In this document: in pieces, positions 1-64,000 of the stretch | How positions within the stretch are numbered: the first letter of the stretch is position 1 | How the letters are laid out: the number at the start of each line of letters is the position of its first letter | The notes under the pieces: model-generated | Database searches by the model: none | Told to the model about the DNA's origin: nothing | Seen by the model: the letters and a program-made list of their open reading frames with translations, nothing else | Source of the DNA: Lepidodermella squamata | Lineage: Eukaryota > Animalia > Gastrotricha | Assembly: GCA_047495785.1 (NCBI GenBank) | Contig: JBLDXI010000026.1 | Coordinates: 558,001 to 622,000 of the forward strand | Reading direction: 5' to 3' | Length of the DNA stretch: 64,000 nucleotides | Program-made: the position numbers and the translations under genes

Positions 1-932
1 GACAGGTTATGGCATTTGTTATATGCGTCATGGCTGACCAAAAACCTGAGTGTGAGCATGAGGCGTGCTTTTTATTTTCGTATGTTTACTTTTACGCTTT
101 TCAATCAGGGAAAGTCAGGGAACATTGGTATTCTAGTGGTCAGCGTCAGCAGCACGTATCATACAGTGAAAAGTAACGGGCAGTGAGAGTGCAGCCTCCC
201 CCAAGAAAGTCGCGTTGAAAGCGTTCATGCAGTTGCTGCTTCAAATGATTAATTTTCGGCATCCCTTCGTCCACCGTTATTTCATACTCATTAATGGATG
301 TCCGCAAATTATGAACATTGCCAGCTTATAACGTACGTTTCATACGTCAAGCCGACGTGTGCTATGGAAGGGTTTGCGCCCAATAAAATGAAATTATTTA
401 GTCATTTCTGATTTGTTGTTTTTGGTTCAAGTAGAAGTGTACTTGTAGCGGAAAAGACATTAGACGGAAATGATCATGGCGGAATTCGGTCACTTTTCGG
501 GGGTTCGAAAATCCAATGTTTTCGGCTTGACCCCACGGCCGCATCCTTGATCAAATTATCGGGTTTCGGATGCATTTTTTGGTTTACATGATTTATTCCT
601 AAACCACCCAGCCGTCATACCGGGTGAGAAACCGTGTTCGCGCTTCGTATTAAGAAATAGGGAAATTTCGTAGGCTGCTTTGAAATAATTTGAAAATAAC
701 TTAGAACCCCCAAAAAGTGACAAAATCGTTCATTTCCCAGCTGATTCCTTTGAACTGGTTGAAGTTGAAACCGATCCCCATAGATTAAACTAAAAAAATC
801 GAAATTCCATGACGAGGGATAATGGTTATAGCGCGAGGAACACATGTAAACATGTATGCGCGAGTTTCAAAAAGATCCGCCATAATAAAATTTTACGAAA
901 ATCGGCAAAAGAATTAAGCAATCTTGGATGGG

Positions 933-1042
933 TCAGAATACAGAAACACTTTTCTTGTACGAATGACTGTATGAATCGAGGTTCCGCAGGAACCGAAGAT
1001 GAATACAGTCATGAGTACAAGAAAAGTGTTTCTGTATTCTGA
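933..1042. repeat. Foldback/inverted repeat (hairpin) with 28-bp perfect arms, MITE-like
   Basis: TCAGAATACAGAAACACTTTTCTTGTAC at 933 and its reverse complement ending at 1042, with inner imperfect arms. Partial copies recur at about 1173-1212. No TSD seen. Confidence 0.75.
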
Positions 1043-1271
1043 GTAAATCCGAGATTGCTTTTCTCCTCTGTATCTGCCAAAAACTCGGAGAAACGTAGCT
1101 AGAAAGTGCGGGAAAAAGTGATCTTGTACGCCATTTATATAGGAAAATGCGATAATAAAAAGTCCATCTTAATAAAAGTGTTTCTGTATTGTACAGGAAT
1201 ACAGAAACACTATTTCTGTATCGTTTTTTAGCCTCAATCATAGGAGAATTAAATCTTCAAGCTTCCAATAG

Positions 1272-1321
1272 GAGCTTGATCATAGAGAACAGAAGTACTT
1301 CTGTTCTCTATGGAGCTTGAT
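1272..1321. mobile_element. 32-bp perfect palindrome (CATAGAG...CTCTATG, 1281-1312) flanked by a 9-bp direct repeat; probable DNA-transposon excision footprint
   Basis: CATAGAGAACAGAAGT|ACTTCTGTTCTCTATG; GAGCTTGAT at both 1272-1280 and 1313-1321. Confidence 0.7.
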
Positions 1322-1358
1322 CTCTGGCATAGAGAAAGAAGTTCTCTATGATCTCTGG
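1320..1358. mobile_element. 23-bp remnant with the same CATAGAG...CTCTATG ends (1328-1350) flanked by an 8-bp direct repeat
   Basis: ATCTCTGG at both 1320-1327 and 1351-1358. Confidence 0.7.
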
Positions 1359-1488
1359 TAACTCCAATCTCTATGGTTCTGGGTAAACTTTCGTTGTGCG
1401 TTGTGTACAAATTTCAGTGTGACCAGTGCGACGCTGGTTATATCGGCATGACCACCCGCCATCTGCATCAACGTGTTGAGGAGCACTA

Positions 1489-1547
1489 CCATAGAGCTAG
1501 TTTTAAGATAGAGGTCCTACTCCTGACTCTTAAAACTAGCTCTATGG
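1489..1547. mobile_element. Miniature inverted-repeat element (20-bp TIRs) inside the Penelope remnant
   Basis: CCATAGAGCTAGTTTTAAGA (1489-1508) and TCTTAAAACTAGCTCTATGG (1528-1547); same CATAGAG terminus as the footprints nearby. Confidence 0.65.
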
Positions 1548-1674
1548 AGCCTGCTGATCAAAAAGACCAAACTAAAAATCAGCCTCAATGTGCAGTCGGA
1601 CTCCGTCAAATTAAAATTATTTTAATTCTTGTTTTGTTGTGATTTTGATTTTGTTGTTTTTCTTCTATACTTCT

Positions 1675-1712
1675 AGTCTGATGATGGTACGAGAGCGTAC
1701 CGAAACGTCACG
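1675..1712 (+). ncRNA. Minimal type I hammerhead ribozyme (Penelope-associated), stem I degenerate
   Basis: CTGATGA(1678-1684)-T-stem II GGTACG/AGAG/CGTACC-GAAA(1702-1705)-CGTC; predicted cleavage after C1709; sits just after the PLE ORF end. Confidence 0.7.
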
Positions 1713-2654
1713 CCTTAACAATGGAATTTCATCGCTATACTCAATTCGTATTTTACTGAGAATTTACCCTACGAGGGTGCTTTTTTCAACATTGCGCTCA
1801 TTACACACTTATATTGTCACACATATTGTCCATTGTATCAAAAATGTGCGATTTGAGTCTTTCAAAAGCTGCTATAACAGAAAATGCTGTTAGGATCCCC
1901 TCAGAATCCCAGGCAATGTACATAGGCAAGTCTCTCCGAATTTAACCGACAAATCTCAGTTCTGCAAAATAATATGTGGTAATCATAGTGAATGCGATGA
2001 GAGTGCGGTCAATAAAGTATTTTAAGGACTGTTTATCATCCTCGTTTTTTTCATACGTCTGTGGATCAATAATCTGCCACCGCGTGCCTGCGAAAACGGA
2101 GGAATATAATTTCGTATATAAAGCTGTTTGGCGAAGGACATCGCTCACAAGTTATTTTGTTCTCGAATCTTCGACGATTAATGCCTAAACCGCTCCGTTC
2201 TGCTGAAACGGTTGGCGGTGTTGTGAAATGTCGCGTTTGCGATCTGGTTGTATCGCGTCGTCCCAAGTACCTACCTTCCTGCTGCGAAGCGTGTCAAAAA
2301 TTCTTCAGGCGGAACTGCCATAGAGCTAGTCAGCTGAGGTGCAAGCATACCAAAGGGAGGCAAAGCCCAGACCTCACCAGATATCCTGTCTATGTAACCC
2401 GTGGTATGTGCTCCAAATGTCGATTCGACAAATGTATTGCAGCTGGAATGACAAGTGAGGATAAGACATACAACTGAACTCAACATGTTTTCAAATTGAT
2501 TGTATATCCTTTCCAGGCAAGTTTCTTACCCAGGAGGCTTTTGGATCGAGGTCGGGATCAATATCTGAAACTAGTGAAGAGATCTCTGAGTCCAACATCT
2601 TAGTCCGGATTTGCAGTGTCAAAGTCCACTTTTTTTGCTGTTCAATGCGTCATG

Positions 2655-2706
2655 GTGGTGGCGGTGGTCGGAGCGGTCGGAGCGGTCGGAGCGGTCGGTG
2701 ACCGTG
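2655..2706. repeat. Subterminal 9-bp tandem repeat (GGTCGGAGC)n in the transposon left end
   Basis: ggtcggagc repeated about 3.5 times; related G-rich motifs occur on the opposite strand near the right TIR (6150-6190). Confidence 0.7.
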
Positions 2707-2901
2707 GTCATTATTAGCATGAAAAAAATTGTTTTTCTCATCTTCCGTCATTTATTGGATTTTCTAAATAAATAAAAAGAGCCTTTTTTGGGGTAATAAA
2801 TTACTATCATACAAATATGAATTAAAATCGTTGAATCAATCTGAACATTTGCAGAAGTAATTATTATTGATTCTATAGGTTTCCAGAATTTCTTTCATCA
2901 C

Positions 2902-4837
2902 ATGCCGGCGACTTACTCTGAGCCGACCATAGTTGATCAAGATGCAGCTAGGCGCAGCTTGTCTCGAATGAAGGGCCCCGTTTCATCAATTTCCAACCGA
3001 TCAGCTGTACATCGAGCTGAGGTGGTGCAGAATCTTTTCTTGCAGTCGTTACCTGTGGCGTGGCCTTTCAATGCAGCTATGGACGGGGCTGTTATTAAAA
3101 AAGCCCAATTAGTTGTAGAATACGAAAACATAGGCGTGGTTGCGTCGGAATGGCCATTGAAAAACGAGTCTAAACAGGAACAGGCTGGAGAAAAAACGCA
3201 GAGGTTAAGGTTGAATTGTCAACTGGTAATATTACAGCTTGATTATTATGTTTAGTTTGGTTCGCCTCGGCTTGAAACACGGCATTAATGCTTCCACCCT
3301 CATGACCATTAAAAATGAAATTGGCTACCAAAGTGTAACAAAAGAAAACTTCTATGGGGTTCGAAAGCGCCTTGCTATGCTTCACCCAATAACATCAACT
3401 CACCGCGGATTAGGCGCATATCGCTCGGTAGATTCAATCGTTAAAAAAATGATTGTTCGAGGCGACTTGGAAAAAGACGTTGTTAATGATCTACGGCTTC
3501 AGGTAAATCAAAATTACATATGGTCCTTGCTAGGGCAAAGTCAAATTGAACAGGTGGATGGCATGGCAGCTAGGACGAGCATGGCAGATGCAACAGTCAG
3601 TTCATACATTTGTGCTGCTAAGACAAAGGCCAAAGTGGGCTGCGCTGGTGAATATCAGCTGTCAATGTACCAGGGAAGCGAATCTTCCGAGATGTTCAGG
3701 AAGTTTTTACAGCCAACCATAGGCGAGCTCTCGAATATCGTTCGAGATGGCTTGAAGATCGGGGATGATTCTTACGATTTTCGATTATTGGTTTGCTGTG
3801 ACTACCCAGCTACTGTCAAGCTCTTTGGCTGTGGTCACCAGGGCGCCGATTTTCGTTGCGTAATCTGTGAAAGGAATATTAAAAAGCTCAATGTCCTTTC
3901 GCGGAAACGCCGATTCGACTCATACGAAAATTCATTTAAAGGAAAGCTTGGTTGGTCGAAAGATTTTGCCCCGATGATTCGTTTGGGTCCTGACAAACTT
4001 CTGATTTTACCTGATTTCTTCCACATGAAGGTCAATATTGCTCGTCAACTTATTGCTAAAGTAGGTATTCCTTCCAACAACTTGAAAGTTCAATATTCTA
4101 TTTAACAATAGATCATACGTGTTCTGAAAAGCCATGGGTTCCGCGATGCTATGAACGATCTTGTTTCTTTCTTGAAAACCAACTCGAAAAAGCCAAAATT
4201 TTCTATCGAGACCAAAGCCACAAAACGAGGTGTCATTAGTGTGCTTATCAAAAATTCCAATCACTACGGCATTTCCAAGGTATGAACCTAATTTTGTGTT
4301 ATATGAAATAAATTAGTTCCTAACTGAAATTTAAACTAGGCATTTGCTGAATTAGCCAAGAGAATGATTGGAAAGCCTCTATCCGAGTCATTTTTCCTAC
4401 CGGCTAACTTCCTCAACTCAGTCAAAACTTCAGGTCGTAACACTCGCAGGGGATCTATTCAGTCTCAAAGCAGCCGTCAGAAGCTACTGCTGTCTTCATT
4501 AAAGGATTTGCGAACCTTGTGTCTATCCACCTTGATGGTATTTCGGGACATCGAGATGAACCATGTGACGTCAACAGCTAAAATTATGGCTAGCTGCTAC
4601 GAAAAGATATGGCATCGAACTATTGGACCAGTTACTTCTTACGCTCATTTGCTCGGGTGCCATGTTTACGAGCTTCTGGAGAAAGGGGTCGATTTGGCAA
4701 AACTCTGCACTGAGAGCATTGAGTTGAGCAACAAGAAAAGACGCAGAACGATGGACTGTTCAATTTCAAACAAATACTCCAAACCGTGCCAGATTTTGAA
4801 AATCGAAAACATGAAGGAAAATTTGAAGCTGATTTGA
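2902..4837 (+). CDS. RAG1/Transib-like DDE transposase, 5 exons, about 573 aa
   Basis: Exons 2902-3203, 3256-3502, 3554-4060, 4112-4279 and 4340-4837 join in frame via GT-AG introns. Motifs LQVDGM, CCDYPATVKLFG..GADFRCVIC, PDFFHMKVNIA and VTSYAHLLGCHVYELL..LCTESIELSNKKRRR parallel RAG1 D600, D708, CxxC, DxxH, HxxxxH and E962. Confidence 0.85.
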
Positions 4838-5004
4838 AAATATTTGAAGTACCTAGAAACTGTGTTTCATTTGATAAATAAAAAGTTTGAACTATGTCAT
4901 CATGTCATCATTTTATTTCCGCATTAATCTTTGTCGACGTAGCTTTATTTCTTCCTCAACTTTGATTTATCATAGGCAGGAGGCAAAAGATCACAGCGTA
5001 ACCT

Positions 5005-6074
5005 TTACTTGTCAACCTCATAACCATCACGATCAGCATTATAGAACAAACGGAACTTGTCCTTAGCGTCCCACTGAAAACGAAACACGCCCGCTCTTAT
5101 AAGGCGGTGGATCACAGGTATTTGACGGGCAATGGCGCCAGTTGTTCTACCCAACTCTTTATCGAGGTCACGATCTGTTGGTGTCTTTGCCATCCAAAAT
5201 TCGATCATTTTAGCTGTAACACTTTCAAATTTTATCCCAGACCTGACAACATAGGCGAAACAATGCCGAATACGATTTCTTTCATCGGGACTCCACTCGG
5301 TTCTGCTCTTCGTTGATTTAGCTGTGAGATTAAACACTATTTTACACAATTTACACAGCAAAACAAAGGCTTACAATTTGAATAGCTGCTCGCCACATTT
5401 TGTATATGGTTCCATGACATTTTGAAAGCATAACTTGAATCTAGATCGACTCGGTCGCTGTCAGGGACGCTGAAGAACAACGGTCCTGGAGCAAACGAAT
5501 TGCCTGATTTACCGCTCTTCTTGCGCATATCACGTGAAACCGCTCGATTGGATTTAGTCGATTGGGTCGGCTCGATTGGTTCACGTTCATCGGGCTCATG
5601 TTGCTCATCAGCATCGTCCTCGCCATCATCCTCGCTATCGTCCTCGCCATCACCCCCGTCGTCATCCTCGTCATCGCTCTCATCTTCATCCTCGTCATTG
5701 TCCTCGTCATCTTCCGATGCATCTTCCTCGCCATCAACAACAGCATCACCCACGGCACCATCCTGGCCATCATCATGACCATCGACCTCGTGATCATCTC
5801 CGCCTTCAACTCCATTACGCTCCACCTCCATTTCTTGGCCGCTAACACCTTCCGCTTCGCCAGTTTTTCGCTGTTTGGCTACCCGCGGCAACTTCAACGC
5901 GACCTCTTCAGCAACAGGAGCGGCCTTTCTTCGTGTGCTTGTCTCGTTTTCTCGCGCACTCTTTCGCCGCGCATCGCTCTGCTTGCGATTGCGATCTTTC
6001 TCCTCAAGAATTGCCGCATCTTTTGTGGCTTGAATTGCCGCTTCCTTTGCTGCGATTTTCCGCGTTTTGGTCAT
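5005..6074 (-). CDS. Transposon second gene: basic N-terminus, long Asp/Glu tract, C-terminal Myb/SANT-like HTH (about 343 aa)
   Basis: ATG at 6074; a 38-nt intron (5337-5374) joins ORFs 5337..6122 and 5005..5361 in frame; motif TEWSPDERNRI...LGRTTGAIARQI. Confidence 0.7.
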
Positions 6075-8748
6075 GAAAAAAAGAATATTTAAATAAGTAA
6101 ATAATGTGGAAATAATGCTCACGAGAAATTATTAGATGATAAAAAAATTCCCGACCTAATCGACCACCCCACCGCCCCGACCACACATCATGAAGCAAAA
6201 AATGTGTGGACTTTGACACTGCAAATCCAGACTAAGATGAAAGTCAGATTAATTTCGCTGCCGGTTGCGCCAGAATCATTTTTCGACAATCCTACGGAAA
6301 AGCTGGTTCGAACTTCTATTCACGCTTTCACCGTTCTTCATGATCTTGAATTCGTGAGCTTGGAGCAACTAATGAAAGGTTCACTGTTTTCACTTGAAGC
6401 CTGAATTTTAGGGTCCACTGAAAGATAGGTCCGATGCCGCTGAACAGCTCATCGATTTACGGTCCCGCATTGTTCAACGAATGAGCTACAACGTTGAACA
6501 TGTGAAAGCATACCAATTTCAGTTTTTAGGCTAGAAGTAGTTTGTTTAATATTGTGCTTAAGTATTTGTTGACCACAGAGACTTGGGACGAGATCAGCAT
6601 TGAAGATGTTGAACCAGGCCGTGGGTTTGCCTCTGGAAAAATGAGCTCTGTTTACCACAACCTGTCTGGCGGTTTGAAACCATCCTGGTATGGAATGGAT
6701 GATAACGTGAAGGAGTTGATTTATCAGGAATTTCCCTACTTGGCGGTAAAACAATTCTGTGAAGTTTCCATTTTCTTTAGCAATCAATTCCAGAAACTGG
6801 AGCCAGAATATCATCTACTGAAAAAACTGCTGAGCAAGCTTGCTCCCACTTTCATCGAAGCTGCATTAGTTCTGAGCATATCAATATTTCACGGTATTAA
6901 GAAACCATGAGATTTCAGCATTTCTTAATGCCGAACTTTCCAGATGAGACTGGCAAAAATCGCCGAATCCAGCGCTTGCAAAAAACGCTTATCGATGTTC
7001 TGCGGAGAGTAATAAGCGACAGGTACGGCGATAGCCCTGATGTTTTGAATAGCCGCATGCAGCTTCTTGGCCAAAGCGTTACGACTACTGTTCGGCTGCA
7101 AAAACTCGCTCTAACTTTCTTTGAACATGAAGCCCACGACTTGGAGTTTTGCAGTTCAGCTGCTCAGGCTCTCAATATGCAGCGTGATTCGCCAATGAAC
7201 AATGATTGAAGATGTTTTGAGATGACAAAATAACACATTCTGATCCGGTTTTTCAAGTAAAATTGTTGACTGTTGGCCCTCATTGAATGACAAATTCATG
7301 CATATTTTAAGAAGTGAAACGAGAGTCCCGCAAATTCTTTTCATTTTACAGCCGAGGATAACGGCACAACTAGCAATGTATTATTGATAAGAAATCTCCC
7401 ATAGCTAGACATTTCTTTTCAATATGTTGCTTTAACCTTGATTATGACGATTTTCAAGTTGGACAAAAGCGAAGGCGACGTCCGCGCTAGGTACTTCGAA
7501 GCAGACATCTACTAGCGTGCATTTCCAGGCCTCATGTTGTTTATTTTCACCGCCTAGTCGATACTATTCTGTAAGTAATGCGCGTGCGTAGCGTAATTAC
7601 CCAGAACTGGAACTAGGGTCAGAACGTTTTTGATAGTTATATGGGTCACCTACCTGTCATTTTTACTAGCGTTCAGGGTGCCTGGATAGGTGATCAGAGT
7701 GATCCTGGAGCTGCCAGCTGCGTGGGATTCTATATTTGCCAAAATTATAAGTGCTTTCATCAGAAAATAAAGCAAAGTGAAGAAATTGTGATTTGCTTGA
7801 GATTTTAGATTCTCCACTAAATCACGGTCCGAAACCTCTGAAAATATACGGAACAGTGGGCTGAATCTTCGTTTTCTTGTATCGTCCAGCCCTCCCCTCC
7901 CCACCCCCTTCCTTGGATATACTTTCTTGGAGAATTCACTGCATTACGATTTCAGTTCAGCAGCAGGCTATAGTATCGAGTTTCACGAAATGCGTAGCAC
8001 AACCTAAATCTGTCCGCGACTTGATTTACAGCTTAGAAATTAGCTCGCCAGGGTGTTTGCTACACATGTCGTAAAAGCTAGGATAACATTTTGCGTGTCA
8101 TAGATGTAATGATGTAATGATAGATCATGGAGGCATTCGATTTTTTAAGACAACAGACAATTCATTCTGCTTTACCGTCATGCATTATTAATTCCTGCAC
8201 TCAGAAAATATAATACAGACTCATTTCTGCGTGTTTTGAGCCTAACAGGTACATCTATGGGATAATACTTCGAGTTCAGATATGTCGGGGAATACGTTTT
8301 CTAGCGTGGGGATTAGAAGACAAAACCGGACATTTCCTGTTACCCTGTTATCCGCCGGACTTTGTTTTCAAAAGGTACTAATAGCGTGGACCGCGGGCCG
8401 CCGTTTGATGAAGGAGAGGGCCGTTTTATAGGAGCCAACTCCATATTAATATCTCCTACAAATACATATTTTGTATTGGATACCTAAATTAATGGTCAGT
8501 AATTTCAGTCGACAACGCGAAAAACAACCTCGAGAAGCTACCGTGACGGCCAAGATTAGCAACCACACCGTTTTTCCCAACCCGAAACTTCTAACAACTC
8601 TAAACACCGTGGCTAAGGACTCAAGCAGTTACCGCTTCTTTTGATATTAGTTATTAGTGCGTAAGCTTTGAGAAAAAATTGAGAATGAAATACTTGAGAT
8701 CCGACGTTACCGACGAATTTTGCTGTTCATGTCATTAAACAGCTGATT

Positions 8749-10168
8749 TTATTGAGGGATATAACTGACACGTTTGTATTTTAGAACTGAGATTGGGTCG
8801 GATATTATGTTATCGGGTCCAAATTCACAAGGGATGCATTCGCTTTTTATCATGTCGCCTGCTATTGCAGGAGATTCCGCTAAATTCATCGTCTCGGTGA
8901 AAGCCTTGTACAAAGGTGACGGATCATTATTCATAGCCATTTCACTCATCGAAATTCTTTGAGCATCCAATACGGCTCGAGTGCACTCGCGAAATTTCAG
9001 CAGTCTAGCCTTAACAATAGATTTATCTCCGCTGGCAGCAAGCATCATTTCAGACTGCAATGCAGATAACATTCGCCGTTGAAATTGCATGACACGAGGA
9101 TTTGTACCAGAAATATCTATAAAGAAAACCCTATAATTCGAGATTGTGTTCCAAAGGATCCCTACCATAAAAAATCAAAACACTCAGCAGGAACGCAGCC
9201 TCCAGGAATGTCGGGCTGAAATCTTCCAGTTGTTGCTTCAGATGGTTGATTTTCGGCATCATCCTCTGCGCAACAGGTTAATCAGTATTATTGCTGTAAA
9301 AACCCAATTTTTACCGTCATTAGCCGCGGATGGATATCGCGCATTAGAGGCACGGCCTCGTCCGGCATTCCCAGCCACGACGGGTTAGCTGAGCTTGGCA
9401 AATTGTGGTAAATTGCCACCATGTGAATTATTGACGAAGCTCGCAACTCGCGGAAGTCTTCTTCTGTAAGTTCGGGCGCAAGATCTGTGAAATCAAATAA
9501 CGAAAATCTCCGTAAGTAACTCCTCGGCACTGGTTTTGCTCACCTTTAAAACAGAAGCCGTAGGTGTTCAAGAGATTTGCACAATAAGCAGTGTGGTAGA
9601 ATAGTCGTTCTTTCAACTGTATCACATCGCGTATTGGGGATGCCCTAAAAGGGCCCTTCAGTGAATTGAATTACATATGAGATTTAAAACAAATACAAGC
9701 GTATTACGAATTCAAGATCGTGGAGAACAGTGAAAGCCCGAAGCGATCGCATCGAAATTATTGAATTCGGTTCTTCAATAACCATCTCTGGAGTCTTACT
9801 CAGAATTAGAGGCGGTTCAGGCTCGTATTTTTGGAAAGCATTCACTTGATTGATGCGTGAGACCTTCGCTTCATCACATAAATATTTGCCTGTGGAAAAA
9901 TCTATTTGTTTCTAAAAGTTGAGATGATTCAAAACAAACTTTGCATTCCTGTTGCCAAACAACGATCAAAGCGGCATTTCGCACACATTTTACGCGCGAC
10001 GTAGATAGTGGCAACCGATTGGTGTGCTGATCGAGCGTTATGGCGACATTTCAGCTTATTATAACTTTGGCAGTTTCGTCGGAAAAATTTCTGGCAGGCC
10101 TCGCATGTTCGCGGTTGATACTTTTCACGCGGTACTACAAAGCAATCGCATACAGGGCATTTAGTCAT
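8749..10168 (-). CDS. Atypical nuclear-receptor-like gene copy 2
   Basis: DBD CPVC-x14-CEACQKFFRRNC; multi-exon LBD with family motifs AFTVLHDLEF, IYHNLP and an EAAFLLSVLIF helix. Confidence 0.85.
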
Positions 10169-10807
10169 AGTTTATCAATTTGAAAATATTGACAGATATA
10201 GCTTGTGAAAAAATATTAGTGTGCGCGCTCGCAAACGTGTGCGAGAAGTGTAGTTTCACGTCCGAGTGCTCACAAATTTTATTGATTTATACGCGCCCGG
10301 CCTCTCTTATTCTAGACATTCATAGTAGGAGGATATTTTGATCTTTTGACAGCGCCTAACGTTTTAGGAGCTGCCTAAAGAAATCGATTTAGGCTTTGCG
10401 ATGAATGATACGAAGAATAATCATCCATCCGCAGTGAGGGAAAAGTTGGATCGAAATGAAAATGGAAGATTCACCAACAAATTTTTTTAAATTACCGCTG
10501 TTGATTCCGAAATGACAAATAAGTTCAATGGCTTTTCTAGTTAAGGTACCCGTGTAACCGAAGGCGTAATTTTAGACGACATTTTATTATTCAACGACAT
10601 ATTATCTTGAAGCTAGAAGTGAACAATTAAACATTGAAATCACGTTTATTTGGGATGAAATGTTATTTTCCTGAAATTTTTAAACAAGTTTCGATTCAGT
10701 GTTTGCAACTTTCCGTGCAACAGAAAGCGACAATCGGAAATATATTTCGGCTAGCGAAAAAAAAGAATGAATGGTTTCACTGTTTTTTCAGAACATCGTT
10801 TCTTCTC

Positions 10808-11623
10808 TCAGTATTCGCCGCGACGGTCATGGTGGTTCATTTGTCCTTCCTCCCGGCGATGGTTCCAGGCACCGCGACGGTGGTCGCGGTGATCATTGCG
10901 AGCCTTTCCGTGCAATTCAACATGTTTACGACCCCTGCGGTGGTCTTTGCTCATCTTTCCGCCATGTCGCTCTTCGCTCGAGTCTTCATCGCGGTTGTGG
11001 CGCCTCTTGCCCCCGAATCCACCGCGATGGCCGCTGAATCGGCTGAAACCGCTGAATGGACCATGGTGGCCTGCAAATCGGCCCATTTCTCCGAATCGGC
11101 TCAATTTTTCGAATTCACCACGACGACCGCCAAGGTGACCTGAGAACTTTTCGAAGCCACGTTGCTCTTCATCGCTGTCGCTTGAATCTTTATCGTGTTC
11201 GTGATGTCTCTTGCCACCGAATCTACCGTGACGTCTGGAACCTTCCAAACCGTGGTTTTTACCGCCGAATCTTCCGTGGGGTCGCATAGCTCCAAACTCT
11301 CCGTTATTTCCGCGGATTCGGCTCATTTCTTCGAAGCCACCATGACGGCCACCAAGGTGTCCACGGAACTTGCTGATACCACGAGAACGACCATGTTCCT
11401 CTTCGTCACTGTCGCTGCTGTCACTGCTATCGCTGTCATCGTCATCAAATTTGCCGCCATGTCGGCCGCCGAATCCCTTTCGGCCAAATTTGCCCATCAG
11501 ACCACCGCGTCCAACCTCCTCCTTTCCTTTGCGGTCGTCGCCTCCGAAGGGCGGACGATGGGGCTCGGCCATGGTGACTGCGACGAGAGCAGCTAGAAGA
11601 GCTACTAATACAAAGTTACGCAT
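10808..11623 (-). CDS. Secreted Gly/Arg/His-rich repeat protein with acidic DSSDSDEE blocks (271 aa, intronless)
   Basis: Signal peptide MRNFVLVALLAALVAVTMA; three degenerate repeats; TATA box upstream; paralogue of 20176..21395. Confidence 0.85.
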   Translation of the reverse strand: MRNFVLVALLAALVAVTMAEPHRPPFGGDDRKGKEEVGRGGLMGKFGRKGFGGRHGGKFDDDDSDSSDSSDSDEEEHGRSRGISKFRGHLGGRHGGFEEMSRIRGNNGEFGAMRPHGRFGGKNHGLEGSRRHGRFGGKRHHEHDKDSSDSDEEQRGFEKFSGHLGGRRGEFEKLSRFGEMGRFAGHHGPFSGFSRFSGHRGGFGGKRRHNRDEDSSEERHGGKMSKDHRRGRKHVELHGKARNDHRDHRRGAWNHRREEGQMNHHDRRGEY

Positions 11624-11697
11624 GTTGAAATATTCAACCTGTTCTGTTACTAAAGGTTTGCTCGCTTTGAAATGATTGAAACCTGCTGCATGAGAGG

Positions 11698-11726
11698 GGC
11701 TTTTATAGCCAAAATACCACAGGTCA
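11698..11726 (-). promoter_or_regulatory. TATA box with adjacent AGGTCA/TGACCT half-site
   Basis: CTATAAAAG on the minus strand about 80 bp upstream of ATG 11623; AGGTCA at 11721-11726; same arrangement at 21468-21491. Confidence 0.5.
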
Positions 11727-12615
11727 AAATTGCTGGTGGCAAAACCCACTTGTATTCATAACTGGGGCATATTTTTTAACGAAGGAGTAGCTGGGACCAC
11801 AGTGGATAGAACCCACCAAGGCAAACTCGTTGCTATCATTGTGCCCTTATCCTTCATTCAATTGATTTATTTCATGAAGTTTTCGTTGATTTGAGGAGCG
11901 TGAACGTTTTCGGTGGCTACGGCGTCGTGTCACCACCAATTTGACATCAATAATTTTTTCCTTGATTACCGGTTTTTCCATTACGTTGATGAGTTTCCAC
12001 GTGATGTTTTTTTGCGTCTTTCATGAAAAAAGTTAGTAATAAGGGAAAGAGTCTTTCTGGCCTGAGGGCAACCACGAGAGCACGACTACTCTCACTCACA
12101 TCTCTCAGTTCTAGCCATACCGACCAGGCAAACACTACGAGGCCACGATTACAGTGTAGGCATGAAAAAGTGACTTCTTATGGCTGATTTGTAGCATCAA
12201 GAGGCGAGAATAGAAGTTACACATTATTACCGGCGAATCGATTATCAGCGTCACTTACCACGGCGGTTCGTGATCTTCGCCGGAATGACAGATTGATATG
12301 GGAACTTTCAATTTTGATTATCTGATGCTATCACAGCCACTACGTGTTTCTTGAAAGTTTCGCAAATGAAATTCTGATTAAATATTCAACAGCTAAACCT
12401 AATTAACGCCATGACGTGTGAAAGTTCTTAATCTGATGACTGTTTTCCGGAATAGAAGTAGCATGGATAACATATCATTAATCTCGCGAAATGACGGACG
12501 TGAAACTATGTACTCCGCATATTTACCTGTTATACGCTCGACACTCGAGGGCGGGGTAGAGCAATGTAATCTGATATTTTTTATTTCAGATTTAATATCT
12601 TCAGATTGACAAACT

Positions 12616-13935
12616 ATGACTAAATGCCCCGTATGTGATTGCTTCGTGGTACCGCGTGAGAAATATCAACCGCGAACCTGCGATGCCTGCCAGAAATTTT
12701 TCCGGCGGAATTGCCAACGCTACAGCAAGCTAAAATGTCGCCATCATGATAGACCATCATACCAATCGGTTGCTACCATCTACGTCGCCAGAAAAATGTG
12801 TGGTAAATGCCGCTTCGACCGCTGTTTGGCAACAGGAATGCAAAGTTTGTTATGGATTATCTCAATCAAAGAAGCAATTAATTCAAACTTAAAATAGGCA
12901 AGTTTTTATGCGATGATGCGAAAATCGCTCGAAACAGACACGCAAAGGCTTCATCTTTATGCGACCCTGAACCGACACCAATTCTGAGTAAGACTCCGGA
13001 AATGGTTGTTGATGACCCGAATACGAAAATAGCGATGAGGTCACTTCGAGCTTTCACCGTTCTCCATGGTCTTGAATCCGTAAGAATCTTTCTTCCTATC
13101 TTTGAGTTAATTCCACGTATGAGTTCTTCAAAGGCCCCTATGAAGAATTCATCCGCACTTGATACGCTACAACTACGGGAGAGTCTACTCCAACAAACTG
13201 CTTATGCTACTGAACTTTTGAACACTTACGGCTTTTGCTTCCTGGGTGAGTCCCTGTATGATCGAAGTAAACATGGAAGATGTTACGATCCTTTTACTGA
13301 TCCAGATCTTGCTCCAGGCATTACAAAGCAGGACTTTTGCGATCTGCGATCTTCATCAATAATGCACATGGTAGCAGTTTATCACAATTTGCCAAGTTCA
13401 GCGAGCCCCTCATTGCTTGGAATCCCCGATCAGGTCGTGCCGTTGTTTGATCGCTTGTTTCCGCAGCTAGTGGCGGTAATGATTTTTTGAGCGCTGGAAG
13501 AATTTGTTTAATGATCGTCCACACAGAAAGCGATGCCAAAAATAAACAATTTGAAGATGCAACTGGACAAGTTCAACCCAACTTTCTTGGAAGCGTCGCT
13601 CATGCTGAGTGTTTTAATTTTTCACGGTAAGACCCTGACGTACTTAAACCGTGCAGGATGATAATATAAGGTTTTCTATAGATTTTTCGGGCAAGAATGC
13701 CCCTATCATGGAACTTCAACGGCAACTTTTTTCTGCTATGCGTACTGAAATGCTGCATGCTGCCAGAGGGGATAAATCCTCAGTCGACGCTAGGCTGCTA
13801 ATGTTTCGCCAGTGTGTCCAAGCTGTTATTGATTTTCAAAAGCGTACGCTGAGTGAACTGAAGCTAATAGCCCTGGAAGATGCGTCACCTCAATTCAAGA
13901 TGTTCACCAATATTCTTAATTTAGGTGAATCTTAG
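12616..13935 (+). CDS. Atypical nuclear-receptor-like gene copy 3 (close paralogue of copy 2, opposite orientation)
   Basis: DBD CPVC-x14-CDACQKFFRRNC; LBD exons with PTFLEASLMLSVLIFH. Confidence 0.85.
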
Positions 13936-14982
13936 CGGAATGAACTGAATTCCAGTAACCATTAATATCCAGTTAACATCAAAACTATAATTCAATCGTG
14001 CCGCTCTAATTCTCCTTTGATTTAATATCTCTGAATGTGCTGCTACAGGACTATTATGATACTTATATCATTTATTATCAATGCCACATTTAGCTAGTAC
14101 AGTGAAAATCTAAAGTTACGCACGGTCAGGAATTTGTTGAGCTGAAACTAAAAATATCTCACACGCGCCCGAACTATTCTTAGCTTCAAGCTTGGGTTAA
14201 AATCAGCTGAAAATAAAAAGTGTAACTCGGTCTGACTAAGAAGTTTTAACAGCTTTAAAAATATGAATATTCATAAGGTGCTAATTAATATTTCGAATAT
14301 ACCTCAAAGTTGATAATTAGGTATGTCAAAAGATTCCGGAAAATTTATTGTTGATTTGTTGTAAGTTGTAACCTCATTTCAACTGCTCAAATTTTTCTGC
14401 GTTTTTTGACACTTAACTAACAATGTCCTAGTTTCATGACACCTCACGAATATATTCATATTCTTGAAACTACATATCCTACTTTCACTGTAGCTATTTT
14501 TGGAGCTCGTGAAAAAGGCTTGTGAAATCAGACTTCAAAAGACTCATGTCATGTTCCACCAACTTCGGAATTACATGAACAAAACCTATTTAGAGACATC
14601 GTCTTTCTGGCCGGAGGGGAACTACGAAAGCGCGAATTATGTTCACTCTCAGGTTTTTCGAACAGCTCACGCGATGAGTAAGAAACGCACAATTTTTCAT
14701 GGAAATCGAACCACACAAACCCAGACGATCATACCATGAGGCCTAGTGTAGAGATTGGGCATGAAAACGTCCCCTTGTCATTCTGATTTGTGGCTTGGAG
14801 TGGCAAGAACAGAATATTAGGTATCTAGGGATCATAAGCAAATCGGACATCTGCGTCAGAAAATCAGGTAGCAGAAGTAAACTTACCCTGGCAATTCTAT
14901 CTTCGCCGGAATGAAATATGCCAGTCATGATTTTAAAGACCAAATCGTTGGCGCGGACGATTAAGCCGGATTTGGGATTTTT

Positions 14983-15089
14983 CATGTCAGTTTTGAGGTA
15001 AAATTTTTAGTTAAGTCAATTATAAAAATGAATTTTTTTCGTATTTTAATTCACTTCTTACCTTATAGTATTACCCTAAAACTGACATG
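14983..15089. repeat. Small inverted-repeat element (19-bp imperfect TIRs, CATG ends)
   Basis: CATGTCAGTTTTGAGGTAA and TTACCCTAAAACTGACATG around an AT-rich core; no TSD found. Confidence 0.5.
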
Positions 15090-15190
15090 GGCAGGCTCTA
15101 ATTCCTCTCCGCTAACGATGGCACGCCACTTGGCTATGTTTTGAACAACTTTGGGCTAAATCAGCGGGTATTTTCAGATTTGTTGGCAAG

Positions 15191-15362
15191 AAAATCCAAT
15201 TTGATGGCGAAAGTACCCAAATTGATGGTGACATTGGTTTCGTTGGTAAAAGCCCAAATTTGATGGTGAAAGTCCCATTTTTGATGGTGAAATTTGAATT
15301 TTCCGGTTTGATGGTGAAAGTCCCGAAATTGATGGTGAAAGTCCCAAAATTGATGGCAGAAA
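15191..15362. repeat. Minisatellite with about 21-bp unit AAATTTGATGGTGAAAGTCCC
   Basis: About 7 imperfect copies of TTGATGGTGAAAGTCCC. Confidence 0.85.
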
Positions 15363-15954
15363 GCATTTTCCCCTTTGAAATTTGTTTTGATTAATTTCAA
15401 CTTTCAATCAAAGCGAAATCCATGGTGTGTGAATGTTCTGCCAGTGGGTTTAAATCATTGCCTGAGACCAGGCTGTGGATGTTTCACAATTTTTTTCAAG
15501 CTGCTTTCGATGCGGAATGGACGAAGGGTGACGGAATGGTATCTGGAACGTTGTCCAATGTCAATTCATCGTCCAACATCATTCATTCTAGCTTCGATTT
15601 TCTCTACAAAATTTGCTGCTGCAGGATTATGATACTTATTACTTATTGTAAATGACACATGCAGCTAATACATGGGTAAAAAGTAAAAACTAATTATCTG
15701 GCTACAATTAGTTCAATTCACTGTGTGCTAAAAAACTCAGTTATCGAGCATGGAATAAACTTTGGCCACCGCCCCAATGTCTAATATTAAAGACGCACAC
15801 TTGCATGCCCGGGAGAGATAACAAAAAGAAAGCAGCACTCTTCGGGGTTATCAAATCCAGCCGGCACCACCGTTAGAGCAAACATCGGAAACAGGTATAT
15901 AACCCCAATTTAGGTGACCCCACCCTCATTCTACAAAGTTCTTCGTTAGAAAAA

Positions 15955-16995
15955 ATGATTTCTGCTGTAATTTTGCCCGTACTTCTCTTCGGTCTAACTT
16001 CAGGCCAATACACAAGCCATGAAACAGGTTGGACCCATAATGGTGGCGGCGGGGTGCGCTACATCGATCAGCAGCACGTCGGCTGCCCAGATGGCCGCGT
16101 CCTGCGCCAGTTCCAAATGCAAGGCCATGGCGACTACATGAACTACCGTTACCAGTGCCAGCAGCCCGTCAACCACGGCAACACCTGGATGAGATACTCC
16201 GGCTGGCGGGGCATGTCAAAGGTCTGGGACCTACCGAACGCCCCAGTCGATTGCGGAGCAAACGCGATGGTCAAGAATTTCCAGCTTAAAACAAACCCAG
16301 GGAACCAAGACGAATTCCAGTATGAATACACCTGCGCCTCGGTTCAGGAGGATTCTTGCGACAACCACCACACCCAATGGGTGGGCGAAGGCAGCGGCCG
16401 TAACTGGCAACTCACCCCCTTGGATGTCGCCTGCCCCAACGAGAGGCCCCATCTTCAAAATTTCGTGCTTGAGGCCATCAGCGGGCAATTACGGTACAAA
16501 TACCGATGCTGCTCTGCCAAGGTGATCCACGAAACCTGCGACAACCCAACCGATCAATGGGTCGTCTTCCGGACCATTGACAACTTGGGAAGCAAGATTC
16601 CGCTCAAGCTGAAATACACGAAAACCGTCGGCATGTCGACTTCGACTTCAAGCAGCGAAAGTGGCGGTTCGAAGGAGACCTTCTCCACTGAAGTTTCCGT
16701 CTCAGTCAAGCAGACGTTCTCGTCCAAGCTCGGCTACAGCTACGTCACGTATCACGACTGGCGCTACGAGGAGACGAGCACGTTTTCGGGCAGCATTCAG
16801 ACTTCGGTCGAATTCGAATGCCCGGCTCGAACTGAGTGCGACATTATGCAGGTCCTAGGTCAGTGTGGCATCTATTACGTGCGAACTGATGATATCAAAG
16901 TCAACACGTACGACAAGGAAGACCCGCGCCCTGGCAAGCCGAGGAACGTTGGCTACTACAACGCGAAAAATCACACAATCCAATGGCTCCATTAA
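15955..16995 (+). CDS. Secreted protein: three dermatopontin-like Cys repeats plus Ser/Thr-rich beta-pore-forming-toxin-like C-terminal domain (346 aa, intronless)
   Basis: Signal peptide; repeats of C-P/G-x-x-x-x-L/V-x-x-F-x(n)-Y-x-Y-x-C; C-terminal YTKTVGMSTSTS...FSTEVSVSVKQTFSSKLGYSY..DW...SVEFECPARTECDIMQVLGQCG; TATA at about 15896. Confidence 0.75.
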   Translation: MISAVILPVLLFGLTSGQYTSHETGWTHNGGGGVRYIDQQHVGCPDGRVLRQFQMQGHGDYMNYRYQCQQPVNHGNTWMRYSGWRGMSKVWDLPNAPVDCGANAMVKNFQLKTNPGNQDEFQYEYTCASVQEDSCDNHHTQWVGEGSGRNWQLTPLDVACPNERPHLQNFVLEAISGQLRYKYRCCSAKVIHETCDNPTDQWVVFRTIDNLGSKIPLKLKYTKTVGMSTSTSSSESGGSKETFSTEVSVSVKQTFSSKLGYSYVTYHDWRYEETSTFSGSIQTSVEFECPARTECDIMQVLGQCGIYYVRTDDIKVNTYDKEDPRPGKPRNVGYYNAKNHTIQWLH

Positions 16996-17801
16996 ATGAC
17001 AATTGAAACATTCTGATTAACACATTTTATCCATGCTTTTTCTCGCAATTTTCGAACATTCAGAAATAATAAAATTGACCATAGAAAGTTAGAACACAGC
17101 CTTGAAAAATAATGCGAATAATCACCTGGAAATCAGGAGTTACAAAGAGTTTTTCTTTTCAAAGTTTGCAAACAAATGCTTGTTGATTGAAACTACTAAT
17201 TATAAAGGTTCAAGTGAATAAATTCGGAAACTGTAATATCGTATGAGCTTTTGAATCTCAAGAAGCAAGTCATAGTGCAAGTGACTCGATGAACCAATAG
17301 CAAATGCTCCAAGTGAACTAATCCATGGACGTAGGACGTAGAAGTCTCACCCAGCCCCGTCTTCACTAGTTGGACGTTTCCATGAAGTAAAAGGCTCCTG
17401 GGTTATATTGATATCGAGAAATCGATACTTTTTTTGTAAACTTCTCATAGGTTTATGAATGGCCAACAACTATCAACTGGATTCGACTCATGCTCCCTTA
17501 GCTTAGCAGTTATAATTTTTTTCCATCTTTTTCACTTCGCGAATTTTTTACTAGAAAGGCATATGGAACGCTCCATTCTCCATTTCTAGAATTCTCTCTT
17601 TGTCTTTTTCTCTAGTTCGTATTTTTGGATTCCAGACAAGGCCCAGGGTCAGTGGCTATAATTAGCATGTTCTCACGGCACAAGGTACGCTGATAAGACT
17701 TATCATTCTAGCGAACCAGAAAATTTACGCCACCAAAGTAAACAATTCTAGAAGTTTAGTGACAAAGAGCGCATATGTAATCATTCCACACCGAAAGAAA
17801 C

Positions 17802-18767
17802 ATGCTTTTCAGTATTAGCTTCCTTCTGAGTGTTCTGATCGGCGTGACCTGGGGCCAATATACAAGCCATGAAACTGCGTGGACGCATGATGGCGGTGGG
17901 GGTGTTCGATACATCGATCGACAGTATGTCGGCTGCAACGACGGCTGGGTCCTCCGCCAGTTCCAGATGCAGAACAAAGGCGATTACATGAACTACCGCT
18001 ACCAATGCCAACAGCCGTTGAACCACGCCAACTCGTGGTGGCGTTACTCAGGCTGGAGGAGGATGTCGAAAGTCTGGGACCTGCCCAATGCCCCGGTCGA
18101 TTGCGGCTACAACGCCATGGTCCGGAATTTCCAGTTCAAAACAAACCCGAACAACCAAGACGAGTTTCAATACGAATACGTTTGCACATCCATCCAACAA
18201 GACCAGTGCGACAACCACTACACGCAATGGGCGAGTGAAGGGAGCGGCCGGAACTGGCAACTCACCCCGTTCAACGTTGCCTGCCCGAATGAGAGGCCAC
18301 ATCTTCAACATTTCGTGGTTGAGGCCGTAAATGGTCAACTGAGGTACAGGTACGGTTGCTGCTCATCCAAGGTGATTCATGAGACGTGCGACAACCCAAC
18401 CGATCGATGGGTCGTTTTCAAAACTGTGAGAAACATGTACAGTGGGGCTGCTTTGACTGAAACCTACAAAAAGCAAACTGGCATGTCACGGTCAAGCGAA
18501 ATCTCCAACAGTGGCGGCAACTCTGAGCAGTTCTCCAGCGAAGTAACAGTCAATGTTAAGAACGTGTTCGCGACTAAGTTGGGTTACAGCTACGAGACTT
18601 ACCATGACTGGCGCTTTGAAGAAACCTCGTCGTTTCAGGGCTCAGTTCAGGTGGAAATGGAATTCACTTGCCCGCCTTACACGGACTGTGAACTGTACCA
18701 GGTCATGGGACAATGCGGCTCTTTCTTCGTCCGCACCGATGACATAAAGGTCGTAACAACGGATTAA
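17802..18767 (+). CDS. Tandem paralogue of the dermatopontin-like plus beta-PFT-like secreted protein (321 aa, intronless)
   Basis: Collinear with 15955..16995 over its full length; N-terminal repeats highly similar, C-terminal domain more diverged. Confidence 0.75.
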   Translation: MLFSISFLLSVLIGVTWGQYTSHETAWTHDGGGGVRYIDRQYVGCNDGWVLRQFQMQNKGDYMNYRYQCQQPLNHANSWWRYSGWRRMSKVWDLPNAPVDCGYNAMVRNFQFKTNPNNQDEFQYEYVCTSIQQDQCDNHYTQWASEGSGRNWQLTPFNVACPNERPHLQHFVVEAVNGQLRYRYGCCSSKVIHETCDNPTDRWVVFKTVRNMYSGAALTETYKKQTGMSRSSEISNSGGNSEQFSSEVTVNVKNVFATKLGYSYETYHDWRFEETSSFQGSVQVEMEFTCPPYTDCELYQVMGQCGSFFVRTDDIKVVTTD

Positions 18768-19214
18768 CCTATTCCAAATAACCTAAAGACCTAAAGACCT
18801 AAAGATATAAATGAACAATTGAAATCCTGATCCAGGAGAATAAAAACTTCGTTATTTATTTATTTCAGAAGAAGCCATTCCGCCCAGAAGAGGACAGCGT
18901 TACTTATGATGTTCAGCGAATGAACGAAACGTGAAAATCCTTCAAAACTATGTTGACTTTGTTTTTAGCTCAATACAGTTATTAGAGATTAGAAAGAAAA
19001 CTTAATTAGAAATTTATTTTATCATTTCAGCGGGATCTTTATCCTATTTCTGTGCAACAGAATTCTTAAATGAGGGCGAGAGATGAAAGAGGGTCGACTA
19101 TTCGGCATTCACAATCTTAATTTTGTAAAACAATAGGTTTTTTCCAGAAAAACCTCGGCTATATCACGTGTCTAAGGTATCAAATGTAAAAAGCTGAGGA
19201 ATGCATGTGAGAAT

Positions 19215-19875
19215 TCAGTTCATCCAACCATTTCGATCGGTTCTAGCTTGGGGCTTCCCGTAGTATCCACCACGATGGCCTTCAGACTTTCGATTGTCCG
19301 ACAGGCGACCACGGCCCACATCTTCGTAGTCATCATCACGATCCCAGCCGCCTCGGCCACCAGGCTGACGGTCGCGTTTCGCTTCTTCCATGCGCTTCTG
19401 CCATTTTTGATACTGCTTGTACTCGTCTCCGAAGCGCAGTTTGAGCCATTCAAGAAACGGTTTCATCCATGAGTCATCATCATCTTTCTTAGTGTCATTC
19501 TTATTAGCAGTACCATTGATCTTTGCGGTACCATTAACCACTTTTGCGGCCGTTTCGTTGCTCAGCCTAGCGGGGCGTCTATCGCCAACTTTCTGCTGCC
19601 TGTTGTCCCGGTCGTCAAGGTTGGGCCTGCAAAATTGTTTTTTGATTTAGCGAATGTAACAGGCTGTGCACAAGTACAACTCACCTATTATCCTCGTCAT
19701 CATTGCCGAGGCGTCTTGATCCTCGAATAGGCCTGTCCTGGCCTCCGCGGAATCCACGATCCCCATCATCGCCCTCAGAAGAGTCATTGTCGTCGTTCCA
19801 GTGATTCCTGTGAGAGTTGACTTGAGCAAGTTCGATGAGAACAAGCAGACCAACAACAGCTAGCCAAGCTTTCAT
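19215..19875 (-). CDS. Secreted Asp/Arg/Gly-rich low-complexity protein, 2 exons
   Basis: Signal peptide MKAWLAVVGLLVLIELAQVNS; intron 19627-19684 joins two ORFs in frame; clustered N-glycosylation sequons (NET, NGT, NGT, NDT). Confidence 0.75.
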
Positions 19876-20175
19876 TTAATGGTAAAAATAAAACTTCTAA
19901 AAGACAAAGCATAGTTAGAGCAATCGCCAACAAGATGATGACAAATTTGCAAGTGCAAGTTACTTTATTCGGTGCATAAAAATTGGTTGGAACAAAGGGT
20001 GATCAATCAAATAATATTGGGAGATAGAGCGATATTTTCCTGAAATTTAAAAAACAAGTATAGGGTGCATCTTAAACTCCTTCCGTGCTACAGAAGGAGT
20101 ACATTTCGGCTTGCGAAAACAAAAGAATTAAAACAGTTCTACGAGCGCAAGTTATTGAAGGCTTCATATCATTTC

Positions 20176-21395
20176 TTAAAAGCCACCGGGGCGGTTCCAG
20201 GGTCCACGGTTGCCACCTCTGCGGGGGCCCTTGCCCATCTTTCCGCCATGTTGCTCCTCACCGCTGTCGCTCGAATCGTCATCGCGGTCAAAACGTCCCT
20301 TGCCACCGACTCCACCGTGGGGCTTCATACCTCCGAAACCGGGGAATCCACCACGTCGACCACCGAATGGGCGCATTTCTCCGAATCCACCACGGCGACC
20401 ACCAAAGGGACCTGGAGGGAATGCTGGCGGGCCTGGAGGGAACATGCCGTGCCTATGTGGGAGACCCTGTCGCTCCTCATCGCTGTCGCTCGAATCGTCA
20501 TCGCGGTCGAATCGCGGTCCCTTACCACCAAAACCACCTGGGTAACCACCGAATGGGCGCATTTCTCCAAATCCACCACGGCGACCGCCAAAAGGGCCCA
20601 TTTCACCGAATCCACCGCGACGACCACCAAAAGGGCCTGGTGGGATAGCTGGGGGTCCTGGGGGGAAGCGGCCAGGACCACGGGACGGGCCATGACGCTC
20701 CTCGTCGCTGTCGCTTGAATCGTCATCGCGGTCATGAGGTCCCTTACCCCCAAATCCACCATGGGGTTTCATTCCTCCAAATCCTTCAGGGCGGCCACCA
20801 AATGGGCGCATTTCACCGAATCCACCGCGACGACCACCAAATGGACCTGGTGGGAATGCAGGGGGTCCTGGGGGGAAGCGGCCAGGACCACGGGACGGGC
20901 CATGACGCTCCTCGTCGCTGTCGCTTGAATCGTCATCGCGGTCAAAACGTCCCTTGCCACCGAATCCACCGTGGGGCTTCATACCTCCGAATCCGGGGAA
21001 TCCACCACGACGACCACCAAATGGGCGCATTTCCCCGAATCCACCGCGACGGCCACCGAGGGGTCCTGGCGGGAAAGCTGGGGGACCTGGCGGGAACTTG
21101 CCGCGGGAAGGACCTCGTTCATCAGAATCGTCCTGCAAGAAATGTATGCGAATGATATATGAAGAAATCAAAAAATCCTTACGTCATCATCATCGTCGTC
21201 GCTGCTGTCGCTGTCATCATCATCAAACTTGCCTCCACGACGGCCGCCAAACGGACCTCCGAATCCCTTACGGCCAAAGTCGCCCATCGGACCACCGTGT
21301 CTCATTGGAGGCGCGCCTCCCATTGGCGGACGACGGGGCTCGGCCATCGCCACAGCGAAAAGAGCCGCAAGAAGAGCTGCTACAACAAGACGCAT
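20176..21395 (-). CDS. Secreted Gly/Arg/Pro/Phe tandem-repeat protein with acidic DDDSSDSDEE blocks (about 389 aa, 2 exons)
   Basis: Signal peptide MRLVVAALLAALFAVAMA; intron 21133-21182; about four near-identical repeats of roughly 70-80 aa. Confidence 0.85.
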
Positions 21396-21465
21396 CTTTA
21401 GCTATTCCACTGATTATGATGAATAGAGAAGATTTGCTTGATGGGAAAGCCTGCAACCTCCAGGG

Positions 21466-21491
21466 CCTTATATAGCCACAATGGCAGGTCA
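21466..21491 (-). promoter_or_regulatory. TATA box with adjacent AGGTCA/TGACCT half-site
   Basis: CTATATAAG on the minus strand; AGGTCA at 21486-21491; conserved with the paralogous promoter at 11698-11726. Confidence 0.5.
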
Positions 21492-23333
21492 AAAACCCAT
21501 TTTTGACTCCGGAAAAAGTGGCCATGATAATGCTTAACCAGGGCGAATGACAGTCAACCCAGAATGCGAAGTTTTGATTGAAAAGAAAATCAAAACTTTT
21601 CTGAAAGATGATCGATCTTATCATAGAAACCTGGCCTTCTGCAAATTTCTCTTACTTGGGAGTTGTTGATAATTTCTGCCGTGTGAATTTTTCTGGTTAT
21701 TACGGCGTCGTGTATCTTCTAAACCTCAGTCATTGTTTTCCTAGTCGACCCTGATTTTTTCATCATCAATTTGGGTATCTTTCACGTATACATGGTTACA
21801 TGAGAAAGACAAAAAATTTGTTGTGATGAAGACTCACCTACGACAGCACGACTCATTCTTTGTTGTTCTTTTGGTCAGTAACACGAAATAACAAATAACG
21901 CGAAACCGCAAAAGTCTTTTTCCAGTTCTTTCATTGTCAAGGCAGCAGTACTTCGTCAATGTTTGGCAACAGTTTGGCCTTGCAAATTACCGCCATCGAC
22001 ACCTGAATATTGAAGCTTATCACTCACTCGTCACTGAACAGCCGATTTCACATTCAGATGTTGAGCAGTGTGCAAAGTAAGATTCTAAAGATGAGGTGTT
22101 TTCTGTTGCATAGCAAAGAAACTGGGGCTTTGGTTTTGCAATCTTGGTGATGTTTACAAGACACAGGTATTAGATGTAAGCAATATTTATCTGACTCTGA
22201 TACTGACTCTTTCCAGAATGAGCTGGCCACGAATCCTGCTGGCGCCTAGAACTCCTCGGATTAAAACGCTATCTAGTGCAGGCGGACAGGTGGCCCAAAT
22301 TAACCAAGGACGAACCGTGTTTTGGACTATATGCGAGATGCACGCAATCGATTCCCTCGGTCGACAGCATGCGCTTAACCATTGGGATGAAAATAAAAGA
22401 ATAAATTAATGATATAGAAACGTACACTGGCTAGCCTGAATCAGCCAGGAACAAGGCGACAACAAAAATTCCGTCGAAAGAATTTGTTTGCGCTCATCAC
22501 GAACCCTACTGATTACTTACCTTCCCTACCCTACTTCCAGTATACTTACCGTATTTTATTACAATTTAGGTGACACCGCCCTACATTTCATTTCAAACGA
22601 GGTCCAAGTCCTGCGTCTTGTCTTGTATTTAGTGTCTGTCCTTTACTTTTTCGAACCTCATCACTCATCAGTCAACCTGGTCAACCTCAAGAGTAACTGG
22701 ATAAACCGCTAAAGACGCCGAATAACTGTTAGCTACCGCCTTTACCAGAGACTTTGCTCAAGTAGATTAAGGAGGATTTGTTGACTTCCTCCTGCAATCT
22801 GCAATCGCAGTCTATCAAGCACCAACTAACTGCCCAGCATGTGCTCATGCAAGCCACGTTCTACTAGGCCCTACCTATTACTACAGTTTGCCCTTGTTAT
22901 TTCGAATCATCTTTGCCCACTGCCCTATATTTCGTTCCTGACTTGAAACTCGATTCTAACGGGTGATGCAAAATTATAAAATTATTCTTAATTCTTCAAA
23001 AATTGGCGGCACGTGTTGCCACCTGGTAATTGAATTTGTCAGATTCGAAGAGACGAGTCGTGCCCGTGATCCAAATGCGAGACATTTCTATTGATGCGAC
23101 GCTGTAGCTCACTACGTGGTAAAAGTGAACTGATTATTCGGACTTGTCGCATCGCACTGAGCCGTATCGATTTCTCTGCCGCGCCTCGCATGTCTTCTCC
23201 TCGTTTAGTAATGCGCGATAATATGTCAAAAGCTTTCAGATATTATTGGATACCTACATCTCCCTCACTGCCGCATTAATTCGCTTTTCAACCATCAAGT
23301 TCATTTGATTTTTAGTAACTGAAATAAAAAACT

Positions 23334-24775
23334 ATGTCAGGAGTAATGCTATGCAAAGTGTGTGCTACTGTTGTTCCGAGAAGACGTGGCTATCAGCCAA
23401 CAACATGCGAGGCTTGTCAGAAGTTTTTTCGAAGAAACTGCCAGATGAAACGGCCGCTACGTTGCAAACACTCGCCCATGTCCGGAAATGAGGACAACGA
23501 AGTCACGTCCTCTAACCGCCGGCACATTTGTCCTAAATGCAGGTTCGAGAAGTGTCTATCAATCGGTATGCAAAGTAAGTTGAAATACAGCTTGATTTCC
23601 CTTGTAAATAATTCTTCAAAACAGGCAAATTTCTTAAAGAATCATCGCATGACCCCACTTCGAAGGAGGACTCTTCAGCATCCTCTTCGATGAGCGATAG
23701 TGTTAAAATTAGCAAGGACTTGATAACTCCTGGTCCAGTTATAGCCAAGGAAGAAACAACATTCCTGATTCCGCTTGTTAGAGATCCTGTATTTGTTGAC
23801 GGATCAGCTCCTGAAATAATAATCAGAGCATCTTTGAATGCTTACCCGGAGCTTCACACGCTTGAATTCGTGAGTTTTCCACCCTAGGAGCTGATTCTAT
23901 TCAACCCTGTGCTTTTGTTTTAGGGGTCTTTGAAAGATTTACCTCTATCCAGAATGGACATGGGAGCCATGCTTGCAGGAACCCTCCAACAAGCGCAGAG
24001 CTACCTATCGGCTTTGAATCGATACAGCAAACCCTTCTACGGTTCTTTTTTGCTAATTGAAGTATCTTCCGATGACGGGTTCTTTCAGATGCCGTACCAA
24101 CCATGCGAATTGACTCATCGGCTCTAACAGCGAATCGCATTGCTACTATTGTCAATATGATCGGGCTCTACTACAACTTGCCCAACTGCTTTGGGTGGAC
24201 TTATTTCGGCTTCCCCGATGATTTATTCCCGATATTTCTACAGATTTTTCCTCAGTCAATGGTAAGTAGTATAAAGTTGTTAGCAGACATTGCAACATAC
24301 ATTTCGGTTTTGGACAAATCAGAAGTCCTTCGAAATCACGAAGCAGCTAAGGCGTACCCTATCCGAGTGGGGCCCTTCGTTCACCGAGGCCTCTCTATTA
24401 ATGAGCGCTGTTATATATCACGGTTTGTTACTTAGCTAATTAACACCGTCCCAATCGATATTTTCTACTGCAGATGCTAAAAATGTTCAAATGCAAGTCG
24501 TGCGAGCTTTTAAGATGCACCTCTCTAGAATTTGTAGTGGAAATGTTGACCTAATTCGGAAACGAAGTCTCCTGTTCGCTCGATGTTTTCAGCTGACCCT
24601 CGAGGCTCAAAAAGAGGTACTAGCAATGGTTTCAAATCTCGGGCAGTCATCGCAATATTTTGGCGCAATAACGGAATTCTTTGGTCCCGATTTGTTTGGC
24701 TCATCTGAAGCAGCAGGAGTGGTGATAACTGCTGTATCACCTAGTTCCTCAAATATTGATGTTAAGCTGGAATGA
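23334..24775 (+). CDS. Atypical nuclear-receptor-like gene copy 4
   Basis: CKVC-x14-CEACQKFFRRNC...CPKCRFEKC-GMQS; LBD exons with YYNLP and WGPSFTEASLLMS. Confidence 0.85.
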
Positions 24776-25085
24776 TCTGCTGCCATCATTGCGTATCATG
24801 TCAAATAAAAGGCGCAACTCTCTATCTTGTTGTTTGAACAAAGATGTATTATGTATTGCAGCGTAAAAAGCAGATGTTTTTAGTAAGCAAACATATATCG
24901 AGTGTGTCAGCAGTATTTCTTGGCCACCCTGTAATTTGCGTTATACTACAACATAATAATTCTAAAATAAAACTACATTCTTATCTGCATTGCCTTCGGC
25001 GGTAGCTTATCATCTCTTTTTACAATGTTTTTGCGACATGTCAGCTTAGCTAGGTCAGTGTTTACTAGTTCGGGCCAAAACAAAA

Positions 25086-25847
25086 ATGACTTATTTCCAA
25101 CAAATTTTTAGCCTCGTTCTCTCAGCGATTGCTCTATCGGTATCTGCAGATCGCAGCTTGCTACACACTGCGACTGCCGATATTAGGCTAGCGGATGACT
25201 TTGCTGGGAATACCTTAGGAGTTCTAACATTGAAGCACTATCAAGACTCGACGGGCCATTCAGTTGAAGTTACAGGAGATTTAAAGGCCATCCTTCCCGA
25301 GTTGCTGCATGGCTTTCACATTCATACGAGCGCCCCGACGCCTGAGACTAAATGCACCGCTTTGGGGTCACATTGGAACCCACTGCAGACCCTACATGGG
25401 GCGCCGAGTAACGACGTGAAAACGCGCCACGTCGGTGATTTGGGCAACATTCAATCAGACAAGGACGGTATGGTGAAGGTGAACATTAAAGATGACATTA
25501 TCCAAGTCGGGTACGTCATTATCGCTCAAAATACCCACGTCTGAGTTTTCTATTCCGGCAATTAGCACTGGAGACAAAACTTTCGACATTGTCGGGAAAG
25601 CTATTGCGATTCATATTTCTACCGATGATTTAGGAAAGGGAGGACAGCCAAACAGCAACACGACAGGAAATGCTGGTACAATTATGGCATGCGGAGGCAT
25701 CGTCTTAAAGGTTTGACAGCGTTAATTTTGTTATTAATCTAATTTCTTTGTTTATGCATGCAGAGTCACGGATCGGTCAATTTTGCTCCTATTAGCATTC
25801 TGCTGCTGTCAGTATTCACCGGGAAAGCGATTCTATGGTCGCTTTGA
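25086..25847 (+). CDS. Extracellular Cu/Zn superoxide dismutase with predicted GPI-type C-terminal tail, 3 exons
   Basis: Signal peptide; HGFHIH, GSHWNP, HGAP, RHVGDLGNI, IHISTDDLG and GNAGTIMACG motifs; last exon 25764-25847 encodes SHGSVNFAPISILLLSVFTGKAILWSL. Confidence 0.9.
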
Positions 25848-26083
25848 AAACAGCTCTGGAACTTGATAATTTGTGCTGGTCGATTTCGTCGTTATTATTC
25901 CTCAGTAAATTCAACTATGAATGTCTATTGAAGAATAAAAAATGATTTTTTTTGATGAAAAAAACTGCAATGCATGATCACATTTTATTATGCATTTATT
26001 CATAAACACGTAATGGATAGTCCTCCAAATTTTGGACAGTCGCTCAAGGTGGCTAAAGCAAGGTGAAGTGAGTGAAAGTGCTG

Positions 26084-26596
26084 TTATGCTTTGCTTTCTA
26101 CAGGTCGTGTATCGACCTTGTTATTGTTGTTCCTAATTGGCACATATCGGCTTCCAGAAGTTCCAGGTCGAGAAGGAGTAGGCTTAGGTGGACTGACCTT
26201 GCATTTCGTCAACTCGGGCTTCCAAAGGCCAGAATCAGCGCAAACAGCGTAGCCTTCCGTATCTTTGCTCACAACCTCGTAGCCCGCATCGCAAACCAGC
26301 TTAATCTGAGCCCCAGGGTGGAAGGTAGTTCCGGTCTCAAGTCGAAAACTTCTGCGCTTGAAACAGCCGTTTTCAACGTGCGGAACTGTGCAGTTGAGTT
26401 GGCCATCGTATTCCGGCATTTCCACGTCGAAAGTTGGCATTGAATCGAAACCATTATCGCGATCTCGGCTGATGATCGGCTTAGTGCAGTTCCTCTTCAG
26501 AGAGTCAGGTATAGGATCCCTTTCATCGTCGATTGGGAGGGCGTTGGTGAAAATGGCAGCCGTTAAAACAACAAGAGTAGATACAGCCAATTTCAT
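26084..26596 (-). CDS. Small secreted single Sushi/CCP-domain protein
   Basis: Signal peptide MKLAVSTLVVLTAAIFTNA; CTVPHVENG...FHPGAQIKLVCDAGYEV...AVCADSGLWKPELTKC. Confidence 0.85.
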   Translation of the reverse strand: MKLAVSTLVVLTAAIFTNALPIDDERDPIPDSLKRNCTKPIISRDRDNGFDSMPTFDVEMPEYDGQLNCTVPHVENGCFKRRSFRLETGTTFHPGAQIKLVCDAGYEVVSKDTEGYAVCADSGLWKPELTKCKVSPPKPTPSRPGTSGSRYVPIRNNNNKVDTRPVESKA

Positions 26597-26974
26597 GTTT
26601 AGAGATTTCTGCCACAACGGGGAAGATAACTCGACTTTAAGTCGGCTCGATGCATGACACGAGTGAGCATTCCTCCCACACTCGCGTCATCTGAGCAGAC
26701 ATGTTAATGCTCCCCCAGTAGTGTGAATAACAACCTTAATTGCTAGTAAAACACGATTTTTGGCTGGATCATCTGTGTTACTCACTGCTGCCCTGGCTGT
26801 TGAATGACGTAGCGTCGATAGAAGAAAAAAATTTGAATAGGTATCAATCTAAGTTACATTTTGTTATCTCTGCAGAGATAGCCCATACCGCCGGTGAAAT
26901 TAATGATGATAAGGGAGAAGAAGGGCAAACGCAAAGCGACTACTCAATGTTCTTAGCTTCAGTTTCTGAGGAAA

Positions 26975-28239
26975 ATGATCCGAAAAGTTGGTTCCATTGT
27001 TTTAGTTCTTGCCTTGATAGCAGAAAGTCAAGGCTTAAAATGCTACCAAGCTTTTAGTACGGAGTCGACTTTTCCTCACCAATATCGAGAGACAAATTCC
27101 GATACTATTGGCTGCGTCGTGAGTTCTTAAACATGATTCGCTTCAAACGAAAATGTTGCCCGTAAATTTTGAACAGAAAATTTATCAATTCCAATCAATT
27201 TTCGATCCAGCCACTGGTCTAACAAATAACTCAGTGGGGTACTATTGGTCAGATTTTCAGGGCGACCAGTTGGTGAAGAGTTTATTGCAATGCGACTCAA
27301 CATGGGAGACGACAAGTTTCAATATTGATACCCAAAATCGAGATGTTACAACTTACCAGCGTCAGTGCTTGTGCTGCGGAGAATCCTGTAACAATCAGAA
27401 TATGGACGACGCATGTGATGAAGATCCTTTCTTTATAAAAACATGCTACGCCGGTGGAAGCAAGGTACACAGATTGTTCCAAAAACATACCATATTCTAA
27501 AAGGGGATTTTTTCAGAATAATCAAATTCTACCGAATACAGCAGTTCATGCTTTCTGCACTGAGACGCAGTTTTGCTATGTAAGCTTGAAACTCTCCCAT
27601 ATGCTGAGATATAAATTGATTCCATTGTGTATGTCCAAGAAATTCTCCGTTGATGTTCAAGCTGGTCCTGAAAGCGTCGAAAACTACCAATGGGGCTGTG
27701 CCAGTATTCCAAACGGGAAATGTGGAGATGGAGCTAATCTTACCAGCGCTGACATATTTTCAAAAGCCTGCACTTGCTGCGGTAACGATTGCAATGGTCC
27801 TCAAATGGATGGAATTGACGCAACTGATAAAACGACCTGCGATACTCAACTAGCAACCACGACTATGCAACCTATCACCGTGACCTTCATTATTGAAACC
27901 ACTACAACTCCGGCGACACCCGAGACTCACACGCCAGCATCTATCCGCACGCCAACTATCACGCCTGTAACATTCGTTCCACCCGGCTCAAGGACGCCAC
28001 TGATTATTTACGAAGGTGGAGGTTTTGATGTCGGATCTTTCTTCGGTGAGTTTTCTATTTTTCATTCCAGACTCTGATGTTTAAGGATTCTGATCACAGG
28101 TGGAATTGTTCTTGGACTCGTCTTGGTTGTCGGCGCTGTTTTCGGTTGGAGTTATTACCTGAGCAAGAAACGAGCCAATTCGCCCAATGGAATGGCCCCA
28201 GCTACGGTATCGACTTCGAAAACCTACAGCAATCTATGA
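26975..28239 (+). CDS. Type I membrane protein A: two Ly6/uPAR-like Cys domains, Thr-rich stalk, CD164/endolyn-type TM, C-terminal YSNL
   Basis: Signal peptide then LKCYQ; two CxCCGxxCN motifs; GGFDVGSFFGGIVLG TM segment; tail ends KTYSNL*. Confidence 0.8.
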
Positions 28240-28401
28240 AAATTTCAATTGATGATTCATGCAAAGATTTAATAAAGCCTGATAAAATCATTCCGGTCTT
28301 TTTCATCGCACACAACTAAGTAGAGATAAAAATTATCCGTGGGCGAGAGATAACTTACAAAGCTCAATTTGGACAAGGGCAGAAAAAGTGCCTGAGATAA
28401 A

Positions 28402-29678
28402 ATGGGGTTTAGCAACTTACTGATTCCGATTTTTTCGGCAATTTTATGCTCATTGTATGCCGTTCAATGCGACGTAAACTGTTACCAGGGATCCAGCACA
28501 AATGCTACCTTCCCCAGTGACGCTACGAACTCAACCTCCGGGGCTTTAGCCTGTGCGGTAAGTTAGACGCCGGGTAAACAAATGCCATGATTTTGGAATT
28601 CCATTTCAATAGAAACTTCAAAGCATAGTTACAACTTATGACCCAGTAACTAGAGAGCCAACAACAGTCGCTTCTTACCAATGGCTGGCATTCACGCCTT
28701 TCTTCATCATTGACGAATTTGTGGATTGCTCCCAGCAATGGGAAAACAGCCGAGGGGAGTACGACCAGGGTAATGCTCAAGTTGTGACCTATGAGCGATA
28801 CTGCCTGTGCTGCGGTGATCTTTGCAACGATAAGGCCATGGATGATACATGCAACAAATTACCAGTCTTTTCCGCGCAATGCTACTCTTCGACTGTAACT
28901 CCGGTAAAGAATAGATCGAAGTTGAATCTTCAGTTAATTTCAATGTTTTCAAACAGAGCCAATCTTTGCCGAATACATCAATTATTGTACCGATTACCGA
29001 GACTCAAGCTTGTTATGTTGGTTAATGAATTATTCAAATCTCTCGAATTATTTCTCTTGTGTGAATTTTATTAGAAAATGGCGACAAGAGTGACCCCTGA
29101 TGAAGGCCCGAGTCAAGACTCATTTTATTGGGGCGGAGCTTCGATTTTCGGAGGTCAATGTAACGCTGGTGTTAATGATTCAACTTCGGTAGCAGCTTAC
29201 AAAGGATGCAGCTGTTGCGGGAACTTGTGCAACGGCCAGCAAATGGATGGTATCGACGCCGACGTCACGACTGGTTGCTCGGCTAGCCTTACCACTATTG
29301 AACCTGAGACAACAACAACAACTGCAATGCCCCAGACAACATCTTCAACTGAATCAACCCCGGCAACAACTGCTGAAGCGACAACCACTTCCAACCCCGT
29401 CACTGAAACAGAAGGGCCAACAACAAATGGTCCTACAAATCCTCAAACGGTCACAACCACACCAACAGCGCAATCAACTACCCCGAAAGTTGTTTACGAA
29501 GGAGGCTTTGATGCTGGATCATTCGTTGGTACGCTTCTCTATGGACGTTTTTTATCTCTTTTTGATTAATTTTTTGTCTTAAGGTGGTTTCTTCCTTGGG
29601 GCTGTTCTGGTCATCATCGCTTTCATCGTATGGCTATATATCCGCAAGCGAAGGCGTCTACAGTATGGCAACATTTGA
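28402..29678 (+). CDS. Type I membrane protein B (paralogue), C-terminal YGNI
   Basis: Same exon layout; CLCCGDLCN, CSCCGNLCN, mucin stalk, GGFDAGSFVGGFFLG, RRRLQYGNI*. Confidence 0.8.
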
Positions 29679-29837
29679 TCCCGTTAAACCACCGGCCTCT
29701 CCCCCGTTATTCAAAGATAACAATTTCAGTGCGTCCAGATAACATTCATGAGAAGAAATAAAACTAAAAGAGATAAGTAAAAACGCCCGACTTCGCCCTC
29801 ATTAAACACCGCATTATAGCCGTTATAGCCTGTCAAA

Positions 29838-30945
29838 ATGAAGAGCCTTTCTGTATCACTGTTGTATCTCAGCGTTATTTTCGCCTTCTCTTGGGTGACC
29901 TTCGACACGGTTGAAGGTTTGAACTGCTATCGAGCCTATAGCAATGACTCGAAGCTTCCAGCTAATGCAGTAAATGAAACTGCTATTGATTCCATTGGTT
30001 GCAGTGTAAGACACTTTAAAAGCCTGATGAATTTTTGAATACGAAATTTGATCCCAGAAAACATACAGAAGCAAAACCTTCATCGAGCCTCTTACCAATC
30101 AAATCATTGTGACAGTCGAGTACGAGTGGGGTTACTTCTTAGACGAACCCTTGGTGGGTCTTTACGAGACTTGCGACAGCATCTATGAGTACAGCAATGA
30201 CGGAATCGATGACCGACAGCAGTACTACACTACTTACGAACGAAACTGCATTTGCTGCGGAGAATCGTGTAACGGCCCTGAATTGGACGCAATTTGCAAT
30301 GACGAGCCAAAGTTCACTAAGGAATGCTACTCGCTAAAGGATTCACCAGTAAGGGAAATTTTAAAAAGTTTCAATTCAACAAAATGTTTTACAGTCCCAG
30401 CAACTTTCCGCACAAGCAACCGTGATTCCCTGCACTGAAACTCAAAGCTGCTACGTAAGATATCAATCTGAGGGAATTATTCTCATGCCTCAAATTGAAA
30501 TGTTTTTTAGAAATCTACCTCACTTGCAGAGGGCAACTCAGTCTACGATTGGGGATGTGCCAGTCTCGGCCGCTTGAGTTGCGGAGTCTGGGGCAACATT
30601 ACAGAGTTCAGCACGTTCTACAAGGGCTGCAGTTGCTGCGGGAACCAGTGCAACAATCAGAGAATGGATGGCATCGACGCTCAGTATGATACCGCCTGCC
30701 GTATCACAGGCCCCACTACGGTTACCCCAGTAATTATCAGTACAACTCCGTTGATCATCTACGAAGGCGGCTTTGATGGCGGCTCTTTCGCAGGTTAGAT
30801 TTTTATGAATAATTTTCCATCAGGAAAATTTCTTTGTTTTCTCAAAGGTGGAATTTTCCTCGGAATTGCTATTGCGGTCGGTATTCTTGTTGGCCTTCAT
30901 TTCTACAAGAAAAGAAAAGAGGCAAGGAAGTACGGCGAAATTTAG
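29838..30945 (+). CDS. Type I membrane protein C (paralogue, short stalk), C-terminal YGEI
   Basis: LNCYRA, CICCGESCN, CSCCGNQCN, GGFDGGSFAGGIFLG, ARKYGEI*. Confidence 0.8.
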
Positions 30946-31156
30946 GCAGGAAAAGACGCGTCTTCTTTTTGTGTTGATATATTATGTGCCTAATAAAACA
31001 ACAATGCCATTAAAATTTGAGTTTTTTTATTGAAAAGCACACAAAAACAAAAGCTGAGTGGTTGTATTGTTTGTTTCTCCAAAAAACTGCATCTAGTTTT
31101 TATTACATCTCGCATAAACAACCTGAAATTTATTGAAACAAAGTTGAGTTACAGCC

Positions 31157-32469
31157 ATGCTGCTGTTAAGCTTGTTGCTGCAGTATCTGATTATCGTCGT
31201 GGTATTTTTGCTTTGTTATGTAATTGTTTCAAAGTCTTGAAATGGGATTATAGAAACTGGCATCCTGCTTGCTGTTCAACAAATATGTCGACTGCCGGCT
31301 ACCAGGCGACCCCGGTATATGCCCGGGTAACTTCCCAATGTTCTATTACGAGGCGAAGGAGCTCAAATGCATCGAATTTGTGTTTTCTGGTTGCGGAGGG
31401 AATACGAACCGATTCCGAACAGAAGAAGAATGTATGGGGAATTGCACGGGCGTCCTCGCAAATTACCCGCTATCCCCCGAAGAAAATCCGGCTCGTAAGT
31501 AAATTGAGCTACTTCAATCCCTCACTTGCCTTAATTTTCTTTATATTTTAGACGAGAGGTGCCAGCCCCCTCTTGACAGTGGTTGCTACAACTCTTACGA
31601 CCTTCTAGTCCTTCGATACACCTTTGACGCTCAAATCGGAGCTTGCAAGTCGTCCTACTACTGCAAGTCTGACTGGAATGATATCGGATTCGATGGCGAA
31701 GAGGCCTGTAACCGCAATTGTGCCTATCCAACGGTAAAACTCGAATTAACCCACTTTTTCCAGCAATAATTATGGTTTTTAGATGAAACCTCGAGCTGCA
31801 ACTCCTCGTGCAGCGGCTAGGCCTTCAGGCACTACTCAGGGTCAACAGCAGTTTATGAGAACTTTGATGACCCTAGCTACCCCTGGAGTCATTCGCCACA
31901 TTTCCCCTCGAAATATCTATCACCGCATCTACTACGACTGCGGAGAACCTTACGCAAATCGGGGTAGAATCACCTCGATCGAAGACTGCGCCGAGTACTG
32001 CGAGGGCCTATCAACGTGCAGCGTCATAATCTTCAGCCCAGTCGATCGATGGTGCCATGTCAAAAAGAACTGTAACAGCCGGACGAATACAACACGTTTG
32101 ATTGGGGACGGCAAGGAAGCTTGGCAGTTAATCGGGCCAATCAATCCTACTACAACTTTCCAGCCAGACCCAGTTAGTCCGACGGTTCAACCCGCCCTGC
32201 GAAGGATTTTCAACGACTCATCAGATGTGATGGACCGATTTGTACGGTTAGGCGGGTCTTGTCAAGGCCCTGTCGTTCAAAGTAACCAAGTCGCGTCTGT
32301 ACGAGCTTGTGCCCAATTATGCGAAAGTTACGGAACTTCTGATGAAGAATGTTTCGGCTTTGTTTACATCAGCGATACAAGGAAATGTCACCTAATGTCG
32401 AGCTGTATGCATAACCGTGTGATAAATGGCCCACCGACGTGGCTAAGGCTTTATAACAGAAGGAAATAA
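31157..32469 (+). CDS. Secreted protein: 2 Kunitz/BPTI domains plus 2 PAN/apple domains
   Basis: CRLPGDPGICPGNFPMFYY...FVFSGCGGNTNRFRTEEECMGNC; second, atypical Kunitz CQPPLDSGC...; PAN motifs CAEYC...C..IIF...CHVK and CAQLC...CFGFVY...CHLM. Confidence 0.85.
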
Positions 32470-32485
32470 AATCTCAATTTTATTC

Positions 32486-34145
32486 TTAGCATTTGCACTT
32501 TGTGATTGTTGCCTCAAGTTTTCCTTTCAAAATCGAGTTGCCCTTATGGGTGCTGAACTTGTTCAATTGACGAGAGACGATTTTGAGGACGGCTAGTACA
32601 ACGGCGCAGTAGTAATCGCTTTGCTTAGCGGCGTGTTTGGTAGAAGCGCTGAATAAAGGACTGTTCCGGCTCCGCTCTTGGACCAAACGACTAGCTGCTG
32701 AGGCGCTGTAGTCCCAGGCCCTGCTAGAGTCTGCTTGATAGTGCTTCCGCATCTCAACCTCAGCAGCCTGTTCCAGCGAGGTCAGAGCCGCCGAGAAGTC
32801 TTTCCTCCGCTTTTGGGTTATGACATCAGCCGGGGCTAAGGATCGAGCTGTTTCGAACTCAAGGTAGAGCTGCCGGATCAGGCAATACGCCGACATGCAA
32901 GCATCATGGTCCAAAGTAGACCTGTCAACGTATCTCCTTTGATACTTACTAACGTTCGACTCGTAACCACTCTCCAAACTTGTCGAATCCGTAGCGTTAG
33001 ACGGCGCATAGGGCATTGAAATTGTGCCCTGGAAGTGGGAGTAAGCATCTCGACAAGCTGAAGCGAAATTTTCGAGCAGAACTCCGTCCGTCTGGCATTT
33101 CGGCTGCCATATCTTCCCGTTGCTTTTCGGGTTGTTCTTCGACGGAATCATATCTCGCAACTCATCCAAAGCATCAGACGCGTCATGCCAGGCCTTGCTC
33201 ACCTCCAACTGGCTACGTTTCAACTTCCGCTGGCTTACGCGGCCACGATTCGCGATAGTAGTCAGACTATCGCTGTTGTTACTAGCTATTGTCTGAGTCT
33301 CAGCGACCGAGCCAGTTTCAAGTAAGGCTAAAGCGTCTTCCGTACTGATTGGACCCTGAAGACCGGTATTGAAGTTCTTCTTCAAAATCCGCTCACTTTG
33401 ATTGAGAAGTTTCATCAACTCTTGAAGTCGATTGTTGTTAAACCATAAAGTATTGACGAAATTGTTCTCCTTTCTTGATGGCTCCAGTGAGGCAAGAAGA
33501 TCACGCTGAACTGCCAGAATTAGGGGCAGGCAACACTTGCAGACATGCGTAGTCATTTGAGGCACCTCTGAAACTGGTTTTAAGGTAAATTTCAGTGGGG
33601 AAATGGTTCCTAAGTGACTTACGGTCAACCATATTAGGAATTTGAGCCAATCTAGCGCATTTGTGGCAAACGACCAATCGACAAGTGTAGCATTCCAACT
33701 CCCCGCGGCTTCCTATACTGTTCCTTCTGGTTCTTTTAGGGGCTGTAGTATCGGACGATCTTTTCGTGAAATTGAATTTACCGAAAAGCCCAGTTGCTTT
33801 CCCATCTTTCCCTCCTACTTCACCAGGTAAATTTTGAAAATTCTCCGCACACAACTGACAGGCAGGAATTGTTGAAGGATCAACAGTTGATGATCGGTAG
33901 ATTTTGTTTAGCGCTTTACTGATGTCCGCGTCTTCGCTACTCGCTGTTGTTGTTGTTAGCTTTTCGTCGGTTAATTTCAGCAGACGCGCCGCCATTTGCT
34001 GCCGCGTTTCGAGCCGGATGTTTTTCTCGTCGATCCAATCTTCACCCTTGGAACCGCGCCACCACCTGAGCCGCTTGAAGCTATCAAAATTCATGGCTAG
34101 CGAGTTGCTAGGGACATTTAAATCGACAGCGTACACTTCCGCCAT
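32486..34145 (-). CDS. Divergent FYVE-type zinc-finger protein resembling rabenosyn-5 (ZFYVE20), 2 exons
   Basis: Intron 33574-33622; CQLC...CYTC..VCHKC...VCKCC. Upstream DSFKRLR and ARLLKLT resemble rabenosyn DFKKHR and IRLEKLT. Helical C-terminal region. Confidence 0.6.
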
Positions 34146-37100
34146 GATTACTTTTATATAAAAATGAAAACAAAAGAAATGATATCAAAAGGCTTAGTTG
34201 TCGCATAGGTCGAATTTCACACTGATAACAATAAGAAAGATAACAAAGACATATGTGAGGCGTATCAAATTTCGTTTTGTTTACTCTCGGACATGTTTAT
34301 TTTCGATAATTAATCAATTATCCGGAATTCGCGTAGAATTTTTGAAGAATTCCCTAAAATATTTTCCTTTTCAGAACCTTGCTACCCAATTTTCGGCTTA
34401 ATTGCTACCTCTCAAGGTCACTTTTTATTGACTTGGTACTTTATTTACATGCGTAGATAATTATACGGTATATAATAAGGACTTTACTCATTTGAGAATA
34501 GGAAGCCAGTGTGAAAACATGCTAAATTTACAAACTTGGAATGCACTAAATCATCTTATCTATTGCTGTTATTTATCTAATATTTTTTTTATTAGTGCTT
34601 CCTCGAATGGTGTCATTTGGGTCATTTATAAGGCGCAAATGTTGTACTTGATTATCTTTTATTTACCCATTCGAGACTATATGACTAGTCATAAATTATG
34701 CCATCAATAGGCGCGTTGAATAAGTAGTATTAAACGTTTCTTTTCTGTTCATAAACGGCTGTCAGCCATAGCCGTCCGTTTTTGTCTGCGATTTACTTTT
34801 CGTCACGGAAAAAAATGACCAGAATTTAGGTGTAAAGCTTGCATTTTTCCGCCCGCTTTTAAACGTTTGCTGAGCAGATTTTCTTTATTGTCAAGGCACG
34901 TTTTTTCTTCTTTTCTTTTCTTTTATTTTGTCATTTTATTTTGTTTTAGAACTAAAATAAGTTCGATGTAAAATGTAGAACAACTGTGCTGCGAATTCTG
35001 AAATATTTTTGAGAAGAGGCAAATTTTCTCTTAATAGGATTTTGAGGCTTTTCTCTATTGGTTTCCTTTCATTTTCCGTTTTTTCTATTTTTGATAAACG
35101 GGGAGCTTTATTTTCCCATAAGAATTATTTTTATTCGCCGGAATTTTTGTAACTGATTTGACAGAAAAAAATGGCGATTGCTAAAGTTGTGAGATTTCAG
35201 GCATAATAGGCCATTGACCTACTCTATGAATAACGAAGACCGTACATTATATGAACATTATTGCTATGGTTCTCGGCAGACATTGTTGAAAAATGCGTGT
35301 TGCCGTAGTCACGTGGTAAATTGGCGGTTTTTACCGCGAAATGATTTCATATGTGATTGAATCCGAAAAGGAGCACAATAGAGGCTCAACAATATAACAC
35401 ACAATTTGAGAGATGACTTGAAAAATTTCTTGAAAAAAGTTCATTTCTTGCGAAGCCTGGCTCATGGTTTCATAATTGAATTCGAAAAAGCGTCTCCAAG
35501 TGCTTTTCTTACATAATCCATGCCCATGGCCTATATGGTGTACTGTAATTGAACAATTTCGAGCCAGATCAATTACTCGGGGCTCGGCCTTCTTGGATTC
35601 TTTTCACTGCTGTGACAGAAATGTCAGCGTTTTTTTTTATTTTTCCTTCCTCAGCTCAGTTTTATTATTCAGGATATTTTTTTATAAATGAATAGACATC
35701 AGAAAAAATGACCCATCATTTGGTTTTTTTATTCCTTAGTGACATATAATTGCCCATCCTTCGTAGTATAAGCCGATTCGAAAGGATAACAATGAACAAT
35801 GAACAATTTCCAAATTTTTCGATATTTCGGAGTTACTATAGTGAGTATAGCCCGGGCTGATATATGAATAATAAAAAATGCGGAATCTATTTCCTCTAAT
35901 TTTATTTACCCGTCATTCCTCAATTCACCCATCCTTTATCCACGATTACTTGGTGGTTAAACAGAAACCCTATAGTAATTTTCGGCATTTTATCCGGAGG
36001 ACCGAATTCCGAATTTTCAAAGACGAAGTTGCATCCTTTGCAGCCACAAACTGTGACTTGGCCCCAGAATTCAGAATATCTGATCCCTTTTACAAGTATT
36101 TTCTTTGTTTGCCTCACTCATGGGACACCGCAGTTCTATATCCGTCGAGTTTTTTCTTAATTGTTTCCATTGTAAAGTGCCTAATCCGTATCTTCGGGCA
36201 ACATGCAGCCATGGCTTTTTGCCAGCAGAATATTACTTTTCTCAAACAAACAATGACGTGTGTTTTCCCAACTATGCGGAGAAGGTTTCTAAATATTTTA
36301 TTTAATTTTTTTTTTATTTTTCTAGACAATTTGTACAAGCATACTTACCTACAGCGTGTCCCAGAAGTTGTGCAACTATTTTTCAGTTTAGCAAATTTTT
36401 GTAGGAAACCCAACTAATTTTATTAAATTAATCCTACCGAGAGAATATTCCATCTATCTTTTATCCGCGATTTAACCAAAGAAATAAAAAATTTACCGCA
36501 GAAGTCCCGGAAAACCCCGATGTAACTGGATCGGTAATTTTCGGTATTTTACCCGGTTGGAACAAATTTCTCCGGACGTTTTCAATTCAACAAGGGACAT
36601 GCTTGATATCTATTCTCGTATTTTTTGAATTTTTATAAACATTTCCTGGCCATGAAATGTGACTTCGACTCTCATTTCGAGTTTCTGAACCCTTTTCCGT
36701 GTAGTTTCTTCGCTTGAGTTACTTATGGGACACGCTGTATTTGCAATCTCCCTGTAAACATTCGCAAAAATGACTCGCGTGGAATATTGATTTCAATTTC
36801 TTTCTTTTTTCTTTTTTTATCTCCTCGGTGTGGCCCTAATTTTAATCGTATAATTAAAGAAATGTTAAGCACTGCTAATCCACAAAATATCCAGGCCATG
36901 GTTATTACCTGGTTTTGCCTGGATTTTCTGTTTTTTTTCTCGTTTTTTTGTTGATTTTGCGCCTCGTGATGTTTATAGAAAGTGGCCTCTTGAGATGCCA
37001 TCCTGCGGCTTTTTTGCGTTGTATAAGTAGCCCTGTCACACGGGTTTTATTTCAGTTCGAAGTTTATCTGAGTGGAAATAATATTCTCAAAAATGCAATT

Positions 37101-38374
37101 TTTGAAATAATTTGTTTTTCAATTTTGTAAAAAATTTCAAAATCACAATAAAATTATTTTTAAATTTCCTGTTACGCGATTTGATAAAAATGATGTGAAA
37201 AAATGGAGTTTCAAAATTTTGAAAATTTGCTCGGCTGAAAAAATATGAAAGATTTGAAAGGTATTTCTTATCATTTGAAGCGTGTTCGATTCCGTTTATT
37301 TCTGAGCAAAGCGATAGCTGCCACGTGTTGGCACTCGTACGATGAGCTTTCTGCCTCTTAGCCATTTTGGCACTCCTACTTGGCACAACTATAAATACTT
37401 ACTTACACCTGGTTTAACAGAGAATACGTGTGTTAACGCACGCGATGCCTATCAACTTTCGAGCTTTTCGACCCTTCAAGTTCAAAGTGTCAGCAGATAA
37501 TTTTCGTCGTCATGATGTTGTCGTTAAACACAAGAAAAAACACTAAATGACCACACACTCGAACAGCAGCTGACCATAAGATGGCCACTTGTGTTATAGC
37601 TAATAGAGAGTGTGGAAAAAAAACCTCAGTTGAAAATAAAAAACTAACACCGCGGCAATTACTCGCGCGCGCGCGCATGATGCATTGGTGGTGCTGCTGC
37701 TGGGTGGTGGCAGGTAATCAAAAAAAAAAGATTTCAACATCGGTGTGAAAAAACTGCAATTCACGCCGGTCGATTTTTTGCCTCAACTTTATCTCTCGCA
37801 GTTATTTATTTGACGATTATTAAATTCTCGTGCCGCGCCGAGTTGCTGCCATCATCTCGAGCGCCTTGTTACAGCATAAGGTAGCAGCAGCATCAATAAG
37901 TCGGCAGTTCTCGCTCATCAGGCTATAATCGTTCTTGTGCGTGGAGAACCATTGCCCACTCCACGATGCTGCCACGATGCTGATGATTATAGTTTAATAT
38001 TTATATAAAAACGCGGTGTTTAACTACTTGTATAATATAATAAGGAAGGCCGTGTTATAAGCTTACGCGCTGAGCTAACGGCCACGTCCCCACGCCGCAT
38101 CATCGCCTGCCTTCATTGTATCTAAATAATTCGCAACACGAGTAGCAACAGCGCGCGGTTGCCTTTTGTCAACGCGCTGGCGTCGCTCTCTCTTTTTTTC
38201 AGAACCCCGACTGATCTGAGCGGCCAGATTAGAAGCGCATAAAACCGCATATATTACTGTTTTACCACATATATTTTGTCCACGCGTATCGTTGACTAAA
38301 CGCTTATTATTGTTTTCAATGTCCGCTCGTTAATTAATGTTATATTATAGTATTTTTCCACCTAATGAGACTTA

Positions 38375-41300
38375 ATGGCAAAAATCAAGCTCAGCAACCA
38401 GCTCACATCGTTTTGTGTAAGTTTCGAAGAATTGATTGAAATAATCCTCCTTAATATTAATATGAATTTTTAGATTCTACTTTCGCTCTTCACTTTCGAG
38501 CTGGCCGCGGGCGTTGAAGAATTGCCGGTCTTTGATAAAAATGTCAACTGCCGACTGCCGCCGGAAAGTGGTACTTGTTCGAGTTACTACTTTCCTATGT
38601 ACTACTACGACCCAACAGCTGGAAAATGTAGTCAATTAGTAAGTCACAGACCGCTTCGCTAATTTATATTCGCTATTTATTTTAGAATATTTTTATTAAC
38701 CGCTCACACATTGGGTGAAGCGGAAACAATTTTCGAAGTTAACAACAAATTCCTTTTCGCTTATCTCTTGCGATTTTGGATCAATATAGAATTTACGAAA
38801 ATGCGGCAAAATTTGAAATTATATCGATCCTATTTCAAAGATGAAAATTACTTTCGTGATAATCAAAATTATTCCAAAAATTCAAAAAATGGAAACCGGA
38901 TATTCCAGTGAAGCAGAACTTGATAATTGATTTCAGTGGTCAATAATTATTTTAAAATTAGGCATTGCATTGTGCAAATAATTACCTTGAGGATTTGAAA
39001 TTAAAATCCGATTTTTTCTGAATTACTTTTTTCTGTGGTTGATTTACTCACAAAATCTCAGATTTTAGACATTATAAGCTACTGGTTACCGGTTTTTTCT
39101 CTTTAGTGAATTTTTTTTCATTCAATCCATTCGTAATTCTTCAGACCGGATGTAAAGATGGTAGGTACTCACTCATCACCTGTATCACTCATCATCTTTT
39201 TAGAAAAAAATCTCCTGAGTGATACCAAAGCTCATTTCTTTTTTTCCGTCAAGCATTACTAATTTAGAATTTTTTTGGATTTCAGTTAAAGTTTTAATTA
39301 ACAAAAAATGACAGGCGCACACAGTTTTAATTAGTATGCTTACAGAGAAATGTTCATCTTTTCTTTAATTGATTAATTATTATTCTTAATTTTATTCCCG
39401 ATAGGTTTATTCCGGCTGTGGTGGAAACAGTAACCTATTTACAACGGAATCCGATTGTTTAACAGCCTGCGCTGGCGTGTCGGACTCTGAAGATCGGAGA
39501 TCGCGGCAAATCCTTAACTCGCCGATTCCGGTTCCGCCGTCTCAGAGCAGTCTAACGAGCAGCAACTCGGTCAATTACGTCTCGTATAGCTCGCAACAAA
39601 CGCAACAGCAGCACAACGTCGTACCGCAACCTTCTATACAAATTCCTAATTCAATCCCAGAAAACCTTCCATCTCCGTCCAACTGCCAGGCGCCGTTGGA
39701 CGCAGGCTGCACCCAGGATAAACCTTACATTTTACTTCGATTTTATTTCGACGAGAGAAGCGGATCATGCAAGGCTGGGTTTTATTGTAAAAACGACGGC
39801 AATTACCGGGGCTTTGAAACTGAAACTCAGTGCAACACCCTGTGCACGTCCGTTGCTAACAAACCAGCCTTGCCGTGGTCTCCGCTTCAACTCCCGGAAA
39901 TTCCGACGGCTCAATCTGCATCACAGCCGTTGAACTTCCCGAGTTTCCCGCGTATGCCTGAGGCCATTCAGCAGTTGACGGCGCTACAACCTGTTGAGCA
40001 AAATTCCCAGCCATTAGGCGGATTGCAGGGTATGCAGATGCTTCAGCCGGTTCAGCAAGCGTTGGGTAGGCAAAGGAATGGTCCGGTTGAACAGGTGGCG
40101 CAGCAAATTCAGCAGATGAGATTTATGCCTCAGTTAGCTGCCCAGGCTCAGCAGCAGTTTCCGGCTCAGAACAACCAACAGCAGCAACAACAGCAGCAAC
40201 AACAGCCATCTAGATTCTTTGATGGCCAGCAAATGCAACAGCAAAATTCAGCCCAGTTCCAGCCGCAGCAACAACCGCAGAGGCCTCAACCGCCTCAGCA
40301 GCCAACAAATTTCGACCAAAATCAGCAAAACTTCCAATCAGGTCCAAGTCAGAATCAACAAATCAATCAACAGCAATGGCAGCCGTTTATTCCTCAGGAA
40401 GGGCAGCAGCAAATTCCACCGCAAAATCAGCAACAATGGCCACAGTTTCAATCTAATCCTCAATCTCAGAATCAACAGCAAAATCAGCAACAGTGGCAAC
40501 AGAATCCTCAGCAGCAACAACAACAGTGGCAGCAAAATCCACAACAACAGCAACAGCAACAGCAACAACAACAACAACAACAGCAGTGGCAACAGAATCC
40601 CCAACAACAACAGCAGCAACAATGGCAACAGAGGCCTCCAGAATTTCAACCGTTCCAACCTCAAATGCAGAATTCTAAGATTGATTCGCAGAATTTCCAG
40701 CAACAGCCTCCTCAACAACAGAACAGGCCACCAATGCCAATGCAGCCTCAAAATACCCGATTTGAACCCATTTTACCCGTTTCAGTAAATTTGCCCCTGA
40801 AACGGGAGCATTTGCAGAACGTTTTACCTATTGATCCTCAACAACAACAACAGCAAACTCAAGATAATGGTTTTATGCTGCAGCCTGTTGAAGCCCAGCA
40901 GCCTTTGCCTTTACGGTTGCAGGAACGCCGGGAACCCCCTGCACCTCGGCCTGTTATTGTAAGCTTTTCCGCGTAATTTCTGGAATCTTCCTTAATTTGC
41001 CGTAATCCTCTTAGCCTCAGTCTTCATTTCGTGTGCCCAACGACATTGCGCAGGTCAGTAATTGAGCTGTTTGTATTTTTTGACAAATTGATGCTAATTT
41101 TTTTTGTTCTTGTAGCAGCGAGACGCTATACTAGCTAACCCACAACTTTTCGTGGTCAGTCGTAATAGGCCACAGGTTGAAGAATTCGCTGTCAATTGTA
41201 AACTGTCTTTAATCTCGAGTTTGATATATAGGATGCTCCCGTTATTCCATCAGTCCAAGCAGCGTCCGGAAACAGCGATGAGCCGATTAGGCAGTTGGTT

Positions 41301-42107
41301 AACATCAACCCTCCGCTGACTCAGTCCGACAATCCTAACGCGGCGGCGGCTATACTCAGCCAATACTACGCGCCAGCTTCTTTCCGGTGTCGAGGCGAAG
41401 ACCTGGCAGTTTTCATTAACACAAACTCGCCGAGCCGTTGCGCGAGTCTCTGCGAATATCGCAACCCTGAATGCACGGCCTTTTCATTTTTCGGCAACCA
41501 CCGCCTGTGCCAGCTGAAAGCTAGCTGCGCCCGAGACGACGCTTTTATGATCCCTAGCGAGGAGACCTGGATCAGGGCGCAGAGGGTTCCGCAGAACGAC
41601 GATATCCCAGCGACTTTACCGCCTCCCCCGCAACGGGAGGTGCCATTTGAATTAAACATACCGGCCGGTCCTGTAATTTCTCAACGCATCTATCCTTACT
41701 ACGTAGTCCCTTTAACTGCAAGGTCCAGAACTACAACAAAAGAAACGCCTACTTCTTCACTTGTCGACGCTATGGTTTGGGAGAGGCCGAAGCCCTCGAC
41801 GAGGGAGCCTGTTGTAGTAACAGCATCACCCCGGCCTACAGTCGCGCCGACAGAGGAGCCTCAGTTCCTACCGAAATACTCATCGTTAGGCTACTACTGC
41901 GGTGGCGATTTGATAAAGCGGGTAACCGGCGTCGAGTCACGTGACGAATGTGCCCAGTACTGCACGGAGTACAAATCCGAGTCACGCACGAAGCCGCTGT
42001 GTTACGTTTTTACATACAGCCGTAGTATAATGCTGTGCGAGCTTCAAGTCAACTGCTACCAGCGAGATCGCGACAACACAGCCGCTGAAACGTGGATCGT
42101 CAAGTAA
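38375..42107 (+). CDS. Secreted protein: 2 Kunitz domains, long Gln-rich linker, 2 PAN/apple domains (paralogue of 31157..32469)
   Basis: Exons from 38375 give CRLPPESGTCSSYYFPMYYYD..C | VYSGCGGNSNLF, with Kunitz 1 split by a large intron (about 38638-39404). Kunitz 2 is CQAPLDAGC...; polyQ; PAN domains in 41295..42107. Confidence 0.8.
40175..40860 (+). repeat. Coding CAA/CAG polyglutamine with QQQWQQNP repeats
   Basis: Direct sequence; lies in the 499-aa ORF 39477..40976. Confidence 0.9.
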
Positions 42108-42350
42108 CGGTGATGAAAAATTGTCAAGCTTCACTAGCCAGTTAATCCACCGCCTTTTGAACGAGATATTGTATATTATGTAAACGAAACACTGTGTGTG
42201 TGTATATTTATTATTATTTTATATTGTCGTAAAAACGGTTTGAACCTCAAGCTTTTCTAGCGCGCGTTTTCAAAAAGTAAAGAGAACTGAACAATGAATA
42301 TGATGGTGTACTCTAGTGCTTTGTTTACGCGGGTGTTTGGTGTCATCATT

Positions 42351-43623
42351 TTAGGCCATCGTCTCGGAATTCACATGCCGGATGATGTATTGAAAAGCCG
42401 CATTTTGTTGTGACAGTTCCGCCACGGCTTTAAAAGTCACCACTTGAGCTTGTTTTGCCAAACGGTAACACCTCTCGAAATTGTCCCGGTTCTTCATAAA
42501 TTCAACATCGTTCCTCGTTTGCTTTGTGTAAAGATTAAACGCTAGGAGAAGTTGCTGCTGGAGTCGCAAAATGCGAGCATGATTACGGCTATCATCTAGG
42601 GATTAATTATTATATATAATTGGAGATTAAGTGTAATTTTTTACCGTTGAATAGAAGAACACTCATAAGTAAAGCCGACTCGACAAAAGATGGGTTCCAA
42701 GCATCCAATGCATTCTCAAGCTCCTTGCAAACAGCACGGCCCTCCTTAGAAAATTGAAGAATTCAAGAAAGCCAAACTAATCTCTGAATAAACCTGAAAT
42801 TGAGGAAATGCGTTCAGAACATAAGGAGCCACATCGTAATCACTCAAACCGAAAAATCCTGATTTTCAACATTGGTATTAATTGTTTTAAAAATAATAGT
42901 AAATTCTTACCAGCTCCCTGGTTGCCTTTGAGGTTGAAATATACGGCCAAAACCGCCGGATAACTCACTGCCATGATGTAATACTTTTCCCCTATAGTCA
43001 GCCTCGTATCATTATCGTTGAAACAATCAGCATAGCCGTGACCGATATGGCCTGCTGTTACAAGAACACCGCATCCAGCATTCAACAGACTATTAATGTC
43101 TTGGAAAAGTTGCATCGGCCGTTTCATGCTTTTCTACTCAACATTTGTGAAAAATCTGTGTAATATTAAGATATTCAACTAACAAATTCCAAGTCGTGGA
43201 GTGATGTGTAAGCTTGAACAGATGTCCTCAGAATTTTTTCAGCACTCTCGCCGTCTATCAGGGCCGGATCTATCACTAACAGTTCACGTGACGGTGATTT
43301 AGCTCCTCTATATTCTGATAGATGAGAGCCTTCCAGGTATTTACCTAAGAAATAGCGAGAATTAGCTGTACATTTGGTTAGTGTGGCCGAGACTCACTCT
43401 GCATTCCGGCGGCTATGCATTTCTCGAGCCGACATCTCGGGCAATGCTTCCGATTTGTCACATCAAACGGACAATTTAGTAGGCCATTAGTACACATGAG
43501 TTGGAACCGGCTTCTTGCATTGCGGCGGAAGAATTTACAGCAAGCCTCACACGTTGAAGGCTGATAGTCCGGACGCCTTTTGACCGGCCCGTAGCAAACT
43601 TTGCAGTTAGTACTAGGTGTCAT
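42351..43623 (-). CDS. Atypical nuclear-receptor-like gene copy 5
   Basis: CKVC-x14-CEACCKFFRR...CTNGLLNC-x9-CPRCRLEKC-GMQS; LBD WNPSFVESALLMSVLLF. Confidence 0.85.
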
Positions 43624-43864
43624 TTTAGAAAATTCGCGATTAAACGCAGCGCAGCGGAAAATAGATTTTAAAACTAAAATCAATATTTCCCATCAAGGGT
43701 TTTGAGGGAAAAGCCATATGGGGCAAAACCTGAGTGCCCCATAATGCATCCGACATCGATAAAAACAGACAAAAATCATTCAGCCCTCAGGTGGGTATAA
43801 ATTTTAATGGAAATATCTAGGATCAAATTTTCAGCTGATAATCATGCTATTATAAACTCGTTTG

Positions 43865-45152
43865 TTACAAGTGACTCATTATTCTAACAATATCGTTAGC
43901 AGTAATCAGCCCAGCTTGGGATTGCCTTGTTGCCTTGGACAACGCCCCGAGGAGATCATTCGTTGCGTTTACGGTTAAGCGGTAGCATTGCATGAAGAGA
44001 TCTAGCTTTTGCTGCATAGCCTGTGGATCGTTTTTCGCACAGCTAGAATTGTTCATGCTAAACGCAAGTAGCAGTTTTTTTTGTAACTGGTCGTTGCGAT
44101 GGCCTTCTTTATCGTGGAAACTCAGCATGCTGATTAGTAGCGCCGCTTCGATGAAAGACGGGTTCCAACTATTCAACGCATCCGCCAATAATCTGCACGT
44201 GATCAGAGGCACCTGTATGACCAAGAAATGCTTTGAATTACATTATTTCGATATAAATTCAGTGCTACCTTAAAATCAGGATAAAGCTCAAGAAATATCG
44301 GCGCAAGTTCGTTGTTGAGGCCAAAAAATGTCGATGGCAAGCTATTCGGCAGGTTGTTAAAAACGGCTTTGATATTGAACAGCGCCGTAGGGCTAATACA
44401 TTCCGTCATAACGCTGTAATCAACATCTAAACGCAAAAGCGAAGTTCTGAAAAATACAAAAATTTCTCAAAATTACTCACTTTCAAACTGTTTGCAGTAG
44501 TATTGGCATATTTGGCTTTCGAACTTGAGATTCTCTATACCGTTGCGAAGGATATCCGACATTTCCTTCAAGTCGGCTGGAGGCCGCTTCAAAGTGAGCT
44601 GTTACAAGTTTTTTTTTATGAATAATCAGAATTAAACTAATTTAAAACGTACGAAGTCTAGCTCATGCAAATGAGTAAAGGCACTCATCGAAGTTCTCAA
44701 CGCTTTTTCAGCTCCAGACGCGTCTATCGTGTCCGGATCCCGCACCAGAGGCAATAATTGATAATTCTGACTTATATCTGTTGCAAAATTATCTGAGCTA
44801 TTTTGCCGGACTGAAACCGTCGCGTAGTCGTTACCGATATATTTACCTGTGAGTTCAGGGAATAGATTATCTTTTAAATTGAGAGTGGAATGATTATACT
44901 TTGCATGCCAACAGTCAAACACTTCTTGAAACGGCACTTCGGGCATAAGTTGCCTTTTTCCCGTTTTGTCAGCTCGCATGGCTTGAAGTAGCCCTTTGGG
45001 GTTTGAAATCCAGCCTGAAGGCAGGGCAACTCTCGTTGGCTCTCGCATTGCCTTCGAAAGAACTTTCGACAGGCCTCACAGTTTGATGGTTGGTAATCTT
45101 TCCGTCGAGGAACGACACTCTCACAAACTCTACAGTAAGTAATCGATGGCAT
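43865..45152 (-). CDS. Atypical nuclear-receptor-like gene copy 6
   Basis: CRVC-x14-CEACRKFFRRQC; LBD WNPSFIEAALLISMLSFH. Confidence 0.85.
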
Positions 45153-45514
45153 TTCGGATAAAACCAGGTGAATGTGTGGATATTGCAGTCAATAGTTATA
45201 GTTTTCCGTGATGCGTAGTTAAATCAAACATGGCATCGGATGATTAAAACGCGTCAGCAGTGTTGCTCCCTCTTGACAGCTGATCGACCAGCGTTGGGGA
45301 GTCGCATCTCATCCCACAGCGATGAGGTGCGAAATATTGAAATTTGTAGAAAGGTAATTTGCTTTGCGCTGACAACACACATTAATCAATACTGTACAAT
45401 TCTACTATAGACATGAAAAACCCTCGCACCGGAAAATGAGGACTTTTATATAGAAGCTACATTCTACAATGAATGATAATGAAGGAGGAAAACCCCGCCG
45501 CCTTTGACAGAACT

Positions 45515-46818
45515 TTATTCTTTATTATCAAATTTCAAATTCAAAGCAGCAGAGAGAGCACTAAATACAAGCATGTGCCGGGACATATCGGCGAGCGATG
45601 ACAGCAGTTTTTCCTTAACTTGGAGAGTTTGCCAATAGGTGCGAGTGAATAGGTCCTGCTTTCTTTTCGACGTTTCCGACCAGCCTTCGCTGGACCACAG
45701 CATTTGCAGTGTTCGATACATCTGCTTCTGCAAATCCGAAACCCATTTGTTTTCCTGTGATCGATCACCTGCGAGGGAATTTGTTGAATTCTCTCCTTTA
45801 TCTATAAGAGCTACAAACCTTGAAAATAAAGAATCGCCAGTAGCAAAGCAGACTCGGGAAAAGAGGGTCTCCACAGATTGAGCAAGTTCGACAACTCTTG
45901 GCAAGCAGCAAATGTGTCCTATTATATAGAATGAAAGGCTCTAAATTCTAAATATTCACGCTATGGATGTCTTATACACTGAATTCTGGAAAAGTATCCA
46001 ACCACAATTGAGTAACTTGCTCCGACATTCCGAACAAAGACGGGGGAGAGCCGTTCGGCAGATTTTGGAATACAGCCTTGAGAATAATGACTCCATTTGG
46101 GTTCACGCAATCAATTTTATCTAGAGTCAAATCAGCTCTACAGGCAGGTTCGAAATCTAAGAACGGGTAAAAATTCACGGAATTGGGTATGATTTAATGA
46201 GCAACATACTTCGGAATGATTCTCCATAATCTCTTCCGATTCTAGCTTCGATTGCGTGCTGTTTCATACCAAGTTCCACGATGGTCCAAATGTCGTTTAT
46301 TCTGTGGCTAGGTCGTTTCAGAGGAACGGATTCGAGACCATGGAGACACGTAAAGGCACTTGCCGCCGTTCGCAAGACAGCCTCTGCCTGAGATCGAAAA
46401 GCATCCACAGGATTCCTGACCAGCGCCATGTTTTCACACGTTTTAAATGGCTTTGAATCTGAAGAGGATTCGGATTCGGTCGAAAGCTGCTCGCTTTCAT
46501 CAGAAACCATGAATTTGCCTGCAAAATGAATGCTTTAACTCCGGATGCCCGTGTAGTTAATCACTTACTTTGCATGCCCATCATAAGGCATTTGTCGAAT
46601 CTGCACCGCGGGCATAATCGGCCATTCAACTTGCCGAATATTTCACAGCGGCTAGAAGTGGGTTTGCCGTCTTTTGCCCGTAAGCATTTCAACCTGGAAT
46701 GATTAGTGCAATTGCGCCGGAAGAACTTCTGACATGCCTCGCAAGAAGACGGCTGGTAATCTTTCCTTGGCGTTACTGGAGAAGAGCATATTTTACACAG
46801 CTTCGATGAAGGGGCCAT
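45515..46818 (-). CDS. Atypical nuclear-receptor-like gene copy 7
   Basis: CKIC-x14-CEACQKFFRRNC; AFTCLHGLES; VFQNLPNG; conserved intron after GMQS. Confidence 0.85.
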
Positions 46819-46952
46819 TAAAGGTCTATTACGACCACCTATAATTGACCAGCCAGGCAAATTATCCAATTTCATAATTTTTTAGTAGTAAGAGCTGTAA
46901 AAATCGTTTTCCAAGAAAGAGAGTTGGCAAAAATGTTACAAAAAAAATTCCT

Positions 46953-48212
46953 TCAAGGAAACTGAATTGCTTTTGCCGCGGATTCGAAAGCTGGAAATTT
47001 CTTTGACAGGCCATCGAGAGCTGCCAAAAGAAGCTTGCTAACAGCTAGCGTTTGATTGTAGCATTTTCGAAATAGCGCCGATTCCTCGCCGAATTCTTGA
47101 CGAGAAATATCTTTTGATTCGCTGAACCAATGATATGTCAAAGCCAAGATGAGTTGCCGCTGAATGCATTGAACCCTTTCAATCCCAAACGAGTTATCCA
47201 CTAGAAACAGCTGCATAAAGAATGCATAATGAAAATTCAAAAAATACCATGGAAGTATAAAATGCTTAGTAGCAGCGAAGCCTCAGTGAAAGAAGGGTTC
47301 CATTTAGCGAGGTAAACAGCTAATAGCTTACACGCTTCGAATACTTCCTAATAGAAAAAAGTTAACTAGGTTCATAACTAGTTGCCCTATTGCTGGTCAA
47401 ACCTTGAATTCAGGGAATGCCTCGAGGTACATCGGGGCAAGTTCATCCGATAATCCGAAGAAAGTGGACAAGCTACTATTAGGCAAATTATGAAACAAGG
47501 CCTTGATATGTATGATGCTTGATGTTTTCAAGACAGCGAGATCTTTCTCTGTCAAACGCATGGCTCCATTGTTTGACGTTAAATCTACTTGTAAACTTGT
47601 AGATAGCTCCTAGAAACGCGCCTCGAAATGTATTAGAGTTACCTTGAAATGAAAGGCCATATCTGGAGCAAATTGCTAGTTCTGCCATTAACTGCTCGAT
47701 GCCCAGTTCTAGGAGCCCTCCTATGCTGGTAACCGTCGTATCTGGCTTTTTCAAGGGCAGCAGTTCGAAGTCATGGAGAAGAGTGAAGCCTTTAATTGCC
47801 ATCCTCAAAGCACATTCTGCTCCACTTCTTTCCCTCGCCGACGGTTCCAGTGGCAGGGAGAATGGCTGAGAAGCTGTATTTGTGTGGCTATCAGATGCTG
47901 AAATGTTTTCTGGAGATTTCTCTAAGAATTTGCCTGTTAAAGAAGTAATAGAATGTATGAATTTGACTTACTAAACTAACTGTTTAATCCTGCTTTGACG
48001 CATTTGTCGAATCTACATCGTGGGCAAAACTGGCCTTTCAAAGAACTGTCAATGGGACAAGATTCCAAGCGAGATTCCCCATTCCTGCATGTTAATAGCC
48101 AATGTTTCTCCACGTGGCGACGAAAAAACTTCTGACAAGCTTCACAGGTCTTCGGTTGATAGTCTTTCCGCTTTGGTACCACTGAATAACAGACCTTGCA
48201 ATAGACAGTCAT
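46953..48212 (-). CDS. Atypical nuclear-receptor-like gene copy 8
   Basis: CKVC-x14-CEACQKFFRRH; GFTLLHDFELLPLK; WNPSFTEASLLLSILYFH. Confidence 0.85.
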
Positions 48213-48336
48213 AATACAAAGTAAAAATGAAATTGTCTAAAAGAAATAATTCAACTATAAAGCTATCACGGCAGAAATTCATTGGTAATTCTTAATTAAT
48301 TAGTTGGTTGCGAGGTTGAAGCAGCAATAAATCAGA

Positions 48337-49632
48337 TCAAGTCAGATTGAGCGCAGAAGATGCCGCACTAAAGACTGCCATTCTTTGAGACATAATTGAC
48401 ATAAATGAAAGTAATTCCTTACGGATCACTAGAGTCTGTTGGTAGCATTTAGAGAAGAGCTCCATCTTCTTCCTAGTTTCCTCCACATCGCCAATCGATC
48501 GAGAGGACCACAGCATTATTAGAGCTTGGTACATTTCCTTCTGTAGATTTGTAATCCGTTCGCTGATTCTAGGATCGTCAACTATCAATAGACAAAAGTT
48601 CGTTCACAGCAAGTAAAATAAGTAAAAATTAATTACTATGAAAGAATAAAATGCCCATTAACAGAGAGCTTTCCAGGTAAGAAGGGTTTAATTGTGCCAG
48701 ATATACAGATAATTGTTTGCATGCCGCAACTGTTCTCTGAAGATATTGAATCAGAATTAATGCGCTTTATAGAAAATACTTTAGTACTTGGTATTCAGGA
48801 AAAGCTTGGGCAGAAATTTGAGTCGCCTGTTCACACATTCCGAGGTTGGCTGAGGAGCTGCCATTCGGCAGATTGTGAAACAGGGCCTTCACATGAACAA
48901 CACTCGTGGATTTCAATTCTTCCAAATCTGCCTCCGTCAGGCTCAATCGAGCTCTCATATTCATACCTTCAGAAGAATTTTTCCGGCGAGGCTAATAAAA
49001 TAACAGCAAAGCAAACCTCTGATCAGCTTGCCATACCCTTCGCATATCATTGACTCCATAACGGCCTGCTGGAGACCTAAATCAAGTACGGTTCTAACGT
49101 CTTTGATTTCAACAGTAGGTCTTTTCAGCGGCAAAAACTCGAGGCCTTGGAGCGATGGATAAGCAGTCGCAGCCATGTTCAACGCATTTTCAGCTCGAAG
49201 GCATAGTTTAGTTTGCGGATTCGAGATGATTGACATGGGTGATAGGTTGCTACCCTCCGAGGCAGATGACACCTGGTCACTAGTGGATTCTGCAAAACTC
49301 GTATTCCTCAGACCTTTAGCCATGAATTTGCCTTGATTACAAAATTCATAAAAATGTAATGAATTATTCGAATTAGTAGCCTTACTTTGCATTCCTGCCG
49401 CCAAGCATTTGTCGAAACGGCATTTAGCGCAGAATTGGCCTTTTAAACGGCTGTTCAGAATACATGGCTGGTTTAGAATTCCGGTTTTCGCCTTCATGCA
49501 GATCAGCTTTTCGTGCTTCTCGCAGTGCCGTCGGAAAAATTTCTGGCAGGCTTCGCACACCGATGGTTGATAATCTTTGCGGCGAGGAACGACCGACTTG
49601 CAAACTTTGCAAAGGACAGCATTAGGAGTCAT
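48337..49632 (-). CDS. Atypical nuclear-receptor-like gene copy 9
   Basis: CKVC-x14-CEACQKFFRRHC; ALFHNLPNG; LNPSYLESSLLMGILFFH. Confidence 0.85.
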
Positions 49633-50037
49633 TATTTAGCTAAAGCCTACGAGCACATGAAGTCATTTGTGAGTTGTGAGCTTGCTGTGTGTGAAAAATC
49701 GATAAGAGACGTGAAAATTAGGAATGAAAAGGCGGGTAGAATGACAATGACTAAACAAAGTTGTGCAAAACACGACAGTCACTAGTAATGTGCAATGGAG
49801 AAAATACGCAAAATAACTAGAAGCTTCGTCGATTAGACGTCGATTAGACATCGTAAATAAAAAGAACGCATGAGTTAAACTGGAGCGTGCTTTCGAAATG
49901 AGTACTGTTAATGATATTGCTATTTTGATTTTTTGTTCGATTGATACCAGCCTTTCATTCATAAACTCTATTTTTTGTTTACTCACAACTATACTCATCG
50001 ATTCAATGCCCAATTTTATGAATTATTGAAACGCAGC

Positions 50038-51317
50038 TCATTCGAGTACAGCAGCGGCTGAGCTGAAAGCCGCGACATTAACCGAAAGCTGGTACATCGA
50101 AGCCAAAAGTTGCTTGCTAACTAGCAATGTTTGCTTGTAACACTGAGAAAAGAAATCCATCCTTCGTTTAATTATGGAATTATCAGAGCTGCTATGTCTA
50201 GCCGACCAGACCATTCTCAGCGCCCTTAAGAGCTGATTCTGAAGAAATGCAGTTGAGTTTTGCCGTTTTGACGTTTTGCCATCCTCTGATGATTAAATAA
50301 CAAAATTCTGAAATTTCGCGCAATTGTATGAAGCTTACTGTGAAAGAAAAGTATGCCAATCAGCAGAGCTGCTTCATCAAAGGAAGGATTCCATTGAGCC
50401 AAGGTTGCTGACAAAATTTGGCAAGACAGGAAAGCTTCCTTTAAGAGTAGTAGGCATCAAAGCATAATGAATTATGAACCTATCGATAATACCTCGAAAT
50501 CGGGGAATGCACCAAGATACATTGCTACCAACTCGTTTGACAAGCCGAAAAAGGTCGATGGACAGGTATTTGGTAGATTGTGATATAAAGCTTTTATATG
50601 GATAACGCTCGACGTTTTCAGCTCATCTAAATCTTCGTTGGGTATGTTTAAGCCGTTGGCGGCAGCCAGATCTGGAATTTACTCTCAAGCTGAACCTTAA
50701 GGGCTAAAAAATCATAAAATCAACTCACGGCAGAAAATTTGCCCATACTGAGCACACATCATTGTTTCAGTCATGAGTTGCTCAATTCCGAGTTTCAGCA
50801 GTAGGTCTATGTCACCAACGGCGGATTTTGGCCTCTTTAAAGGGCCTGCCTCCAAGCCATGGAGAAAGGTGAATGCCTTGACAGACATCATCAGGGCTGA
50901 CTCGGAATTGGTTAAGGCAGTAAAGGATGGCTTTGTTAGTTTGCAAATATTTGATGTAGCCGAAAAGTCATCACTAGAAGATTCGGCATGGAGTTTACTC
51001 CTCGGACGTTTAGCCATGAATTTACCTTAATTCCAATTGCTTTTAAGGAGTTAATCGTTTAAAGTAATTGACCTACTATGCATTCCTGCAGATAAGCATT
51101 TGTCGAAGCGGCATCTCGGGCAGAGTTGCCCTTTCATTTGACTGTTGAGAGTGCATTGTTGCTTTCCTGTAGTAGCCCTTAAGCAGGACAGCTTTTCGTG
51201 CCTCTCACAGTGTCGCCGAAAAAACTTCTGACAAGCTTCGCAGGTCGATGGTTGGTAATCCCTCCGTCGTGGAACAACCGACTTGCAAATTTTGCAGTTC
51301 ACAACAGTGGAAGTCAT
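50038..51317 (-). CDS. Atypical nuclear-receptor-like gene copy 10
   Basis: CKIC-x14-CEACQKFFRRHC; AFTFLHGLEAGPLK; WNPSFDEAALLIGILFFH. Confidence 0.85.
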
Positions 51318-51678
51318 AGCTTTCAAAGTTCAGTCTGATAAGACATTAAGCTATTTGTAAATGCGTGAACTATATGTCTGTAAAAAATCCATAAAGAGTT
51401 GAGAATTTTGAGCGAAAAAAGCATGCAGAATGTCATTGACAAATAGGTCTTGCAATACAAGATCGCAAATGATATCTGGGCACAATTTCCAGAGAATGTT
51501 GCAATGCAAAAAATGTGAAGCATAATATAATTGCCGAAGAAACTTATTCATAAATTGCAAATCAGTTGTTCAGTCACGTCAAGGCACTCTTTAGATTGTT
51601 TCTTTATTCATTTGCATTAAAGCATATATCGATGTAAGGGCCATATTAATCATTAATCGAAAAATTCAGAAACTAATT

Positions 51679-52971
51679 TCATTCCAGTACGGCAGCGGCG
51701 GAGCTGAAAGCGGGGACATTTGTCGAAAGCTGGTACATTGCCGTCAAAAGTTGCTTGCTTACTAATAATGTTTGGCTGTAGCACAGAGAAAGCAAATCCA
51801 TTCTTCTTTGAATTTCGAATGAATCAGAGCCACTACCATCAGCGGACCAAAGCAATCTGAGCGTCTTTAAAAGCTGCTTCTGAAGGAAAGCTGTCGAACC
51901 TCCTCGTTTTGACATTCTGCTATCCACTGATTAAAATTCAAGAATTCGAGAATTTCACTCATATCCTGTAAATCTTACTGTGAAAGAAAAGTATGCCAAT
52001 TATCAGAGCAGCCTCGTTGAAAGAAGGATTCCATTGAGCCAAGGTTGCTGACAACTTTTGGCATGACTCGAAAGCTTCCTATTAATATTATAAATCATAC
52101 AAATTCTACTGATAACTAAGTTTCGCCATGTTTTACCATGAACTCGGGAAATGCCCCTAGGTACATTGATACCAACTCATTTGACAAGCCGAAAAAAGTC
52201 GATGGACAGGTATTAGGTAGATTGTGGTACAAAGCTTTTATGTGGACTACACTCGAAGTTTTCAAATTATCCAGGTCATCTTTTGATATTTTCAAGCCGT
52301 TGCTAGCAGCCAGCTCTGGAATTCACCATTAACATGAATCCTTTTTAAGACTCAACTGAAACCACTTACCGCTGAATAGTTGACCATATTCAGCACACAG
52401 CATTGTTTCAGTCATGAGTTGCTCGATTCCGAGTTTCAGCAGGTGATCTATGTCTCCGATTGCTGCTTTCGGCCTCTTTAATGGACCTGCCTCCAAACCG
52501 TGAAGAAAAGTGAATGCCTTGACAGACATCATCAAAGCTGACTCGGCATTTTGTAGATCAAAGGAAGTTGGCTTAATCGGGACTACAGAGTTTGCAATTT
52601 CCTTCTCATCTTTAGGTTCTGGAGAATCATAGTTTTTAGCCTCTTTGATTACTGTCATCGATTTGCCTGGATAAAATAAAAAGAATTCGAGTTTAAACGA
52701 AGATTTCAATGTCCTTACATCGCATTCCAATGGCGAGGCATTTGTCGAATCGGCAACGTGGGCATGAATTCCGTTTGCCGGCAACAGCTATGATGCACGG
52801 TGATACGGCCTTTACACCGTACTTCATTGTATTGAGGCAAATCAACGGCTTCTTACTAACGTGGTGACGGCGGAAGAATTTCTGGCACGCCTCGCAAACC
52901 GACGGCTGATAGTCGCGTCGACGAGGCACAGGCGAAGAGCAAACCTTGCAGAGGCTTGATTTGCGCTCCAT
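51679..52971 (-). CDS. Atypical nuclear-receptor-like gene copy 11
   Basis: CKVC-x14-CEACQKFFRRHH; LBD very similar to copy 10, but DBD and hinge are not. Confidence 0.85.
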
Positions 52972-53344
52972 TCTGCAACAGATCGAGTACAAAAAGGGAG
53001 TGAGCGTGTGACCTAGCTCAGTTTGCAGTATTGCAATTCGAGCAGCATTAGGTTGTCATAAGATAATTACTATCATCTGAACTGATGTGCGTGAATCGCC
53101 TGCAGTATGCAAATTCAATCGATAATTGCTTCAATACTGCTGTCTAGCATCTAGCAGGTCAATATTCAAGGTGTCGGAAAGCGTGCATATTCTGTAAATA
53201 TTACGCTTTACACTAACTGATCCAGTTTCTCCAATTAAAGATGGGCCTGCTCATTTTTTGTTTTTCACATTGAGAGCGCCGGATAGAGCTAAGTTATTTT
53301 GACATTTAATTTTATTACCATTTGATCAACTTATCAACGCCAAG

Positions 53345-54599
53345 TCAGGCTAAATTTAGAACGTTTGACAGCGAACTGAACGCATTCATTTGCCGTGATA
53401 ACTCAGCTACAACAGACAAGAATTCTTTTCGGATTCGTAAAGTGAGGTCATAGCATTTTGAAAATAATTTGATCTTTTGGCATGTCTCCTTTGCATCGCC
53501 AGTTAATCTAGAGGACCATAACATGAGCAACGCCTGGTACATTTGCTTTTGTAATCGGATTATCCGATCGCCCATCTTTGGATCATCAACTAGATACAAA
53601 CGTGTCAGTATTCAAAAAGCAGTGAAAAATCGCAAAAGTACCGTGAAAAAATACAATTCCTAAAATGAGCGAGCTCTCAATGAAAGACGGATTTAATTCA
53701 GCTAAACAATCTGCCAAACGGCTGCACGCAAGGAAGGTTGGCTGTAAAAATAATGAATCTTAAGCAATATGGGAAAAGTCGTCAAAATTGCTCACTTTGA
53801 ATCCAGGAAATGCCTGAATAGCAATGCTTGCAAATTGATTAGAAACGCCAAGGGTAGAAGGCGGACTGCCATTCGGCAGACTATTGAAAAGAGCCAACAC
53901 ATGGATAACACTCGTCGACTTGAGTGCATCCAGGTCGGCTTGCGTAAGACACAATGAATCGATTCCTATACATTTTCTACAAAAGCTGGTTATGATAACT
54001 ATAGTTAATCAAACCTTTGAAAAAATTCCCATATTCTTCACAGATCATCGACTCAATTGCGGTTTGTTCTAGGCCCATCCTCAAAACCGTTCCTATATCA
54101 CTGATCTCCGAGGCTGGTCGTTTCAGAGGTACCAACTCCAGTCCGTGGAAAGCAGTAAACGCATTCATCGCGTTCAAAATCATTGCTTCAGCTTTCGATC
54201 CTTTGTTAGTTTGCGGGTTATAGATAATTTTTGCAGGTGGTCGAATTAGTAGGGAATCGTACTGACGCACTGTGCCGACATTTTCCAACATGAATTTACC
54301 TCAACGACATAAGGAAAATCAATGTTATGTCGAGTTTCAGAGAATATCAGCTTACTTCGCAATCCTGCAGCTACACATTTGTCGTAACGGCATCGCGAGC
54401 ACATTTGACCTTTTAAATGACTGGCCAACTTGCATGGCTGATGGGTCACATCCTTGCCTTTATCCTGTACACAGACCAGCGCGTGAGGTTTTATGCAATG
54501 GCGTCTGAAGAATTTTTGACATGCCTCGCAAACTGTTGGCTGGTAGTCTTTGCGTCTAGGAACGAAAGACGTACAAATTTTACACAGGACAGGAGGCAT
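53345..54599 (-). CDS. Atypical nuclear-receptor-like gene copy 12
   Basis: CKIC-x14-CEACQKFFRRHC; ALFNSLPNG; LNPSFIESSLILGIVFFH. Confidence 0.85.
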
Positions 54600-54931
54600 T
54601 TTATTCGAGGACGATAAGTTGTTTATAAAGCAAGGCACCCTGAAAAATCGATGAGGAACAACTAAAAAACATGAGAGAATGGCGGATGAGCTGCTACTAC
54701 TAAGTCAATAGAAGAATCCTCTCGTTTTACAAAATACGGAGCAATCAGATAATGATGCGAAGTTGAAAGAGACTCGTTTCATCCAATATATATCAACATC
54801 AAATAGAAATTAGAGATTAGAACCCGGTCGTTTGCTCAATTTCCATTATAGCAAACCAAGGATTTTATTTCTGAGAAAACCGAATTGATTTGCATGCGCA
54901 CTATATGTTGCCATGTTGTTAGCATAAATTG

Positions 54932-56214
54932 TCATTTTAAATTTAGAATTGTTGACAGCGAGTTGAAAGAATGCATTTGCTGAGATAATTCAACTACAAG
55001 AGACAAAAAGGTTTTTCTGATTCGTATAGTAAGGTCATAGCACTGCGAAAACAATGCTATCTTTTGGCTTGTCTCTTTTGCATCGTTATAGGCCCATAGC
55101 ATGAGAAGCGATTGGTACATTTGCCTCTGCAATCGGACGATCCTTTCAGCCTTCTTCGCGTCATCAACTGAAAGAAACAAACATGAACTATCCGAGAATT
55201 GAAGCTTGTAGAAGTTACCTTGAAAATATATCATTCCCATAATGAGTGAACTCTCAATAAAAGACGGGTTTAACCGAGCGAGGTAATCAGCCAATCGGCT
55301 ACATTGGGCATACAGTGGCTGGAAGTAAGATGCCATGTTGCCATGGTTAAAAAAACGAAAACGGCTTACTTCGAAACCCGGGAAAGATTGAAGAGAAATT
55401 TCCTTTAATGAGTTAGATAAGCCTAGCATCGATGGAGGGCTCCCATTAGGTAGGCTGTTGAAGAGAGCTTTCACATGAACTACACTCGTCGATTTGACTG
55501 CATCCAAGTCGTCTTGAGTAACACACATTGGTTCAATTTCTACACAATCTATTAATTGCGGATAATTTACTCATTAACAGGCCCTACCTTGAAAATAATT
55601 GCCATATTTTTCACAAATTAGCGACTCCATCGCGGTTTGTTCCAGTCCCAACCTAAGTATTGTTTCAATGTCACAGATCTCCGCGTTTGGTCTTTTCAGC
55701 GGCATCGATTCAAGGCCGTGAAATAAAGGGAAGGCCTTTGCTGTGCACAACATCATAGATTCAGCTTTTGAACATTGATTCGTCTGTGGATTGGAGATTA
55801 TCGCAGGAGGTGATGGTGCACAGTCGCTCGAGGAATCAGATAACGAAATTGGGGAGCTTGAACGTCGTCCGGCACATGTCCTCGCCATAAATTTACCTTG
55901 AAAAAGAGAATTATGACAGCATTTTTTCAGGGATGACGGGATCTAGGATTACTTTGCAATCCTACAGCTACGCATTTGTCGTAACGGCAAAGCGGGCACA
56001 GTTGGCCCTTTAAATGGCTGGCCAACTTGCATGGTGAACGGTTCTGGTCATCGCCTTTCTTGCCTTTATCCTGTACACAGACCAGTGCTTCAGGTTTTCC
56101 GCAATGGCGCCTGAAGAATTTTTGACACGCCTCGCATACTGTAGGTTGATAGTCTTTGCGCCGAGGAACGACAGACGTGCAAATTTTACACAGAACAGCC
56201 GCGATAGGAGGCAT
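54932..56214 (-). CDS. Atypical nuclear-receptor-like gene copy 13
   Basis: CKIC-x14-CEACQKFFRRHC; LNPSFIESSLIMGMIYFQ. Confidence 0.85.
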
Positions 56215-58347
56215 TTTTATTCGAGGAAAAAGTTATATTAATAATGAGAGGCTATAGGGTGCGACACCGAAATTAAAAATCGATGAATCAATGAATGGCA
56301 ACAGTGCACTACCAAGTCTGAGCACGATAATTCTTTCGGTTAATGGGTCCTAAAAAAAATACGAGCAATTTACAATCTATATGTCACGAGTCGTGGGTAC
56401 TTTTTTGATACGAATTTTAGAAAACAAGGTAATCAAGGTTAAAAATATTGGTAAATAATCATGTTTTGTGTTTGCTGGTCCTGCAAGCAGTGTGCGAAGT
56501 AGGATCCGGGAACTGAGGTGTTTTCTCGGTTTATTCGGCACCCAGCCCTCAATTTTTGTTGAGAAAAGAAAATACTAAATTTGGATCATCGACTATCTAG
56601 CTAGCTGAAAGTAAATTAAGGGGAAATCTTACGGCATTACCAAATTGCATTCAATTAAATAGCTAACCATTTTATTCGGTTATTTAACTGCGGTTATGGG
56701 TAGGTCACGATTAGGGTGAGAGGCTGTGACTAGAAAAGGGGGATTTGGAACTGATTGGAAAAATTTGGAACAGAATCCAATGATGATTGGAACTGAATTC
56801 AATAGTTTCGTAATGAATTGATAATTCACTATATCCATGAATTATTTGAACTGTCCGAATGAGGACAATTTGCGAGCGTGCAGAATTTTGCAAATTTTAT
56901 AGAACCGCTAGAATTATTGCGAACCTCGTCCCAACTTTTCCAAATTTAACCCAATCAGTAAATTAGGAGTTTCTTTAACTCGTTTTCTTCAAAAGACCAC
57001 GCATGTAGAAGACATGAAGTAAGGAAGGGGTAGCCAACAATAACCTGAAATATAGCGGATTCACGGAAGAACGCCAGCGTTTATAGCAATGAGATACGAG
57101 ATACCTACTTGTGAGAGAATATCGTTAGCTTCGTTGAACAACTCGTATTTACAGTTGTTTACATCAGTTTAACGGTATAAAGGTCACGTGATAAATCATC
57201 TGTTTTTGCTTCGTCATTTACGTGTAAAAAACAACGCTTTTTACTTGTCATCTTCCACCGTGAAACTACCGTAAAAAGTATAAAACCGAGTTCAACAACG
57301 CTAACGATATGGGAGGAATACACTGCTTTACGGAAAATGAAGCTAAGCGAGAAGCTAAGGGCGAAGTAGAAGAGGAAATCGGCGACAAATAATGTTCTGA
57401 TCTCAAGGACAAACCTCATTAGGCCCAGATGCTTTTCCGGAAAATTATAGCTAGTCTGAGTAAGGGTTCGAGCGAAGCTTATTACAAAATAGTTATTGAC
57501 GATGGAAATGTATGTAGCCTTGAAGTATTACAGATAGCCTCTGTATTTCATTGATACTTTTGATGGAGTATAGGAATCCGAAAAATGAATGGGAATGAAA
57601 ATGGAATAGACAGACAGTTAGCAAAATATCAAGACACGCGTTCTATCACGCGTGAGACAGGCGAGACCGCTCTTGAAAACAGAAAACAGGTCAATCGCCT
57701 ATAAACTAGATAATATCAGACTCGATTTGCTCAGGGCACTATAGAGGGGACTGGCATGAATTACTGCACAATAATGGAAAACAAAGGGACAGGTGAGTAT
57801 TTTGATTCAAATTATACACAAGAAAAAAGTCGTTCATTTACCGAAAGAATGAGTTAAGATAAATGTTTAAAATCGGATACTTCGGAATTCACAAGCGAAA
57901 ATTCCACGCCCATTGGGGTGATTTTTGTTCTGTTGAAGAATAAATTGTTGAGCTCATCAATATTGCAGATTTGTGAAAGCTTATTATGTGGGCAGGGAGG
58001 AATTATGGGGCGCATTAGAAGAAGTCGGCTTAAGGCAAGATCTCATTGACAAAATAAAATGCTCCGTATAGAGACAGCATTGCTAAAGTGTGCATAAATT
58101 TCAGCGCATAACCTTTGCTTTCGAAACCGCACTGTGATGTCCCTTGAAATAGATAGCACTCAGTTAATTATTGATATTTTTGCAGCACGATATGGCTGAA
58201 AATTAATGTCCCGAAAATCAAGTTTGTAATTGTTAATGAAAATAACTGCAATCTAGCTTGTGCAATTTTAGGAACTTTTATTTCAGAGCAGCCTTCCAGT
58301 ATGCATGTTTATGTTTTGTTGTCATATCGCAGTTCATGAGCATGAAT

Positions 58348-59617
58348 TCACTTAAAATTCAAAACTTTTGACAGCGAGTTGAAAGAATTGAACTGCTGAG
58401 ATAATTCAGCTACAACAGACATAAATTCTTTTCGAATCAATATAGTGAGTTCATAGCATTTCGAAAACAATGCCATCTTCTGACAGGTCTCCCTTGTATC
58501 GCCAGAGGACCACAACATGAGAAGCGCTTGGTAAATTTGCCGCTGCAATCGGACAATCCTTCCAGCCACCCTCGCGTCGTCAACTAAAAGAAGCAATCGT
58601 GAACCTTTAAAGAGTTAGACCTAGAAAAATTACCGTGGAAGAATATGGTTCCTAAAATGAGTGAACTCTCAATGAAAGACGGGTTCAATTGAGCGAGACA
58701 ATCAGCCAACTGGCTGCATGCGGCAAACGTTGACTGGAGAGTAAAAACTACATTGCCATAACTAAGAAAACTAAAACCGCTTACCTTGAACCCCGGGAAA
58801 GATTTAAGGGCCACTTCCATAAATGAGTTAGACACGCCTAGTGTCGAGGGAGGGCTTCCGTTAGGTAGGCAGTTGAATAGAGCTTTCACTTGGACAACGC
58901 TTGTCGATTTGAGCGCATCTAAGTCATTCCAAGTAAGGTACATTGGTTCCATTTCTGCAAAACCCGTTTATTGCGAAGAATATTCCCATTATCAGGCCAT
59001 ACCTTTGAAAAATTTGCCATATTTTTCACAAATTTTCGACTCCATTGCTGTTTGTTCAAGGCCTAATCCAAGTACCTTTTCGATGTCATTGATCTCCGCG
59101 TTGGGTCTTTTCAGCGGCACCGATTCAAGGCCGTGGAATAGAGTGAAGGCCTTCGCTGCGCACAGCATCATAGATTCAGCTTTCGAACATTGATTGGTTT
59201 GTGGGTTCGTGATTATCGTACGAGGGGATCGCGCACTGCCAGGGGAATCAGACAACGACGCTGGGGAGCTTGAACATTGTTCGACATGTGCCTTCGCCAT
59301 GAATTTACCTTGATACAGATAAGAATAGCATAATTTTTAGGAATCGCGGGATATAGGCTTACTTTGCAATCCAGCAGCTACGCATCTGTCGTAACGGCAA
59401 AGCGGGCACAGTTGGCCCTTTAAATGGCTGGCCAACTTGCATGGTGAACGGTTCTGGTCATCGCCTTTCTTGCCTTTATCCTGTACACAGACCAGTGCTT
59501 CAGGTTTTCCGCAATGGCGCCTGAAGAATTTTTGACACGCCTCGCATACTGTAGGTTGATAGTCTTTGCGCCGAGGAACGACAGACGTGCAAACAGAACA
59601 GAAGCGATGGGAGGCAT
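58348..59617 (-). pseudogene. Atypical nuclear-receptor-like gene copy 14, 7-bp frameshifting deletion at the first DBD cysteine
   Basis: Relative to copy 13, TTTTACA is missing after position 59593 (plus strand), giving MPPIASVLFARLSF...; downstream exons appear intact. Confidence 0.8.
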
Positions 59618-60324
59618 TTTTACTCGAGGAAAAGTGTCGGATAATGAAAGACTATAAGGTGCTATATCCTAATACGAAATCGATGCATTGATGAATGACA
59701 TCTGAGCTTTTATATTACTACATAATTTAATCCTTTCGTTCGTGGACATGTCGTGGACATAAAAAATAGCGAGTGCCTAATCGATGTCATGAGTGTTTTT
59801 TTAAATTAATCAATTATATTTGGCAGCGTAAGGTTTTTCGGTTACGGTGAGTGTTAAGGTGAATGCCGGTTGCTAGTGTTAGAAGAGGTGAGAAGACAGA
59901 AATAAACTTGAATCACGGCGGAGTTGTGGACCCCGGACAGGAGTAATAAGCGGATAAAAGCAGAAACAAAAGGAAGGAACGTGGAGAAGAATAGAACGTA
60001 TAAGCAAGAGTGTAGCGGAAAAGAGAAGATTAGTTCACGAAGACAACGAGCGGGCCCTATCATCAGCTGAAAGAAACAACATTCAACCTTTCAAAATCGA
60101 TCTTCGAGAAATCACCATGAAAACTTTCAGTGAAAGGCGCGGGTCCAGCTAAGCGAGGCAGTCATCCGATCGGCTACAAGCGTCAACCGTTGACTGGAGA
60201 GAGAATCCACATTTCAATTGTTCTTCTTTTGCCCATGATAGTGAGATCAATCATATTTGTTTACCAGCTTAGATTATAGGGTAATTCATGAATTTATTAA
60301 CTAAACCTATTACCGCCGCCGAGG

Positions 60325-63033
60325 TTAAACGAACAAGAAACAGCGACGACAAATGAAACTGTAGCACGGTAAAGCCAGGAAAGCTAGCACGGCTTCACCA
60401 GCCGCATTCAGGTTCACAGCTAAATTCGTCGGCCAGCTGTTTTCTGGCATGTTGGTTTGGTTCTGATAGTGAAATGTGGTGATGACCTCAGGTTTCATTG
60501 TCGTTGTGCCTTTCGACACCGTTGCAACATTCGAAGTAGAGGTTTCCGTTGAAGGCACTGTCGTCGATGAGGTGGACGCCCTATCTGTTTTAGAAGCCTT
60601 TGTGGTGGAAGTACCTATCGACGCCGTTGCCACTTTCGAAGTAGAAGTTTTCGTTGAAGGCACTGTCGTCGATTTGGTGGTTTTACTGATGGTCGTAGAG
60701 GAATATTTATTTTTGCGGGTAGTTGGCTGTGTTCGCATCGTCGTCCACAGGTTCGTTGTCGGCCTAACAGTTGTTGTTCGTGGCAACATGGGAGGATCTG
60801 GAATAATCCATGGATCCGTATAGTTGGTATCACGCCTTTCCCAATCATAAACATGAGCACCGAAATTGTCACAGGGCGGATTTCCACAAATAGGCATTGC
60901 TTCGCTACATTTATTATTCAAGCAATATTTCCTTCCGTTTGAGCAAGGCATACCATCCGGTGTCAAACCAGAATTTGGAAACTAAATCATGGGAAAAATT
61001 AGAATTGAAGACTTAGTAATGACTCAATCATATGAAAGGGAAAAGAAATCTTACGCATATAAGAACTCACCGCATCGCTGTCGAAAGAATAACACCCGTT
61101 TCGAATTGCGTAGTGGAATTGGCGCTCTTTCAATACCCACTCAGCAGCATTCCAACATGTCAGAGATCCACATTCAGCATCTTCTGCATTAGCACAACGA
61201 TGAAATGAAGTCCTGCTTTCATACCCGCAGTGAGCCCCTACTATCCCTAGCATATTATTCGGTTGGCATTCAGATGCTCGATCCTCGTAAAACCTCCCAA
61301 GCATCAAGCGGGGACAGATCTCCTGCCGGCTTAAGCATTCACCCGCATGACATGTTCCGTTCAATTTCGACCAGAAATAAGTGATTACGCAGGACGTTCC
61401 TGTCATGAAGACTCGATCTTTCGGGCAAGCCGGTGAATTCCCAGAGCAATATTCAGCCAGGTCACACTGCGAAGTCGCAGCCCGGCAACGCTTCGATTTG
61501 CCGTAGAACGAGCATGTCGAGGGATTGCAGCATTCACCTTGGGCGCAGGCGGCGCGCTTGCTCAGTTTGCATGTTCTAGAATCGCAGCATTGCTTGTTTT
61601 TGCAAAACAGCCCCGGAAAATTATTTCTTCCAGGCGGCCCTTGCTCTATCCCACAGTCGCATTCCTCGCCCTTTTCCACAATACCATTACCGCAAATTCC
61701 TTCCTTAATACCATAATTCGGGCTTATTTCCGGTGGTTTCTTGAGACAATAAGGCGCTAATCGGCTAAGGCTTTTCAAGTGTCCACTTATGAAGCTACGC
61801 GAGCAATTCGACCACGCCCAATCGGCTTTCCGTTCACTTTCATCAACATCCGAATCAGCTTGCATGACGCAATTGCGATCATAACTGGGACATGAGCAAT
61901 TCTCAGTATCGTGAGCCGCATCTAAAATTTCAACGGGTATTATTATTATTTAAATAGCTAAGTATTCTTTGTTTAACCAACTCACCAAACCCATGTCCTA
62001 GTTCGTGCGATATTGTGGACGAAAGCTGTAAAATTCGCCCTGGTAATGTTGTATATCGTCTTCCTGACTTGACAACAGCCAAGCTTGCTGTTACATTTCG
62101 ATATTTACAGACACTTTGACGGCGCGTAATGCCGATAATATTAAGTTGCTTATCAAATCGAGGATGCAAATGTTTGAATAAAATTACGTAATCAAAACTT
62201 TTAGAGTAGTTGAAATCTGACCAGATATTCTCCTTCACGTAAGCTATGTCGCTATCAATGTCCCAAGCCGTGTCGTTGTACGAGGATTCATTAAGTATTT
62301 TAATTAGAGGTAAGTAAATCAAAACGTTATTTTGAGACCAAACCAAGTTGACATAATTGAAGATGTTTGATATCACTGAAAAAGTATGATCTACATTTGA
62401 CTCGAAAATTGTTGTAAAGGCGCTTGCTGTTACGAGAGCAAGAACTCGTAAGTGATACCATTGGCGATGTTGAATATCCCTCGTTAGCTCATGTATCCAT
62501 TCATAATTCAAAGATAACAATGTGGGATCTGTAAAAACTTGTTTAATGTCTGAATGATTTTGATATTCGCCAAGCATCGAAAAATTCCACAACTTTGCGT
62601 CACCACCCTCCATGGAAATGATAGCTTTATCGCCTGGTAACCAAACCAGCCCAGATGTGAAGCCAGGGCAAAAGCTGAACATGCATTTGGTCAGGTGGGA
62701 AGATGTTTCAAAAGAGGCTATGCCGTTGTATTGACAGGATTTGTAGGTCCCTATGGTGCCTTCGAAATCGATGCTGAAGTTAAGTGGAATAAATCGCCGG
62801 TTTATTGCCAACTCACATCGGCCACTCTGGTCAGTTTTAGGAATGACAAAATTGACAACCAGCGTGTTGGGATTTTCCTCCTCAGTTGCGAGAATCCGGC
62901 TCTTACTATTCAAAGGCTTCGTCACAGTAACACGGCCAGGACCAAGAGGTTTCTCGTGCCATGTACCAAAGCCATTGAGCTCTTGGTATGACAGCTTCAA
63001 ATGCATGAGCAAAATTGTTGCAAGGAGGAGCAT
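60325..63033 (-). CDS. ADAM-family metalloprotease (pro, reprolysin, disintegrin, Cys-rich, Thr-rich stalk, hydrophobic C-terminus)
   Basis: Signal peptide; HELGHGF|DAAHD across intron 61922-61985 followed by a CVM Met-turn; CGNGIVEKGEECDCG; CDLAEYCSG; no cytoplasmic tail. Confidence 0.9.
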
Positions 63034-63544
63034 TAATTTCTTAAATCAAACAACAAAGTTTGATTTGTCGGTGGTGATCTAAGCAGCTGAAATACTTACA
63101 GATCAAGTCACATTCAATCAACTCACGAGATAGGTAAAAAGATGTGAATTTCTCAAGGATCTTTAAGGAGGAAGTTTTTACTGAGTTAAAGCGAACTGCA
63201 TCGCAAGTCAATATTGTTGCCATCGATTTCGTTGCGGCTGGAGGTAGTTTCACAGGGCCATGGAACTACGTCGGTGGCAGTCGTTTCGCTCAAATAGCGA
63301 TAGGACTGGCGTCGTTCTAATTCTTTTCGTTAATGAATAATCAGGCATTTTCCAAAAAGTCTACTGGTTTGTACTTGAATCCAACCCGACCATATGGGAC
63401 AGCTATTGTTAGATTATTGGGTCCCCCTATTATAGGAACCAAATGTTCAATGAGCGGATCCTAAATTGCTGTTGCGAACCCAAGTTTTGGAATATTCATT
63501 GGGCCTGAAACCAATTTGGTGGACTTCCAAGGATGTCAGCCATT

Positions 63545-63772
63545 TTATTGTACGGCGACAAAACCGCGACAAAGCCGATTAGCGCGAACAGCGAATGCGA
63601 CACAACAGCAACTTTTTTATTTCGCGACAAAACCGCAACCTAGCAGAACAGCGAATGCGACAAGACAGCAACTTTTTTTATTTCGCGACAAAACCGCAAC
63701 CTAGCAGAACAGCGAATGCGACAAAACAGCAACTTCGCAGAACAGCGAATGTGCGACAAAACAGCGAAAACC
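63545..63772. repeat. Minisatellite with about 57-bp unit (GACAAAACCGCAACCTAGCAGAACAGCGAATGCGAC...)
   Basis: Three to four imperfect tandem copies. Confidence 0.85.
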
Positions 63773-64000
63773 TACCATGTAAAAGGTGCATCTTGTTTCT
63801 GCTGATAGTTTGCAAATTGGAAATGCTGCTGTTTTCTCGTTGTTGCTGTTTTGAGTATTTGCTGTTATGACGGTCTGCCATTTATAGACCATGGAAATTC
63901 TAAAAAATTATTTTCACATTCAGCGTGAAAATCTGTTAACTTTTCAGGAAATCATACACGTTCCCTAAAATTGTCATGATTATTCTAAAATCAATATTCG

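Follow-up and report, generated by a model that had tools for sequence, protein, structure and literature searches.

A transposon of about 3.6 kb lies inside a nuclear-receptor gene in a stretch of Lepidodermella squamata DNA of 64,000 nucleotides (the window), and the locus raises the question of which group of cut-and-paste transposons the element belongs to. The first-pass annotation had described an intact two-gene element, with a RAG1/Transib-like transposase lying tail-to-tail with an acidic partner gene, and had held that this combination fits no family that it could name. The reading preferred here, which is considered reasonably probable, is that of an autonomous and probably still mobile transposon of the CMC-Transib-RAG1 clade, whose family has no entry in annotated protein databases.

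The interrupted gene

The element spans positions 2596-6239. The host exon, which encodes the hinge and the start of the ligand-binding domain, extends over 2517-6386 on the forward strand and is divided into two pieces, 2517-2595 and 6242-6386, as judged from paralogue alignments over the junction. The zf-C4 exon of the same gene lies upstream on the same strand, at about 2220-2467 (Pfam zf-C4, E 1.5e-07), and the splice from this exon sets the upstream reading frame. Downstream, the frame is set by its conservation among the nuclear-receptor paralogues of the window. Deletion of 2596-6241, which comprises the element and one AA dinucleotide, fuses ...EISES|KVRLISLP... in one frame, and three nuclear-receptor paralogues cross the junction within a single exon and frame. 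A nuclear-receptor paralogue is knocked out by the insertion.

About 14 nuclear-receptor paralogues are clustered in the window, where introns are about 50 bp long. Rfam and tRNA scans of the window were empty, and no homologues were found for a 346-aa secreted-protein ORF of the window. Three ORFs of the window, looked up as exact sequences in public assemblies, likewise gave no match.

Element ends and target-site duplication

The left terminal inverted repeat begins with 5'-CATC and occupies 2596-2636 on the forward strand (34-bp core, 2596-2629). The right one ends in ...GATG-3' and occupies 6199-6239 on the reverse strand (34-bp core, 6206-6239). Both cores read CATCTTAGTC[C/T]GGATTTGCAGTGTCAAAGTCCAC; they are identical at 33 of 34 positions, and the similarity can be followed over 41 nt at 90%. 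The inverted end occurs nowhere else in the 64 kb, with no match expected from shuffled sequences, and a chance inverted repeat was rejected on this ground. The termini are CATCT..AGATG, that is, CA..TG with T/A as the third base (CAT..ATG) and not CAC..GTG. No RSS-like terminal heptamer of the CACAGTG/CACAATG type, and no nonamer, is present in the ends, which start with CATCTTAGTC.

The element is flanked by a direct repeat of AA, at 2594-2595 and 6240-6241, the two copies of a putative 2-bp target-site duplication. A 5-bp duplication is not present in this single copy, in which the flanking 5 bp differ (TCCAA vs AAAGT). The host frame is compatible with a duplication of 2, 5 or 8 bp, of which only the AA is truly repeated. 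A 2-bp duplication is well supported by the sequence of the one complete copy that forms the sample, though not proven. No counterpart of the inverted end was found in the related loci, among which the right end of the relative L001 falls beyond its contig, and a scan of JGI metagenomes with the inverted-end DNA gave no match. The earlier description of this region, with 34-bp inverted repeats differing at one position, CAT...ATG ends and an AA whose removal restores the host frame, was correct in each of these respects.

The transposase gene

The transposase gene (2902-4837, forward strand) consists of exons 2902-3203, 3256-3502, 3554-4060, 4112-4279 and 4340-4837. The segment 3503-3553, which is 51 bp long and in-frame, is assigned as an additional intron because its 17 codons are missing from every homologue; the transposase therefore has five exons and 573 amino acids. 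Two of the intron positions are common to L001. Both the transposase and the partner gene are open and have introns bounded by GT..AG, so that the two convergent spliced ORFs without stops reported in the first-pass annotation are retained, with the added intron as a correction. Taken with the intact ends, the two open genes bear out an intact two-gene transposon which, as far as its sequence indicates, is apparently still functional.

The candidate catalytic aspartates, assigned by residue placement, are D185 (3557-3559) and D266 (3800-3802). They are followed by the CxxC pair C285/C288 (3857-3868), the HxxxxH pair H511/H516 (4646-4663) and, again by residue placement, E536 (4721-4723), all on the forward strand; the glutamate and the histidine pair are assigned by motif and not by structure. 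The series D266...C285-x2-C288...H511-x4-H516...E536 is kept in the relatives, and D185 is conserved too. The motifs quoted at the outset (VDGM, CCDYP, CVIC, DFFH, YAHLLGCH and TESIELSNK) are likewise all present and conserved in the relatives. The catalytic glutamate lies within E-x-x-N-K, which presumably resembles the RAG1 segment after E962. The spacing from the second aspartate to CxxC is 19 residues and that from HxxxxH to the glutamate is 20, equal to the mouse RAG1 values (D708 to C727, 19; H942 to E962, 20; PMC4914335). The insertion between the second aspartate and the glutamate is 270 aa long, vs 253 in RAG1.

Fold and sequence relatives of the transposase

The fold comparison with RAG1 and HzTransib proposed in the first-pass annotation was run on the largest exon, which covers only the N-terminal half of the protein and half of the catalytic domain. 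The AlphaFold model (pLDDT 64.5, pTM 0.64) is of moderate confidence, and its query included the 17 intron-encoded residues beside D185. Among the Foldseek matches listed against the PDB, almost all were RAG1, the others including BbRAG1L (6b40_A, TMq 0.49) and HzTransib, with a best E of 8e-4, a probability of up to 1.00 and TMq of 0.3-0.49 for the RAG1-type matches. No hAT, mariner or piggyBac transposase occurred among the 50 matches listed. The N-terminal half is thus predicted to have a RAG1/Transib-type fold. This fold is probably common to CMC transposases and hence not decisive for membership of Transib/RAG1: no CMC structure occurs among the fold matches, and a CMC protein, too, would therefore probably find RAG1 as its best match.

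Sequence searches gave a different picture. Neither phmmer with the single sequence nor hmmsearch with profiles of both halves, run against all PDB chains (RAG1, BbRAG1L and HzTransib included), retrieved any of these three proteins at E up to 10, and there was no Pfam RAG1 match. The sole Pfam signal was PF02992, the CACTA tnp2 family, on the block from the second aspartate to CxxC (E 0.0023-0.0044); it is sub-threshold, with 16.7-17.6 bits vs a cutoff of 28.6, and is seen in 2 of 11 family members. None of the named transposase families was matched significantly in sequence. When the largest exon was searched exhaustively with HMMER against 1.84 billion representatives, it retrieved seven short ENA metagenome fragments and no more, none of them RAG1, Transib or an annotated protein. 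Nothing further came from the family profile in a word-indexed search, and a protein-pattern scan of JGI metagenomes gave no match. The closest relative (P0002) is about 50% identical and the L001 transposase about 40%; no similarity was found for a neighbouring 644-aa transposase-like protein of L001. Of the RAG1-like core proposed earlier, the fold and the placement of D, D, CxxC, HxxxxH and E were upheld, but similarity to RAG1 or Transib at the level of HMMER-detectable sequence was not.

These results bear on the reading of the element as an offshoot of the Transib/RAG lineage, nearer to RAG1/Transib than to CMC, in which the duplication was shortened to 2 bp and a non-kelch helper of its own was gained in a ProtoRAG-like layout. 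The best structural matches, the two RAG1-like spacings and the E-x-x-N-K at the glutamate speak for such an origin. Elements of the Transib lineage with 3-bp or TA duplications are also on record, and Transib is present in a nematode, the dog hookworm (PMC1131882). Set against these points, neither RAG1 nor Transib was recovered by the sequence searches, the termini lack an RSS-like form, the one Pfam hint is to CACTA, and the RAG1 match is probably weakly discriminating with CMC structures absent among the fold matches. A Transib/RAG offshoot is accordingly judged rather unlikely.

The partner gene and the subterminal repeats

The partner gene (5005-6074, reverse strand; exons 6074-5375 and 5321-5005) encodes 338 aa. 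It is convergent with the transposase gene, tail-to-tail across an intergenic gap of 167 bp, and the ProtoRAG-like layout noted at first inspection is confirmed by this arrangement. The protein has a basic N-terminus and a D/E-rich tract (51% over residues 91-180), and its C-terminal domain was modelled as three main helices and a beta-hairpin (pLDDT 76.5). Searches of Pfam and of PDB sequences gave no match, kelch included; the tract and the helical and hairpin model agree with the acidic, non-kelch partner originally proposed. The best Foldseek matches of the partner, none of them significant, were to the Myb-containing domain of C. elegans TEBP-2 (E 0.77) and to homeodomains (TMt 0.54-0.64). 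By eye, the pattern W-S-P-D-E...L-G-R-T-x-x-A-I looks like a Myb repeat, and a Myb-like nature of the partner is plausible but unproven. A homologue search with the partner domain gave no match outside the related loci L001 and L003, in both of which the C-terminal domain is conserved and convergent (BLASTP E 2e-11).

The left subterminal region, 2666-2698 on the forward strand, contains four copies of GGTCGG within 3.7 copies of a 9-bp tandem unit, GGTCGGAGC, which are candidate binding sites. The right subterminal region, 6151-6182 on the reverse strand, contains two GGTCGG and one GGTCGA in the direction from the right end towards the interior, and so mirrors the left patch in an inverted arrangement. 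Each patch is about 35 bp long, and together they hold six of the 16 GGTCGG/CCGACC sites in the 64 kb.

DNA transposons commonly capture genes, and the second gene, which encodes no recognisable domain, might have been taken from the host, whole or in part, and be carried along as a passenger with no role in transposition. This is improbable, since the relative with about 40% identity has retained a homologous C-terminal domain that is likewise convergent and is separated from the transposase stop by much the same gap (173 bp, vs 167 bp here). Moreover, the partner ORF is uninterrupted and its intron canonical, and inverted subterminal repeats that match each other need a protein to bind them.

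Relation to CMC, Mirage, Transib and other elements

Target-site duplications of CMC elements range from 2 to 4 bp. The defining traits of CMC, and of the 'CMCT' clade that includes it, are the motifs C(2)C and H(3-4)H, termini of the form CA..TG and duplications of 2-5 bp (PMC12730594), and animal CACTA elements have 2-bp duplications (PMC6004678). The element shares with CMC (CACTA/EnSpm, Mirage and Chapaev, and animal CACTA elements such as ENS1_Cis) the C(2)C/H(4)H motifs, the 2-bp duplication and, in the outermost two bases, the CA..TG of the termini, with the weak, sub-threshold PF02992 match as a hint in the same direction, and it shares with CACTA the subterminal repeats and the presence of two protein-coding units, as in TnpA/TnpD. 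The CAC..GTG termini typical of CACTA and Chapaev differ from the CAT..ATG found here, and CACTA encodes TnpA and TnpD as co-directional splice variants, whereas the present genes are convergent. The element further departs from CMC in having no significant sequence match and a partner without detectable homologue. In the form of its ends, the length of its duplication, its subterminal repeats and the presence of two genes, the element sides with CMC, the sister group, and not with Transib or ProtoRAG. The claim that the combination fits no family was too strong: CA..TG ends, duplications of 2 bp, repeats next to the ends and an additional gene are all on record for the CMC/Transib clade.

Within CMC, the element could belong to Mirage, a group already described from nematodes, as one more family confined to its species. 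Its two genes would then be homologues of ORF1 and ORF2 of MIRAGE1, which we take to be K02E7.2/K02E7.3 and W03G1.3/W03G1.4. The nuclear-receptor cluster and the short introns, which give the host a nematode-like look, speak for this origin. Mirage is reportedly credited with 2-bp duplications in the Repbase classification. We know of no Pfam model for Mirage, so the blank Pfam result is no argument against this origin. MIRAGE1 of C. elegans, an autonomous element, contains two ORFs (PMC5395297), a likeness to the present element in architecture only. On the other side, the matches of the exhaustive HMMER search were all unnamed metagenome fragments, with no annotated protein of a nematode among them, and the partner is without any match. 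Provided that the library includes the MIRAGE1 ORFs, the lack of an annotated match means that any relative of MIRAGE1 here is too distant for phmmer. A Mirage family is a possibility of some weight, though not the expected one.

PlavakaB, of a fungal CMC-Transib lineage (Kojima 2025), has 5'-CATCA..TGATG-3' ends and 2-3 bp duplications (PMC12730594), close to the CATCT..AGATG and 2 bp seen here, a terminal likeness that may be coincidental. Plavaka elements, likened here by description, differ in being fungal and in that some families carry TET/JBP genes.

Two further groups were rejected. ProtoRAG (BbRAG1L/BbRAG2L) has the same convergent two-gene layout, but its partner is a kelch propeller and not a basic/acidic protein with a small helical domain, and like Transib and RAG1 it is set apart by a 5-bp instead of a 2-bp duplication, by RSS-like ends and by the lack of HMMER-detectable similarity. 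PIF/Harbinger resembles the element in having a transposase and a separate small protein, here probably DNA-binding and Myb-like in appearance. Harbinger elements encode a separate Myb-like protein and make 3-bp duplications, vs 2 bp here; the transposase belongs to an unrelated fold family, with a RAG1-type fold and no DDE_Tnp_4-type Pfam match.

Set against Mirage, Chapaev, EnSpm and Transib by their descriptions, the element most likely represents a new family of a known kind. That it founds a deep, undescribed RAG1/Transib-CMC lineage outside these four, with its own conserved convergent helix-turn-helix accessory protein, is conceivable but doubtful.

Proposed mechanism

For the preferred CMC-Transib-RAG1 element, the following course of transposition can be proposed. 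Each end would carry an inward-reading promoter. The transposase, a DDE enzyme of RNase-H fold with a zinc-stabilised insertion domain, would bind the inverted ends, nick the DNA and excise the element. If RAG, Transib and CACTA are a guide, the flanking DNA would probably be left with hairpin ends. Integration would proceed via cuts staggered by 2 bp. The three-helix C-terminal domain of the partner, we infer, may bind the inverted GGTCGG subterminal repeats and may thereby help to pair the ends or to recruit the transposase, like TnpA of CACTA or the Myb-like protein of Harbinger.

Significance

RAG1-type transposases are studied for the origin of a two-subunit recombinase from a transposon. 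If the element did found a deep lineage, it would provide a second independent RAG1-fold transposase with a dedicated partner gene, besides ProtoRAG, in a small, intact and possibly active form fit for experiments. If it were an ordinary Mirage family, its value would be limited to that of a well-preserved reference copy. A compact, intact 3.6-kb element of RAG1-type catalytic fold, whose accessory gene is a different one and conserved and whose subterminal repeats match, would be a tractable system in which to ask how a partner is recruited and how the length of the duplication, 2 bp vs 5 bp, is set. The family is invisible to Pfam annotation and nearly absent from protein databases, and has therefore probably been missed or mis-annotated in genome projects. 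What is new is this near-lack of homologues, seven metagenome fragments among 1.84 billion representatives, together with a partner gene that is kept convergent in a relative of about 40% identity.

Element ends and insertion site

The element is a real, well-preserved feature of 3,644 bp (2596-6239). It is bounded by the 34-nt terminal inverted repeat CATCTTAGTC[C/T]GGATTTGCAGTGTCAAAGTCCAC, found at 2596-2629 on the forward strand and 6206-6239 on the reverse strand with the single mismatch recorded in the first-pass annotation, and the repeat can be extended to 41 nt at 90%. With up to three mismatches allowed, the 34-nt end matches nowhere else in the 64-kb window; shuffled sequences predict 0 matches.

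A feature missing from the first-pass annotation is the presence of subterminal GGTCGG arrays. The left array (2666-2698), about 70-100 bp inside the end, contains GGTCGG four times, within a tandem array of 3.7 copies of a 9-bp unit. The right array (6151-6182), about 57-89 bp inside the other end, has two GGTCGG and one GGTCGA in mirror orientation. Hexamers of this type, counted on both strands, occur 16 times in the whole window, and six of them lie within the two arrays, each of which spans about 35 bp. Such a layout is expected of binding sites for an accessory or N-terminal DNA-binding domain, and the arrays are candidate sites of this kind. In CACTA elements, subterminal repeats are bound by TnpA.

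The element interrupts a nuclear-receptor gene, the upstream exon of which matches Pfam zf-C4 (E 1.5e-07), and is adjoined by AA on both sides. The upstream host frame at the insertion point is set by splicing to the zf-C4 exon; downstream, the frame kept in the nuclear-receptor paralogues reads ...RTSIHAFTVLHDLEFV... Three of these paralogues (9887-9705, 44808-44641 and 47928-47746) cover the junction with one exon, without a change of frame. The two host frames rejoin solely when the element is removed together with 2, 5 or 8 bp. Because the frame permits only these lengths and AA alone is repeated (the 5-bp flanks, TCCAA and AAAGT, are unlike), a 2-bp target-site duplication is well supported from this one copy, which bears out the AA duplication and restored host frame proposed earlier. 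The host exons downstream of the element are still similar to those of the paralogues, which is compatible with a recent insertion.

Nuclear-receptor genes are densely clustered at 2200-60000, with about 14 paralogues carrying zf-C4 (DNA-binding) exons. These exons (for example, 10162-9944, 12622-12840, 23352-23570, 43608-43402 and, farther along, 59600-59367) are 42-53% identical to the interrupted one. Lineage-specific nuclear-receptor expansions of this pattern are known from nematodes.

Gene organization

The transposase gene is located on the forward strand and starts with the ATG at 2902. Its five exons (2902-3203, 3256-3502, 3554-4060, 4112-4279 and 4340-4837), joined via canonical GT..AG introns of 51-60 bp, encode 573 amino acids. 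The partner gene, on the reverse strand, starts with the ATG at 6074 and is comprised of two exons (6074-5375 and 5321-5005) separated by a 53-bp intron; it encodes 338 amino acids. The stop codons of the two genes are opposed across 167 bp. The convergent spliced reading frames described earlier are thus both open, with GT..AG introns, but the segment 3503-3553 had been read as coding. Since its 17 residues are absent from all homologues and its borders are GT..AG, comparison with the relatives identifies this segment as an additional in-frame intron.

The transposase

The only Pfam signal of the transposase is a sub-threshold match to PF02992, the CACTA 'tnp2' transposase, which spans the second Asp through the CxxC (16.7-17.6 bits, cutoff 28.6; E 0.0023-0.0044) and is found in two of the 11 family members. 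RAG1, BbRAG1L and HzTransib of the PDB are unmatched even at E 10, both by the single sequence and by profiles of the N- and C-terminal halves.

The largest exon was modeled with AlphaFold from an 8-sequence alignment (pLDDT 64.5, pTM 0.64). The model has a strand-strand-strand-helix-strand core with D266 at a strand end. Nearly all of the 50 PDB matches listed by Foldseek (best E 8e-4, probability up to 1.00) are RAG1 chains, accompanied by BbRAG1L (6b40_A, TMq 0.49) and HzTransib (6pqx, 6pqy). These 50 matches include no hAT, mariner or piggyBac transposase and no structure of a CACTA/EnSpm-Mirage-Chapaev (CMC) transposase. The fold result is unable to separate CMC from Transib/RAG1, because RAG1 and Transib are probably the best PDB matches for any CMC protein too.

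The relatives conserve D185 (QVDG), D266 (CCDYP), C285-x2-C288, H511-x4-H516 and E536 (IELSNKK). The distance from the second Asp to the first Cys is 19 residues both here (D266 to C285) and in mouse RAG1 (D708 to C727), and that from the last His to the Glu is 20 in both (H516 to E536 and H942 to E962, respectively). The second Asp and the Glu are 270 residues apart here, 253-254 in mouse RAG1 (numbering according to PMC4914335) and 206-214 in Transib (PMC1131882).

Residues 275-278 of the transposase (3824-3835) form a family-specific, nearly invariant G-C-G-H motif located six residues ahead of the CxxC. Judging from the resulting C-x-H-x6-C-x2-C pattern, the motif could be part of a self-contained zinc knuckle or could supply additional zinc ligands. 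It is not known as a feature of RAG1.

The partner protein

The partner consists of a basic N-terminus, a tract with 51% Asp/Glu and a C-terminal domain. A degenerate 12-bp tandem repeat (5612-5774, reverse strand; 13.6 copies, 67% match) codes for the acidic tract. The C-terminal 104 residues match neither Pfam nor any PDB sequence. In their model, built from two sequences only (pLDDT 76.5), a beta-hairpin follows three main helices. A kelch propeller is certainly excluded, in agreement with the earlier description of the partner as non-kelch. A Foldseek search with the model gives no significant match; the top-ranked one (E 0.77) is the DNA-bound Myb-containing domain 3 of C. elegans TEBP-2. 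Several homeodomains superpose on the model with target-normalised TM of 0.54-0.64, and by eye the pattern W-S-P-D-E ... L-G-R-T-x-x-A-I resembles a Myb repeat. For this predicted structure, a DNA-binding helix bundle of the homeodomain or Myb type is a plausible but unproven reading.

Relatives of the element

With the largest exon as the query, HMMER run exhaustively on 1.84 billion representative proteins yields just seven matches, each a short, unnamed ORF fragment from an ENA metagenome assembly. One metagenome contig, L001 (7,132 bp), carries a full-length transposase relative at 4860-6664, which is about 41-44% identical to the window transposase in the core and has two intron positions in common with it. 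An opposite-strand ORF, located 173 bp past the transposase stop and continuing off the contig end, is a homologue of the partner C-terminal domain (29% identity over 90 aa, BLASTP E 2e-11). Since this relative keeps the partner homologue in convergent orientation, the two-gene layout is a long-standing, conserved trait of the family rather than a peculiarity of the window copy.

L001 and three further contigs (L003, L004 and L005) come from four independent metagenome assemblies and are 100% identical, with shared start and stop coordinates. The shared ends fall at L001 coordinates 5273, 6457 and 7132, one of them inside the partner gene, a pattern suggesting that assembly of a multi-copy element broke off at repeat or variant boundaries. 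The repeat encoding the acidic tract is likely prone to expansion and contraction and might account for the breaks in the partner gene. A second, diverged lineage is present in the same samples (L006-L008). No further relatives were found by a family-profile search or in JGI metagenome scans, no homologue of the partner C-terminal domain in the protein database search, and no match in exact look-ups of the window ORFs. This rarity should be read cautiously, because the source organism itself seems absent from the databases.

L001 also encodes, at 1233-3167 on the reverse strand, an unrelated protein of 644 aa whose transposase-like D...D-L-P-A...C-G-K-C motifs recall CACTA-type enzymes. Pfam gives no match for it, and it shows no similarity to the window transposase.

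Classification

RAG1-like motif geometry is a hallmark of the CMC-Transib clade, most members of which have CA..TG termini and duplications of 2-5 bp (Kojima 2025, PMC12730594). The RAG1-like core proposed earlier therefore stands as to fold and motif geometry, but this geometry belongs to the whole published clade and comes without a sequence match to RAG1. Likewise, "RAG-related" holds in the broad sense of that clade and in nothing narrower.

The element resembles Transib, RAG and ProtoRAG in fold, motif spacing and convergent layout, whereas the duplication length, the ends, the type of partner and sequence similarity set it apart. With CMC it shares the motifs, the duplication length, the CA..TG ends, the subterminal repeats and a second coding unit, contrary to the view that it fits no family. 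It differs from CMC in its CAT rather than CAC termini, in giving no significant sequence match and in having a partner without database homologues. The duplication range of CMC is 2-4 bp, and duplication length and termini vary even within Transib (bioRxiv 10.64898/2026.08.26.747230); the animal CACTA element ENS1_Cis has a 2-bp duplication (PMC6004678). Overall, the element is best regarded as a new family, or possibly even a new lineage, within the CMC-Transib clade, one that behaves like a CMC element and has a novel, conserved accessory gene. The chief uncertainty of this placement is that the element is possibly just a Mirage family.

Proposed mechanism

Intact ends, intact genes, a conserved set of catalytic and zinc-ligand residues and a conserved partner are all in place. 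The transposase would recognise the 34-bp ends and perform DDE-type cleavage; the analogy of RAG, Transib and CACTA makes hairpins on the flanking DNA probable intermediates, and integration would occur with a 2-bp stagger. The partner would bind the GGTCGG arrays and aid end pairing or enzyme recruitment, and its acidic tract may mediate protein contacts.

Other genes in the window

The products of two tandem single-exon paralogues (15955-16992 and 17802-18764, forward strand) are Cys-rich, measure about 320-346 aa and carry signal peptides. Neither has a Pfam domain, and the first is without a homologue in a collection of 5.8 billion proteins. Two long ORFs on the reverse strand (10811-11749 and 20179-21171) contain repetitive Gly/Arg/Phe-rich units alternating with acidic serine blocks of the DDDSSDSDEE type; they have no Pfam match and may encode secreted or phosphorylated repeat proteins. 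Of the other coding pieces, at 39477-40973, 31783-32466 and 41295-42104 on the forward strand and 61002-61865 on the reverse strand, one has a Kunitz domain with an extreme poly-Gln/Pro tract after it, two are ORFs with a PAN domain and one is a disintegrin (ADAM-like) exon.

What the first reader, a model, noticed from the sequence alone, without database searches (positions are those of the whole stretch)
2181..59617. Fourteen-copy expansion of a nuclear-receptor family with a non-canonical DNA-binding domain
Seen in sequence: the intact copies all have C-x2-C-x14-C-x2-C with a V(P)RRxxYQP-type loop and P-box CEAC(Q/R/C)KFFRR (CDAC in copy 3). All share an intron right after GMxS and about 1.3-kb genes with a very diverged LBD, still recognisable by a helix 8/9-like PSFxExxLLxxILFFH...RIxxLQ. 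Established knowledge: canonical NRs have a 13-residue loop with H-Y/F-G and P-boxes such as CEGCKG or CEACKA, and large divergent expansions are known chiefly from nematodes. Inference: loss of the base-contacting P-box Lys (Q-K instead of K-G/A) implies a new response element, and this looks like an independent lineage-specific radiation, possibly of chemical or xenobiotic sensors.
Basis: partly seen in the sequence, partly recalled or inferred. Interest (0 to 1): 0.8.

Follow-up and report, generated by a model that had tools for sequence, protein, structure and literature searches.

The report
Tandem array of divergent nuclear receptors
Fourteen neighbouring genes encode an apparently undescribed, fast-diverging branch of the nuclear-receptor family of animal transcription factors with an altered DNA-reading motif; the family is real and unusual in detail, but lineage-specific receptor expansions of this kind are already known.

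Summary
The window carries 14 genes of about 1.3 kb. [quoted passage not shown] Each also has a phase-1 intron in the Ser codon after GMx. All ten DBDs tested pass Pfam zf-C4.

The C-terminal half misses Pfam Hormone_recep but is a true ligand-binding domain (LBD). Profile-profile comparison with 52 canonical LBDs gives 94-96% probability, against 3.4% or less for controls. An AlphaFold model of an intronless environmental relative matches only receptor LBDs in the PDB.

Twelve copies look intact and are under purifying selection (dN/dS 0.17-0.31). One is split by a 3.6-kb DNA transposon. One has lost its in-frame start through a 7-nt deletion.

Relatives with the same P-box and loop, also in tandem arrays, were found only on unnamed metagenome contigs. 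The window's 14 copies form their own clade (100/100). No paper in the library contains this P-box.

Placement among subfamilies NR0-NR8, the host species, the DNA target and any ligand remain unknown. This is a new variant of a known kind, and the sensor idea is untested.

The parts
2181..7209 (+). Copy c01. DBD exon 2181-2454. Exon 2 starts at 2517 and is interrupted by a transposon. The rest of the gene lies at about 6240-6353, 6412-6521, 6598-6745, 6794-6893 and 6944-7209. The reading frame stays open on both sides of the insertion. Finger II lacks the sixth Cys.
   Evidence: Spliced alignment and models; in-frame flanks; zf-C4 33.4 bits; finger spacing.
2596..6239 (.). DNA transposon inserted in exon 2 (hinge region) of c01. 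Its 41-nt terminal inverted repeats lie at 2596-2636 and 6199-6239. Internal ORFs run on both strands.
   Evidence: Inverted repeat I1, 90% complementary; ORF 3239-4102 gives a weak Transposase_21 hit, E 0.005 and below the Pfam cut-off.
8749..10168 (-). Copy c02. Six exons, intact ORF, P-box CEACQK, no sixth Cys. It has a long C-terminal tail.
   Evidence: zf-C4 37.5 bits.
12616..13935 (+). Copy c03. Six exons, intact ORF, P-box CDACQK, no sixth Cys.
   Evidence: zf-C4 33.8 bits.
23334..24775 (+). Copy c04. Intact ORF and probably seven exons; the exon 2 sub-structure is uncertain. No sixth Cys.
   Evidence: zf-C4 46.9 bits.
42351..43623 (-). Copy c05. Six exons, P-box CEACCK. It has the most canonical finger II (C-x6-C-x9-C-x2-C).
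   Evidence: zf-C4 50.8 bits; best PDB match ROR-gamma DBD at 45 bits.
43865..45152 (-). Copy c06. Five exons, P-box CEACRK. It keeps the extra exon-2 intron and has lost the last intron.
   Evidence: zf-C4 42.2 bits.
45515..46875 (-). Copy c07. Five exons, intact. The likely start is the ATG at 46818.
   Evidence: zf-C4 43.3 bits.
46953..48212 (-). Copy c08. Five exons, intact.
   Evidence: zf-C4 44.3 bits.
48337..49632 (-). Copy c09. Five exons, intact. Intron 1 is in frame without a stop, which gives the 224-aa stop-to-stop reading frame 48964-49635.
   Evidence: zf-C4 36.9 bits.
50038..51317 (-). Copy c10. Five exons, 354 aa, introns of 51, 57, 54 and 53 nt. This was the hand-built template model.
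   Evidence: zf-C4 43.3 bits.
51679..52971 (-). Copy c11. Five exons, intact. Sister of c10.
53345..54599 (-). Copy c12. Five exons, intact. Intron 1 spans 54355-54300.
54932..56214 (-). Copy c13. Five exons, intact. Introns 3 and 4 are in frame, giving the 212-aa ORF 54935-55570 that was used for structure prediction.
   Evidence: zf-C4 34.9 bits.
58348..59617 (-). Copy c14. All exons are open, but a 7-nt deletion relative to c13 just after the ATG (59617) shifts the frame, so the DBD frame has no ATG. Probable young pseudogene.
   Evidence: c13/c14 dN/dS 0.31, dS 0.42.

Best explanation
The feature is a tandem, lineage-specific expansion of a divergent nuclear-receptor subfamily in a compact animal genome. 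Introns are about 50 nt and spacers between adjacent genes of the main block are about 80-400 bp.

What the genes encode (shown):
- Each gene encodes a protein of about 340-390 aa with almost no A/B domain, only 3-19 residues before the first Cys.
- Next comes a two-zinc-module zf-C4 DBD, then a short acidic or Ser-rich hinge, then a complete but very diverged helical-sandwich LBD.
- The LBD ends in a helix at the H12 position.

How they most likely act (inferred): as sequence-specific transcription factors.
- The recognition helix keeps Glu and the FFRR basic pair. It puts Gln where nearly all receptors have the base-contacting Lys, and Lys at the next, discriminating position. The preferred half-site is therefore probably not a plain AGGTCA or AGAACA.
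- The D-box is enlarged and variable (6-15 residues instead of 5), and four copies lack the sixth Cys. This argues against canonical DBD dimer geometry.

How the array arose (shown): by repeated local duplication. Physical neighbours are sister genes, and duplication was followed by divergence under purifying selection. Two copies were recently disabled, one by transposon insertion and one by a frameshift at the start.

Whether the LBD binds small molecules is not known.
For: DBD identity:
- Pfam zf-C4 33-51 bits for 10 of 10 tested.
- The family profile hits 87 PDB receptor DBDs and nothing else.

LBD identity:
- hhalign of the family LBD alignment against 52 canonical LBDs gives Prob 95.7%, E 9.8e-9, over 140 columns covering H3-H9.
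- The window's 14 sequences alone give 94.0%, E 1.4e-7. The reversed control gives 3.4% and shuffled controls 0.1% or less.
- The window LBD HMM hits the environmental full-length relatives at 112-133 bits.
- AlphaFold2 of relative P0024 residues 161-435 gives pLDDT 71.6 and pTM 0.69. Its Foldseek top 50 are all NR LBDs, including PPAR, Nurr1/Nur77 (TM up to 0.67), ROR and RAR.
- The window's own partial c13 ORF gives NR LBDs in 48 of the top 50 hits.

Gene integrity: open frames and GT-AG introns in all 14 copies, and dN/dS 0.17-0.31 in five close pairs.

Tandem origin and monophyly: the tree separates the window copies with 100/100 support, and neighbours c10/c11 and c12/c13/c14 are sisters.

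Intron pattern fits the tree: the extra exon-2 intron is shared by c01-c06 and by the metagenome relatives at the same site, and is absent from the c07-c14 clade.
Against: - No expression or splicing data exist. The gene models rest on paralogue-guided spliced alignment only.
The good model is therefore of a relative that is 20-26% identical in the LBD.
- The window-derived model lacks H1-H3, carries two intron-encoded inserts, and gives only weak Foldseek E-values (0.045 and above).
- The LBD misses Pfam Hormone_recep, and its HMM finds no receptor LBD among PDB sequences.
- Copies c01-c04 have only seven of the eight zinc-ligand cysteines, so their second module may fold differently.
- DNA specificity, dimerisation and ligand binding are all untested.
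Confidence: 0.85

Rival explanations
1. The genes are ordinary members of an already named subfamily whose DBD has simply drifted. Candidates are nematode HNF4-derived supplementary receptors, NR1J/HR96-like xenobiotic receptors, NR5A/NR1F-type monomer binders, or single-DBD derivatives of the two-DBD receptors, whose first DBD carries CEACKK.
For: - The P-box differs from the 2DBD first-DBD motif EACKK and the ERR motif EACKA (PMC10497141) by one or two residues.
- The best PDB DBD matches are NR5A2/SF-1/Rev-erb for the family profile and ROR-gamma/NR5A2 for c05.
- Some environmental receptors outside the family also have a 14-residue loop.
Against: - DBD scores across all PDB subfamilies lie within about 13 bits (32-45), so no subfamily stands out.
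- HNF4 is among the lower matches at about 32 bits.
- Both DBDs of 2DBD receptors score alike at 25-38 bits, far below true family members at 67-82 bits, and there is a clear gap to the best non-member at 55.6 bits.
- Each gene has a single DBD.
- The canonical LBD HMM, iterated three times, never recruits the family.
Confidence: 0.12
2. The receptors are real, but the LBD is a ligand-independent regulatory or dimerisation module, as in NR4A. On this reading the array is not a set of chemical sensors.
For: - The best TM-scores of the LBD model are to the pocket-less NR4A receptors Nurr1, Nur77 and DHR38 (TM 0.65-0.67).
- The region between H5 and H7 is short, with only a minimal beta-turn.
- Most copies lack the conserved Glu of the AF-2 core in their last helix.
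Against: - The model is of medium confidence, and no coordinates were available to measure a cavity.
- PPAR, ROR and RAR LBDs match almost as well as NR4A.
- Rapid divergence of tandem paralogues under purifying selection is also the pattern seen in sensor families.
Confidence: 0.4
3. The array is mostly a graveyard of non-functional duplicates.
For: Two of the 14 copies are visibly damaged, and there is no expression evidence.
Against: - Twelve copies have complete ORFs of about 350 codons, with all splice sites GT-AG.
- dN/dS is 0.17-0.31 at dS 0.4-1.2.
- The zinc ligands and the KFFRR motif are invariant across copies that share only 23-77% identity.
Confidence: 0.04

Closest known systems
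Nematode supplementary nuclear receptors (supnrs; HNF4-derived expansion, hundreds of nhr genes; PMC10938818, PMC3908500)
   Same: Both are lineage-specific expansions of orphan receptors. Both have atypical P-boxes and fast-diverging LBDs. Clustered genes and short introns, which I recall as typical of nematode nhr genes (not checked here), would also match.
   Different: No affinity to HNF4 was detected; its DBD is among the weaker PDB matches. This family has a 14-residue first-finger loop, an EACQK P-box, an enlarged D-box and no A/B domain. Its LBD falls below the Pfam Hormone_recep threshold. The host taxon is unknown.
'Divergent NRs' with atypical P-boxes in flatworms and molluscs (for example 17 in Macrostomum lignano; PMC8363021)
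   Same: Both are receptors that fit no named group, carry atypical P-boxes, and duplicated independently in single lineages.
   Different: None of the P-boxes quoted in that paper's main text matches this one. The string CEACQK is absent from the searchable literature. No UniRef or NCBI protein clustered with the family.
First DBD of two-DBD receptors (NR7 / 2DBD-NRA, P-box CEACKK) and ERR (CEACKA) (PMC10497141)
   Same: Both share the C-E-A-C start of the P-box, followed by FF and a basic pair.
   Different: These genes have one DBD each. Gln replaces the Lys at P-box position 5. The profile scores to 2DBD DBDs are ordinary, at 25-38 bits.
NR4A (Nurr1/Nur77/DHR38) and PPAR/ROR ligand-binding domains
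   Same: They are the best structural matches of the predicted LBD, with TM 0.55-0.67 over about 250 columns.
   Different: Sequence identity is only 10-16%. This similarity carries no phylogenetic signal and there is no evidence about a pocket.
CHC2 second zinc finger of parasitic-flatworm HR96b (PMC8363021)
   Same: It is a precedent for a receptor DBD whose second module is not C4.
   Different: In c01-c04 it is the sixth Cys that is missing, with a conserved C-(K/R)-H after Cys5. In HR96b the seventh ligand is replaced by His.

Membership tests
Nuclear receptor superfamily | zf-C4 DNA-binding domain above the Pfam gathering score | tested here: met
   PF00105 scores 33.4-50.8 bits against a cut-off of 21.1 for 10 of 10 DBD exons. 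The family profile hits 87 PDB receptor DBDs.
Nuclear receptor superfamily | Canonical zinc-module spacing: C-X2-C-X13-C-X2-C and C-X5-C-X9-C-X2-C (PMC10497141) | tested here: not met
   All 14 copies have X14 in finger I. Finger II is C-x6..15-C-x9/10-C-x2-C in c05-c14, and c01-c04 lack the sixth Cys.
Nuclear receptor superfamily | Ligand-binding domain recognised by Pfam Hormone_recep (PF00104) | tested here: not met
   No PF00104 hit at E up to 10 for eight C-terminal pieces, including the 212-aa c13 ORF. The precomputed Pfam annotation of relative P0024 lists PF00105 only.
Nuclear receptor superfamily | C-terminal domain homologous to, and folding as, the receptor helical-sandwich LBD | tested here: met
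   hhalign gives 95.7% (family) and 94.0% (window only), with controls at 3.4% or less. AF2 plus Foldseek gives NR LBDs for all of the top 50 hits for relative P0024. For the window's own partial ORF, 48 of the top 50 are NR LBDs.
Nuclear receptor superfamily | Ligand pocket and AF-2 charge clamp | not testable with these tools
   No model coordinates were returned. A C-terminal helix sits at the H12 position, but most copies lack the AF-2 Glu.
Nematode supnrs (HNF4-derived) | Closest canonical relative is HNF4 (NR2A) | tested here: inconclusive
   The HNF4 DBD scores 31.7-32.7 bits, against 42-45 for NR5A2 and ROR-gamma. All subfamilies lie within about 13 bits. No labelled reference set was available for a tree.
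Nematode supnrs (HNF4-derived) | Host is a nematode | not testable with these tools
   The source organism could not be identified.
2DBD-NR (NR7) | Two DBDs in tandem before one LBD | tested here: not met
   There is one DBD per gene and no extra DBD fragments.
2DBD-NR (NR7) first DBD / ERR | P-box EACKK / EACKA | tested here: not met
   The P-boxes are EACQK (11 copies), DACQK, EACCK and EACRK.
NR0 (receptors lacking a DBD or an LBD) | Only one of the two domains is present | tested here: not met
   Both domains are present in all 14 gene models.

The most novel reading that the evidence does not exclude
This is a previously unnamed nuclear-receptor subfamily, outside NR0-NR8, confined to an under-sampled group of small, compact-genome animals. 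Replacement of the near-universal base-contacting P-box Lys by Gln, together with a longer first-finger loop and an expanded D-box, gives it a new class of response element and probably monomeric or novel dimeric binding. On this reading it has radiated independently in each species as a set of environmental or metabolic sensors.
Probability: 0.3. Interest if true: 0.7.

Novelty: new variant of a known kind. Interest (0 to 1): 0.55.

Why it matters
Nuclear receptors are the main route by which animals turn small lipophilic molecules directly into transcription. Their DNA code is built on a nearly invariant recognition helix.

A whole clade that keeps the fold but swaps the key Lys for Gln, lengthens the first finger, varies the D-box threefold, and in some members drops a zinc ligand is a natural experiment. 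It shows how far that code can move.

The family also shows that large receptor radiations are not only a nematode phenomenon. It marks an animal lineage that is almost absent from annotated databases.

Practically, the family is invisible to Pfam's LBD model. Automated annotation would therefore call these genes DBD-only proteins.

Tried and rejected
1. Multi-exon protein alignments built from separate exon references (A1, A3, A4). MAFFT stacked non-overlapping fragments on top of each other, so these alignments were discarded. Only alignments of long contiguous rows (A2, A5, A6) were used.

2. The search for homologous proteins with the c09 DBD-plus-exon-2 ORF gave no hit. The word index misses this family.

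3. Identifying the organism:
- An exact look-up of an intronless window ORF was not on record.
- An Rfam scan of the window found nothing.
- The ADAM fragment found only a 35% trout homologue.
- Cluster look-ups of neighbours on the metagenome contigs and of the next-best DBD hits returned no names.
- A literature search for the sample name returned nothing relevant.

4. The JGI metagenome scan with the DBD alignment returned four loci at 32% identity, none of them family members.

5. The LBD HMM searched against PDB sequences gave only spurious hits.

6. The idea that the DBD derives from the first DBD of 2DBD receptors was rejected. Both DBDs of those proteins score alike and low.

7. The paralogous secreted proteins at 15955 and 17802 have no Pfam or PDB relative.

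8. Searches for 'CEACQK' and 'X14-C-X2-C' in the paper library gave zero papers.

Full report
**The observation**

A six-frame scan for C-x2-C-x12..16-C-x2-C finds 14 receptor-like matches. The only other matches are four artefacts in a poly-Cys reading of a CAG/CAA repeat.

- Three genes lie on the + strand (DBD starts 2229, 12625, 23352).
- One lies on the - strand at 10159.
- Ten form a head-to-tail block on the - strand from 43.6 to 59.6 kb.

All 14 have a 14-residue first-finger loop, mostly xVVPRRxDYQPxx. All have the P-box C(E/D)AC(Q/C/R)KFFRR.

The ten DBD exons I submitted all pass Pfam zf-C4, at 33-51 bits against a cut-off of 21.1. A profile of the 14 DBDs hits 87 receptor DBDs in the PDB and nothing else.

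The printed alignments to LRH-1 and ROR-gamma show three things:
- The loop has one extra residue compared with the canonical C-X2-C-X13-C-X2-C (definition in PMC10497141).
- Gln (Cys in c05, Arg in c06) occupies the position of the canonical P-box Lys.
- Lys occupies the Gly/Ala position that follows it.

**Gene models**

I built one model by eye for the copy at 51317-50038. It has 5 exons, 354 aa, and introns of 51, 57, 54 and 53 nt.

I then wrote a protein-to-genome spliced aligner, which reproduced that model exactly. I applied it to all loci using the best paralogue as template.

- All 14 copies give uninterrupted reading frames of 339-387 codons with GT-AG introns of 42-76 nt. The one exception is the transposon-filled gap in c01.
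- Intron 1 always splits the Ser codon after GMx.
- Copies c01-c06 have an additional phase-0 intron after the LHxLEF motif.
- c06 has lost the last intron.
- Spacers between adjacent genes of the main block (c05-c13) are only about 80-400 bp, and the proteins start 3-19 residues before the first Cys. There is therefore no A/B domain to speak of.
- An HMM of the whole family finds no further fragments in the window.

**Damaged copies**

c14 has a 7-nt deletion relative to its sister c13 immediately after the ATG at 59617. This leaves the DBD frame without a start codon.

Exon 2 of c01 is interrupted at 2596-6239 by an element with 41-nt terminal inverted repeats that are 90% complementary.
- The element contains ORFs on both strands, one with a weak, sub-threshold Transposase_21 match.
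- The two halves of the exon remain in the same frame, so the insertion looks recent.

The other twelve copies look intact.

**Divergence and selection**

Pairwise protein identity is 23-77%. For the five closest pairs dN/dS is 0.17-0.31 at dS 0.4-1.2, which indicates purifying selection.

**The second zinc finger**

The second zinc module is unusual.
- c05 has a near-canonical C-x6-C-x9-C-x2-C.
- c06-c14 have D-boxes of 9-15 residues and x10 spacing.
- c01-c04 lack the sixth Cys altogether (C-x20..22-C-x2-C) and share a C-(K/R)-H after Cys5.

A non-C4 second finger has a precedent in flatworm HR96b (PMC8363021).

**Is the C-terminal half an LBD?**

Sequence-to-profile methods fail to detect it. 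Pfam Hormone_recep does not detect it, and an HMM of the domain finds no receptor among PDB sequences. Three other lines of evidence say that it is an LBD.

1. Profile-profile comparison.
   - I collected 52 canonical LBDs from the proteins returned by the big search, using three rounds of HMM iteration. The family was never recruited.
   - I compared their alignment with the family LBD alignment using hhalign. The result was probability 95.7%, E 9.8e-9, over 140 columns spanning H3 to H9.
   - The family's LT..DL..LK.SS segment aligns to the canonical L...DQ..LLK.S segment. WNPSFxEAALL aligns to the H7-H8 motif.
   - With the window's 14 spliced proteins alone the result is 94.0%, E 1.4e-7.
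   - A reversed alignment gives 3.4%, and five column shuffles give 0.1% or less.

2. Fold of a relative.
   - The window LBD HMM matches the environmental full-length relatives at 112-133 bits.
   - One of them is P0024, an intronless 435-aa ORF. Its residues 161-435 fold with AlphaFold2 at pLDDT 71.6 and pTM 0.69 into an all-helical domain with a minimal beta-turn.
   - All 50 top Foldseek PDB matches for that model are receptor LBDs, with TM up to 0.67. They include PPAR, Nurr1/Nur77/NOR1, ROR, RAR and DHR38.

3. The window's own sequence.
   - The longest contiguous window-encoded piece is the c13 ORF 54935-55570. It covers exons 3-5 and includes two in-frame introns.
   - It folds at pLDDT 69.7 and retrieves receptor LBDs in 48 of its top 50 hits. 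The E-values are weak (0.045 and above) and the TM-scores are partial.

Mapping the family onto the P0024 model shows that the window proteins end in the helix that follows H10/11, which is the H12 position.

**Relatives elsewhere**

An exhaustive HMMER search of 1.84 billion cluster representatives with the DBD profile gave 1983 hits at E up to 1e-3.

- True family members share the x14 loop and CEACQK(F/Y)F(R/Q)R. They score 67-82 bits, except P0093 (52.6 bits, extra insertion in the loop), which is assigned by its full-length match to P0024. The best non-member scores 55.6 bits.
- All of them are unnamed proteins from ENA metagenome assemblies.
- Their contigs (GC 35-39%) carry them in tandem as well, with three genes on L009 and two on L001/L007.
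- Most of these genes have a single 54-61-nt intron, 153 nt in one case. It lies exactly where c01-c06 have their extra intron.
- A maximum-likelihood tree separates the 14 window genes from seven metagenome genes with 100/100 support. It also makes physical neighbours sisters: c10/c11, c12/(c13,c14), and c01/(c02,c03).
- The clade c07-c14 is the one that lacks the extra intron, so the intron pattern agrees with the tree.

**Comparison with known families**

Subfamily placement is not resolved. PDB DBDs of all subfamilies score within about 13 bits of each other. NR5A2, SF-1, Rev-erb and ROR-gamma are on top, and HNF4 is low.

The P-box resembles EACKK of the first DBD of two-DBD receptors and EACKA of ERR (PMC10497141). 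However, each gene has one DBD, and both DBDs of 2DBD proteins score only 25-38 bits.

Lineage-specific expansions of divergent receptors with atypical P-boxes are documented in nematodes (PMC10938818) and in flatworms and molluscs (PMC8363021). Other database receptors also lack the P-box Lys, for example CRACAAFFRR. The phenomenon is therefore known.

The particular combination seen here is not. 'CEACQK' and 'X14-C-X2-C' occur in no paper of the library.

**What remains inference**

Nothing here shows that the Gln/Lys recognition helix reads a new half-site, that the enlarged D-box changes dimerisation, or that the LBDs sense chemicals.

The best TM-scores are to pocket-less NR4A LBDs. That is at most a hint towards ligand independence.

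The source organism could not be identified.

**Verdict**

This is a new variant of a known kind and is of moderate interest.

Noticed in passing
window 2596-6239: A 3.6-kb DNA transposon with 41-nt terminal inverted repeats sits inside exon 2 of c01. It carries a tnp2-like ORF (3239-4102, weak Pfam hit) and, on the other strand, a highly acidic ORF built on a 12-nt periodic repeat (5340-6122).
   Followed up: partly
window 2181-24775 (copies c01-c04): These four copies lack the sixth zinc-ligand Cys of the DBD and share a C-(K/R)-H motif after Cys5. Their second zinc module may use a different ligand set or may not bind zinc.
   Followed up: partly
window 55953-56214 vs 59363-59603: Exon 1 (the DBD) of c13 and c14 is 90% identical in nucleotides, against 77-81% for their other exons, 67-75% for the introns and 54% for 300 nt upstream. 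This could reflect gene conversion or simply stronger constraint on the DBD.
   Followed up: partly
window 15955-16995 and 17802-18767 (+): Two adjacent intronless paralogues encode secreted-looking proteins of about 320-346 aa with repeated Cys-containing modules. They have no Pfam or PDB relative, and the first of them (the only one looked up) has no exact match on record.
   Followed up: partly
window 10808-11749 (-) and 20176-21171 (-): Two ORFs encode repetitive Gly/Arg/Phe-rich units (GGRRGGFGEMRPFGG-like) that alternate with acidic DDDSSDSDEE spacers. They may be secreted, disordered or processed precursor proteins.
   Followed up: no
window 39477-40976 (+): A 499-aa ORF that is extremely rich in Gln. 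Its CAG/CAA repeat creates the spurious poly-Cys 'zinc finger' matches on the opposite strand.
   Followed up: no
window 25086-25544, 31783-32469, 41295-42107, 60325-63033: The neighbouring genes are a Cu/Zn superoxide dismutase fragment, two PAN/apple-domain proteins, and an ADAM-type metalloprotease with a disintegrin domain and a Thr-rich tail. The closest named homologue of the ADAM piece is only 35% identical (trout), which suggests a poorly sampled lineage.
   Followed up: partly
proteins P0081, P0091, P0103, P0107, P0113, P0118, P0120 (no loci fetched): A second unnamed family of receptor DBDs. The one cluster checked (P0081) is ENA-only. It also has a 14-residue first-finger loop, a P-box CEACK(R/K)F(F/Y), and a long insert with a conserved Trp-Arg in finger II. 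Only short ORFs were seen.
   Followed up: no
window 56215-58347: A 2.1-kb spacer lies between c13 and c14. This is far longer than the 80-400-bp spacers elsewhere in the array, and it contains no recognisable gene.
   Followed up: no
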